Shown: positions 1 to 33,181 of the stretch, one piece after another
Position numbering within the stretch: the stretch's first letter is position 1
Layout of the letters: the number at the start of each line of letters is the position of its first letter
Assembly: GCA_001778055.1 (NCBI GenBank)
Contig: MFFY01000036.1
Location: forward strand, 1-33,181
Source of the DNA: Candidatus Falkowbacteria bacterium RIFCSPLOWO2_12_FULL_45_13
GTDB lineage: Bacteria; Patescibacteriota; Patescibacteriia; Patescibacteriales; GWC2-42-12
Direction of reading: 5' to 3'
DNA: 33,181 bases
Notes under the pieces: model-generated
Seen by the model: only the letters and a program-made list of their open reading frames with translations
What the model was told of the DNA's origin: nothing
Database searches by the model: none
Made by a program: the position numbers and the translations under genes

Positions 1-716
1 AGAATATTAATAAAAAATAAAATAATCGCCATTTCAAAGCTGACTAGCCAATTGGCTATGAATAACCGCCAGCCTCGTTTAAGCGCTTGACCGACCGTGG
101 ACTTATTGATTACCGCGTCAGCGATAGCGTACTTAGTGATAAAAGACATGATGATAGCCAGCGGAAAAGCCATGATCAAGGCTAAAATATAAAAAGGGTT
201 GGCGTTAAGGCTCCCCTTGATAAAAATTACCGGCAGGCTGATGGCAAAAAGCATTAGATAAACCGCGGCCTTAACTAAAATATTCAAAGTGAAAACCGGC
301 CAAAAATTTAACATGCCAGATTCCCAGCCGTCCCTTAAGGTGGACTTTTTCTGATTTAAAAGCGCGGCCGAATTGTTGACAATGGCCGCTTGCGAGACTA
401 TCACCAGCCAGACTAAAAACAGCAGCGCGGCCAAAGCCGCCAGAGCGAGAATTAAAACCATAACCATATTCAGGGTGTCGTATTTCAGCAAATTGCCGAT
501 ATTGGCGTAAGTTTTAAAACTAAACACGTCGGTTGAAGCCAGGCCTTGCCAGGCGGGAAACAACGCCCGCCCGGGGTTGCTGCCGGCGTTGTTAAATAAA
601 ATTTCAAATACGCCGCCGTTGCCCAAGAGCGCGGCGAAGATGCCGAGCCACCAGAGATATTTATTGCGCCAAGTTATTTTCCAGGCTTGTTTTAAAATAT
701 TTCGATAAAATGACAT
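1..716 (-). CDS. Multi-pass membrane protein, hypothetical (runs off the left window edge)
   Basis: Not in the ORF track. ATG at 716 with GGAGGAGG RBS at 721-728; open frame MSFYRNILKQAWKITWRNKYLWWLGIFAALLGNGG... with several hydrophobic helices and no stop before the edge. Confidence 0.85.
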   Translation of the reverse strand, partial: MSFYRNILKQAWKITWRNKYLWWLGIFAALLGNGGVFEILFNNAGSNPGRALFPAWQGLASTDVFSFKTYANIGNLLKYDTLNMVMVLILALAALAALLFLVWLVIVSQAAIVNNSAALLNQKKSTLRDGWESGMLNFWPVFTLNILVKAAVYLMLFAISLPVIFIKGSLNANPFYILALIMAFPLAIIMSFITKYAIADAVINKSTVGQALKRGWRLFIANWLVSFEMAIILFFINI

Positions 717-792
717 AGAACCTCCTCCGTCGCTTAATTAAAGCGAAGCTAATTATTAATAATCTTATTATAACATAAAAATTTAAACTAAC

Positions 793-833
793 AAAATAGC
801 AACCCGCCGCCAATGGTTTGGTTGCTATTTTTT
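793..833. terminator. Intrinsic terminator-like hairpin downstream of ftsH
   Basis: AAAATAGCAACC (793-804) / GGTTGCTATTTT (820-831) inverted repeat with A/T tails, just past the ftsH stop. Confidence 0.65.
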
Positions 834-859
834 GAATTCGGGGCTGGCGTCAATTAACC

Positions 860-2692
860 TTATGCCTCCGCTTTCGCCTTCTCGCCCACGATCTTTTCAA
901 ATTCCTCTTTTTCCAAAGTCTCTTTGGCCAAAAGCTCAACTACGGTCTTTTCCAGAAAATCGCGCTTAGCCTTAATAATACCTTTAGCTTTAAGCGCCGC
1001 CAGATCAATAAAATTAGAAATTTCCCGATCGATTTGCTCGGCTATTTTTTCGCTGTAATCCCGCTGTTCGTGGATCTCCCGGCCCAAGAAAATCATTTCC
1101 TCCTTATCGCCGTAAGTTCGCGGGCCCAAATTGTCGCTCATGCCGTAATCGGTAATCAGTTTTCTGGCCAAGCCGGTGGCGCGCCGCAAATCGGAGGTGG
1201 CTCCGGTGGTAACTTCGCCAAAGATTTCCTTTTCCGCGACGTAACCGGCGAGCAAAACGGCGATCTCCTCGACATATTCCGTCTTAGAATACATATGCTT
1301 GTCTTCCAGCGGCAATTTTAGGGTGTAGCCGCCGGCTTGGCCGCGGGCAATAATGGAAATTTTCTGTACCGGATCGGCCAGAGAAGAAAAATGGGCCACC
1401 AGCGCGTGGCCGGCCTCATGATAGGCCGTAATTCTTTTTTCTTTGCTGGATAAAATTCTCGATTTCCTTTCCGGTCCCATCATGACTTTCTCAATGGATT
1501 TAAAAATATCTTCCAGGCTGATTATTTTACGATTTTTCATGGCCGCTAAAATCGCGGCTTCGTTTAACAGGTTGGCCAGATCCGCGCCGGTAAAACCCGG
1601 CGTCCTTTCGGCCACTCTTTTAAGGCTGACTTCTTTAGACAGCGGCTTCTTTTTGACGTGCACTTTTAAAATCGCCTCGCGATCGGCTAAATCCGGCTCA
1701 TCCAAAATAACCCGGCGGTCAAAACGGCCGGGCCGGAGTAGCGCCGGGTCTAAGACATCCGGCCGGTTAGTGGCCGCGATGACGATGATATTGGTGTTAG
1801 GATCAAAACCGTCCATTTCCACCAGAATTTGGTTTAGGGTTTGCTCGCGCTCATCATGGGAGCCGCCCAAACCCGACCCGCGCTTGCGGCCGACCGCGTC
1901 GATTTCGTCTATAAAAATAATGCAGGGCGCGCTTTTTTTGGCCTTGCGGAATAAATCCCTAACGCGGGAGGCGCCCACACCGACGAACATTTCCACGAAT
2001 TCAGAGCCGGACAAACTAAAAAACGGCACCTCGGCTTCGCCGGCCACGGCCCGGGCCAGCAATGTTTTACCCGTGCCCGGACTGCCTAACAGCAAAACTC
2101 CCCGCGGAGTGCGCGCGCCCAGCTCGGAAAATTTCTGCGGATTTTTTAAAAACTCTACCACTTCTTTTAATTCTTCCTTGGCTTCTTTAACCCCGGCCAC
2201 TTCTTTAAAAGTCACCTTGTCTTTAAATTCCCGGCCGATTTCTTTGGCTTGAGACTGGCCGAACATCATCGCCTTAGAATTCGCGCCCTGAACCGAACGC
2301 AGCATAAAATAAATAAAAACGCTGATCAGCAAAAAAGGAATTAAGAACGGCAAGATCGCGCCCAGCCAATAGTTAAGGCCTTCATCGCTTTTAACTTCAA
2401 TCTTAATGCTCGCGACTTTAACCGGATCAAGATTAAAATTCTTAACGATTTGCGAGAAAGTGTCGCCGATTTCTTTTTTTACCACCTCGGTCTGGCCTTG
2501 TTTTAAGGTTACTTGCATTTCACTGCCCGCGATTACGATTTTTCCCACTTCCTGATTATTTATTTGAGCCACCAAAGTATCAATGCCCACGATTTCGCTC
2601 TTTCGGCCGGCGCCGGAAAAAAAACTGAAAACCGCGGCGATTAACAAAAAAGTCGTAAAAAATATCAAAAAATTTTTAATTAAGCTTTTCAT
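860..2692 (-). CDS. ftsH: ATP-dependent zinc metalloprotease FtsH
   Basis: Two N-terminal TM segments, Walker A GSPGTGKT, Walker [37 protein letters not shown] zinc motif. Start placed at ATG 2692 (MKSLIKNF) rather than the ORF-track 2770. Confidence 0.97.
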
Positions 2693-2721
2693 TAGTTTTA
2701 ATTCTTTAATTATGTAAAGAT

Positions 2722-2883
2722 TAGACTTGTTGCTTAATAAGATTTCGTCGCGAAATGAAGAAATTTCCAACGAAAAATTAGAAAAGCGACGATGTTTATA
2801 GACTAATATAAGCAGAGGAGCTTTTCTTATTTTGCAGCGGAAATTTCAAATTACAGCAGAAAGATTATTAAGCAACAAGTCTA
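2722..2883. mobile_element. 162-bp MITE-like palindromic element with perfect 19-bp terminal inverted repeats
   Basis: TAGACTTGTTGCTTAATAA (2722-2740) and its exact reverse complement (2865-2883); internal paired segments GAAATTTCC/GGAAATTTC and AGAAAAGC/GCTTTTCT. Confidence 0.8.
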
Positions 2884-2911
2884 TTGTATAATACTATAAC
2901 TTATTTTGCAA
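2883..2911 (-). promoter_or_regulatory. Putative sigma70 promoter for ftsH
   Basis: Minus strand TTGCAA-17 nt-TACAAT. Confidence 0.55.
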
Positions 2912-2929
2912 CCTTGCCTTAAAAAAGTC

Positions 2930-2997
2930 TATCGCAAAATTTTAAAAAGCTGAACTTTCTCGGCCGAGAAAGTTCAGCTTTTTAAAATTTTGCGATA
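2930..2997. repeat. 68-bp perfect palindrome without loop, probably also the rpsA terminator
   Basis: TATCGCAAAATTTTAAAAAGCTGAACTTTCTCGG|CCGAGAAAGTTCAGCTTTTTAAAATTTTGCGATA; 34-bp arms checked base by base. Confidence 0.9.
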
Positions 2998-3005
2998 AGC
3001 CCTGG

Positions 3006-4457
3006 TTATTTTTTCTTTTTCTCGGTTTTTTCTCTTCCGCCAGAGGCGCCGTGCCCGCCGGCCGGCCGGCCGGCGAGGTAGGCAGGCAGGGATCCGCTTG
3101 GAGCGGATTTCACTTTTACTGCCGCTCCTTTTTCCTTCTTGGCCTTTTTAACTTTGGGCTTTGCCATGGCGGCGCCGCTGGAGGGTGTCTCTGCCAGAGC
3201 TTCAATTTTTTTGATCGCGCCGGCTTTTTCTTCGGCGCCGGCGGCGCTCGCCTTGGGCTCTCTAGATAAAGCGGCTTCAAAGGCCGGCTTTTTCTCCGCC
3301 TCCGCCGCTGTCTTGTCTTTAGCCGAAATGGCCAAGCCCAAACGATGATCTTTGGGCTCAATGGAGACCACGGTGAATTCCTTTTTTTCGCCGACTTTGT
3401 AGGCTTCATTGATTTTCTGCCCGGCCGCGAGTTCCAGTTGACTGATATGCGACAGGCCGTGGATATCTTTGTCCAATTCAACAAACAGGCCGAAAGGATT
3501 AATTTTTAAAATAGTGCCGGTAACGCTTTGCCCGACCTGATATTTTTTCTCCACCTCGCGCCAGGGGTCAGCCAGAAGTTTTTTAACCGATAAAAATATC
3601 TTTGAGCCCTCAATGGAAATAATTTCGGCCCTGACCTTGTCTCCGACCTTGAATAAATCAGAGGGATCGTCAATTCTTTGCCAAGCCAATTCGCTGATAT
3701 GGATTAAACCTTCCAGATTTTCACCAAAGTTCAAGAAGACGCCGAAGTCAGTCAAAGCGGTGATGGCACCGCTAACCACGCTGCCGACCCGATATTTGGA
3801 AATAATGTCTTTTTGCTTTTCCTGCCAGGCCTCTTTTTCGCTGACAATCAATTTTTCGTCCGGTTCGTCCAGGGTCATGACTTTAACTTCAAAATCAACG
3901 CCGATGAAAGATTTCAGTTTATCCAAAATTTTGCCTTTATCGCCGCCGTTGACCCTGGGGTAATTTTCCGGCGCCAATTGCGAAACCGGCAAAAATCCCT
4001 GAATTTGGGCGAAACTAACCAGCAATCCGCCCTTGTTGGCGTCGTTAATCCTGACCTTCAATATTTTCCTGTTATCATAAGCGTCAATCAGGGTGCTCCA
4101 GGCCTTCTGCTGGCCCGCGCTCCTGAATGACAATTCCAGTTCGCCATTCTCGTTTTCTTCTTCAATAATCGTGGCCTCAACTTCATCCCCCGACTTCAGG
4201 TTGGCGTATTCCTCGGCTTCAAAATAAAGTTCGCGGCCACGGACCACGCCGGTGGTTATGCCGCCCACGTCCAACTTAACCTCGGCTTTAGAAGCGGCCA
4301 AGACCGTACCCTTGACGATATCGCCGGCCACCGGAATTTTTATGTTTTCCTTATCCAATAATTTTTGAAATTCCTCCCGGCTGGCCGGGTCATGGTTCAA
4401 CTCGTCCGGGTTGAACGGCTTCTGGATACTATTATTCTTTTTTGTTTCTTCGGCCAT
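3006..4457 (-). CDS. rpsA: 30S ribosomal protein S1 (four S1 domains plus a low-complexity C-terminal tail)
   Basis: Repeated S1 motifs (NKGGLLV..IQGFLPVSQL, DFGVFLNF..LEGLIHISEL, PFGLFVEL..IHGLSHISQL); Lys/Ala-rich tail contains repeat-derived sequence. Confidence 0.93.
   Translation of the reverse strand: MAEETKKNNSIQKPFNPDELNHDPASREEFQKLLDKENIKIPVAGDIVKGTVLAASKAEVKLDVGGITTGVVRGRELYFEAEEYANLKSGDEVEATIIEEENENGELELSFRSAGQQKAWSTLIDAYDNRKILKVRINDANKGGLLVSFAQIQGFLPVSQLAPENYPRVNGGDKGKILDKLKSFIGVDFEVKVMTLDEPDEKLIVSEKEAWQEKQKDIISKYRVGSVVSGAITALTDFGVFLNFGENLEGLIHISELAWQRIDDPSDLFKVGDKVRAEIISIEGSKIFLSVKKLLADPWREVEKKYQVGQSVTGTILKINPFGLFVELDKDIHGLSHISQLELAAGQKINEAYKVGEKKEFTVVSIEPKDHRLGLAISAKDKTAAEAEKKPAFEAALSREPKASAAGAEEKAGAIKKIEALAETPSSGAAMAKPKVKKAKKEKGAAVKVKSAPSGSLPAYLAGRPAGGHGASGGREKTEKKKK
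3036..3107. repeat. Nested palindromic elements in the rpsA 3' end
   Basis: TCCGCCAGAGGCG (3036-3048) + 42-bp insert ending GGCAGGCAGG (3049-3090) + GATCCGCTTGGAGCGGA (3091-3107). The joined outer halves resemble the 30-bp element at 27404-27433. Confidence 0.75.
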
Positions 4458-4659
4458 ATTTTGTTCCGATTTTTATCCGAAAATAAAAAAACTTTTCTAA
4501 CCTCCCGCCGCCGTCCGGCGGTCAAAGGAAGCCCCTCGGTCACCTTATACCGAAGGTTTAATTATAGGTGCTTATTTAATTGTTTTACTATTATACACTA
4601 TTTGATAATAATTACAAGGCCTTGTTTTGCCCTTGTTTTGCCCACCAACCTTTTTATTT

Positions 4660-6111
4660 TCACCACAACTTTTTTCCAGTAGGTACCGGCCTATCTCCTG
4701 GCGTGACATATTGACCTCCCTCGTTCATTGTCTTGCTCTGCCTTAAAAAAGATACTGTGCCGTCTGGTAAGAGGTAATGCCCGGGAGAACAGGCCATAAT
4801 GTCTTGCTCTTTTTTATTTTCATCATGCTCCATATTCTTGGCGCGCCCGGAAAAATAAGATATTTTGGGCTGTCGCTTTATAAACCATTTGTCATAATCT
4901 GGGCTAGCTTGCTTTATTGCCTCCTTAAACATATTGGCGAAATCGTCGTTACCATGTAGAAGTATTTCGGGTCGAAGTGGTTGTAGCGTTCGGCAGACAT
5001 TCACCATGTCTGACATATATTGTTTGGGATTTTTTCTCGCCCGTACTTCGTAGGGACTGACTGAAATTCTTACCCTATCCAAAAACTCTCCTCCCTTTTT
5101 TACTATCTTTTCTGCCGCGCCTTGCGCGACTGAATCCGGCTGATACCAGCCGGCAGTAGTAATATGTATTCTCCGCTTCTTTGACGCCAGGACTTCTACT
5201 ACGTCGCCATAATCTGCCGGAGAACCGTCGCTATGTAAAAATTTATTATCGCGATAGTCAAAGGGGTCGCTATCGTTATAATTCATAATGCTAGAAAAAA
5301 ACTGTGAGGTAGTAATAGGAAAACCAAGTCCTTTTACATAATCAGTTACAAATAACTGGTTGCCGTCGCGATAGTCGCCCATAGGTCCATTGACAAACGC
5401 AAGAAGTTCCTCGGGAGTTTTTTTAGCACCCCTAAAATATTCAATCAACACCGGGTAGCTGGGCACCATTTTAATAAGCAATTCATTGATCTCACGAACC
5501 GTTTGGGGATTAAAGCCGCGGCCCCGTAAACCAAGAGCCTTAGCCAGCGCCGTCCGCGCGTCCCACTCACCGCCCGTAGAAGAATCGGCTTTAAAGCGGT
5601 CATCATGCATAAACGATGTGTCAATTTTAAGTTGAGCACCAAGGTCATGGCAAAACTTTATCCAATCTTTCTCAATAAGAGCCTCTCTTCTTCGCATCCG
5701 TTCGCCAATTTTAAGCACGGCTTGGAACGGCATGGTTTGCACCTCTCGTGAAGTGTCCGCGGCGCAGAAAGTGCACTGATGGCGGCAGCCTTTGGTTGTT
5801 TGAACCACGGCCAAGTGCGCCCCATATAATTCTTTTTCTTCCGCCGGTTCCAGTTCCGCCAATCCGGAAAAATATTCTCCATGAGGATTTTCCACGGTCG
5901 GCAGTTCCCGCGGGTCCATCCTTAAACCAGCGGCAATTTTTCCCGCCACTTCTTTTCCCTTCGCACTCAAAGGAAAATGAGGCGTAAGCAACGGCCGCGC
6001 CAGTTTGACGCATAGGTCTTCCGCCGCTTTTTTGTCCGCATTTTCTGACACCAAAACATCGGCGCCGACTTTCGGTTTTAGCGGTTCACGATGTTTAAAT
6101 TCAAATCCCAT
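4660..6111 (-). CDS. Radical SAM-like protein of unknown function
   Basis: 483-aa ORF with TTKGCRHQCTFC (CxxxCxxC); the rest is not recognisable. Confidence 0.7.
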   Translation of the reverse strand: MGFEFKHREPLKPKVGADVLVSENADKKAAEDLCVKLARPLLTPHFPLSAKGKEVAGKIAAGLRMDPRELPTVENPHGEYFSGLAELEPAEEKELYGAHLAVVQTTKGCRHQCTFCAADTSREVQTMPFQAVLKIGERMRRREALIEKDWIKFCHDLGAQLKIDTSFMHDDRFKADSSTGGEWDARTALAKALGLRGRGFNPQTVREINELLIKMVPSYPVLIEYFRGAKKTPEELLAFVNGPMGDYRDGNQLFVTDYVKGLGFPITTSQFFSSIMNYNDSDPFDYRDNKFLHSDGSPADYGDVVEVLASKKRRIHITTAGWYQPDSVAQGAAEKIVKKGGEFLDRVRISVSPYEVRARKNPKQYMSDMVNVCRTLQPLRPEILLHGNDDFANMFKEAIKQASPDYDKWFIKRQPKISYFSGRAKNMEHDENKKEQDIMACSPGHYLLPDGTVSFLRQSKTMNEGGQYVTPGDRPVPTGKKLW

Positions 6112-6148
6112 ATTGATGTAAAATTATTTATGATATCTAATATTTTAC

Positions 6149-6613
6149 CTATTCCGTAAATAAAGTTGGTTTGATTTGTTTCAAATACCCCATGCAGTCG
6201 GCCCATTCGCTGGCCGGGCCGGTCAGGTCAAAAACCAGAACCAGGCCGTTATAGGGAACGATAACCCTGCCATCGCTTTCCGTTCCCGCATCAGCCTGCT
6301 TCGCGATTATGTTATAATGCTTGGCCGGGCAAGTTTTCTTGCCGTCCTCTTCGCGGTAAAATTCAAGATTCCTGGCTCCCGCGGTTTTAAAGCCTCGGGG
6401 CAGGTTGAAGCCGTAGCCCATAACCACATTATCCACGATTAGCCGGCCATCAGCGGCTTCGGTCACGGCATAAGGCGAAGCCTGATGCACGATTTGAGCG
6501 CTGATCCAGTCCGCGCTTTCCTCTCGCACTAAAGCATACCAAATAATAAAAATACTAACTAAAGTTGAGAGAAATAAAACGGTAATTTTTATAGAATAAT
6601 CGGTCTGATACAT
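6149..6613 (-). CDS. Hypothetical protein with an N-terminal membrane anchor
   Basis: ORF with hydrophobic ITVLFLSTLVSIFIIWYALV. Start uncertain (TTG 6619 or ATG 6613). Confidence 0.7.
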   Translation of the reverse strand: MYQTDYSIKITVLFLSTLVSIFIIWYALVREESADWISAQIVHQASPYAVTEAADGRLIVDNVVMGYGFNLPRGFKTAGARNLEFYREEDGKKTCPAKHYNIIAKQADAGTESDGRVIVPYNGLVLVFDLTGPASEWADCMGYLKQIKPTLFTE

Positions 6614-6628
6614 AAGCAAAGCATGTTT

Positions 6629-6688
6629 GTCTTCGCCAAGAGTCCCCCGCTAAAATTTAGCGGGGGACGGCGAAGCCATGGCCGACAG
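6629..6688. repeat. Nested palindromic elements: 27-bp hairpin inside a CTTCGCC..GGCGAAG element
   Basis: GTCCCCCGCTAAA-A-TTTAGCGGGGGAC (6642-6668) flanked by CTTCGCC and GGCGAAGCCATGGCCGAC. Confidence 0.7.
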
Positions 6689-6781
6689 TGCTAAAGTCAT
6701 CCATATTATAGCAATATTTATCCAAATAAAAAAGGCGCTGCACGCGCCCCTGATATTTGCCCTGTTAAAAAAATATAATAA

Positions 6782-6832
6782 TAGAACTTACGCGGTTGAA
6801 AAACCTCCGTTCAGTCAACCGCGTAAGTTCTA
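6782..6832. repeat. 51-bp hairpin repeat with 18-bp arms; second copy at 11848-11898
   Basis: TAGAACTTACGCGGTTGA / TCAACCGCGTAAGTTCTA; its reverse complement aligns ungapped to 11848-11898, including the loop sequence TGAACGGAGGT. Confidence 0.85.
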
Positions 6833-6850
6833 AATAGGGTAAAATTAATT

Positions 6851-7804
6851 TTATTGCGGCGTGGCGCATCCGGCCGCGGCGTTGCTATTACTGACGCCGG
6901 CGCCGAATCCGGCCGCCGGAGAGACGCTGGATAACTGCTTGGAGCATTCGGCCGGTTTATTATTGAAAGCCGCGCAAATGCCGGCTAAATAACTTGCCGC
7001 GTCCCTGCCGGCATCGGACTGAACCCCGTTGATCACTAAAGTCGGGCTGCCCTGCACGCCATAACTCTGGCTTAAATCAGAATCGGTTTTATAATAATCT
7101 TTTGACTTGGCGGCAAGGCAGCTCGCCAATTTGATTTTATCAATCCCGGCCTGGGTCTGACAGATGCTGGTATCGCCTTGCTCGGTGAAACATTTTAAAT
7201 AATTATAATATTTGGCGGTTTGCTGCTCGCGCAGGCAAACTTGAGCATAGGTTTCCTGATTTTCCTTGTCGCCATGCATGAAATAATGGACGAACCTGAC
7301 CTTGGCGTCAATCTTATCGCCTAAAGCTTCAAAGGCGGGAATGATGCCTTTTTCCGCCTGCAAACCGTAAGGGCAATGAGTCATAACGAATAATTCAACC
7401 TTTGGTTTATCGGTTTTTGGCACATTAGCGGTCGGCGCAACGGCTTGAGAATTATCCGCCGAAGCCGCTGCCGTCGCTTGTTGGGCGGCGTTCTCCTGGG
7501 CGAAAGTTGCCATATCAAGGCCGCTTTGAAAAAATTTCCCGCCGTCCTTGGTCATATATGAAGTATAGTCCTTGCCGCTGACGTTTAAATTAATATTGTA
7601 GACATCGCCCTCCAAAATCGCGTTTTTAACCGTGGCCTTGATGTCTGACGGCAATAAATTTTCGTTAATAAATTTTTCCGCCGCCGCCTTGGCTTCTTCC
7701 GGGCTAAGAATTTTCCTGGCCTGCTGATCAATCTTGGCCAGCGGAATGGCGCAGCCGCTTACCAATACAGCCAAAAATAGGCTTAAAATAATTATTTTTT
7801 TCAT
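6851..7804 (-). CDS. Lipoprotein with a thioredoxin/DsbA-like domain
   Basis: Lipobox LVSGC; VELFVMTHCPYG active-site-like motif; YGVQGSPTLVING cis-Pro loop; many Cys residues. Confidence 0.8.
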   Translation of the reverse strand: MKKIIILSLFLAVLVSGCAIPLAKIDQQARKILSPEEAKAAAEKFINENLLPSDIKATVKNAILEGDVYNINLNVSGKDYTSYMTKDGGKFFQSGLDMATFAQENAAQQATAAASADNSQAVAPTANVPKTDKPKVELFVMTHCPYGLQAEKGIIPAFEALGDKIDAKVRFVHYFMHGDKENQETYAQVCLREQQTAKYYNYLKCFTEQGDTSICQTQAGIDKIKLASCLAAKSKDYYKTDSDLSQSYGVQGSPTLVINGVQSDAGRDAASYLAGICAAFNNKPAECSKQLSSVSPAAGFGAGVSNSNAAAGCATPQ

Positions 7805-7831
7805 GTTTTTAAAAATTAATCTTATTTAGAT

Positions 7832-7860
7832 AGAATAACAAATTATCTTTAACAAGTCAA
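7832..7860 (-). promoter_or_regulatory. Putative sigma70 promoter for the lipoprotein gene
   Basis: Minus strand TTGACT-17 nt-TATTCT. Confidence 0.5.
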
Positions 7861-7893
7861 AAAAAATCTGCCTAATCAGTAACAGCCGCTTTA

Positions 7894-8694
7894 TCACTCA
7901 GCGCCAAATCTTGAAAGTTGGCCGTTTTTTAAATTACGGCGATAAATCATAATTAAAAAAATATACATCAACGCGAGATAAATTATGGCTAGCCCCGCGC
8001 CGGTTAAAAAATTAGCTAAAAGATGAGGCGTTGAAACAGCGCCGGTTAAACCACGAAAACTTTCAAAGACATACGAGGCTGGAATAATTTTAGAGACAGC
8101 TTGAAGCGCGGCCGGCAAGGTGCTAATCGGATAAAAAACCCCGGCAAAGATCGACAAAACGAACGGTATGGGCCAGCCCAGCCATTCGGCCGACGGGCCG
8201 AAGCGTAAAATTATGGCCGTCATAAAAATCCCCATGGCCACGGCAAAAATAAAGAGCACCAGCATAAAAGGCAAAATTATTAAACCGATTTTAAAAACAT
8301 TATAACCGAAAACCAGGCCGGCTACTGCGGCCATAACCAGAAAGCTAGCCAAGCCCATGGCCAGGCTGGTGGCTACCAGGCCGGCCACGTATTCTTTAAT
8401 CGTTAAGGGCGAAGCAAAAAAATTAATAAAACTCTGCGCCCAGACGTCTTCTAAAAAAGCCGTCATCACGCCCTGTTGAATGCGAGTTAAAAAATTCCAT
8501 AAAATAATCGCTCCCAAAATCACGCTGGTAAAATTAAAAGTGGCGTTGCCAAAAGCGCTTAAATATTTACTAATAAATCCCCACAGGATAATATCAACAA
8601 AAATCCATAAGAAAGGAGCGGTCAATCGCATGGGGTTGCCTTTGTATAAAAATACTTGGCGGATAAAAATGGCGTAAATTCTGGTCAGGCTCAT
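7894..8694 (-). CDS. ABC-2 type transporter permease
   Basis: About six TM helices, GVFYPISTLP motif, adjacent to an ABC ATPase. Start placed at ATG 8694. Confidence 0.9.
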   Translation of the reverse strand: MSLTRIYAIFIRQVFLYKGNPMRLTAPFLWIFVDIILWGFISKYLSAFGNATFNFTSVILGAIILWNFLTRIQQGVMTAFLEDVWAQSFINFFASPLTIKEYVAGLVATSLAMGLASFLVMAAVAGLVFGYNVFKIGLIILPFMLVLFIFAVAMGIFMTAIILRFGPSAEWLGWPIPFVLSIFAGVFYPISTLPAALQAVSKIIPASYVFESFRGLTGAVSTPHLLANFLTGAGLAIIYLALMYIFLIMIYRRNLKNGQLSRFGAE

Positions 8695-8730
8695 ATGATT
8701 CAAAAGTCAAAGGGGGAGAACATTATGACC

Positions 8731-9477
8731 TTACTTGTCAAAACTTAATGGCTCCCTGGCTGCGGCGATGAATAATTCTTCCAAATCCTTTTTGCCGTGC
8801 TCGGCCGGCAGAGTTTTCGGGTCGCCCGACAGCAAGATCCTGCCGTGCGACATAAACAACACCCGATTACAGACATCCACGATTTCAGCCATATTATGCG
8901 ATGTCCAAAGTACGGCCGAACGGGTTTCTGCGGCGTAATTTATTATTTTCTGCCTTATTGACTGGGCAATGCTTGGGTCCAGGGAGGCCGTGGGTTCATC
9001 CAGCAATAAAAGCAAGGGCTGATTTATCACGGCTTTGGCTAAATTCAGGCGGCTGGCTTCGCCCGAAGACAAAAAGCCGACTCTGGTTTTAGAAAAACTT
9101 TTCAAATCAAAATCCTTAAGCAAGATATCTACCCTTTTTTTTAAATTTTTAACGCCGTAAAGCAGGCCGAAAATATATAAATTCTGCCAAACCGTCAGGT
9201 TGGCGGGCAGATGAGCGTAAACCGCGGCAAAATTGGTCTGGCGACTGACTTGACAGCGGTCGGCCTTTAAATCTCGGCATAAAATTTCGACCGAACCGGC
9301 GCTGGGTTCTAAAATCCCCAAAATCATATTAATAGTGGTGGTTTTTCCAGCGCCGTTCGGGCCCAGTAGGCCGACAATTTCTCCGGCCCGCACCGAAAAA
9401 GAAATATTGTCCACCGCTTTGACCAGTTGGTATTGTTTTTCCAGCCGGCAGACGCGTAAAATTATTTCTTCAGGCAT
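8731..9477 (-). CDS. ABC transporter ATP-binding protein (drug/NodI-like exporter)
   Basis: GPNGAGKTT, signature LSSGE, LLLDEPT, H-loop TSH. Confidence 0.95.
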   Translation of the reverse strand: MPEEIILRVCRLEKQYQLVKAVDNISFSVRAGEIVGLLGPNGAGKTTTINMILGILEPSAGSVEILCRDLKADRCQVSRQTNFAAVYAHLPANLTVWQNLYIFGLLYGVKNLKKRVDILLKDFDLKSFSKTRVGFLSSGEASRLNLAKAVINQPLLLLLDEPTASLDPSIAQSIRQKIINYAAETRSAVLWTSHNMAEIVDVCNRVLFMSHGRILLSGDPKTLPAEHGKKDLEELFIAAAREPLSFDK

Positions 9478-9503
9478 ATAAACTTACAGATTATGCTCAT
9501 TAA

Positions 9504-11789
9504 TTATTTTACAGGGCTTACGCGTTCTCTAAGATTACCTGACATTAAATAAAAGGCGATCGGCTTATAACTCTTCGGATCTTTAAAATAATCTTTTATT
9601 TTTTCAACAATTTCGCCCGGAATAAAGTGCTGTTTAACGAAATAGTCAATCATACCCAGCCCGGCGGCCCTGGCCACGTCCGCCTGCTGGCTCATATTGC
9701 ATAAACCGACTATGGGAATTTTCTTGGTTGCGGCGTGAGACTTTAAAATTTCCGCGGCCGTGAATCCATCCATCACGGGCATAATTATGTCCATAATAAT
9801 CAAATCCGGTTTTTCTTTTAAAACCACCGCTACCGGATTTTTAGAAGGACTGCCATAATTCACGTAAGCGAAGCCGGCTTTCTCGAATTTGGCGCCATAC
9901 ATTTTAGCCAGCATCCCATCGTCCTCAAAATGCAAAATTCTAAAATTCATTTTTTTTGCCGAGGCGCTAAACAACGACGCCTCTCCGGCCAATATAACCT
10001 GCTCGTTATTGTTTATAACCTTTCTGGGCAGAGCGCCCGCGCCCGGGCCGATGACGCCTTGCTCTTCCATCAGATCTAAAAGTCTGGCCGAACGAGCGTA
10101 ACTGATGTTAAGCTTGCGTTCTAAATAAGCGGCGGAGGCATGGCCGGATTTAATTACCAGCTCTTTGGCTTCTCCGAGCATATCATCAACCAAGGCCGGA
10201 TTGGCATTTTCCAGGGCGGCTCTTTTCTTCATCTTCTTGTACATCTCCGGCGTGATAAAAACTTCTCTCGGATTAGCGCCGCTGGCCGGGCCGATGACGC
10301 CGAAATTTTCCAGCTGATCCAGGATATACGAGGCCCGGGCATATTCGATGCGCAGCTTTCTTTGCAGCAACGAGATCGAGGCATGACCTTCTTCAATGAC
10401 TAGGCTTTTGGCCGTTTCGAGCAACTCATCCAAATCATCGCCCGAAGAAGCCAAATCTATCACATCGGCTGGTTTAAAATTTCCGCTCTGACCGCGAAAG
10501 TAATCAACCACGTTTTTTATAATTTCATGGCCAACGTAAGGAAGCTGGAGCCGAACCGGCTGGCTCATTTCGGCGTTAATAAACAAAGCCTCTCCCTTGC
10601 CGGACAGCCGTTCGGCTCCGCCCGTATTTAAAATCTCTCTGGATTCTTGTTCGGAGGAGGCGGCTAAGGCCAGCCTGGCCGGAAAATTGGCTTTCAATGC
10701 GCCGGAAAATAATTCATCGCCCGGCTTAGACGTTGCCGCTACTAAATGAAGGCCGCCCGCCCTGCCCAGCTGTAAAAGTTTAATCATTTTCCCCGCCAGT
10801 ATCTTCTTCTGATCGCCAATGCAAAAGTCAGAAATTTCAGCCAGGATAAAAATGATGTAAGGCAGCTTTTCCGGGCGGTCTTTATTATATTCTTCTAAAT
10901 TGCGCATTTCAGCCGCGGCAAAAATTTTGAGCCTGAGGTCCAGCTCGCCCGAGCACCAGTAAAGCGCGTTAATAATTTTTTGATAGGTAGTGATCACCGG
11001 AGTCAAAAGATACGGTAAACTATTGTAAACCGTCAGATCAACCCTCTTTGAATCGGCTAAAATAAATCTTAACACGCGCGGACTATGCTTAGTCATTAGA
11101 CTGATAATCAAAGAATTGATAAAAACCGATTTTCCCGAACCGGCGGCGCCGCCGATTAATAAATGGGGTAAATTATGCAAATTCACGCTCCGTTGCTTGT
11201 TTTCCGAATCTCTGCCAAAAGGCACAGTTAAAGGATTTTTGGTATTTATAAATTTATCGGTTTCCAGCTCATGCCCCAAGCTGACGCCGGCTTGGCGCCG
11301 GTATGGCACTTCTACGCCGATTAAATCTGTGCCGGAAATCGGCGCCTCGATTTTTATGGGATGGACCAAGAGCTCTGAAGCCAGGTCATGTTTTACGGCT
11401 AAAATTTCCGCGGCCTGGACGCCGGCGGCCGGCTTAAAAGAGAATGTCGCGGCCCGGGGTCCAATTAGGGGCTCATTCATGGTTTCAACTTTAATATTAT
11501 GGTCGCGTAAGGCTTTTTCAATAATTTCTTTAAGGTGCTTGACATCGTCCGAGCTGAATTTTTGGCCGGACGATTTCAGAAGTTTTAGGGGCGCTCTAAT
11601 GTCAGGCGTTTCCAGACACCACCAGCTGTTGCTAAGATGCCTCTGGCCAGGTTTAGACAATCGGTTTAAAAGACTGGCGTCCTTGGCCCGGCCCATTAAA
11701 TCGGTAATGGATTTTTTAATTTTGTCCAATTCCAAGATAATAATAATTAAAATGGCTAAAATAAGGATTAAAAAAATTTGTAAAAACAT
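9504..11789 (-). CDS. ftsK: FtsK/SpoIIIE-family protein with two gamma domains and a C-terminal receiver (REC) domain
   Basis: N-terminal TM; FtsK alpha domain (FKPAAGV..IEAPISGTDLIGVEVP); PHLLIGGAAGSGKSV; two gamma repeats (ASISLLQRKLRIEYARA and ASAAYLERKLNISYARS); REC motifs ILHFEDD..PDLIIMDIIMPVMDG..DYFVK. Probably a paralog rather than the cell-division FtsK. Confidence 0.85.
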   Translation of the reverse strand: MFLQIFLILILAILIIIILELDKIKKSITDLMGRAKDASLLNRLSKPGQRHLSNSWWCLETPDIRAPLKLLKSSGQKFSSDDVKHLKEIIEKALRDHNIKVETMNEPLIGPRAATFSFKPAAGVQAAEILAVKHDLASELLVHPIKIEAPISGTDLIGVEVPYRRQAGVSLGHELETDKFINTKNPLTVPFGRDSENKQRSVNLHNLPHLLIGGAAGSGKSVFINSLIISLMTKHSPRVLRFILADSKRVDLTVYNSLPYLLTPVITTYQKIINALYWCSGELDLRLKIFAAAEMRNLEEYNKDRPEKLPYIIFILAEISDFCIGDQKKILAGKMIKLLQLGRAGGLHLVAATSKPGDELFSGALKANFPARLALAASSEQESREILNTGGAERLSGKGEALFINAEMSQPVRLQLPYVGHEIIKNVVDYFRGQSGNFKPADVIDLASSGDDLDELLETAKSLVIEEGHASISLLQRKLRIEYARASYILDQLENFGVIGPASGANPREVFITPEMYKKMKKRAALENANPALVDDMLGEAKELVIKSGHASAAYLERKLNISYARSARLLDLMEEQGVIGPGAGALPRKVINNNEQVILAGEASLFSASAKKMNFRILHFEDDGMLAKMYGAKFEKAGFAYVNYGSPSKNPVAVVLKEKPDLIIMDIIMPVMDGFTAAEILKSHAATKKIPIVGLCNMSQQADVARAAGLGMIDYFVKQHFIPGEIVEKIKDYFKDPKSYKPIAFYLMSGNLRERVSPVK

Positions 11790-11847
11790 ATGATTTATAT
11801 TAATTCATTTAAATTTTAACATAAATCCGGCATCAGTTCAATTTAAG

Positions 11848-11898
11848 CAGGGCTTACGCGGTTGATTGAACGGAGGTATGTCAAATGCGTAAATCCTA
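11848..11898. repeat. Second, degenerate copy of the 51-bp hairpin repeat
   Basis: CAGGGCTTACGCGGTTGATTGAACGGAGGTATGTCAAATGCGTAAATCCTA, matching the reverse complement of 6782-6832. Confidence 0.8.
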
Positions 11899-11943
11899 TT
11901 AAAAATTAATCCTCCGCCAAATTATTTGGGTTACCGACCATTT

Positions 11944-11983
11944 AAAAAAAGGGACCTGCGAGCTTCTCTGGCCGCAGGTCTTT
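11944..11983 (-). terminator. Intrinsic terminator for the 12016-12459 gene
   Basis: GACCTGCG..CGCAGGTC stem preceded by an A7 run (U-tract on the minus strand). Confidence 0.65.
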
Positions 11984-12015
11984 GAAAAATTATAGCCCCT
12001 TGGCCGGACGTGAAA

Positions 12016-12459
12016 TCAGGCCGGAGGCGTTGGGCGCGCTTTAATGCGCGTCAGCAGCATGGTGATGACCGCCTGCGCGGCCCAATCCAATATAAGCTGG
12101 CTAACCGTATCGCCTTGGAGGAAGACGCCATTTTTTGCTTCCAAGATATGAGAATCGTGAAAATGCCAAATAATCTGGATAAGGGTTTGCTGCAAGCCTA
12201 CCTCCCCATGGCGGATGATATAAAGCTGATCTTCCTCGTTCGGGAAATTCTTTTGAATCCGCTCCTTAATCCCGGTTTTCCGAGCTTTCACGATTTTAAG
12301 CTTTTGAGCAGACAAGTGCGGCGCCCGCTCTCCTGGTTTCAAACAACCGACAAAGCTGTTCCAAATCTTCTCCTCCTTAATTCCCTCGGGGAAAAGTTTT
12401 TTCAAGATGGCGGTTGCGCGCTGTTTTTTGCTGGTTCTTCTGTTTAATTTCATTTTCAT
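12016..12459 (-). CDS. Hypothetical basic protein
   Basis: 147-aa ORF with a strong promoter upstream and a terminator downstream; no recognisable motif. Confidence 0.65.
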   Translation of the reverse strand: MKMKLNRRTSKKQRATAILKKLFPEGIKEEKIWNSFVGCLKPGERAPHLSAQKLKIVKARKTGIKERIQKNFPNEEDQLYIIRHGEVGLQQTLIQIIWHFHDSHILEAKNGVFLQGDTVSQLILDWAAQAVITMLLTRIKARPTPPA

Positions 12460-12535
12460 TGTTTATGGCCATTCAAGGTGCCGGGCTCTTTCCCTCCAAA
12501 AAGTTGGGCTAAACTTAAAGAGCTTGGTGGGCGTA

Positions 12536-12564
12536 AGTATAGCGCTAAGCCTATTTTATGTCAA
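12536..12564 (-). promoter_or_regulatory. Near-consensus sigma70 promoter
   Basis: Minus strand TTGACA-17 nt-TATACT. Confidence 0.75.
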
Positions 12565-12660
12565 CTGCGGGTCGGGCGCAAATTCATATCAACCGCCTAA
12601 AACGCGATCATAATCGTGGCCGGACCAGAGCTGACGCCTGATTAATCAACTCTAATTGTT

Positions 12661-12689
12661 TTGACACTTCCCTGGTCTTGCTTTAAAAT
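12661..12689 (+). promoter_or_regulatory. Sigma70 promoter for proS
   Basis: TTGACA-17 nt-TAAAAT. Confidence 0.75.
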
Positions 12690-12738
12690 AAAAGAATACC
12701 AGACAGTTTACCGTCTTTAATTTAGCGCCCTAAAAAAT

Positions 12739-13968
12739 ATGAAACAATCTCAACTTTTCACTAAAACCGAGCGCTTCGCCCCTAAAGACGAAGAAACCGT
12801 CAACGCCAAGCTTTTAAGCCGGGCCGGTTATGTGGAAAAACTTATGGCTGGCGTCTATAGCTACCTACCCTTGGGTTTCAAGGCGCTCAAAAAAATTGAA
12901 CAGGTGGTGCGCCAGGAAATGAACGCCATTGGCGGACAAGAAATTTTGATGCCCATAATGCACCCTAAAGAAAACTGGGTAGCAACCGGCGGCTGGAGCG
13001 GCATTGACGTGCTGTTTAAGATTAAAAGCCGGACGGAAAAAGAATACGCTTTAGGCCAGAGCGAAGAAGAGGTGGCAACGCCGCTGGTCATGCGCTGGGC
13101 GAGGAGCGACAAAGATCTGCCTTTGGCGGTTTACCAGATCCACTGGAAATTCCGAGACGAATTAAGGGCAAAATCCGGACTATTGCGCGGACGGGAATTT
13201 CTCATGAAAGATATGTACAGCTTCCATGCCGATCAAGCGGATTTTGACAAATTTTATGAAATCGTCAAACAGGCTTATTTAAAAATATTTAAACGGTTTG
13301 GCTTAACGGCTAAAGTCACCGAAGCTTCGGGCGGAAGCTTTAGCGATAAAATATCTTATGAATTCATGGTGCTGACCGACGCGGGCGAGGACGATATCCT
13401 CTATTGCGATAAATGCGTTTTTTGCGTTAACCGTGAAATCGCCAAACAAAAAGAAGGCGATCCCTGCCCCAAATGTAAGTCCAGTAAATTAAGCGGCGCC
13501 AAAGCCTCGGAAGTGGGCAATGTTTTCGATTTGGGCAAAAAATACGGCCAAGATTTCAACCTGGGCTTTACCAATAAGGACGGAGAGAAGCAGTACCCGG
13601 TCATGGGCTGCTACGGCATCGGCATCTCGCGCCTCTTAGGCGTGATCGTGGAAAAATATCATGACGATCAAGGCATTGTCTGGCCCGAAGCCGTGGCGCC
13701 ATTTAAGGTTCATCTCCTGTCTTTAAATAAAAACGATCAGGCGGAAAAAATATACCGCGACTTAGAAAAAAACCAAATTGAAGTTTTATACGACGACCGC
13801 GACTTAAGCCCAGGCGAAAAATTCGCGGACGCGGATTTAATCGGCCTGCCCTACCGCCTGGTAGTGAGCGACAAGTCGCTTAAGGCCGGCAGCGTGGAAA
13901 TAAAAAAGAGAAATGAATATAAGGGCAAGATTATTAAAGATAAAGAGATTGTGAAAAAATTGAAATAA
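12739..13968 (+). CDS. proS: Proline--tRNA ligase, short form lacking the editing insertion
   Basis: Motif 2 KFRDELRAKSGLLRGREFLMKDMYSF, motif 3 MGCYGIGISRL, anticodon domain DDRDLSPGEKFADADLIGLP. Confidence 0.95.
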   Translation: MKQSQLFTKTERFAPKDEETVNAKLLSRAGYVEKLMAGVYSYLPLGFKALKKIEQVVRQEMNAIGGQEILMPIMHPKENWVATGGWSGIDVLFKIKSRTEKEYALGQSEEEVATPLVMRWARSDKDLPLAVYQIHWKFRDELRAKSGLLRGREFLMKDMYSFHADQADFDKFYEIVKQAYLKIFKRFGLTAKVTEASGGSFSDKISYEFMVLTDAGEDDILYCDKCVFCVNREIAKQKEGDPCPKCKSSKLSGAKASEVGNVFDLGKKYGQDFNLGFTNKDGEKQYPVMGCYGIGISRLLGVIVEKYHDDQGIVWPEAVAPFKVHLLSLNKNDQAEKIYRDLEKNQIEVLYDDRDLSPGEKFADADLIGLPYRLVVSDKSLKAGSVEIKKRNEYKGKIIKDKEIVKKLK

Positions 13969-14034
13969 ACATTCACATAAAAAAATGCAGAGACGCGATT
14001 AATCGCGTCTCTGCATTTTTTTATGTGAATGTTT
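13967..14034. repeat. 68-bp perfect palindrome with a REP-like core, between convergent genes
   Basis: 34-bp arms centred at 14000/14001; core GCAGAGACGCGATTAATCGCGTCTCTGC is shared with 19456-19483; A7/T7 tracts suggest a bidirectional terminator. Confidence 0.9.
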
Positions 14035-15549
14035 GAACACCTGCGCCGTAAACACCAAAATCTCCGTGTCTTTATCTTTGTAAGCATCGGACGGCAGTCC
14101 GGCCTTCTGCCGGCAGAGCTGACTTAAAAATTCTTCCAGGCTCCAGCCGGTTTCGACCGCCACCTGGGGCAAAAAAACGCCACTATGATTTCCTTTTCTA
14201 ATAATTACTCCTTGTTCACCCAATTTTATTTTCCGCCAATCGTCAATCCGCCAAGGGGCGGATAAAACGCTTACCTCATATTCCAATTCGTCCAATTCGT
14301 CTTGACTAACCGGACTAAAACGATAATCTTCGCTGCAAGCCGCCACGGCCATATCGCGCACCACCTGCCAGAGCGGCTGGTCCAATGGCACGATCTGGCC
14401 AATACAGCCACGAAGCTGGCCGTTTTCATCCAAAGTTACAAACGCGCCTTGTTTTTCGTTTAATTTTTCATCGGCCACGCTGAATTCAGGCACCCGGCCG
14501 GTTTTTACATAAATCTCCACTGTGTCTTTAGCGATTTTCAGTAGTGTTTGCTGTTGCTTAATATTTAATCCACCGGTTGCCACGGCTTCAGCCGAGGTTG
14601 CATTTGCAATTTCATTTTCAACTTTGACTTTTACGCTTTCCACTTGAGCGAAAGCGACCGCTCCATACCCCACCACTTGATTTTTATCGCCAATCGGCGC
14701 GTCGCCGCTATTCATGTATTTTAATATTTTAATTTCATCCCAGCCGGCCAAATTCGCCAGCTCCATCACAGTCTTGACCGCGTCAATGCCGCATAGCGCT
14801 GTTTGCTCATTGGCGTAACTGGCCTGTTCCACCGTTGCCGCATATTTTTCTAACTCGGCTACGTCTCCGCTCTTAATTTTTTCCAAAGTGCCTTGATCAA
14901 TTTTATTGGCATCCGCGTACTTAGGATAATGCGACATGTCGGTTGAAATCACCACTAAATCGTTCTCGCCCAAGTTAGCGGCCAGCGCCCGCGCCAGTTT
15001 CTTGTAACCGCCATCGTCTTTATTGCCAAATTCAACGGGTACAATCTTAAAGCCCGGGCTTAAAACCGTTTGCAAAAACGGCAATTCCACTTCCAAGTTA
15101 TGGTCAGCTTGATGCGGCGCGCTGTCAAACTTTATGGCGCCGCCGCCGGCAACGACCAGCTTATCCGCCAATTTCTTATCAACCGCCGCCTGGCCCAAAG
15201 GCGTTTGCCAGGCATCGCTATCATCAATGGCCGCGCCGTCAAAATAGGCTTGATGTGAATTGCCGATCATCACCACCGTATTCACCTTTCTGCCCTGAAG
15301 CGCTTTAAAAGCGTAAGCGGCCACCGCTCCGCTATAATCGTAACCGGCGTGGGGCACCATAATGGCTCGAATTTGGCCACTCCCGCTTTCTCTCTCCGCA
15401 GAAGTTCCCCTCCTTACGAAGGAGGGGCCAGGGGAGGTTATTGAGGGGGTTGTTTGTTTTAAAAATCTTTCAATCTGGTCCGAGACAGCGCCCGGTTCGC
15501 TGGGATAAAACTGCCCGACCACGGCCGGCTGCCTGATTTTTTTTGGCAT
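13999..15549 (-). CDS. amrB: AmmeMemoRadiSam system protein B (MEMO1-like) fused to protein A (AMMECR1-like)
   Basis: IRQPAVVGQFYP, PHAGYDYSG, STDMSHY (MEMO); GAFVTL..GQLRGCIG, DYRFSPV, GVFLPQVA (AMMECR1). Confidence 0.92.
   Translation of the reverse strand: MPKKIRQPAVVGQFYPSEPGAVSDQIERFLKQTTPSITSPGPSFVRRGTSAERESGSGQIRAIMVPHAGYDYSGAVAAYAFKALQGRKVNTVVMIGNSHQAYFDGAAIDDSDAWQTPLGQAAVDKKLADKLVVAGGGAIKFDSAPHQADHNLEVELPFLQTVLSPGFKIVPVEFGNKDDGGYKKLARALAANLGENDLVVISTDMSHYPKYADANKIDQGTLEKIKSGDVAELEKYAATVEQASYANEQTALCGIDAVKTVMELANLAGWDEIKILKYMNSGDAPIGDKNQVVGYGAVAFAQVESVKVKVENEIANATSAEAVATGGLNIKQQQTLLKIAKDTVEIYVKTGRVPEFSVADEKLNEKQGAFVTLDENGQLRGCIGQIVPLDQPLWQVVRDMAVAACSEDYRFSPVSQDELDELEYEVSVLSAPWRIDDWRKIKLGEQGVIIRKGNHSGVFLPQVAVETGWSLEEFLSQLCRQKAGLPSDAYKDKDTEILVFTAQVFKHSHKKMQRRD
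15407..15439. repeat. Hairpin-plus-G-tail element (family A), in frame in amrB
   Basis: CCCCTCCTTACGAAGGAGGGGCCAGGGGAGGTT; encodes TSPGPSFVRRG. Confidence 0.8.
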
Positions 15550-15663
15550 ATCAAATGTCGCCCGGAGACTTAAGCAGGCGGTTAAAAATAGCGGTGCGAG
15601 AAATATAAATAATAATTTTTCACAATTAATTCATTGAGATGGTCGCATAATTTGATGTTTAAA

Positions 15664-16440
15664 TTACTTTACGCCCACGGCTCTTAATATCTGCCTGTGC
15701 GCCTGGCCGTTTGACGCCGCGATATTGGGCCCGCCCAGACGCCAATCGCGGCCTTTAAAATCCGTCACTCGGCCGCCGGCCTCTCTAACTAACAAAACCC
15801 CAGCGGCCACGTCCCAAACCTTGATGCCGGGCGCCACATACGACTCCGCCCGGCCGGCGGCCACATAACCCAATTCAATGGCGGCCGAGCCCAACTGCCG
15901 GCAATCCAGTTGGTTCAACTTTTGCCGGCGGCAATAAGCCATGGCTTTTTTAATATCCGCGTCTTTACTGCCGTGGCAAAAAAGATTTAAAACTTTGCTT
16001 TGCCGAATGCCGGAAACATTAATTTTTCTGCCGTTTAAAAAAGCGCCTTGCCCGGCCTCGGCCGTATAAATATCCTCTAGCATGGGCGCGCAGACTAAAC
16101 CGAAAATCAGTTCATCTTGTTTGGCTAAAGCCAAAGAAACCGACCACAAAGGATTATGCATGGAAAAATTAGTCGTGCCGTCAAGCGGGTCAAGATACCA
16201 AACATATCCCGAGCCGCTTTCTCTGTTAGCTTGTTCTTCGGCGATTATACCATGGCCGGGAAAATGTTTTTTAATTTCCCTGATAATTATTTCCTGCGAC
16301 ATTAAATCAGCCTTGGTTAAAATTTCATGATTAGACTTTAAACTGACATCTAAGCGATTGAATTTAGTATAGGCTTTCTTTAGCATCCGACCCGACCGTT
16401 TGACCGCGGCCAAGGCCATTTGCTTTATTTGCTTGTCCAT
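15664..16440 (-). CDS. suhB: Inositol monophosphatase family protein
   Basis: WYLDPLDGTTNF, GSAAIELGYVAAGR, WDVAAGVLLVREAGG. Confidence 0.92.
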   Translation of the reverse strand: MDKQIKQMALAAVKRSGRMLKKAYTKFNRLDVSLKSNHEILTKADLMSQEIIIREIKKHFPGHGIIAEEQANRESGSGYVWYLDPLDGTTNFSMHNPLWSVSLALAKQDELIFGLVCAPMLEDIYTAEAGQGAFLNGRKINVSGIRQSKVLNLFCHGSKDADIKKAMAYCRRQKLNQLDCRQLGSAAIELGYVAAGRAESYVAPGIKVWDVAAGVLLVREAGGRVTDFKGRDWRLGGPNIAASNGQAHRQILRAVGVK

Positions 16441-16469
16441 AATAATATTTTTTTATTATTAAATCTTAT

Positions 16470-16985
16470 TTACAATAACTCCAAAATTTTCAGCTCTAGG
16501 GGCGGCTGGCCAGCCGCCCCTACACTGTCCCAGACCGCGAAAGTCGCTTTAAAAAAAACTCCGCCCAAAGTTCCCGGATTAGCCATCATCACCCCATTTT
16601 TTTCCTCTAGCCACGGCCTATGCGTATGACCGTAAAAAATTATGTCGCATTTTTTCAAAGGCGCATGGCAATGCGCCGCTACTTTTTTTATAAACCAGGG
16701 TTCGTGGTATAAACCAACGGTTTTGCCGTCTATCTCAAACACGCCGAACCGGCCCAGATATTTTATATTTTTATACTGTCCAACTTCTGCCTCATCGTAA
16801 ATTTCTAAATTGCCGCGCACCAGATATATGGTTTTAAAATTTTTTGCCAGATAGGCCAAAGTATCGCTATTCACCACGTCGCCCGCGCAGACGGCATTTT
16901 CTATGCCCTGGTTTCTGCCCCAGTTTAAACATTTTTCCAGATTGACCAGGTTGTCATGGATGTCGGAGATAATTAAAAATTTCAT
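16470..16985 (-). CDS. Metallophosphoesterase, YfcE/MJ0936 family
   Basis: ISDIHDN, CAGD, VRGN, YGHTH and NPG motifs. Confidence 0.9.
   Translation of the reverse strand: MKFLIISDIHDNLVNLEKCLNWGRNQGIENAVCAGDVVNSDTLAYLAKNFKTIYLVRGNLEIYDEAEVGQYKNIKYLGRFGVFEIDGKTVGLYHEPWFIKKVAAHCHAPLKKCDIIFYGHTHRPWLEEKNGVMMANPGTLGGVFFKATFAVWDSVGAAGQPPLELKILELL
16496..16523 (-). repeat. GTAG-type REP hairpin in frame in the phosphoesterase C-terminus
   Basis: Minus strand GTAGGGGCGGCTGGCCAGCCGCCCCTAG (26-bp perfect palindrome 16497-16522); encodes VGAAGQPPL. Confidence 0.8.
16656..16682 (-). repeat. Degenerate GTAG-type REP in frame in the phosphoesterase
   Basis: Minus strand GTAGCGGCGCATTGCCATGCGCCTTTG; encodes VAAHCHAPL. 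Confidence 0.65.
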
Positions 16986-17045
16986 AAGTTTATCGTGTTA
17001 CGCCCTAAAATATTTTATAAAAACGGCAGCAGGCAACGGCTAATT

Positions 17046-18179
17046 CTAATTAATTATCGCCCAAACCTCATAAATCACTCCCAAAATAAACAAACCGGAC
17101 AAGAAATAAGCCCAAGGCTTGGTTAGTTTATTGTTAATCGCCGAAACTTGCTCCGGTTTGGCTTTAACTTTGAAAACCAGCCAGATTAAAATCAGGCCGG
17201 ACAGACCGCCGGTAACCGCGCCGGTAAAGCTGATGACTCCGGTCAAATTGATCCAACCGATTAAAAATAAAAAATAGGGAATAAACCCGGCCAAAAACCA
17301 GGCCAATTTGTTGCTTAATTTAAAATCCCACTCAAAAATTTCTTCCGCGGCCTGGGCCGTAACGATGTGAGAGGTAATTACGGCCAACAGGCCGAAAATC
17401 AAAGCCAGGGTAATCACGCCGTCGTTTAAGGCCAGAGCCAACCCGGCCAGGGCGTCGGGCGAAGTCCGAGCGCCGGTGATGCCTAAAATTATTAAAACAA
17501 AAAACAACATTAAACCGGCGGCCAGAAACGTTCCCCAGGCAATGGCGCTTTTAATTTTATGTTTCTCATAAGCCAACAGGCGGCAGACTTCCGGAATGGC
17601 CGCGCCGCCGCCAACGGCAAAAAATATCGGACCATAGGGCAAAAAAATGTTTTTCCAATTAATTAAATCATAATTGCCGGGCTCTATCTGGCCAAAGCCC
17701 CGCCAGGCGATTAGTCCCATGGCTACGACTAAAAGAGCGGTTAAAACCAATTCCGTGCCGGCGATCAATTTTATGTCAAAAAACGTTATTAATGAAACCA
17801 GGGCAAACAGGCCGGTTGAATAAAGAAAAATACTGCCGCCCAAATAGGGATTCAACAGCTGATACAAAAAAAGCCCGCCCGCGATGATATAGGCTAAAAT
17901 CGCGCCATAAGAGCTGATGACATCAACTAAAAAAGTAAATTTTTTGCTTTTTTCGTTAATATACTTGCCCACGAAACCGGGCAACCGGTGCTTATCTTTG
18001 GTCGACAAAACCGCCTCGGCAAAAAGCAGATGTAAAAAATATTGAATAACCGCCAACCCTGACATGTAAACAAACAACGGTATAATGCCGGCCTGATTGA
18101 TCACAAAAGGTATGGCAAATAAGCCGACGCCGATGATGGCGCCGATCAGGGTGGTGATTGCCAGAAGGTAATTGGACAT
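17046..18179 (-). CDS. Aromatic amino acid (Trp/Tyr permease-like) transporter
   Basis: LIGAIIGVGLFAIPF N-terminal motif and about 11 TM helices. Confidence 0.85.
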   Translation of the reverse strand: MSNYLLAITTLIGAIIGVGLFAIPFVINQAGIIPLFVYMSGLAVIQYFLHLLFAEAVLSTKDKHRLPGFVGKYINEKSKKFTFLVDVISSYGAILAYIIAGGLFLYQLLNPYLGGSIFLYSTGLFALVSLITFFDIKLIAGTELVLTALLVVAMGLIAWRGFGQIEPGNYDLINWKNIFLPYGPIFFAVGGGAAIPEVCRLLAYEKHKIKSAIAWGTFLAAGLMLFFVLIILGITGARTSPDALAGLALALNDGVITLALIFGLLAVITSHIVTAQAAEEIFEWDFKLSNKLAWFLAGFIPYFLFLIGWINLTGVISFTGAVTGGLSGLILIWLVFKVKAKPEQVSAINNKLTKPWAYFLSGLFILGVIYEVWAIIN

Positions 18180-18190
18180 AGGATATCTTG

Positions 18191-18217
18191 CCCCCTTGAT
18201 AAAAGGGTTGGGGGATT
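18191..18217. repeat. Family A-like hairpin-plus-G-tail element, intergenic
   Basis: CCCCCTTGATAAAAGGGTTGGGGGATT; its ends match the outer element at 29466-29530 (CCCCCTTGATAA...GGGGGATT). Confidence 0.65.
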
Positions 18218-18365
18218 ATATTTTAAAAAATCTCAAATTATCCTTTTTGAAATAATCCAAGACCCCGATCTTTTGATAAAAAAACCAACCCGTCGAAATC
18301 ATAATTAAAACAAAAACCAAAGCCAAAAAACCGGCTATTTTAATAAACTTGTCTAATTTTACCAT
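18216..18365 (-). CDS. Small single-TM protein, 49 aa (not in the ORF track)
   Basis: MVKLDKFIKIAGFLALVFVLIMISTGWFFYQKIGVLDYFKKDNLRFFKI*, co-oriented and directly upstream of the permease. Confidence 0.55.
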   Translation of the reverse strand: MVKLDKFIKIAGFLALVFVLIMISTGWFFYQKIGVLDYFKKDNLRFFKI

Positions 18366-18444
18366 GCTTTAATTATAGCTTAAAATAACCTTGTATACCA
18401 AATATAGATTGAGATGGTTACAAAACTATTTTTGCTGCAATTTG

Positions 18445-18502
18445 CCTGCCTGTCGGCGGGCAGGTAGCGCGGCTCGCGAAGCCTGCCTGCCGGCAGGCAG
18501 GC
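18445..18502. repeat. Pair of CCTGCCTGCCGGCAGGCAGG palindromes
   Basis: Degenerate copy at 18445-18464; perfect 22-bp palindrome at 18481-18502. Confidence 0.8.
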
Positions 18503-18510
18503 GATAACAT

Positions 18511-18540
18511 AAAAAAGCGCGCTACCTTGAGTGCGCGCTT
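18511..18540 (-). terminator. Intrinsic terminator for the upstream hypothetical gene
   Basis: AAAAAAGCGCGC..GCGCGCTT stem with a U-tract on the minus strand. Confidence 0.6.
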
Positions 18541-18562
18541 GGCGTTTAACGCCGGATACCTC

Positions 18563-19072
18563 CTATTCGCCCCCGACGATCTCGTCAAGTTCTTCAAAAA
18601 AACCTATAAATAGAGTCCCCAACGAGATAGGCGGCGTATCGGTGACTTGCGGGTCAAGGTTTTCGTGTCTGCCACCCATATAGAGCTCGCGTAATTTCTT
18701 TCGGGTCGCTTCAACCAAGCTCTGGTCATCCAAATAATATTGCTCTTTATGAAACCATTGCACCCAATAGGCGTGCCACAAAGAAATGGGATTCGTATCA
18801 ATCTTCACCAGCTTGGGCCCATGTCTTTCGCAAACGGTAAAAGTCAGCTTAACGACGCGCCTAATCCACCAGCGCCGCCTGTTTTTAGAACTGCGCAAAG
18901 AAATTACTTCGTCTGGCGGGAGCAATATCTTGGATACGCGCTTTAACATGCGGCCGCAATCTTGGATGGTGCAACGACGCCCGATTCGCTTGTAGAGGCG
19001 ATAAAAAAACCAGCCGGGCGCGATTACGGCAAAGGCCGAAACTATCGCGCCAAAAATGAGATATATGTTCAT
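18563..19072 (-). CDS. Hypothetical membrane-anchored protein with a possible Zn-ribbon
   Basis: ATG 19072 with AAGGA RBS; N-terminal TM; CTIQDC and CERH motifs. Confidence 0.7.
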   Translation of the reverse strand: MNIYLIFGAIVSAFAVIAPGWFFYRLYKRIGRRCTIQDCGRMLKRVSKILLPPDEVISLRSSKNRRRWWIRRVVKLTFTVCERHGPKLVKIDTNPISLWHAYWVQWFHKEQYYLDDQSLVEATRKKLRELYMGGRHENLDPQVTDTPPISLGTLFIGFFEELDEIVGGE

Positions 19073-19224
19073 CGTTATCCTTTCGTTATTGAAATTACTT
19101 AGGTTTAACAAACCTGTTCAGATTGTTTTGGTTGGGCTCTTCGCCGCGGCGGGAAAACCTCCGGTTAAAAGAACGCTTCAAATTATTTAAACATTATCAT
19201 AAAATCTAATTTATATCAAAACGA

Positions 19225-19433
19225 GGTTTAATACTTAAAAATGGTTGGTAATTTTTTGGCCAAATCAAAAATTTATCTTACGGACAGCTTATTTGTTGCT
19301 ATTTAGGCGCGTAAATACTAAATTAGTATATTGATACACACACTAATTCAAATCGATTTAAATTTGTTGTTAATCTACGCCTAATCTTACAACGAAAACA
19401 AAGTTTTCACCAACCAATTTTAAGTATTAAACC
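19225..19433. mobile_element. 209-bp MITE with 25-bp TIRs and an 8-bp target-site duplication
   Basis: GGTTTAATACTTAAAAATGGTTGGT (19225-19249) matches the reverse complement of 19409-19433 at 24/25; direct repeat CAAAACGA at 19217-19224 and 19434-19441. Confidence 0.9.
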
Positions 19434-19443
19434 CAAAACGACC

Positions 19444-19495
19444 AAATAAAAAACGGCAGAGACGCGATTAATCGCGTCTCTGCCGTTTTTTATTT
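19444..19495. repeat. 52-bp perfect palindrome with a REP-like core, in terminator position
   Basis: AAATAAAAAACGGCAGAGACGCGATT|AATCGCGTCTCTGCCGTTTTTTATTT, just past the stop of the translin-like gene. Confidence 0.9.
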
Positions 19496-19502
19496 AACCA
19501 AC

Positions 19503-20072
19503 CTATTTTCTCAAATTCACCTCGTAATTTATCTGCTCAATTTTCCTTAGATGGCCCTTGGCCTGATCATACTTGGTCCTTAGATAACCTCTCATATCGA
19601 ATTCGACCAGTTCGGCCATAATGTCATCGGCAATCTGATGGATTTTTTTCACTTCCTTATATTTCCCCAGGGTTGCCATCTTAATCGCCCAGCGGACCAA
19701 TTCGCCGATTAAATCCGACAGGCCGCCCAGATAACTTTCATAAGTTAAGCCGACTTTATTAATCTTATCAATCTTTTCTCCGGTCATGACCAGAAAAAAT
19801 AATTTGGCTTCGGCGTATTCTTCCGCCGCCGCCCGGTACGAGCCTTCTTCCAAAGGCCGCTCCAAACCGAACTTCTTTTCCAGGTCGGATAAAATCCACT
19901 CGATTTCCACAAGCATCTTGGCCGCGCGGTCCAGGTCATCGCGATGCAAAGAAAAAATCGCTTTTTTAGCGTCATGCAAAACCGCATTGGCCAAACTGAT
20001 AATCTGCCGGGCTTGGCTGGCATGGTCGTCAAACTCCTTTTTCAACTCACGAATGAATTTTTTGTTGATCAT
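19503..20072 (-). CDS. Translin/TRAX-family (C3PO-like) protein
   Basis: All-helical protein with AKKAIFSLHR, EEYAEA, YLGGLSDLIGELVR and LRTKYD, typical of the translin family. Start ATG 20072. Confidence 0.8.
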   Translation of the reverse strand: MINKKFIRELKKEFDDHASQARQIISLANAVLHDAKKAIFSLHRDDLDRAAKMLVEIEWILSDLEKKFGLERPLEEGSYRAAAEEYAEAKLFFLVMTGEKIDKINKVGLTYESYLGGLSDLIGELVRWAIKMATLGKYKEVKKIHQIADDIMAELVEFDMRGYLRTKYDQAKGHLRKIEQINYEVNLRK

Positions 20073-20076
20073 ATAA

Positions 20077-20165
20077 ACACAAATTAACACAAATTATCGC
20101 CTTACGGCGGAACAAATTTACGCAAATTTATATTGAATCTGTAATAAATTTGTGTAAATTTGTGC
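20077..20165. repeat. Short tandem repeats followed by their inverted copies
   Basis: ACACAAATTA x2, ACAAATTT, ACGCAAATTT, then AAATTTGTGT AAATTTGTG. Confidence 0.65.
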
Positions 20166-20167
20166 CT

Positions 20168-21862
20168 TTACTCCGAAACCCTGAAGACCTCGTCCACGCT
20201 GGTGATGCCTTCCAAGGCTTTCAAGAGCCCGTCCTGAACCATGGTAATCATGCCATTTTTCTTGGCAATATCGCGCATATCATATTCGCTGGCCTGGCCG
20301 CTCAAAACCATTTTTTCCATTTCCTGATTCATATTCATTACTTCATAGATGCCGATTCTGCCTCTGTAGCCAATGCCCTGGCAAGCCTGGCAGCCGGCGC
20401 CCTGATAAAATTTTAAATCATTGAAATCAATGACTTTCTTATCCTCCTCCGAGAGTCCGGCTAAAAGATCTTTGACCCGCCCTAAAACTTCTGTTTCAAG
20501 CTTAATCTCGTGTTTGCATTGCTGGCAAATCTTTCTAACTAACCTTTGACCAACCATGGCGTTTAAGGCTGGCGCCAACAGATAAGGCTTAGCGCCCATG
20601 GACAGAAATCTCGGGACGGTTCCGGCCGCGTCGTTGGTATGGATAGTGGACAGCACCAGGTGACCGGTCAAAGCGGCCTGAATGGCGATTTCAGAGGTTT
20701 CCAGGTCGCGGATTTCGCCCACCATGATAATATCCGGATCCTGACGCACGATTGAGCGCAAACCTTGGGCGAAAGCATAATTTTTGCTGGTTTGCGATTG
20801 ATTGACGCCGGAGAGCTGATATTCAATCGGATCTTCAATGGTGATAATCTTGGTTTCCTGGTTATTCAGTTTTTTTAAAATCGCGTAGAGCGTGGTAGTT
20901 TTACCCGAGCCGGTCGGACCGGTGGTGATAACCAGGCCGTTGGGGCGCTCCACCTCTCTTTTAAGCTGATCAAAGGCTCGGCCGCGAATGCCCAAATCAT
21001 TGAATTCCAAGCCGACAGCGCTGGATCTTAGCAGTCTCATCACCACGCTTTCGCCGAAATTGGTCGGTAAAAATGACGCCCGGATGTCAATCCGGTCGGC
21101 TTTTAAATAAATCGACAGGCGGCCGTCTTGCGGTTTATCCAGCACGTTAATTTTCACCCCGGCCAAAAGTTTCAAGCGCGAAATTATCTTCCCCCATGAT
21201 GATTTGTCTATAGCGGCCGCGTCATGCAAAACACCGTCAATCCTAAACCTGACTTTTATGGCCTGCTCCTCGGCTTCAATATGAACATCGGAAGCGTTGG
21301 ATTTTACGGCCGAAGCCAAAATCATGGTAACAATTTCCGTGGTCTGCGCCTGATTTATGCCACTCTGCAAATCCCGGAAACTGGAAAAATTTTCTCCGTA
21401 CTTATTTAAATCTTCTTCGGTGATTTTAACGCCCCTGACCACCTCTTTTACTTTAGGTATGGTTTTGTACATGTTCAAGCCGTAATTAAAACTGTTTTCC
21501 GTAACCAAATAAATTTTTATTTCGGAAAAATATTTTTCCGCCAATTCTTTGGCCAGGCTGACCGCCAAAGGATTAGCGGGGTTCAGGCTGGCCAGGCGGA
21601 TGCTTTTGCCATCATAAAAAAAACATAAAACGCCAAGTTCCTTTGCCTGGCCTTCCCCAATTAAAACCAAAGCTTCCGGGCTGATGGGGAAACCAATTAG
21701 ATCAACATAGGGCCAACCCATACTGTCGGCTCTTTGTTTAGTCAGCCGTTCCAGCTCTTTAATTTTAAACGCCTTTTGCTTGACCGCGAATTTGGCTGCC
21801 GCGCTTTCCTCGTTACTTGGCTCGCCGTCGTATAAATCTTTAATGGATGGAGTATTGGACAT
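20168..21862 (-). CDS. pilB: Type IV pilus / type II secretion assembly ATPase (PilB/GspE family)
   Basis: ASDVHIE, RFRIDG, GPTGSGKTTT, TIEDPIE, RQDPDIIMVGEIRD, ALTGHLVLSTIH, and a CxxC..CxxC Zn site. Confidence 0.93.
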   Translation of the reverse strand: MSNTPSIKDLYDGEPSNEESAAAKFAVKQKAFKIKELERLTKQRADSMGWPYVDLIGFPISPEALVLIGEGQAKELGVLCFFYDGKSIRLASLNPANPLAVSLAKELAEKYFSEIKIYLVTENSFNYGLNMYKTIPKVKEVVRGVKITEEDLNKYGENFSSFRDLQSGINQAQTTEIVTMILASAVKSNASDVHIEAEEQAIKVRFRIDGVLHDAAAIDKSSWGKIISRLKLLAGVKINVLDKPQDGRLSIYLKADRIDIRASFLPTNFGESVVMRLLRSSAVGLEFNDLGIRGRAFDQLKREVERPNGLVITTGPTGSGKTTTLYAILKKLNNQETKIITIEDPIEYQLSGVNQSQTSKNYAFAQGLRSIVRQDPDIIMVGEIRDLETSEIAIQAALTGHLVLSTIHTNDAAGTVPRFLSMGAKPYLLAPALNAMVGQRLVRKICQQCKHEIKLETEVLGRVKDLLAGLSEEDKKVIDFNDLKFYQGAGCQACQGIGYRGRIGIYEVMNMNQEMEKMVLSGQASEYDMRDIAKKNGMITMVQDGLLKALEGITSVDEVFRVSE

Positions 21863-21884
21863 ACAAAATTTAAAATGTAAATCT

Positions 21885-21982
21885 CCCCGGCCCGCCTCGC
21901 GTTAATTTGTCTGTTAATAATCGCTGATTATATCTAACGAACATTTATGATTAATAAACAATAAAACAGCGAGCGGGGCAGG
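21885..21982. repeat. About 100-bp imperfect hairpin element with GC-rich ends, upstream of pilB
   Basis: CCGGCCCGCCTCGC ... GCGAGCGGGGCAGG ends; AT-rich interior partly self-complementary. Confidence 0.5.
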
Positions 21983-22036
21983 CAAAATGAAAAATTAATA
22001 ATTTCTAATTCCTAATTAACCTAATTGATCTAATAA

Positions 22037-22146
22037 AATCCCAAATCCGAATGACCAATAACCAAACAAATCCCAATGAATAAATCCCAAAAAATAAATT
22101 AAAATTTAGGGCTTCATTGGACATTGGGATTTGGATATTTGGTATT
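22037..22146. repeat. Heptamer tandem array plus an inverted array
   Basis: AAATCCC/AAATCCG/AATGACC/AATAACC units, followed by CATTGGA CATTGGG ATTTGG ATATTTGG. Confidence 0.7.
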
Positions 22147-22175
22147 ATTCTCTAAATACATTATACCTCACGGGA

Positions 22176-23153
22176 CTAAGAATAAAAAGTCCGCGGATGT
22201 ATCAATTTTTTTTTGAACCTTTTCACCCTAATCAGTCCGGAAACGGGGATAACCTCCAGACCGCGCTTCTCCAGTTCATCCAGGAAAAGATTCATGCCCA
22301 GCGAATCCGACGACATGTGGCCGGCGATAACCACGTTGACGTGGCTCTTCTCCGCTTCTTTGCGATGATCTTCGCTCATATGCATGCCGATGATCGTGCC
22401 GATGCCGGCTTGCGCCATTTTTTCGTACATGTCCTTCGAACCGCTGGTGCCGCCGGTGAATTCGGTCACGGCGATACGGCCGCAGCTGGAATCGGGCGAA
22501 CCCACGAATATCTTCGGTCCGGCGCCGTATTTTATCGCCTCCCGATATTCCGGAATCTCCCGGAGCATCTCCATCACTTCGCCCACGGTTTCCGGTTGAC
22601 TTTTATCGAGAACACCAACCATGAAGCTTGCGCCCAGATTATCGGCCGCGGTATGCACGCACATATAATCCAATTTAAGCATCCTGGCCAAATCCACGTC
22701 ACGATTATGATTGATGGGCGAAATACCACGGCTAACTTCGCTGATTCTCGGCCTGATAACCGACTCGGCGATATTGATGGGCACGCCGTACTGGGCCAGG
22801 ACTTCAGCCTGCAGATCCATGACGCCGGACAGGTCGGCCAGCGCCTTACCTTCCGGATGGTGGCCGATAACCAGGTCGATGCCCAGCTTATCGGCGAGCA
22901 AAAGTTCGCTCCCTTTCATGTCGATACCGGCCAAAATTTTCTTCACGGCATTTCTCTCCGTATCCACCAGCACGCGGGTATCGCTGAAAGGATTGGACAG
23001 CTTTTCCGCGTCGAAATCCTTTTTTTCCGCCGCCGACATGGCTTCGTATTTCTTATTCAGACGCGCCAAATATTTTTTCACTTTTTCCAGTCCGCGCAAA
23101 TCGGCCTTGATGCCCATTTTAATCGCCAAATCGAAAATTTGTTGTGTGGTCAT
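22176..23153 (-). CDS. NIF3 / NGG1p-interacting factor family metal-binding protein
   Basis: ILAGID, VIGHHP, HTAADN, GMHMSE, IAGHMSSDSLGMN. Confidence 0.85.
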   Translation of the reverse strand: MTTQQIFDLAIKMGIKADLRGLEKVKKYLARLNKKYEAMSAAEKKDFDAEKLSNPFSDTRVLVDTERNAVKKILAGIDMKGSELLLADKLGIDLVIGHHPEGKALADLSGVMDLQAEVLAQYGVPINIAESVIRPRISEVSRGISPINHNRDVDLARMLKLDYMCVHTAADNLGASFMVGVLDKSQPETVGEVMEMLREIPEYREAIKYGAGPKIFVGSPDSSCGRIAVTEFTGGTSGSKDMYEKMAQAGIGTIIGMHMSEDHRKEAEKSHVNVVIAGHMSSDSLGMNLFLDELEKRGLEVIPVSGLIRVKRFKKKLIHPRTFYS

Positions 23154-23163
23154 ATGACATCCT

Positions 23164-23190
23164 TAGGGTCGAACAGCCGTTCACCCCTAC
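23164..23190 (-). repeat. GTAG-type REP downstream of the RAYT gene
   Basis: Minus strand GTAGGGGTGAACGGCTGTTCGACCCTA, a variant of the copy at 23465-23492. Confidence 0.8.
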
Positions 23191-23225
23191 TTTTAATTAT
23201 AAATATTTTTACAATAATTCTGCCT

Positions 23226-23774
23226 TTACGATTCTGTTATATTTTTATTTACGGCTAAATTTTCAATATCATTCGGCCAGTTGCCGGGATTGTTCCAAAT
23301 ATAATTTCGTATTCTATTTAAAGAATTTTCGTTTCTGATTATATGTTCGTAATAATTGCGCTGCCATAAATCCGTCCCGAGCATATTTCGAAATAAATTT
23401 ACCTGTTTTGTCGCGGCTGATTTATAACCGGCCATCAACGACGAAATTGATTTTGGCCGCATTCGTAGGGGCGAACGGCCGTTTGCCCCTACCGTTAGCG
23501 CATTGCCGCATTCGTTAATAAACACAATAAAATGAAAATAATTCGGCATGATGATAAATTCATCCAAATAAATTTCTTTTCTGATTACGCCCGTTCTCAA
23601 CCATTCCCTTTTAACGATAATGCCCAATTCATTTAACATCATTTCCTCTTCAACAATCTCCCCGAATAAACATTCCAGATTTTTTACGCAAATTGTCACG
23701 AAATACATGCCAGCCTGACTGTAATCATAGCCGGGCAAACGAATCGACCGCCGATTATATTTCCCTCCTTGCAT
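23226..23774 (-). mobile_element. REP-associated tyrosine transposase (RAYT/TnpA-REP, Y1 HUH superfamily); HUH motif altered
   Basis: RRSIRLPGYDYSQAGMYFVTIC, MPNYFH (expected MPNHxH), WQRNYYEHIIR and YIWNNP; GTAG REPs inside and downstream of the gene. Confidence 0.88.
23465..23492. repeat. GTAG-type REP in frame within the RAYT coding sequence
   Basis: GTAGGGGCGAACGGCCGTTTGCCCCTAC; encodes VGANGRSPL on the minus strand. Confidence 0.85.
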
Positions 23775-23777
23775 AAA

Positions 23778-24695
23778 TTAATTTTTTTCCATTCCCCTTA
23801 AGGCCGCGATTCTTTCTTCAATCGGCGGGTGGGTCATGAATAATTTTGTCAGCCAGCTGACCCGATGTTCCTCGTCTTCTTTAAAGGGCGAGGCGATATA
23901 GAGATGAGCTGTGGCGCGATTGGCCACTTCCAGGGGTTCCTTATCAGCCGAAATTTTTTCCAGCGCTCTTGCTAAACCATCGGGGTGGCGTGTCAACAGC
24001 GCGCCATCGGCGTCAGCCAGAAATTCTCGTTTACGGGAAATGGCGAATTGCATCAGATAGGCGAATATCGGCGCCAGGATTGATAAGATAATGGCGATGA
24101 TCATTAAAATCAGGCCTAATTGGCCGCCGCTCTTATTATCGTTTCTCCGGTGGCCGCCGAAAAATGACCATCTTCTAAACCAATCCGCCAATAAGACTAT
24201 CATGCCCACCATCACCGTGACCAAAGTAGCCAAGAGGATGTCGCGATTGCCGATATGCGATAGCTCATGGGCGATCACGCCTTCCAGCTCGGTCTTTTCC
24301 AACTTAGACAGCAACCCGCTGGTCACGGCCACCACCGCGTGGGCGGGATCTCGGCCGGTGGCGAAAGCGTTTGGCGCCGTGTCATTGATTATATAAATTT
24401 TAGGAACTGGCAAGCCGACTGTAATACAAAGATTTTCCACTAGGTGATAGAGCTCGCGGTTAGAGTCGTGATCAATTTCACGCGCGCTGGACATGGCCAG
24501 GACGATTTTGTCGCTCCACCAATAACTGATGAAACTGGAAACAATGCTAAAGGTAACGGCGAAATACAGAATCGCCTGATCGTTCATGATATAGCTAAAA
24601 ACATAGCCGATTAAAATGATGGCGACAAAAAAGGCGACAAACAAAGCCCAAGTCTTTCTTTTGTTGGAATCAATATGAGTATATAGGGTGGGCAT
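23778..24695 (-). CDS. htpX: Membrane zinc metalloprotease HtpX (M48)
   Basis: PNAFATG, AHELSH (HExxH), SRKREFLAD, THPPIEERI. Start ATG 24695. Confidence 0.95.
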   Translation of the reverse strand: MPTLYTHIDSNKRKTWALFVAFFVAIILIGYVFSYIMNDQAILYFAVTFSIVSSFISYWWSDKIVLAMSSAREIDHDSNRELYHLVENLCITVGLPVPKIYIINDTAPNAFATGRDPAHAVVAVTSGLLSKLEKTELEGVIAHELSHIGNRDILLATLVTVMVGMIVLLADWFRRWSFFGGHRRNDNKSGGQLGLILMIIAIILSILAPIFAYLMQFAISRKREFLADADGALLTRHPDGLARALEKISADKEPLEVANRATAHLYIASPFKEDEEHRVSWLTKLFMTHPPIEERIAALRGMEKN

Positions 24696-24709
24696 AAATA
24701 ATATCAATA

Positions 24710-24806
24710 AATTTCGCGACTGGAGCGAAGCGACAGGAGCAAATTTCTATCAATTTCAGAAATTAAGAAATTAGCTCCCCCGTGTCAAGCACGGGGTCGC
24801 GAAATT
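24710..24806. repeat. Composite inverted-repeat element between lemA and htpX
   Basis: Outer IR AATTTCGCGAC/GTCGCGAAATT; inner IR GGAGCAAATTTCT/AGAAATTAGCTCC; internal hairpin CCCCGTG-TCAAG-CACGGGG. Confidence 0.7.
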
Positions 24807-24822
24807 AATGGAAATTCATACA

Positions 24823-25389
24823 TTAAAACTTGACGTTCACCGCTTCCCGTTCAGCCGCGTTTTCCACCTCAAAAAACTCTCTTTCTTTAAAGCCCAACGC
24901 GCCGGCCATAAAATTAGTGGGAAAAACCTGCAACTTGGTGTTAAGATCCCTGACGTTGCCGTTATAAAATCTTCTAGCCGCCTGAACTTTATCTTCCGTA
25001 TCGGTCAATTCTCTCTGCAATTCCAAAAAATTCTGGTTAGCCTTTAAAACCGGGTAAGCCTCTGATAAGGCGAACAACGATTTTAAGGTTCCAGAAAGCA
25101 TGTTTTCCGCTTCAGCCAAAGCCTTATTGTCGCCGCCGGCCTGCGCCTGCATGGCTTGATTTCTGGCCTTGATTACTTTATCAAACGTGCCTTGCTCATG
25201 GGCCGCGTAGCCTTTGACGGTTTCCACCAGGTTCGGTATCAGGTCGTGGCGCCGTTTTAACTGCACGTCAATGTCGCTCCAGGCTTCGTCCACGCGCAAC
25301 TTCAAACGAATTAAACTGTTGTAGATGACGATGGCCGCTAAAATTAAAACGGCGATAACCGCTAAAACAATCCAGAGAAATGTAGTCAT
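24823..25389 (-). CDS. lemA: LemA family protein
   Basis: AWSDIDVQLKRRHDLIPNLVETVKGYAAHE, EAYPVLKANQNF, ARRFYN; usual pairing with htpX. Confidence 0.96.
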   Translation of the reverse strand: MTTFLWIVLAVIAVLILAAIVIYNSLIRLKLRVDEAWSDIDVQLKRRHDLIPNLVETVKGYAAHEQGTFDKVIKARNQAMQAQAGGDNKALAEAENMLSGTLKSLFALSEAYPVLKANQNFLELQRELTDTEDKVQAARRFYNGNVRDLNTKLQVFPTNFMAGALGFKEREFFEVENAAEREAVNVKF

Positions 25390-25400
25390 AAAATTTAACC

Positions 25401-25428
25401 TCGTAACTCATAACGCATAACTCATAAC
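25401..25428. repeat. Heptamer tandem repeat, four units
   Basis: TCGTAAC TCATAAC GCATAAC TCATAAC. Confidence 0.7.
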
Positions 25429-25454
25429 GCGATACAAGAAACGATCATTTTTAT

Positions 25455-26543
25455 TTATAAATTCTTACTTCTAACTTCTAACTTAACTTTTCTACCTCTC
25501 GCTTTAGTCGCGTAATAGCTAGCCAATAATGCCGCCAGGCTGATAATTTCTTCTCCGTTTTTTCCCTCGTCCATTTTTAATTCACTCATTTTCAACTCTT
25601 GGGGTACTTTTATTTCGCGCGTTTCATTCGTAATTTTTAATTCGTAATTTTTAATTCGTATTAAACTCGTCGGTCCGGCCGCCTCTGCCATATTGATTAA
25701 TATATCACCGGTCTGGACAAATCTCAATAAATTCTCATTGTCTTGTTGGTCCCGGCCCACTACCACCAGCGCCCTAGATCCGCCTTGGCGTCCCTTAGCG
25801 TCTTTTGACGTTTTCAGCGTCAGCCAATAAATCCTGCCGTGCTTTAAGAGCTCTATATCGTTACCAGAACATTCCGGCCAATATTCCATTAGTTTCATTA
25901 ATTTTTCGCTAAACACCGGATCGGTCAAAATACAGCCGCCGCCCGGGCTGGAATATTCCTTTATACCATACTTTTTTACCATTGCCAACTGGCGCTTTCT
26001 TCCCCGGCCGTTTAAATCCAAGAGCCGGCTCCTGTCCACCCTGCCGGTTTTTTCCAAATCCGATTCGTCCAATAATCTGGCCGAGAGCGGCCTGATCAGC
26101 CTGCCTTTAAGCCCGGCGATTTTCTCCACCAGCCGAAGCGCCTCCGGATTTTGCGACATGGGCCGCTCGCCCAAAACTTCGCCCGTGGCCACGAAGTCAT
26201 ATTCTCCGTTAACGTTCTCCCCCTTAGTAAAGGGGAGATTAAGAGGGGGGTTTTCTATTATCTCTCTAGCTTTTCCGAGCATCAGCGCGTGGCAATCAAC
26301 GCAGGGGTTCATGTTTTTGCCATAGCCGTATTGAGGATTTTTCACCATGGCCAGATGCTCTTCTGAAAAATCCATTTCAATTAATTTTACGCCTAATCGC
26401 TCGGCGACCTTTTTTGCCTTGGCCGTGCCAAAAAAATAACTCTTAAAAGACAGACCGGTAACTTCAACGCCCTGCTCCATTAAAAGCCTGGCCGCCAGCA
26501 TGGAATCCAGTCCGCCTGATAGTAAAATAAGAGCTTTAGTCAT
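25455..26543 (-). CDS. PP-loop tRNA-modifying enzyme (ThiI/MnmA-like thiouridylase family)
   Basis: LLSGGLDS PP-loop, YGYGKNMNPCVDC, TGEVLGERPMSQ, GGGCILTD. Confidence 0.85.
   Translation of the reverse strand: MTKALILLSGGLDSMLAARLLMEQGVEVTGLSFKSYFFGTAKAKKVAERLGVKLIEMDFSEEHLAMVKNPQYGYGKNMNPCVDCHALMLGKAREIIENPPLNLPFTKGENVNGEYDFVATGEVLGERPMSQNPEALRLVEKIAGLKGRLIRPLSARLLDESDLEKTGRVDRSRLLDLNGRGRKRQLAMVKKYGIKEYSSPGGGCILTDPVFSEKLMKLMEYWPECSGNDIELLKHGRIYWLTLKTSKDAKGRQGGSRALVVVGRDQQDNENLLRFVQTGDILINMAEAAGPTSLIRIKNYELKITNETREIKVPQELKMSELKMDEGKNGEEIISLAALLASYYATKARGRKVKLEVRSKNL
26215..26252. repeat. Family A element in frame in the tRNA-modifying enzyme
   Basis: TTCTCCCCCTTAGTAAAGGGGAGATTAAGAGGGGGGTT; encodes NPPLNLPFTKGEN. 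Confidence 0.8.
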
Positions 26544-29500
26544 ATTTTTATTCCCAACCTAACTTTTTCCCCGTTCACCTTCACCGCCTCGCCCCCAGCT
26601 TCGTTTTCCGTTATTTTCTCGCTCAAAGTATCCTTTTTCAATTCCCCGGCCGTTTCTTTAAAAACCTTTTTCACCATTTCCGAATCGCTGTGCCAGCTCA
26701 AAATTATCTTATCTTTTATGGTTAGACCGGCGTTTTTGCGCATATTATTAACCAAGCGCACGATTTCCCGCTTGAGGCCATCCAGTCTCAAGTCTTCGGT
26801 TATAGTCGTATCCAGCTCCGCCTTTATTTCGCCCTTGCCATTTTTGACCGTAACCTTTTTCACATTCAATTCATCTTTCAACAGTCCTTCATAGTCTTTC
26901 CCTAATTCATAATTTATAATTCTTAATTCACTAAGCATTTGCCTGACCTTAATGCCCGCTTCATCCCGCTTGGCCAATCCCAGTTCCACGACTTTCCTGA
27001 CTTTAGCCATCTCTGTCAAAACTCGCTCACCTCCTTTATCTGTGATCTGTGTTTTTGGCCAAGCCTCCAGATGCACGCTCCTATTTTTATCCTTAAAATC
27101 GAGCTCCGTAACTTTTTGCCAAATGGTTTCAGCCATGAAGGGCATGAACGGAGCCATAATCTTGGCCAGTTCGATCAAAACATGCTTAGTCACGGTCAGG
27201 GCATTATTTTTATCCGCTACGTCTTCGGACTTATACCGTTCGCGGCTACGCCGCAGATACCAGGTGGAGATATCGTTGATAAAATCGGTGATGGGCCGGG
27301 CGGCGCGCGGCAAATCATACTTATCCATACTTTCCGTGACTTCGCCTATCAATTGATTCAAGCGCGCCAAAATCCATTGGTCAAGGATGTTAACCCCCTC
27401 TTTTCCGCCAGAGGCGGATCCGCCTCTGGCGGAAATCTCCCTCTTAGTAAGGGTGAGAACCTCCCCCTCCTTAATAAGAAGGGGGTTGGGAGAGATGGCG
27501 TAAAGCTCGTAAAACTTAAAAACATTCCACAATAAAATGATATTTTTTCTTAAAGTGTTTTGGATATCAATTTCGGACAAACTCATGTCATCGCCGACCA
27601 TTATCGGGCTGGACATAAAATACATCCTGATGGCATCGCTGGTATATTTCTCCAGGGTGGCTTTGGGGTCGGGATAGTTGCCGTAGGATTTGCTCATCTT
27701 TCGTCCGTCGGTTCCGGCTAAAACGCCGGTAACGATAACATTCTTAAAAGCAACATTATTAAATAAAGAATTGGCCAAAACATGGAGATAATAAAACCAA
27801 CCCCGCAACTGTCCCGTATATTCAATGATGAAATCGGCCGGAAAAAGACGCTGCCATTCATCTTGACGGTTAAAGGGATAATGGAATTGGGCGAAGGGCA
27901 TGGCTCCGGATTCAAACCAGCAATCTAAAACTTCACGCACCCGTTTCATGGTGCCGCCACACTGAGTACATGTAAATTCAACCTCATCTATTGCCGGTTT
28001 ATGCAGATCAATAATTTTTTTTCCACTTAACCCTTCTAACTCTTTTATTGAACCAACAACCTTAATGTTATCACAAGGTTGATTATTTTTATATCCACTT
28101 TTGACTTTTGACTTTTGACTTTTGACTTCGGCCAAGCCGCTGCATTTCCAGACCGGAATCGGCGACCCCCAATAGCGGGAGCGCGACAGGCTCCAGTCCG
28201 GCGCTGATTTTAAATTATAGCGGAACCGGCCCGACTTAAAATGCTCGGGAATCCAATTTACCTTCTCCCCGTTCTTTAGGAGTTTTTCCCGTATCGCGGA
28301 AATCTTCAGATACCAGGCTTTCTGCGCCCGATATATGAGCGGCGTACCGCAACGATAACAAAACGGATAACTATGCGCATAAGCAAACGAGCTGAATAAT
28401 TTATCACCCAAATCGGCCAAAACTTTCGCGCCCGCTTTGGAAAAATAATGGCCAAACCAGGCCCCGGCGTTTTTGGTATAGATCCCGTTTTCATCCATTA
28501 AATCAACCACGGGTAAAGATTGTTTTTTCCCCAGTTCAAAATCATCCTCGCCGAAATTCGGGGCGATATGCACCACGCCGGTGCCTTCTTCAGTGCTGAC
28601 AAATTCCCCGCCGTATATCTTAAAAACGTTTTTATCTTCCGCAATCTGTTTATTGTTCAAATCAAAAATCGGTTCATAATTTAAATTTATCAAGTCCTTG
28701 CCGGCAAATTTTTTTATGATTTCATGCTTTTTATCTTTAAAAATATCCTTTACTTTCTCTTCGGCTATAATATAATACTCACCCGCAGATTCCACTTCCG
28801 CGTATTTTATCTTTTCTCCAACGGCTAAAGCCAAATTTCCCGGCAGGGTCCAAGGAGTGGTGGTCCAGGCCAGCAAATAAACGTTCTTGCCCCCCTTCAA
28901 AAGGGGGGTTGAGGGGGTTTTGCCTTTCAATTTGAACTTTACCACTACCGTGTTATCCGTGACGTCGCGGTAGGAGCCGGCATCCATGGTAATCTCAAAT
29001 TTGGACAAGGGCGTAGCGCAACGGGGGCAATGAAGAGAAGAGCGGTAACCTTCGTAAATCAAACCTTGATGATAAAGTTCTTTAAAAGCCCAGATGACGC
29101 TTTCCATATAGTTCAAATCCATGGTCCGATAAGCATGCTTCATATCCACCCACCGGCCGATCCGATTGATATACCATTGCCATTGCTCGCTACCCTGATC
29201 GACATAAATCCGACAGGCGTCAATAAATTTGTCCACGCCCAATTTTTCAATATCCTTTTTATTCCTTAACCCCAATTGTTTTTCCACCTGATTTTCCGCC
29301 GGCAAGCCGTGGCAGTCCCAGCCCCACACCCTTTCCACCCGGTAGCCTTTCATGGCCCAAAAACGCGGCACTACGTCTTTGGCGATACTAGGAAGCAATG
29401 TGGCGTAGTGCGGCAAGCCGGTTATGAACGGCGGCCCGTCGTAAAAAACATAATCTCTCTTTTTGCCCCCTTGATAAGATCCCCTCTCCTTACGAAGGAG

Positions 29501-29641
29501 AGGGTTAGGGCGAGGTTCTCCGGGGGGATTATTTACGCTTTTTTCAAAAATTTTATTCTTTTCCCAAAAATCCAAAACCTGCTCTTCCATTTTAGGAAAA
29601 GGATTGGTTGACTGCTTCGAATCTGATTTTTTATCAATCAT
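26540..29641 (-). CDS. ileS: Isoleucine--tRNA ligase (type 2) with several repeat-derived insertions
   Basis: FYDGPPF..GLPHYAT, GWDCHGLPAE, WTTTPWTLPGN, EEGTGVVHIAP, DWSLSRSRYWG, KMSKS; lacks the C-terminal Zn finger of type 1. Confidence 0.97.
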   Translation of the reverse strand: MIDKKSDSKQSTNPFPKMEEQVLDFWEKNKIFEKSVNNPPGEPRPNPLLRKERGSYQGGKKRDYVFYDGPPFITGLPHYATLLPSIAKDVVPRFWAMKGYRVERVWGWDCHGLPAENQVEKQLGLRNKKDIEKLGVDKFIDACRIYVDQGSEQWQWYINRIGRWVDMKHAYRTMDLNYMESVIWAFKELYHQGLIYEGYRSSLHCPRCATPLSKFEITMDAGSYRDVTDNTVVVKFKLKGKTPSTPLLKGGKNVYLLAWTTTPWTLPGNLALAVGEKIKYAEVESAGEYYIIAEEKVKDIFKDKKHEIIKKFAGKDLINLNYEPIFDLNNKQIAEDKNVFKIYGGEFVSTEEGTGVVHIAPNFGEDDFELGKKQSLPVVDLMDENGIYTKNAGAWFGHYFSKAGAKVLADLGDKLFSSFAYAHSYPFCYRCGTPLIYRAQKAWYLKISAIREKLLKNGEKVNWIPEHFKSGRFRYNLKSAPDWSLSRSRYWGSPIPVWKCSGLAEVKSQKSKVKSGYKNNQPCDNIKVVGSIKELEGLSGKKIIDLHKPAIDEVEFTCTQCGGTMKRVREVLDCWFESGAMPFAQFHYPFNRQDEWQRLFPADFIIEYTGQLRGWFYYLHVLANSLFNNVAFKNVIVTGVLAGTDGRKMSKSYGNYPDPKATLEKYTSDAIRMYFMSSPIMVGDDMSLSEIDIQNTLRKNIILLWNVFKFYELYAISPNPLLIKEGEVLTLTKREISARGGSASGGKEGVNILDQWILARLNQLIGEVTESMDKYDLPRAARPITDFINDISTWYLRRSRERYKSEDVADKNNALTVTKHVLIELAKIMAPFMPFMAETIWQKVTELDFKDKNRSVHLEAWPKTQITDKGGERVLTEMAKVRKVVELGLAKRDEAGIKVRQMLSELRIINYELGKDYEGLLKDELNVKKVTVKNGKGEIKAELDTTITEDLRLDGLKREIVRLVNNMRKNAGLTIKDKIILSWHSDSEMVKKVFKETAGELKKDTLSEKITENEAGGEAVKVNGEKVRLGIKI
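27392..27496. repeat. Cluster of three palindromic elements in frame in ileS
   Basis: Family A element (27392-27460) interrupted by the 34-bp perfect palindrome TTTCCGCCAGAGGCGGA|TCCGCCTCTGGCGGAAA (27402-27435), followed by an opposite-orientation family A copy (27463-27496). Confidence 0.85.
28097..28128. repeat. (ACTTTTG) x4.5 heptamer array in frame in ileS
   Basis: Exact repeats; encodes VKSQKSKVKS between the Cys residues of a Zn-knuckle region. Confidence 0.9.
28890..28920. repeat. Family A element in frame in ileS
   Basis: CCCCCCTTCAAAAGGGGGGTTGAGGGGGTTT; encodes KTPSTPLLKGG. Confidence 0.8.
29466..29530. repeat. Nested family A elements near the ileS N-terminus
   Basis: Inner CCCTCTCCTTACGAAGGAGAGGGTTAGGGCGAGG within outer CCCCCTTGATAA...GGGGGGATT. 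Confidence 0.8.
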
Positions 29642-29687
29642 AAATTTTCCGCTAACTTAGCGTTCAATTTTCTCTGTATTATTAATT

Positions 29688-29716
29688 ATTTTAGCCCAAA
29701 TTAAACTAAATGTCAA
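29688..29716 (-). promoter_or_regulatory. Sigma70 promoter for the ileS operon
   Basis: Minus strand TTGACA-17 nt-TAAAAT. Confidence 0.7.
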
Positions 29717-29913
29717 AAATTTTTTAAAATAAATCCTGCCACGGGCGCCCCTTGATAAAGAAGCCGGGCCGGACTATCATTAATATTAACCGCGTTAATT
29801 TATAACCTACAAAAGAGCGGGGCTAAAATCGCGCGCTTACAATTATTCAAACCCACCCACGGCGGCTGCCCTTAAAACTAAGCCAGGATCGGCAAAATGA
29901 TTTTTATTATTCT

Positions 29914-31770
29914 ATGCCCAAATTCATACTAAAAAGTAAGTTCAAGCCCGCCGGCGATCAGCCCGAGGCTATCGCCAAATTGGTGGACGGCTTAAAAAAA
30001 GGCTATCGCGACCAAACGCTCTTGGGCGTAACCGGCTCGGGCAAAACTTTCACCATGGCCGGCATTATTGAAAAAATTCAAAAGCCGACACTGGTGATTT
30101 CCCATAATAAAACCCTGGCCGCCCAGCTCTACGGCGAGTTCAAGCAATTTTTTCCGGGCAACGCCGTGCATTACTTTGTTTCCTATTACGACTACTACCA
30201 GCCCGAAGCCTATATCCCGCAAACCGACACCTATATTGAAAAAGAAACCGCCATCAACGAAGAAATAGACCGCCTGCGCCATGCCGCCACCCAATCCTTG
30301 CTTTACCGCCGGGATGTTTTAATCGTGGCCAGCGTTTCCTGCATCTACGGGCTGGGCGAAAAAGCGGATTACCAGGCCATGGGTAAAACCTTCCGGGTCG
30401 GCCAAAAAATAAAAAGAAATCAGCTGCTAAGAGAACTGGTCGCCATTCAATACGCGCGCGACGAAACCGAATTCAAGCGCGGCAATTTCCGCGTCCGAGG
30501 CGAAAATATTGATATTCATCTGGCCACCGGCGAAGCCGTGGCGCGGATTGTCCTGTTCGGCGATCTGGTGGATAAAATCAAAATCTACGCCATCCGGCCG
30601 GGGCTGGACGCTCCCTCCTGGTCGCTCGATTCCCGCCGCCTGGAGGCCGAGACGCTCTCGGAAATCATCATTCTGCCGGCCAAACACTTTATCACGCCGC
30701 CAGAAAAAATGGTGCGGGCGCTAAAAAATATCCGCCAAGAATTAAAATCCAGGCTTAAAGAACTAAAAAAACTCGGCCAAGAGGTTGAGGCTTACCGGCT
30801 GGAGAAAAAAACCAATTACGATCTGGAAATGATGGCGGAGGTGGGCTACTGCAATGGCATAGAAAATTACTCCCGTCATTTAACCGGCCGCGCCGCCGGC
30901 GAGCCACCGGAAACTTTGATTGATTTTTTTCCTTCGCCGCGCCGTAGCTTTAGCGAAGGCGAGCCCAAAGATTATCTCTTGCTGATAGACGAGTCGCACG
31001 TCACTCTGCCGCAAATCCGCGGCATGCACGCCGGCGACCAGTCGCGCAAGCAAACCCTGATTGACTTCGGTTTCCGCCTGCCCAGCGCCCGCGACAACCG
31101 GCCATTAAACTTCGAAGAGTTCAACGGCAAAGTAAAACAAGTAATCTACACGAGCGCCACGCCGGCCGATTATGAAATCAAAAATTCAAAACAAGTGGTG
31201 GAGCAGCTGGTCAGACCGACCGGCCTCCTAGACCCGGAAATAGAAGTCAGGCCCAACCCCGGGCAAATTCAGGACTTAATCAAAGAAATAAAGACGAGAA
31301 TCGACCATGGCCAGCGCACCCTGGTGACGACCCTGACCAAGCGCATGGCCGAGGAACTGACCAGCTACCTTGCCGAACAGAAAATCAAAGTGCAATATTT
31401 GCATAGCGAGGTGGAAACTTTAGAGCGGGTTGATATTTTGCGCGACTTGCGCTTAGGCAAGTATGACGTCTTAGTGGGCATCAATCTCCTGCGCGAAGGC
31501 CTGGACTTGCCTGAAGTTTCGCTGGTCGCCATTTTAGACGCGGACCTGTCCGGCTTTTTGCGCACCGGAACCTCTTTAATCCAAACCATGGGCCGCGCCG
31601 CCCGCCATTTAGAAGGCAAGGTCATTATGTACGCGGATAAAATCACTCCGGCCATGCGCTATACCATTAACGAAACCAAGCGCCGCCGAACAGTTCAGGC
31701 ATCATACAACAAAAAGCACGGCATCACGCCGCGACAAATTACGGCAAAATTTCACGAGAGTATGATATAA
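29914..31770 (+). CDS. uvrB: Excinuclease ABC subunit B; C-terminal UVR domain apparently absent
   Basis: [51 protein letters not shown]. Confidence 0.97.
30931..30963 (+). repeat. Family B element in frame in uvrB
   Basis: CCTTCGCCGCGCCGTAGCTTTAGCGAAGGCGAG adds about 11 aa ([11 protein letters not shown]) in the normally compact DYFP-x-DFLL-x-IDESH segment. Confidence 0.7.
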
Positions 31771-31771
31771 A

Positions 31772-31804
31772 CCCTTCCCTAACAAGGGAGGGTGGGGATG
31801 GGTT
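31772..31804. repeat. Family A element immediately after the uvrB stop
   Basis: CCCTTCCCTAACAAGGGAGGGTGGGGATGGGTT. Confidence 0.7.
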
Positions 31805-31847
31805 ATTCTTCGCCCACCAAATATTTTTGAAAAAAATCCAAATTTTT

Positions 31848-32339
31848 CTATAAAAATGTCTTTATCATCTCTTTCTTCCAACCGCCGGATTGTTTAAGCG
31901 CTTGGCGAAAAATTGAGCGCTTAAAAATTTTTTCCATTTGAACTTTATTACCGGTTCGCGCGTAAATAATTTTTAAATTTTTTACTAAATTCAACTCCTC
32001 TCTTAGTTCAGCCGGATTTTTTATTTTTTTAATAAACTTAACATAGCCCTGTCCATATTGGGCCAGGGTTTTGCAATTTAAAAAATTTTGCGGCCCAAAA
32101 AATTTTTTATCCCTGACGTTGCCTCGGTATAAGTCGGCCGTAAATTCGCCCGGCCTTTCTTTTTTAAGCAAATTAAACAAGCGGCAGTTGGCGCAATCGT
32201 TCTGGCAACGGCGCACATCGCCGGTATCATAAACAAAGCGCCAGCCGCGCCAGTCGTCGGCGATAACGAAAATAAAATCGCCGTATTTTTTCTCTAATTG
32301 CTTAAATTTTCTTTGAGCTTGTTTTATGATTAAATTCAT
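31848..32339 (-). CDS. Hypothetical basic protein with a CxxxCxxC motif
   Basis: Start placed at ATG 32339 (MNLIIKQ) to avoid overlap with the upstream gene; contains CQNDCANC. Confidence 0.65.
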   Translation of the reverse strand: MNLIIKQAQRKFKQLEKKYGDFIFVIADDWRGWRFVYDTGDVRRCQNDCANCRLFNLLKKERPGEFTADLYRGNVRDKKFFGPQNFLNCKTLAQYGQGYVKFIKKIKNPAELREELNLVKNLKIIYARTGNKVQMEKIFKRSIFRQALKQSGGWKKEMIKTFL

Positions 32340-32345
32340 AAATTT

Positions 32346-32387
32346 AAAAAAGGGGGCTGGAAACGTTTTTTTTTTCGTTCCCAGCCC
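32346..32387 (-). terminator. Intrinsic terminator after the radical SAM/SPASM gene
   Basis: GGGCTGGAAACG / CGTTCCCAGCCC stem with a U-tract on the minus strand. Confidence 0.6.
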
Positions 32388-32392
32388 GTTGA

Positions 32393-33181
32393 TTAATGCC
32401 CGACACTTTCCCAGACTTTTACGCCCGGTCCCAGGGTCTTTTCCCCTAACGCCAGCAATTCTTCGCGCCCTGGCCAGTCGTGAAGATAGCAAAGCGGGTA
32501 AGAATCGGCTACCAGGCCCAGGGTTTCCCGTAAGGCCGTACAGCCGCCTAAGCAATTTTGCCAAAACTGGCAAGTCGCGCAAGGTCCGCTCTTGATGTTT
32601 CTTTGCTCGCAGCTTAGGCGGCGCGCCAAGAGGTCAGGGTGAGAAAAAACCGCCTCGGGTAAGTCCGTAAGCAGGTTAAGCTGCCGCCCGCTTTCATCCA
32701 GGAGCGGTTTGCCGCTGGTGCAGAGCCCGACCCGGCCGTCCCGCTCGGTTAGGAGCGCGCCTTGCTTAAAGGAAACGCAGCCCGTGCCCACGCCCGACGC
32801 GTTGCGGCCGGTTAGGTGCGGCATCATGGCCGTGTAAGCCGGGATGCCGTGGCGCTGGTTAATTTCTTGCACTGCCTGAACGCAGGCCCGAATCTGCTTT
32901 TTGGCCGGAAAAAGTTCCAGCCATTGGCGCAGGGCGCGAACGCCGCCAGCGAACGGGCAGGTGGGGATTTCCAGGTCTACGAAGAAGCCCATCTCTAACC
33001 CTACTTCATAGACTTGGGGCGCCAACTCAATGTTGGTTCTTCGAACCAGGTTCTCCACGCCGATTTTCCCCTTAGCGAAACCAGCCGCCAGCAGATTTTT
33101 TAGCCCCTGCCACATCTCGGTAACCTCCTTGGGCGGCGCGCCGATCAGCCTGGCTTGAAATTTGGCCTGTTCCGGGTCAAG
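32393..33181 (-). CDS. Radical SAM protein with SPASM domain (5' part outside the window)
   Basis: Frame open to the window edge; SPASM-type Cys pattern C..DGRVGLC..CATCQFWQNCLGGC..PLC. Confidence 0.8.
   Translation of the reverse strand, partial: LDPEQAKFQARLIGAPPKEVTEMWQGLKNLLAAGFAKGKIGVENLVRRTNIELAPQVYEVGLEMGFFVDLEIPTCPFAGGVRALRQWLELFPAKKQIRACVQAVQEINQRHGIPAYTAMMPHLTGRNASGVGTGCVSFKQGALLTERDGRVGLCTSGKPLLDESGRQLNLLTDLPEAVFSHPDLLARRLSCEQRNIKSGPCATCQFWQNCLGGCTALRETLGLVADSYPLCYLHDWPGREELLALGEKTLGPGVKVWESVGH

Follow-up and report, generated by a model that had tools for sequence, protein, structure and literature searches.

Families of short palindromic repeats between genes and in frame within conserved proteins of a Candidatus Falkowbacteria genome

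Results

Palindromic elements in the window

The window, that is, the whole stretch of 33,181 nucleotides analysed here, comes from the 0.94-Mb (938-kb) genome of a groundwater bacterium (G000). It carries the genes for IleRS, UvrB, RpsA, a Memo-AMMECR1 protein, an MnmA-like tRNA enzyme, a phosphoesterase and a RAYT-like Y1 transposase, and short palindromic elements lie in and between these genes (Table 1). The preliminary description of this DNA had claimed several unrelated families of micro-palindromes, located between genes as well as in frame in conserved proteins. Genome-wide counts and ortholog alignments agree with this for three repeat families, A, B and C, and for most of the in-frame inserts, but not for a CTTCGC family, an insert at 14576 or a large family of GTAG REPs. 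In an Rfam scan of the window, no family reached the gathering score. The best named relative of the UvrB protein of the window, with 71% identity, is that of a Candidatus Falkowbacteria MAG.

Table 1. Positions of the elements and of two of their host genes in the window.
Feature	Position	Strand	Basis
Composite in the C-terminal tail of RpsA: B copy split by a C-like element	3036..3110		Sequence, alignment
Family A copy in Memo-AMMECR1, peptide TSPGPSFVRRGT	15404..15441	+	nhmmer, alignment
GTAG REP in the phosphoesterase gene, VGAAGQPPLE, net +4 aa	16497..16522		Alignment
Family A copy, intergenic	18186..18218	+	nhmmer
Two family C copies, intergenic	18444..18502		Sequence; genome-wide count
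GTAG REP, 37 nt past the 3' end of the RAYT-like gene	23164..23189		Genome-wide count
RAYT-like Y1 transposase gene, 182 aa	23226..23774	-	Pfam Y1_Tnp 22.7 bits (cut-off 23); homologues
GTAG REP within the RAYT-like gene, VGANGRSPL	23466..23491		Alignment; peptide common to one orthologue
Family A copy in the MnmA-like tRNA enzyme, peptide NPPLNLPFTKGEN	26215..26247	+	nhmmer, alignment
IleRS gene, 1033 aa, four lineage-specific in-frame inserts	26540..29641	-	Pfam; alignment
Inverted degenerate A copy, linker split by a B element	27392..27458		By eye, against the 26215 copy; missed by the A model
Perfect B element, GGATCC centre, read as SARGGSASGG in IleRS	27404..27433		Sequence; 28/29 full copies 30 nt
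Family A copy in IleRS, SPNPLLIKEGE	27462..27496	+	nhmmer E 3.2e-4
Heptamer array ACTTTTG x 4.5 in a 20-aa IleRS insert	28097..28128		Sequence, alignment
Family A copy in IleRS, TPSTPLLKGG	28886..28920	+	nhmmer E 3.1e-6; alignment
Two nested A-like copies forming a 19-aa IleRS insert near the N-terminus	29462..29540	+	E 0.31, 0.6; alignment
33-nt hairpin insert in UvrB, 11 aa, directly before the DESH strand	30931..30965	+	Alignment; boundaries ambiguous by 2 nt
Family A copy, intergenic, 2 bases past the uvrB stop codon	31772..31806	+	nhmmer

Three families are over-represented in the genome

GC-rich perfect hairpins as a class are over-represented, at 382 against about 106. Family A is a poly-C/poly-G hairpin of about 35 nt with a G-rich tail; its census, made with an iterated nhmmer model at a threshold of E ≤ 0.05, gave 64 loci genome-wide and 0 in a Markov shuffle. 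Family B is made of TCCGCCnnnGGCGGA units, and its full form is a double hairpin of exactly 30 nt. The search for B gave 149 loci from 240 raw regex matches, compared with 11-17 raw matches in shuffles, and about 10% of the regex matches are due to chance, including those at 14246, 15845 and 20097 within the window. Family C (GCCTGCC..GGCAGGC, about 21 nt) has 55 loci in the genome against 1-2 raw matches in shuffles. The genome-wide counting that had been proposed as a check thus placed A, B and C far above shuffles.

Among the sites grouped earlier as family A, those at 15407, 18191, 26215, 27463, 28890 and 31772 belong to one family, with nhmmer E-values from 3e-6 to 3e-3, but 29466 is below the threshold and 27392 was not detected by the model. 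The two sites listed as TCCGCC..GGCGGA palindromes turned out to be a perfect 30-nt B element (27404) and a B copy split by a C-like element (3036), a composite that is found at 4-5 further loci, and the CCTGCC sites at 3049 and 18445 are members of family C. CTTCGC..GCGAAG was rejected as a repeat family, since its 6 matches, compared with 2-4 in shuffles, are at chance level and the pattern shows no genome-wide over-representation. The hairpin at 6629 is intergenic and has a single copy in the genome. An insert at 14576 was also rejected, because the ortholog alignment showed an ancestral linker that is common to relatives. The third site of this type, 30931, is a real 33-nt insert in UvrB but has only weak matches of 15-22 nt elsewhere in the genome.

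The coding status of copies was taken from our own simple gene caller, which gave 801 genes. By these gene calls, 47 of 64 A loci, 86 of 149 B loci and 29 of 55 C loci are intragenic (53-73%), and 98 of the 801 genes contain at least one element or heptamer array. Further hosts genome-wide include SecA, DNA polymerase I, LigA, DnaK, RecG, AspRS and a UvrD/AddA-like helicase. The element families have densities of 0.06-0.16 per kb, far below one per gene.

Copy numbers vary between genomes. The five genomes of the genus have 21, 10, 1, 0 and 0 copies of B, the two without a match being G003 and G004. Of 300 further genomes from the phylum, 12 have the exact form of B, including members of distant families, with 1-3 copies each. 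A hairpins number from 0 to 109 per genome, and 15 of 41 relatives have none.

Read support had also been named as a check. Independent Logan contigs from two studies span and confirm most of the element sites, with 0-7 differences. The stretch 27392-27480 was bridged by none of the Logan contig pieces, and the repeat there attracts contigs from many organisms. Contigs with loose ends at 27401 in the same metagenomes numbered 57, 48, 30 and 29, which puts B in dozens of other contexts.

Inserts in IleRS, UvrB and other host proteins

The ortholog alignments that had been called for define empty and filled sites, and the insert sites fall where relatives and solved homologues of UvrB and IleRS have gaps. 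In IleRS, the inserts were called from an alignment with the orthologues of 28-29 relatives and comprise residues 44-62, 508-527, 724-731 and 738-749, plus about 8 residues in a variable loop (residues 247-256); the sites are gaps in the solved IleRS 8c8u_A. The inserts are missing from the closest orthologues, those of G007, G013 and G008, and in these three genomes neither the A hairpin nor B gave any match. A metagenome scan with IleRS gave no match above 65% identity. At the first IleRS site, contig joints were seen that run from 29452 to 29541 with 31 other letters (contigs X1 and X4) and from 29450 to 29540 with 32 (X12). These joints, which replace 88 nt, are no more than a hint of relatives with other content at the site, as joints of less than 95% likeness often come from other organisms.

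UvrB alone permitted a comparison at the nucleotide level (83-85% identity in the genus). Most inserts have no DNA-level empty site, as protein identity with the nearest relatives is only 50-85%. Fourteen of the 17 full-length relatives have no insert at the UvrB site, and three different inserts occupy this one site, of 33 nt in G000, 30 nt in G001 and 21 nt in G014. Among 80 diverse bacterial UvrB loci, 62 sequences hold the motif, and 60 of these have a spacing of 34 aa from NYSRH to DESH, compared with 45 aa in G000. UvrB was also modelled with AlphaFold2 from an alignment of 16 sequences; the model had a mean pLDDT of 60.7 with long stretches below 50 and was set aside.

The added peptides proposed earlier are likewise confirmed by ortholog alignment as lineage-specific in-frame inserts in the MnmA-like enzyme, Memo-AMMECR1, the RpsA tail and the phosphoesterase, but the peptide of the RAYT-like protein is common to one orthologue. 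The site in the MnmA-like enzyme is filled in 8 of 21 relatives; such recurrent inserts at one site could be an old diverged insert rather than repeated insertions. The tail of RpsA is of low complexity in every relative.

Family B is positioned precisely in heptamer arrays

In the genome, 28 of 29 full B copies are exactly 30 nt long. Their stems are invariant and their loops variable, and compensatory stem variants were found (TCAGCC/GGCTGA, n = 4; TCGGCC/GGCCGA, n = 1). B units are read in frame 0 (n = 31), frame 1 (n = 16) and frame 2 (n = 39). With one and the same element read in every frame, it is the DNA and not a peptide that is conserved.

The genome contains 37 tandem arrays with a period of 7, against 0-1 for other periods. 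When B was removed in silico, the heptamer phase was continuous at 12 or more of 14 positions for 11 of 29 copies, compared with 0.1% of 3000 random sites, and at 11 or more of 14 positions for 15 of 29 copies. Deletion of B thus restores the phase of the flanking heptamers and gives a virtual empty site: B is positioned precisely within the arrays and leaves their phase undisturbed. Judged by this phase, B insertion involves no target duplication. By eye, TTT lies immediately 5' of B on one strand in 21 of 29 copies. Elements are also nested in one another, with B in A (27392-27458), C in B (3036-3110) and A in A (29462-29540).

GTAG REPs and the RAYT-like gene

The GTAG REPs noted earlier at 16496, 23164 and 23465 are real, two of them being intragenic, but there are only three copies in 938 kb, and the fourth proposed site, 16656, is another hairpin with no second copy. 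Inverted REP doublets were not seen among the GTAG REPs. The RAYT-like protein reaches 23.9 bits for Y1_Tnp when neighbouring stretches are included and has the YYEHIIRNE motif. In the 700 nt on the 5' side of its gene, no hairpin with a stem of at least 7 was found.

Discussion

The elements of families A, B and C are insertions relative to orthologues, are nested in one another and differ widely in copy number between related genomes. We consider it probable that several families of dispersed, non-autonomous palindromic micro-elements have invaded the genome and that frame-preserving copies are tolerated. A trans-acting enzyme would copy or move the elements. Since 15% of the host genome is intergenic, many copies would be expected to fall in genes, where they may survive if their length is a multiple of three, their frame is free of stop codons and the protein accepts a loop.

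Could the inserts instead be variable loops of ancestral origin, or have arisen by local slippage or template switching, and look like a dispersed family only owing to a GC-rich low-complexity composition? The linker at 14576 is indeed ancestral, the RpsA tail is of low complexity in relatives, CTTCGC is at chance level, and slippage could lengthen heptamer arrays. For A, B and C, however, this explanation is largely refuted, and we regard it as very improbable: near-identical sequences of 30-35 nt are found at dozens of loci that are unrelated to one another, compared with none in shuffles, one UvrB site has different families in different genomes, and genomes free of the families have empty sites. 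It is also hardly credible that the repeats are kept for a host function, such as DNA uptake, sites for chromosome-organising proteins or RNA stability, and owe their spread to biased uptake and recombination, not to transposition. The invariant stems, variable loops and compensatory stem variants would suit such a function, as would the occurrence of identical B in distant families of the phylum and in many contexts in the same metagenomes. A core function would persist, however, whereas two of the genus's four other genomes lack B and 15 of 41 relatives lack the A hairpin; moreover, the copies are insertions and not motifs built by substitution, and their densities are far below one per gene.

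Movement of the hairpins by HUH/Y1 single-stranded DNA transposases (RAYT or IS200/IS605) at the replication fork, in a REP/REPIN-like manner, appears unlikely. The host genome encodes three Y1 proteins, and the gene of the RAYT-like one has a GTAG REP inside and another past its 3' end; the proposed link between RAYT and repeats would cover this family only. IS200/IS605 elements insert 3' of a short motif, and B has exact 30-nt ends, no target duplication and TTT on its 5' side in most copies. On the other hand, the GTAG family has three copies only, the GTAG/CGTC tag is missing from A, B and C, and the RAYT-like protein has Y-F-H where its relatives have H-x-H, the first His of the HUH motif being replaced by Tyr. 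Transposase genes flanked by the repeats had been suggested as a further check, and no A, B or C hairpins flank the two IS200-like TnpA genes. Nor do Y1 genes track A, B and C: G001, with its 10 B copies, gave no Y1_Tnp match at E ≤ 0.001, and G002 has three Y1 genes and one B copy. Gene counts and flanks therefore give no support to the idea that Y1 transposases drive A, B and C, and no mobilising enzyme for these families was found.

Colonisation by micro-elements, the reading we prefer, has its closest parallel in the SDRs of Nostocaceae, which Elhai et al. reportedly described in 2008 as several hairpin families per genome, 21-27 nt long, located in tandem heptamer arrays and nested. SDRs are not known to have a transposase. 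B in phase within heptamer arrays and the nesting of B in A, A in A and C in B resemble them; going by the description of SDRs, our elements differ in belonging to another phylum, in the 30-nt length of B and in having more than half of their copies inside genes. According to the part of PMC5861425 on HIP1-rich cyanobacteria, SDR-like repeats outside Nostocaceae were seen in none of those examined. It is possible, and we suggest it only tentatively, that this group has, in these elements, an SDR-like class of mobile DNA, the smallest known, in which B inserts precisely and without target duplication beside T-runs in heptamer arrays and in other micro-elements, by means of an enzyme that is neither Y1 nor RAYT, and spreads horizontally across the phylum; in genomes with hardly any intergenic sequence, such elements may be a main source of lineage-specific loops in essential proteins.

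Palindromes in frame within conserved proteins are shared with intragenic REPs and RPEs. In its passages on these repeats, the study of Di Nocera et al. (2013, PMC3733652) places GTAG/CGTC REPs and RPEs in frame in uvrA, uvrB, DNA polymerases, ligase and tRNA synthetases, with dimers encoding 20-30 extra residues, and describes REPs as mostly intergenic; the principle of in-frame palindromes is therefore not new. The families here differ in that A, B and C begin with C-runs, TCCGCC or GCCTGCC and lack a GTAG/CGTC tag, no cognate RAYT was found for them, and 53-73% of copies are intragenic. Most RPE families of Rickettsia are about 100 nt or more, and by inspection they differ from our elements in size and lineage. 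RPE-4 and RPE-6, however, are described as REP-sized (PMC3733652). The RAYT-like gene adjoining its cognate GTAG palindrome resembles the REPIN/RAYT system as outlined by Bertels and Rainey (2011, PMC3116915). It differs in having three copies, not tens to hundreds that are mostly extragenic, no inverted doublets and an altered HUH motif.

GC clusters and double-hairpin elements of fungal mitochondria are GC-rich palindromic mini-elements of an AT-rich compact genome, some of them coding. As far as their description goes, B is likewise a double hairpin, but theirs are organellar. QMITEs of Coxiella burnetii are introduced as small palindromic repeats with an effect on protein-coding sequence, likewise in a reduced genome (PMC5896051); as MITEs they are larger and have terminal inverted repeats. 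MITEs are given a size range of 70-300 bp (PMC3733652). B differs from MITEs in its 30 nt and, by heptamer phase, in having no duplicated target. USS and DUS consist of one short motif, at about one per kb, that is lineage-wide and built by substitution, whereas the repeats here fall into several families with densities of 0.06-0.16 per kb, B is missing from G003 and G004, and the copies are insertions. TIGR-Tas repeats form tandem arrays with a period of about 36 nt and can be set apart by this description from the dispersed single copies found here.

In-frame micro-palindromes are thus known elsewhere, and it is their dense, multi-family form that is new. A limited literature search gave no report of in-frame palindromic repeats in the Candidate Phyla Radiation/Patescibacteria; the supplement of PMC3733652, with its list of intragenic REPs, may contain related cases. 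Should the elements prove mobile, they rank with the smallest mobile DNA described so far, and they would account for part of the lineage-specific insertions that hamper the alignment and annotation of proteins from reduced genomes. The exact 30-nt length of B and its virtual empty sites provide a defined substrate in the search for a mobilising enzyme. The inserts are also a natural experiment on the tolerance of 7-30 extra residues in the essential proteins IleRS, UvrB, SecA, DnaK and Pol I. In annotation, short peptides from GC-rich repeats, such as PLLxKEG, SAxGGSASGG and PPxADPPLAE, are to be read as element-derived and not as motifs.

Hairpin families in the genome

The genome containing the window (G000; 938,303 bases in 61 contigs, 44% G+C, completeness about 91%, relatives 0.6-1.4 Mb) has 382 GC-rich perfect hairpins with a stem of at least 7, versus 105-107 in first-order Markov shuffles. 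The window opens contig C36, and the metagenome runs with its sequence come from groundwater and soil; the organism is probably one of the Candidate Phyla Radiation (Patescibacteria). Its genes, mostly on the minus strand, are those of FtsH, RpsA, a Memo-AMMECR1 fusion, a metallophosphoesterase, a RAYT-like protein, an MnmA-like tRNA enzyme and IleRS; UvrB is encoded on the plus strand, and its best named relative is from a Candidatus Falkowbacteria MAG (71% identity). Genes were called with a purpose-built codon-usage caller, which correctly recovered the window's genes and gave 801 genes and 85% coding DNA in G000.

Family A consists of a poly-C arm, a short loop and a poly-G arm, followed by a TTRGGGGG tail. 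After three rounds of iteration, an nhmmer model found 64 loci at E ≤ 0.05 in G000 and 0 in a shuffled genome. Six of the eight window sites assigned to this family in the preliminary description are members; the one at 29466 is two nested copies below threshold, and the one at 27392 was missed by the model. Family B is built of TCCGCC-nnn-GGCGGA units, and its full form, two units joined at GGATCC, is exactly 30 nt long in 28 of 29 copies. A regular expression allowing one error gave 240 raw matches, merged into 149 loci, versus 11-17 raw matches in shuffles; about a tenth of these loci, such as 14246, 15845 and 20097 in the window, are probably chance matches. Subfamilies of B show paired stem changes (TCAGCC/GGCTGA in four copies). 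Family C (GCCTGCC..GGCAGGC) has 55 loci versus 1-2 in shuffles. Three of the four GTAG REPs described earlier are present; the whole assembly has these three copies only, all within the window, and the proposed CTTCGC..GCGAAG family is at chance level (6 versus 2-4 in shuffles).

B element centres account for 21 of the 97 GGATCC sites in G000; Markov shuffles have about 190 such sites. Of the 44 loci of another family, GTCATTGCGAG, 39 are intergenic. The perfect palindromes at gene ends look like putative bidirectional terminators.

Positions of individual features in the window
Feature	Position	Observation
Perfect palindrome at gene end	2930-2997	68 nt; A-run before and T-run after stem
C-type element within B	3036-3110	Identical junction recurs at other loci
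51-nt inverted-repeat element	6782-6832, 11853-11877	Related copies on several other contigs; 42 blastn-short matches in total, including 41-52 nt at 87-95% identity on contigs C61, C13, C47 and C39
Perfect palindrome at gene end	13967-14034	68 nt; A-run before and T-run after stem; 92% alike over 48 nt to 19444-19495
Memo (AmrB-like) and AMMECR1 (AmrA-like)	13999-15549	One fused frame, likewise in most relatives searched
51-nt palindrome family, core GAGATGGTTACAAAACTATTT	18408-18432	43 loci in G000, 39 intergenic
Perfect palindrome at gene end	19444-19495	52 nt; A-run before and T-run after stem
RAYT-like gene	23226-23774	Y-F-H in place of homologues' H-x-H
Remnant of inverted family A copy	27392	Recognised by eye; no match to nhmmer model
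Heptamer array	28097-28128	20-residue insert in IleRS
IleRS insert site 1	29450-29541	88 nt in window; contigs of three runs hold 31 or 32 unrelated letters, one variant with a different small hairpin
A copy within another A	29462-29540	

Heptamer arrays and insertion of family B

Tandem heptamer arrays are a distinct feature of the genome. Perfect tandem arrays of at least three units number 37 in G000 for period 7, versus 0-1 for periods 5, 6 and 8-11, and 26 of the 37 lie inside called genes. The 30 bases of B were deleted in silico, the flanks were joined, and the heptamer phase was scored over 14 positions. Of 29 copies, 11 had a continuous phase at 12 or more positions, compared with 0.1% of 3000 random sites and none of 1500 intergenic sites; at 11 or more positions, 15 of the 29 did. 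Because removal of B restores the heptamer phase, the ends of the element are defined, and this shows that B inserts precisely, without target duplication. The 30-nt B in heptamer arrays is an unusually clean handle on insertion. By eye, TTT lies directly 5' of B on one strand in 21 of 29 copies. The families also nest in one another (Table), and five B copies lie within the linker of A elements.

Copies inside genes and comparison with orthologues

Called genes contain 47 of the 64 A loci, 86 of the 149 B loci and 29 of the 55 C loci, and element density in coding DNA is just 2- to 5-fold below that in intergenic DNA. Of the 801 genes, 98 contain one or more elements or heptamer arrays, as do 91 of the 533 genes of at least 200 aa. 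Ten multiply decorated genes were scanned: those for a UvrD/AddA-like helicase-nuclease, a P-type ATPase, SecA, DNA polymerase I, a surface protein, LigA, PEP synthase/PPDK, DnaK, RecG and AspRS. B units in genes use three reading frames (31, 16 and 39 cases), yielding SAxGGSASGG, PPxADPPLAE or RLRR-type peptides according to frame, and 28 copies of A lie in genes in one orientation and 19 in the other. Conservation therefore applies to the DNA rather than to a peptide.

Addition of in-frame peptides to conserved proteins had been proposed, and it was seen against orthologues for IleRS, UvrB, the MnmA-like enzyme, Memo-AMMECR1, the RpsA tail and the phosphoesterase; the insert claimed at 14576 turned out to be a linker common to close relatives. 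When IleRS was aligned with 28-29 orthologues of relatives, residues 44-62, 508-527, 724-731 and 738-749 were specific to G000, and an additional family A peptide lay within a variable loop. The three closest orthologues (G007, G013 and G008) have none of these inserts, and their genomes have 0 A hairpins and 0 B matches. In G009, which has 109 A hairpin matches, two of these insert sites in IleRS hold A-type peptides. The contig variants at IleRS insert site 1 may come from relatives with another filling of the site.

UvrB orthologues within the genus are 83-85% identical, so comparison at the DNA level was possible. In G000, 33 additional bases separate the FFP and KDY codons; at this site G001, of the same genus, has a different hairpin of 30 bases and the relative G014 a C-type element of 21 bases, and the site is empty in 14 of 17 full-length relatives. 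The flanking motifs are present in 62 of 80 diverse bacterial UvrB loci examined. In 60 of these 62 the spacing across the site is 34 residues, in the remaining two 35 and 41, and in G000 45. Aligned to the insert, the solved UvrB 9gy7_E shows a gap of 11 residues, immediately ahead of the DESH-bearing strand.

The MnmA-like enzyme has a 12-16 residue insert derived from A, at a site where 8 of 21 relatives have other proline/glycine-rich inserts. Memo-AMMECR1 has an A insert around residue 38, and only G002 has one of like kind. The RpsA tail contains a B/C composite, and the phosphoesterase is longer by a net 4 residues at the GTAG REP and by 5 at another hairpin.

Distribution among genomes and contig support

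Within the genus, B with at most one mismatch has 21 copies in G000, 10 in G001, 1 in G002 and 0 in G003 and G004; 36 further relatives have 0-2 copies each. Of 300 other genomes from across the phylum, 12 have the exact 30-mer (1-3 copies each, in many different families); the reversed 30-mer, used as a control, was found in none. A hairpins number 0-109 per genome among 41 relatives, 15 of which have none. This pattern, drawn from related genomes that are non-independent samples, fits bursts of mobile elements with some horizontal spread.

Logan contigs of two metagenome runs from two studies (X1 and X4) span 15407, 16496, 23164, 23465, 26215, 28890, 29466 and 30931, and those of X1 span 31772, all with 0-7 differences; no contig piece among those listed bridges 27392-27480. 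Four runs have 57, 48, 30 and 29 contigs whose ends at the B element are unrelated AT-rich sequence; B thus has many other contexts in these communities.

Known systems and mechanism

The preliminary description is mostly borne out as an observation and partly as an interpretation: the elements of G000 represent a known phenomenon in a dense form with several families, apparently not described before in this lineage. Within the library and terms covered, our literature search listed no account of such elements in this bacterial group. In anatomy, the elements most resemble the small dispersed repeats (SDRs) of Nostoc, which are reportedly nested hairpins, a few tens of bases long, that lie within heptamer arrays and have no known transposase. 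PMC5861425 reports no SDR-like repeats outside Nostocaceae among the cyanobacteria examined. PMC3733652 describes Rickettsia palindromic elements, and REPs lying in frame within uvrA, uvrB and the genes of polymerases, ligase and tRNA synthetases.

G000 has three Y1 (HUH) genes, whose products could move A, B and C. The RAYT-like gene accompanies the GTAG family, which has just its three copies, and neither of the two IS200-like genes has A, B or C in its flanks. In G001 there are 10 B copies and 0 Y1 matches, in G002 a single B copy and three Y1 genes. We therefore regard movement by Y1 enzymes as possible but without support, and rather unlikely; no mobilising enzyme for the three families was identified among the Y1 genes of G000. 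Whatever the enzyme, the elements would be copied in trans, and copies would survive wherever frame and fold permit.

RAYT-like homologues in relatives (L220-L233) have differing in-frame REP-like repeats in the loop that separates the HUH motif from the Tyr motif, such as VGAGHCPVP.., VGTGQCPVP.. and RDVAG.. arrays.

Follow-up and report, generated by a model that had tools for sequence, protein, structure and literature searches.

A single-helix FtsK paralog with two gamma domains and a C-terminal receiver domain in a Candidatus Falkowbacteria bacterium

Introduction

The membrane-anchored FtsK of E. coli and P. aeruginosa is built of alpha, beta and gamma domains in this order, with a Walker A motif, a catalytic Glu and an Arg finger. 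To our knowledge, phosphorylation does not normally control FtsK motors, which are regulated by the place of their assembly and by DNA motifs. In Streptomyces, TraB, a single FtsK-like protein, reads a plasmid locus with its winged helix. In Bacillus subtilis a second FtsK-family protein with reduced membrane attachment, SftA, stands beside the full-length SpoIIIE, and two FtsK homologues per genome are a known arrangement (PMC9320952). EccC and EssC of type VII secretion contain degenerate FtsK-like ATPase domains (D2/D3/DUF) for which PMC11154593 proposes a role in regulation or assembly rather than in catalysis.

Here we describe a gene in a window of 33,181 nt, by which we mean the whole stretch of DNA that was analysed (contig MFFY01000036.1 of Candidatus Falkowbacteria bacterium RIFCSPLOWO2_12_FULL_45_13). 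Its product resembles FtsK in domain order and membrane anchoring and has the same Walker A motif, catalytic Glu and Arg finger. It differs in having a single transmembrane (TM) helix, where FtsK has four or five, and no long linker, in the loss of the Walker B Asp and the replacement of the phosphosensor Gln by Ser and of the loop II Arg by Lys, in carrying two gamma domains and a C-terminal receiver, and in being encoded by an accessory gene in a genome that also has a canonical copy. SftA differs from this protein in that it actively translocates DNA, has a single gamma domain and lacks a receiver, and it is conserved in the Bacillus division machinery instead of being a rare insertion. With EccC and EssC the paralog has in common an FtsK fold with decayed Walker motifs, and 4nh0 and 9qks are sequence matches; in those proteins, however, the decayed domains lie in tandem with an active D1 in one polypeptide and act on protein substrates, whereas here a single motor domain is altered and its partners are DNA-reading and phospho-receiving. 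OmpR/PhoB-class regulators also unite a receiver and a winged-helix DNA-binding domain in a single polypeptide, but the paralog has the reverse order with the receiver at the C-terminus, its winged helices are of the FtsK gamma type and not Trans_reg_C, and it is membrane-anchored and carries an ATPase ring. A first-pass annotation made from the nucleotide letters did not recognize this architecture from any characterized protein, and we found no description of it in the literature searched.

Results

The gene and its domain architecture

The open reading frame is present exactly as annotated, as a single intact gene of 761 codons and a stop, and the domain borders first given agree with those in Table 1 within ~20 nt. 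Four Pfam families were matched, each above its curated cut-off. FtsK_gamma (PF09397) scored 141.9 bits over two stretches, the best being residues 452–513, and Response_reg (PF00072) 51.5 bits against a cut-off of 30.2. The NCBIfam equivalog for FtsK, NF007615, reached 261 bits, far below its cut-off of 1566, and the motor aligns to the solved FtsK motors of E. coli and P. aeruginosa, 2ius and 2iut, with E-values of 1e-69 and 7e-64. In an AF2 model of residues 440–761 (mean pLDDT 87.2), both gamma domains were modelled as winged helices.

Hydrophobicity on the Kyte-Doolittle scale exceeds 1.6 only in windows starting at residues 1–10, which leaves one TM helix and agrees with the membrane tethering proposed in the annotation. 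As this helix is followed by the basic KIKKS, we predict that the remainder lies in the cytoplasm. The N-terminal MFLQI is common to the orthologs and to the short paralogs described below. There was no Rfam match in the window, and the ESM Atlas gave no usable match for the protein. PADLOC and PHROGs returned only generic similarity to FtsK motors, gamma domains and receivers (SspH, mad8), and no defence partners near the gene.

Table 1. Features of the FtsK paralog gene and its surroundings (positions in the window).
Feature	Residues	Position	Strand	Basis or remark
Whole gene	1–761 + stop	9504..11789	(-)	Single-TM FtsK paralog: alpha, beta, gamma1, gamma2, REC
N-terminal hydrophobic helix	1–21	11727..11789	(-)	Kyte-Doolittle; followed by basic KIKKS
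FtsK alpha domain	70–162	11304..11582	(-)	Pfam PF17854, 60.4 bits
FtsK/SpoIIIE beta (RecA-like motor)	~175–440	10470..11267	(-)	Pfam PF01580, 118.2 bits (match 175–357)
Walker A GGAAGSGKS	213–221	11127..11153	(-)	Intact Lys220, Ser221
Walker B strand IIFILAE	312–318	10836..10856	(-)	Asp replaced by Ala317; catalytic Glu318 kept (alignment)
Arg343 (Arg finger equivalent, kept) to phosphosensor/loop II TSKP	343–356 (TSKP 353–356)	10722..10763	(-)	Alignment
Gamma1 winged helix	452–513	10251..10436	(-)	FtsK_gamma Pfam and AF2 model
Gamma1–gamma2 linker, PEMYKKMKKRAALENANP...	514–534	10188..10250	(-)	Predicted helical
Gamma2 winged helix	535–598	9996..10187	(-)	FtsK_gamma Pfam and AF2 model
Receiver (REC)	615–735	9585..9947	(-)	Response_reg PF00072, match 619–731
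C-terminal tail	736–761	9507..9584	(-)	Opens with DPKxYKP motif, common to stand-alone gamma-REC proteins
Promoter-like site TTGAAC-17-TAAAAT, with TG		11813..11841	(-)	24 nt upstream of start; consensus match only
147-aa ORF, no known family		12016..12459	(-)	In the same ~3-kb stretch missing from relative G008; coding status doubtful

Seven distinct full-length variants of 761 aa, 1–7 residues apart, were recovered from separate assemblies, and contigs from runs of other studies span the junctions of the gene with both its ABC and its ProRS neighbor; these observations exclude a misassembly. Two orthologs of the same architecture, P0003 and P0004 (757 and 756 aa), share 68–71% identity with it, which excludes a pseudogene confined to one genome. 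A common architecture, the third outcome that would have spoken against the annotation, is excluded by a search of 315 other genomes of the order, none of which has the paralog. The paralog is a real, expressed-looking accessory gene and a second member of a small single-TM FtsK paralog clade.

The gamma domains and the receiver

The two gamma domains resemble each other down to a 67-nt repeat with 70% identity, the only notable one in a repeat search. The recognition-helix Arg equivalent to R1300 of E. coli is Tyr489 in gamma1 and is retained in gamma2, whose closest match is the gamma domain of the canonical FtsK of the same genome (68% identity).

The annotation had ascribed to the receiver an acidic pocket, a phospho-Asp and a Lys. 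Pfam and an alignment to RR468 bear out both the two gamma domains and the receiver with these residues: D623/D624, D667 and K719 align with chain positions D9/D10, D53 and K105, which we take to be the acidic pair, the phospho-acceptor Asp and the conserved Lys of RR468. D623, D667 and K719 are invariant in the three orthologs and position 624 is Glu in P0004. Further receiver residues are C697 and Y716. The Thr/Ser expected at the end of beta4 (T83 of RR468) is Cys697 in all three orthologs, a substitution absent from the annotation. The model contains the five strand-helix units of a (beta-alpha)5 receiver fold with pLDDT values of 91–98 (blocks counted from model residue 181), and Foldseek superimposed the receiver on RR468 with a TM score of 0.92 and an rmsd of 1.4–1.7 Å (RR468 and PhoB, TM 0.89–0.92).

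The genome encodes five receiver proteins, of which only the FtsK paralog has a DNA-binding domain and the other four are single-domain receivers. The histidine kinases of the genome are one dCache-HAMP-HisKA-HATPase protein, one 428-aa HATPase protein and one fragment, with kinases on contigs C4 and C15 and none on this contig.

A gamma domain followed by a receiver was found in seven other clusters of uncharacterized metagenomic proteins, five of which are small proteins of the stand-alone (TM)-gamma-REC type (P0251, P0264, P0266, P0283, P0382) and two FtsK-gamma-REC proteins (P0244, P0254). They have the gamma-then-REC order of the paralog, and most, P0264 excepted, have its DPKxY tail motif. 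The five small proteins, in contrast to the paralog, have neither a motor nor the conserved receiver Lys, while P0244 and P0254 are long branches outside its clade with His or Lys at the Arg-finger position. The small proteins came from a full scan and were missed by a word-indexed search for shorter proteins, whose matches were 28 proteins with a receiver alone and one, P0415, with a gamma domain alone.

Motor motifs

The motor sequences quoted in the annotation were all located: GGAAGSGKS (213–221), LADSKRVDL (244–252), IIFILAEISDF (312–322) and AATSKPG (351–357). Walker A, as GAAGSGKS, follows the family pattern GxxGxGK[ST]. Walker B departs from hhhhDE, the definition given in PMC11154593, and reads IFILAE with A317 in place of Asp. 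Residue roles in this motif were taken from PMC9410874, PMC9599734 and PMC2680272, in the last of which D1121N of E. coli FtsK, at the position of Ala317, abolishes translocation. Arg343 aligns with R620 of PaFtsK, the trans-acting arginine finger, and relative to the phosphosensor Thr-Gln and loop II Arg of that protein (T630/Q631/R632; PMC9410874), Thr353 is kept, Gln is replaced by Ser354 and the DNA-gripping Arg by Lys355. Asp321 is also kept in the alignment.

These changes differ in their distribution. The replacement of the Walker B Asp by Ala was seen in this species only, where the codon is invariant in contigs of four sequencing runs, and both P0003 and P0004 have Asp-Glu. The phosphosensor Gln is replaced across nearly the whole paralog clade, by Ser in most members and by Thr in P0003, whereas K355 occurs in this species alone; the reported exchange of ATQRP for ATSKP is thus correct as an alteration, but consists of two separate changes. 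D317A, P247S, E251D, R355K and D400E are the changes at catalytic positions limited to this species, and P0005, a basal member of the clade, has fully canonical motor motifs. Of 147 near-invariant FtsK columns, 40–47 (~30%) are altered in the ortholog trio as against one in canonical controls, a comparison with 51 'canonical' rows that include P0019, later placed in the paralog clade. The annotation had considered the motor possibly ATPase-dead. The Walker B loss fits this for the present species, in which Lys220, Glu318 and Arg343 are nevertheless intact, but the description does not extend to the orthologs. Since both orthologs keep Asp-Glu, the motor may be active in the family at large, and its Walker B loss in this species may be recent and degenerative.

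Our preferred reading, for which we judge the chances to be about even, is that the protein is tethered to the membrane and binds DNA under the control of phosphorylation, with a motor impaired in hydrolysis in this species. The Asp-Glu of both orthologs, Cys at the usual Thr/Ser position of the receiver, and the lineage and population data given below speak against it.

Conservation of the domains and the activity of the motor

Across the three orthologs, the fraction of invariant positions was 0.74 in gamma1, 0.90 in the linker, 0.71 in gamma2, 0.67 in the receiver, 0.58 in beta and 0.53 in alpha. The gamma domains, linker and receiver are therefore conserved above the motor, the reverse of canonical FtsK, in which gamma conservation exceeded that of beta in only 1% of 541 pairs matched for beta divergence (P0019 dropped).

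This pattern bears on the best-surviving alternative, which we regard as possible though doubtful: the protein could still translocate DNA actively, with phosphorylation of the receiver gating its loading or the assembly of its hexamer, as a signal-controlled second pump comparable to SftA beside SpoIIIE. The retention of the Walker A Lys and Ser, Glu318, Asp321, Arg343 and Thr353 is in its favor, as are the Asp-Glu of P0003 and P0004, the canonical motifs of P0005 and the precedent of two FtsK homologues in one genome (PMC9320952). Ala317 at the Walker B Asp, Lys at the DNA-gripping loop II position and a motor conserved below the gamma domains and receiver argue against it.

The gene could alternatively be a recently acquired accessory gene drifting to loss in this species without an important function, which we consider unlikely. 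The P0001 lineage of this species has evolved faster, with 90 unique changes compared to 63 in P0003 (Tajima p = 0.029), with the excess falling chiefly in the receiver (16 vs. 4, p = 0.007), where it could reflect relaxed selection on a domain held to be functional. The population variants comprise 4 synonymous and 8 non-synonymous ones, and the resulting pN/pS of ∼0.58, which is based on 12 variants and very few sites, indicates weak purifying selection at best. Tyr277 is found in the copy of the window alone, with Asp in the six other variants. Together with the five species-specific catalytic changes and the absence of the gene from the 315 genomes of the order, these observations would suit a gene in decay. 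Neither the seven variants nor the two orthologs contain a stop or frameshift, however, no indels in the gene were seen across four sequencing runs, and the gamma domains and linker are 71–90% invariant at ∼30% overall divergence. GC and GC3 of the gene match those of its neighbors, with no compositional sign of foreign origin, which points to a residence long enough for base composition to have become similar.

Distribution, paralogy and locus

The annotation had called the protein an FtsK paralog and had asked for a separate canonical ftsK. Such a gene lies on contig C11 of the same genome (G000) and encodes 832 aa, 41% identical to the paralog over alpha, beta and gamma. In the other genomes of the family we found only FtsK matches of canonical length (600–894 aa), one in 22 of 24 genomes, two in G016 and none in G021. 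The annotation had raised a modulation of the real FtsK hexamer. It is decidedly improbable that the paralog enters assemblies of the canonical FtsK as a subunit that regulates or poisons them, placing the real pump under phospho-control. The 41% identity, the similarity of gamma2 to the resident gamma domain and a kept Arg finger that could complete the active site of a neighboring subunit are compatible with such mixed rings, but relatives with the same canonical FtsK all lack the paralog, and ∼30% of the near-invariant FtsK positions are altered.

In wider samples, a gamma-REC alignment profile had many matches in a class sample of 400 other genomes, all receiver-only except in G000, and P0251 as query had none in the phylum sample of 400 other genomes searched. 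Among 80 loci kept from genome contigs with P0001 as query, all were receiver-only, and tblastn found no gamma domain or motor in them; among 80 matches listed from metagenome contigs with the gamma-REC alignment, in a search for one receiver pattern only, all were receiver-only as well. Searching viral contigs with the clade alignment gave 10 loci, all at ≤35% identity, and no close relatives. The paralog family is very rare and its hosts are uncultivated, the source being a tiny groundwater bacterium.

In a quick IQ-TREE phylogeny without P0002 (a near copy of P0001) and P0007 (a double FtsK of 996 aa), the ortholog trio (SH-aLRT 100) is nested within short single-TM paralogs (98), and the paralog groups with FtsK of Patescibacteria and not with plasmid proteins. 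The gene adjoins ProRS at a variable locus: in the relative G008, the ABC ATPase gene and ProRS are direct neighbors with a gap of 667 bp. Most likely, the paralog was laterally gained. By analogy with TraB of Streptomyces, it might serve a mobile element as a pump for the transfer or uptake of DNA, a very improbable reading that the inserted stretch at a variable locus, the patchy distribution and the single membrane anchor with sequence-reading winged helices could suggest, but that is opposed by the grouping in the tree, the lack of close relatives on viral contigs, the degenerate motor, and a locus in which we found no integrase, relaxase, replication gene or tRNA and, by repeat search, no flanking direct or inverted repeats marking a mobile element.

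The lack of a Xer recombinase was considered as an argument against Xer activation and rejected: G000 has no match to PF00589, but it is 91% complete and all 24 relatives have one.

Discussion

Taken together, we favor a membrane-tethered DNA-binding protein under phosphorylation control, which would have arisen from a single-TM FtsK paralog extended at its C-terminus by another gamma winged helix and a receiver. DNA would be bound by the two gamma domains, with a rigid, basic and highly conserved helix between them. One of the few histidine kinases of the genome would phosphorylate Asp667 and thereby alter oligomerization or DNA affinity. The alpha/beta ring retains the Walker A Lys, the catalytic Glu and the Arg finger and would for this reason still bind ATP and assemble. 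Its ATP hydrolysis in this species would probably be poor or nil, given Ala317 in place of Asp and Lys355 in place of the DNA-gripping Arg, and the protein would act as a nucleotide-dependent clamp or anchor and not as a fast pump. A precedent is given by the degenerate FtsK-like ATPase domains of EccC/EssC, whose roles are regulatory or structural (PMC11154593).

More tentatively, and with a chance that we place clearly below even, the gamma winged helix and receiver may form a previously undescribed response-regulator module that turns an FtsK scaffold into a signal-gated, membrane-bound anchor for the chromosome or other DNA, and that would be the only DNA-binding output of two-component signaling in this 0.94-Mb genome. 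In bacteria whose other receivers are almost all single-domain proteins, the small gamma-REC proteins point to a DNA-binding output class that is new among response regulators.

With the three orthologs and the natural change of the Walker B Asp to Ala, a comparison is at hand for an FtsK ring that would bind ATP and probably not hydrolyze it. Coupling of a receiver to gamma domains would connect two-component signaling directly with DNA binding at the membrane. If true, the gated anchor would tie an environmental or host-contact signal to the handling of DNA at the membrane in an ultra-small bacterium.

Architecture and reality of the FtsK-receiver protein

The first-pass annotation had described P0001 as an FtsK motor with two gamma domains and a receiver (REC). 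Every motif it quoted was found in the sequence, and all the domain families it named score above the Pfam curated cut-offs. Hydrophobicity is confined to the first ∼28 residues (19-aa windows that start at aa 1–10; TM helix at about aa 1–21), and a basic stretch follows directly. From these two features P0001 is predicted to cross the membrane once, with its body in the cytoplasm. In an AlphaFold2 model of aa 440–761 (mean pLDDT 87.2, pTM 0.56) a long helix joins two winged helices, and a disordered short linker leads to a receiver of five strands, which compares with the RR468 and PhoB receivers at TM 0.89–0.92.

Features of P0001 and its contig (all Pfam scores are above the curated cut-off)
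Feature	Position	Strand	Details
P0001 gene	window 9504–11789	−	single open frame, 761 aa
FtsK_alpha	aa 70–162 of P0001		Pfam 60.4 bits
FtsK_SpoIIIE (motor)	aa 175–357 of P0001		Pfam 118.2 bits
FtsK_gamma	two stretches of P0001		Pfam 141.9 bits
Response_reg	aa 619–731 of P0001		Pfam 51.5 bits
147-aa ORF	window 12016–12459	−	beside the P0001 gene in the inserted stretch
Memo-like + AMMECR1 fusion protein	window 13999–15549	−	516 aa
Translin-family protein	window 19503–20090	−	195 aa

The concern that the fusion might be a misassembly or a single-genome pseudogene was not borne out, given several sources, bridging contigs and two orthologs. Clustering at 90% identity groups seven distinct full-length sequences of 761 aa, drawn from several sources, which differ by 1–7 residues and are identical in the motifs. 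Five studies, of groundwater and soil, have sequencing runs that contain the stretch. The junction with the ABC ATPase gene is bridged by a contig from another study's run, and the P0001-gene/147-aa ORF/ProRS junctions by contigs from other studies' runs; no indels were seen in these bridging contigs. Codon 277 (window 10961), Tyr in the window's copy, is Asp in the four runs examined and in the other six variants of full length. The orthologs P0003 and P0004 (757 and 756 aa; 70% and 67% identity in alignment A2) have every P0001 domain and a gap-free body. The P0001 gene is not an artefact.

Paralogy, rarity and locus

A separate canonical ftsK, proposed as a check on the paralog assignment, is present in the assembly (938 kb, 61 contigs, 91% complete): contig C11 encodes an 832-aa FtsK that has the full set of canonical motifs, a single gamma domain and several hydrophobic (TM) segments at its N-terminus. 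The nearest homologs bear Patescibacteria names. In a quick maximum-likelihood tree that included 50 canonical Patescibacteria FtsKs, the three proteins with a receiver group together (SH-aLRT 100) within a clade (98) of ∼516-aa single-TM paralogs lacking a receiver (P0005, P0006, P0008, P0009), apart from all 50. Among 24 other species of the family, FtsK matches are of canonical length only (600–894 aa; one in 22 species, two in G016, none in G021), and neither an FtsK paralog nor a gamma adjoining a receiver was found. The P0001-type paralog occurs in 0/315 other genomes of the order; two order-wide matches at 1e-103 were rejected as paralogs, being canonical proteins of 821–824 aa.

The window comprises an entire contig, which is chromosomal and carries FtsH, S1, ProRS, IleRS, UvrB and PilB, besides the Memo-like fusion and a member of the Translin family, which is mainly eukaryotic and archaeal. 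In the same-genus genome G008 the ABC ATPase and ProRS genes lie 667 bp apart, in G007, also of this genus, the gap is occupied by 7.2 kb of large secreted proteins, and the ABC pair is absent from the ProRS locus in G005 and G006. The G007 interval (L042 6327–13256) encodes four proteins that are secreted and Cys-rich, of 287, 1231, 239 and 535 aa. These accessory genes mark the site adjoining ProRS as a hot spot, and the differing intervals place the P0001 gene and the 147-aa ORF in a variable locus, where they were, most parsimoniously, gained. The P0001 gene is not distinct from its neighbours in base composition. The ORF has no Pfam, PADLOC or PHROG family; its population variants are non-synonymous in 5/5 cases in its own frame and in 3/5 in an overlapping + frame, and it is perhaps not a genuine gene. 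The 938-kb assembly yielded no tyrosine recombinase (PF00589, Xer-like), and each of the 24 other family genomes yielded at least one; as the assembly is 91% complete, the absence may reflect a gap in it.

State of the motor

Work on P. aeruginosa FtsK names catalytic Glu596 and Asp599, phosphosensor Thr630/Gln631, DNA-gripping Arg632 and arginine finger Arg620 (PMC9410874). P0001 retains Lys220/Ser221, Glu318, Asp321, Arg343 and Thr353; altered are the Walker B Asp (Ala317), Gln (Ser354) and Arg (Lys355). Almost all members of the paralog clade, and also P0244, P0254 and P0359, have another residue in place of the phosphosensor Gln, Ser in most and Thr in P0003. The Asp-to-Ala and Arg-to-Lys changes, P247S, E251D and D400E occur in P0001's species only, and no variants at codon 317 were seen in contigs of four covering runs. 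Of 147 columns at least 95% conserved in 51 FtsKs, 40–47 are changed in the trio, 20–41 in P0005, P0006 and P0008, and 1 in each of three canonical controls.

In E. coli, D1121N, at the same Walker B Asp, serves as the ATPase-dead allele and loses translocation in vivo (PMC2680272), and a survey of P-loop NTPases describes this Asp as strictly conserved and any replacement of it as inactivating (PMC9599734). By homology to such mutants in other FtsKs, ATP hydrolysis would be lost in P0001. The main rival, that P0001 is a still-active pump gated by phosphorylation, seems to us unlikely; it may well describe P0003 and P0004, which retain the Walker B Asp-Glu.

Gamma domains and constraint

E. 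coli FtsK requires recognition-helix residues R1300, E1303 and E1306 for KOPS reading (PMC2680272); their equivalents were located by 3-residue spacing in the alignment. The R1300 position in gamma1 is Tyr489 in all three orthologs and Tyr, Ser or Leu in the short paralogs, and gamma2 retains Arg. The nearest relative of gamma1 is a short-paralog gamma (65–70%), that of gamma2 the gamma of the canonical FtsK in this genome (68%); gamma1 and gamma2 resemble each other at 54%.

The share of columns that do not vary across P0001, P0003 and P0004 is 0.53 in alpha, 0.58 in beta, 0.74 in gamma1, 0.90 in the 21-residue gamma1–gamma2 linker, 0.71 in gamma2 and 0.67 in the receiver. Pairwise identity in the trio is 0.78–0.83 for gamma1 vs. 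0.66–0.71 for beta, whereas 541 non-independent control pairs of canonical FtsKs with beta identity of 0.62–0.75 average 0.60 for gamma vs. 0.70 for beta, gamma exceeding beta in 1%. P0001 evolves faster than P0003 (90 vs. 63 unique changes, p = 0.029): 16 vs. 4 in the receiver (p = 0.007), 32 vs. 21 in the motor (p = 0.13) and 9 vs. 12 in the gammas. This excess, mostly in receiver and motor, counts against the pattern of constraint. Twelve population variants (4 synonymous, 8 non-synonymous) give a pN/pS of ∼0.58. That the gene is in decay we regard as improbable.

Receiver and gamma-REC proteins elsewhere

Aligned to RR468 (chain positions), D623/D624 match D9/D10, D667 matches D53, Cys697 T83 and K719 K105. 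All three orthologs share D623, D667, Cys697 and K719, and P0004 has Glu at position 624. The genome encodes one dCache-HAMP-HisKA-HATPase kinase, one 428-aa HATPase protein and one fragment. Its other four receivers are single-domain (134–145 aa), and P0001 is thus its only receiver protein with a DNA-binding domain. The single-domain receiver most similar to that of P0001 (43%) is encoded between genes for a PilB-like and a PilT-like ATPase (L005, G000:C19:11556–14894); a PilB-then-receiver order also occurs in G014, a member of the same family (L228, G014:C11), on a contig that stops short of any PilT.

When 1.84 billion representatives were scanned in full with a gamma2+REC query, the best 150 matches included eight Pfam-confirmed clusters with gamma and receiver in one stretch: the P0001 family, P0244 (motor-gamma-REC), P0254 (motor-gamma-REC-gamma) and five small proteins of 226–283 aa, 3/5 with an N-terminal hydrophobic helix. 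No genome had the module in two samples of 400 other genomes, one from the class and one from the phylum. A DPKxY tail motif is common to most clusters and absent from P0264. The small proteins (P0251, P0264, P0266, P0283, P0382) keep the phospho-Asp, have Cys, Pro, Ile or Thr at the Lys position and may be atypical receivers; in P0382 the acidic pocket, too, is partly lost. P0244 and P0254, on long branches outside the P0001 clade, carry His or Lys where the arginine finger would be (Lys in P0254). P0254 (784 aa; cluster mate P0393), FtsK-like and soluble, has additional N-terminal sequence ahead of alpha, beta, gamma and REC, and its second gamma comes after the receiver.

Interpretation

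A full-text literature search, with subscription journals outside its reach, found no description of FtsK joined to a receiver. Like decay, two further readings are less supported than the active pump or the reading we prefer: hetero-oligomers with the canonical FtsK (41% identical to P0001) are rather implausible, and a TraB-like transfer pump is very improbable. A precedent for a non-catalytic FtsK-like domain comes from the degenerate D2/D3/DUF domains of EccC/EssC, proposed to be regulatory or structural (PMC11154593). We judge the chances about even that P0001 is a membrane-tethered DNA-binding protein under phospho-control, whose ring would bind ATP and assemble but hydrolyse little in this species.
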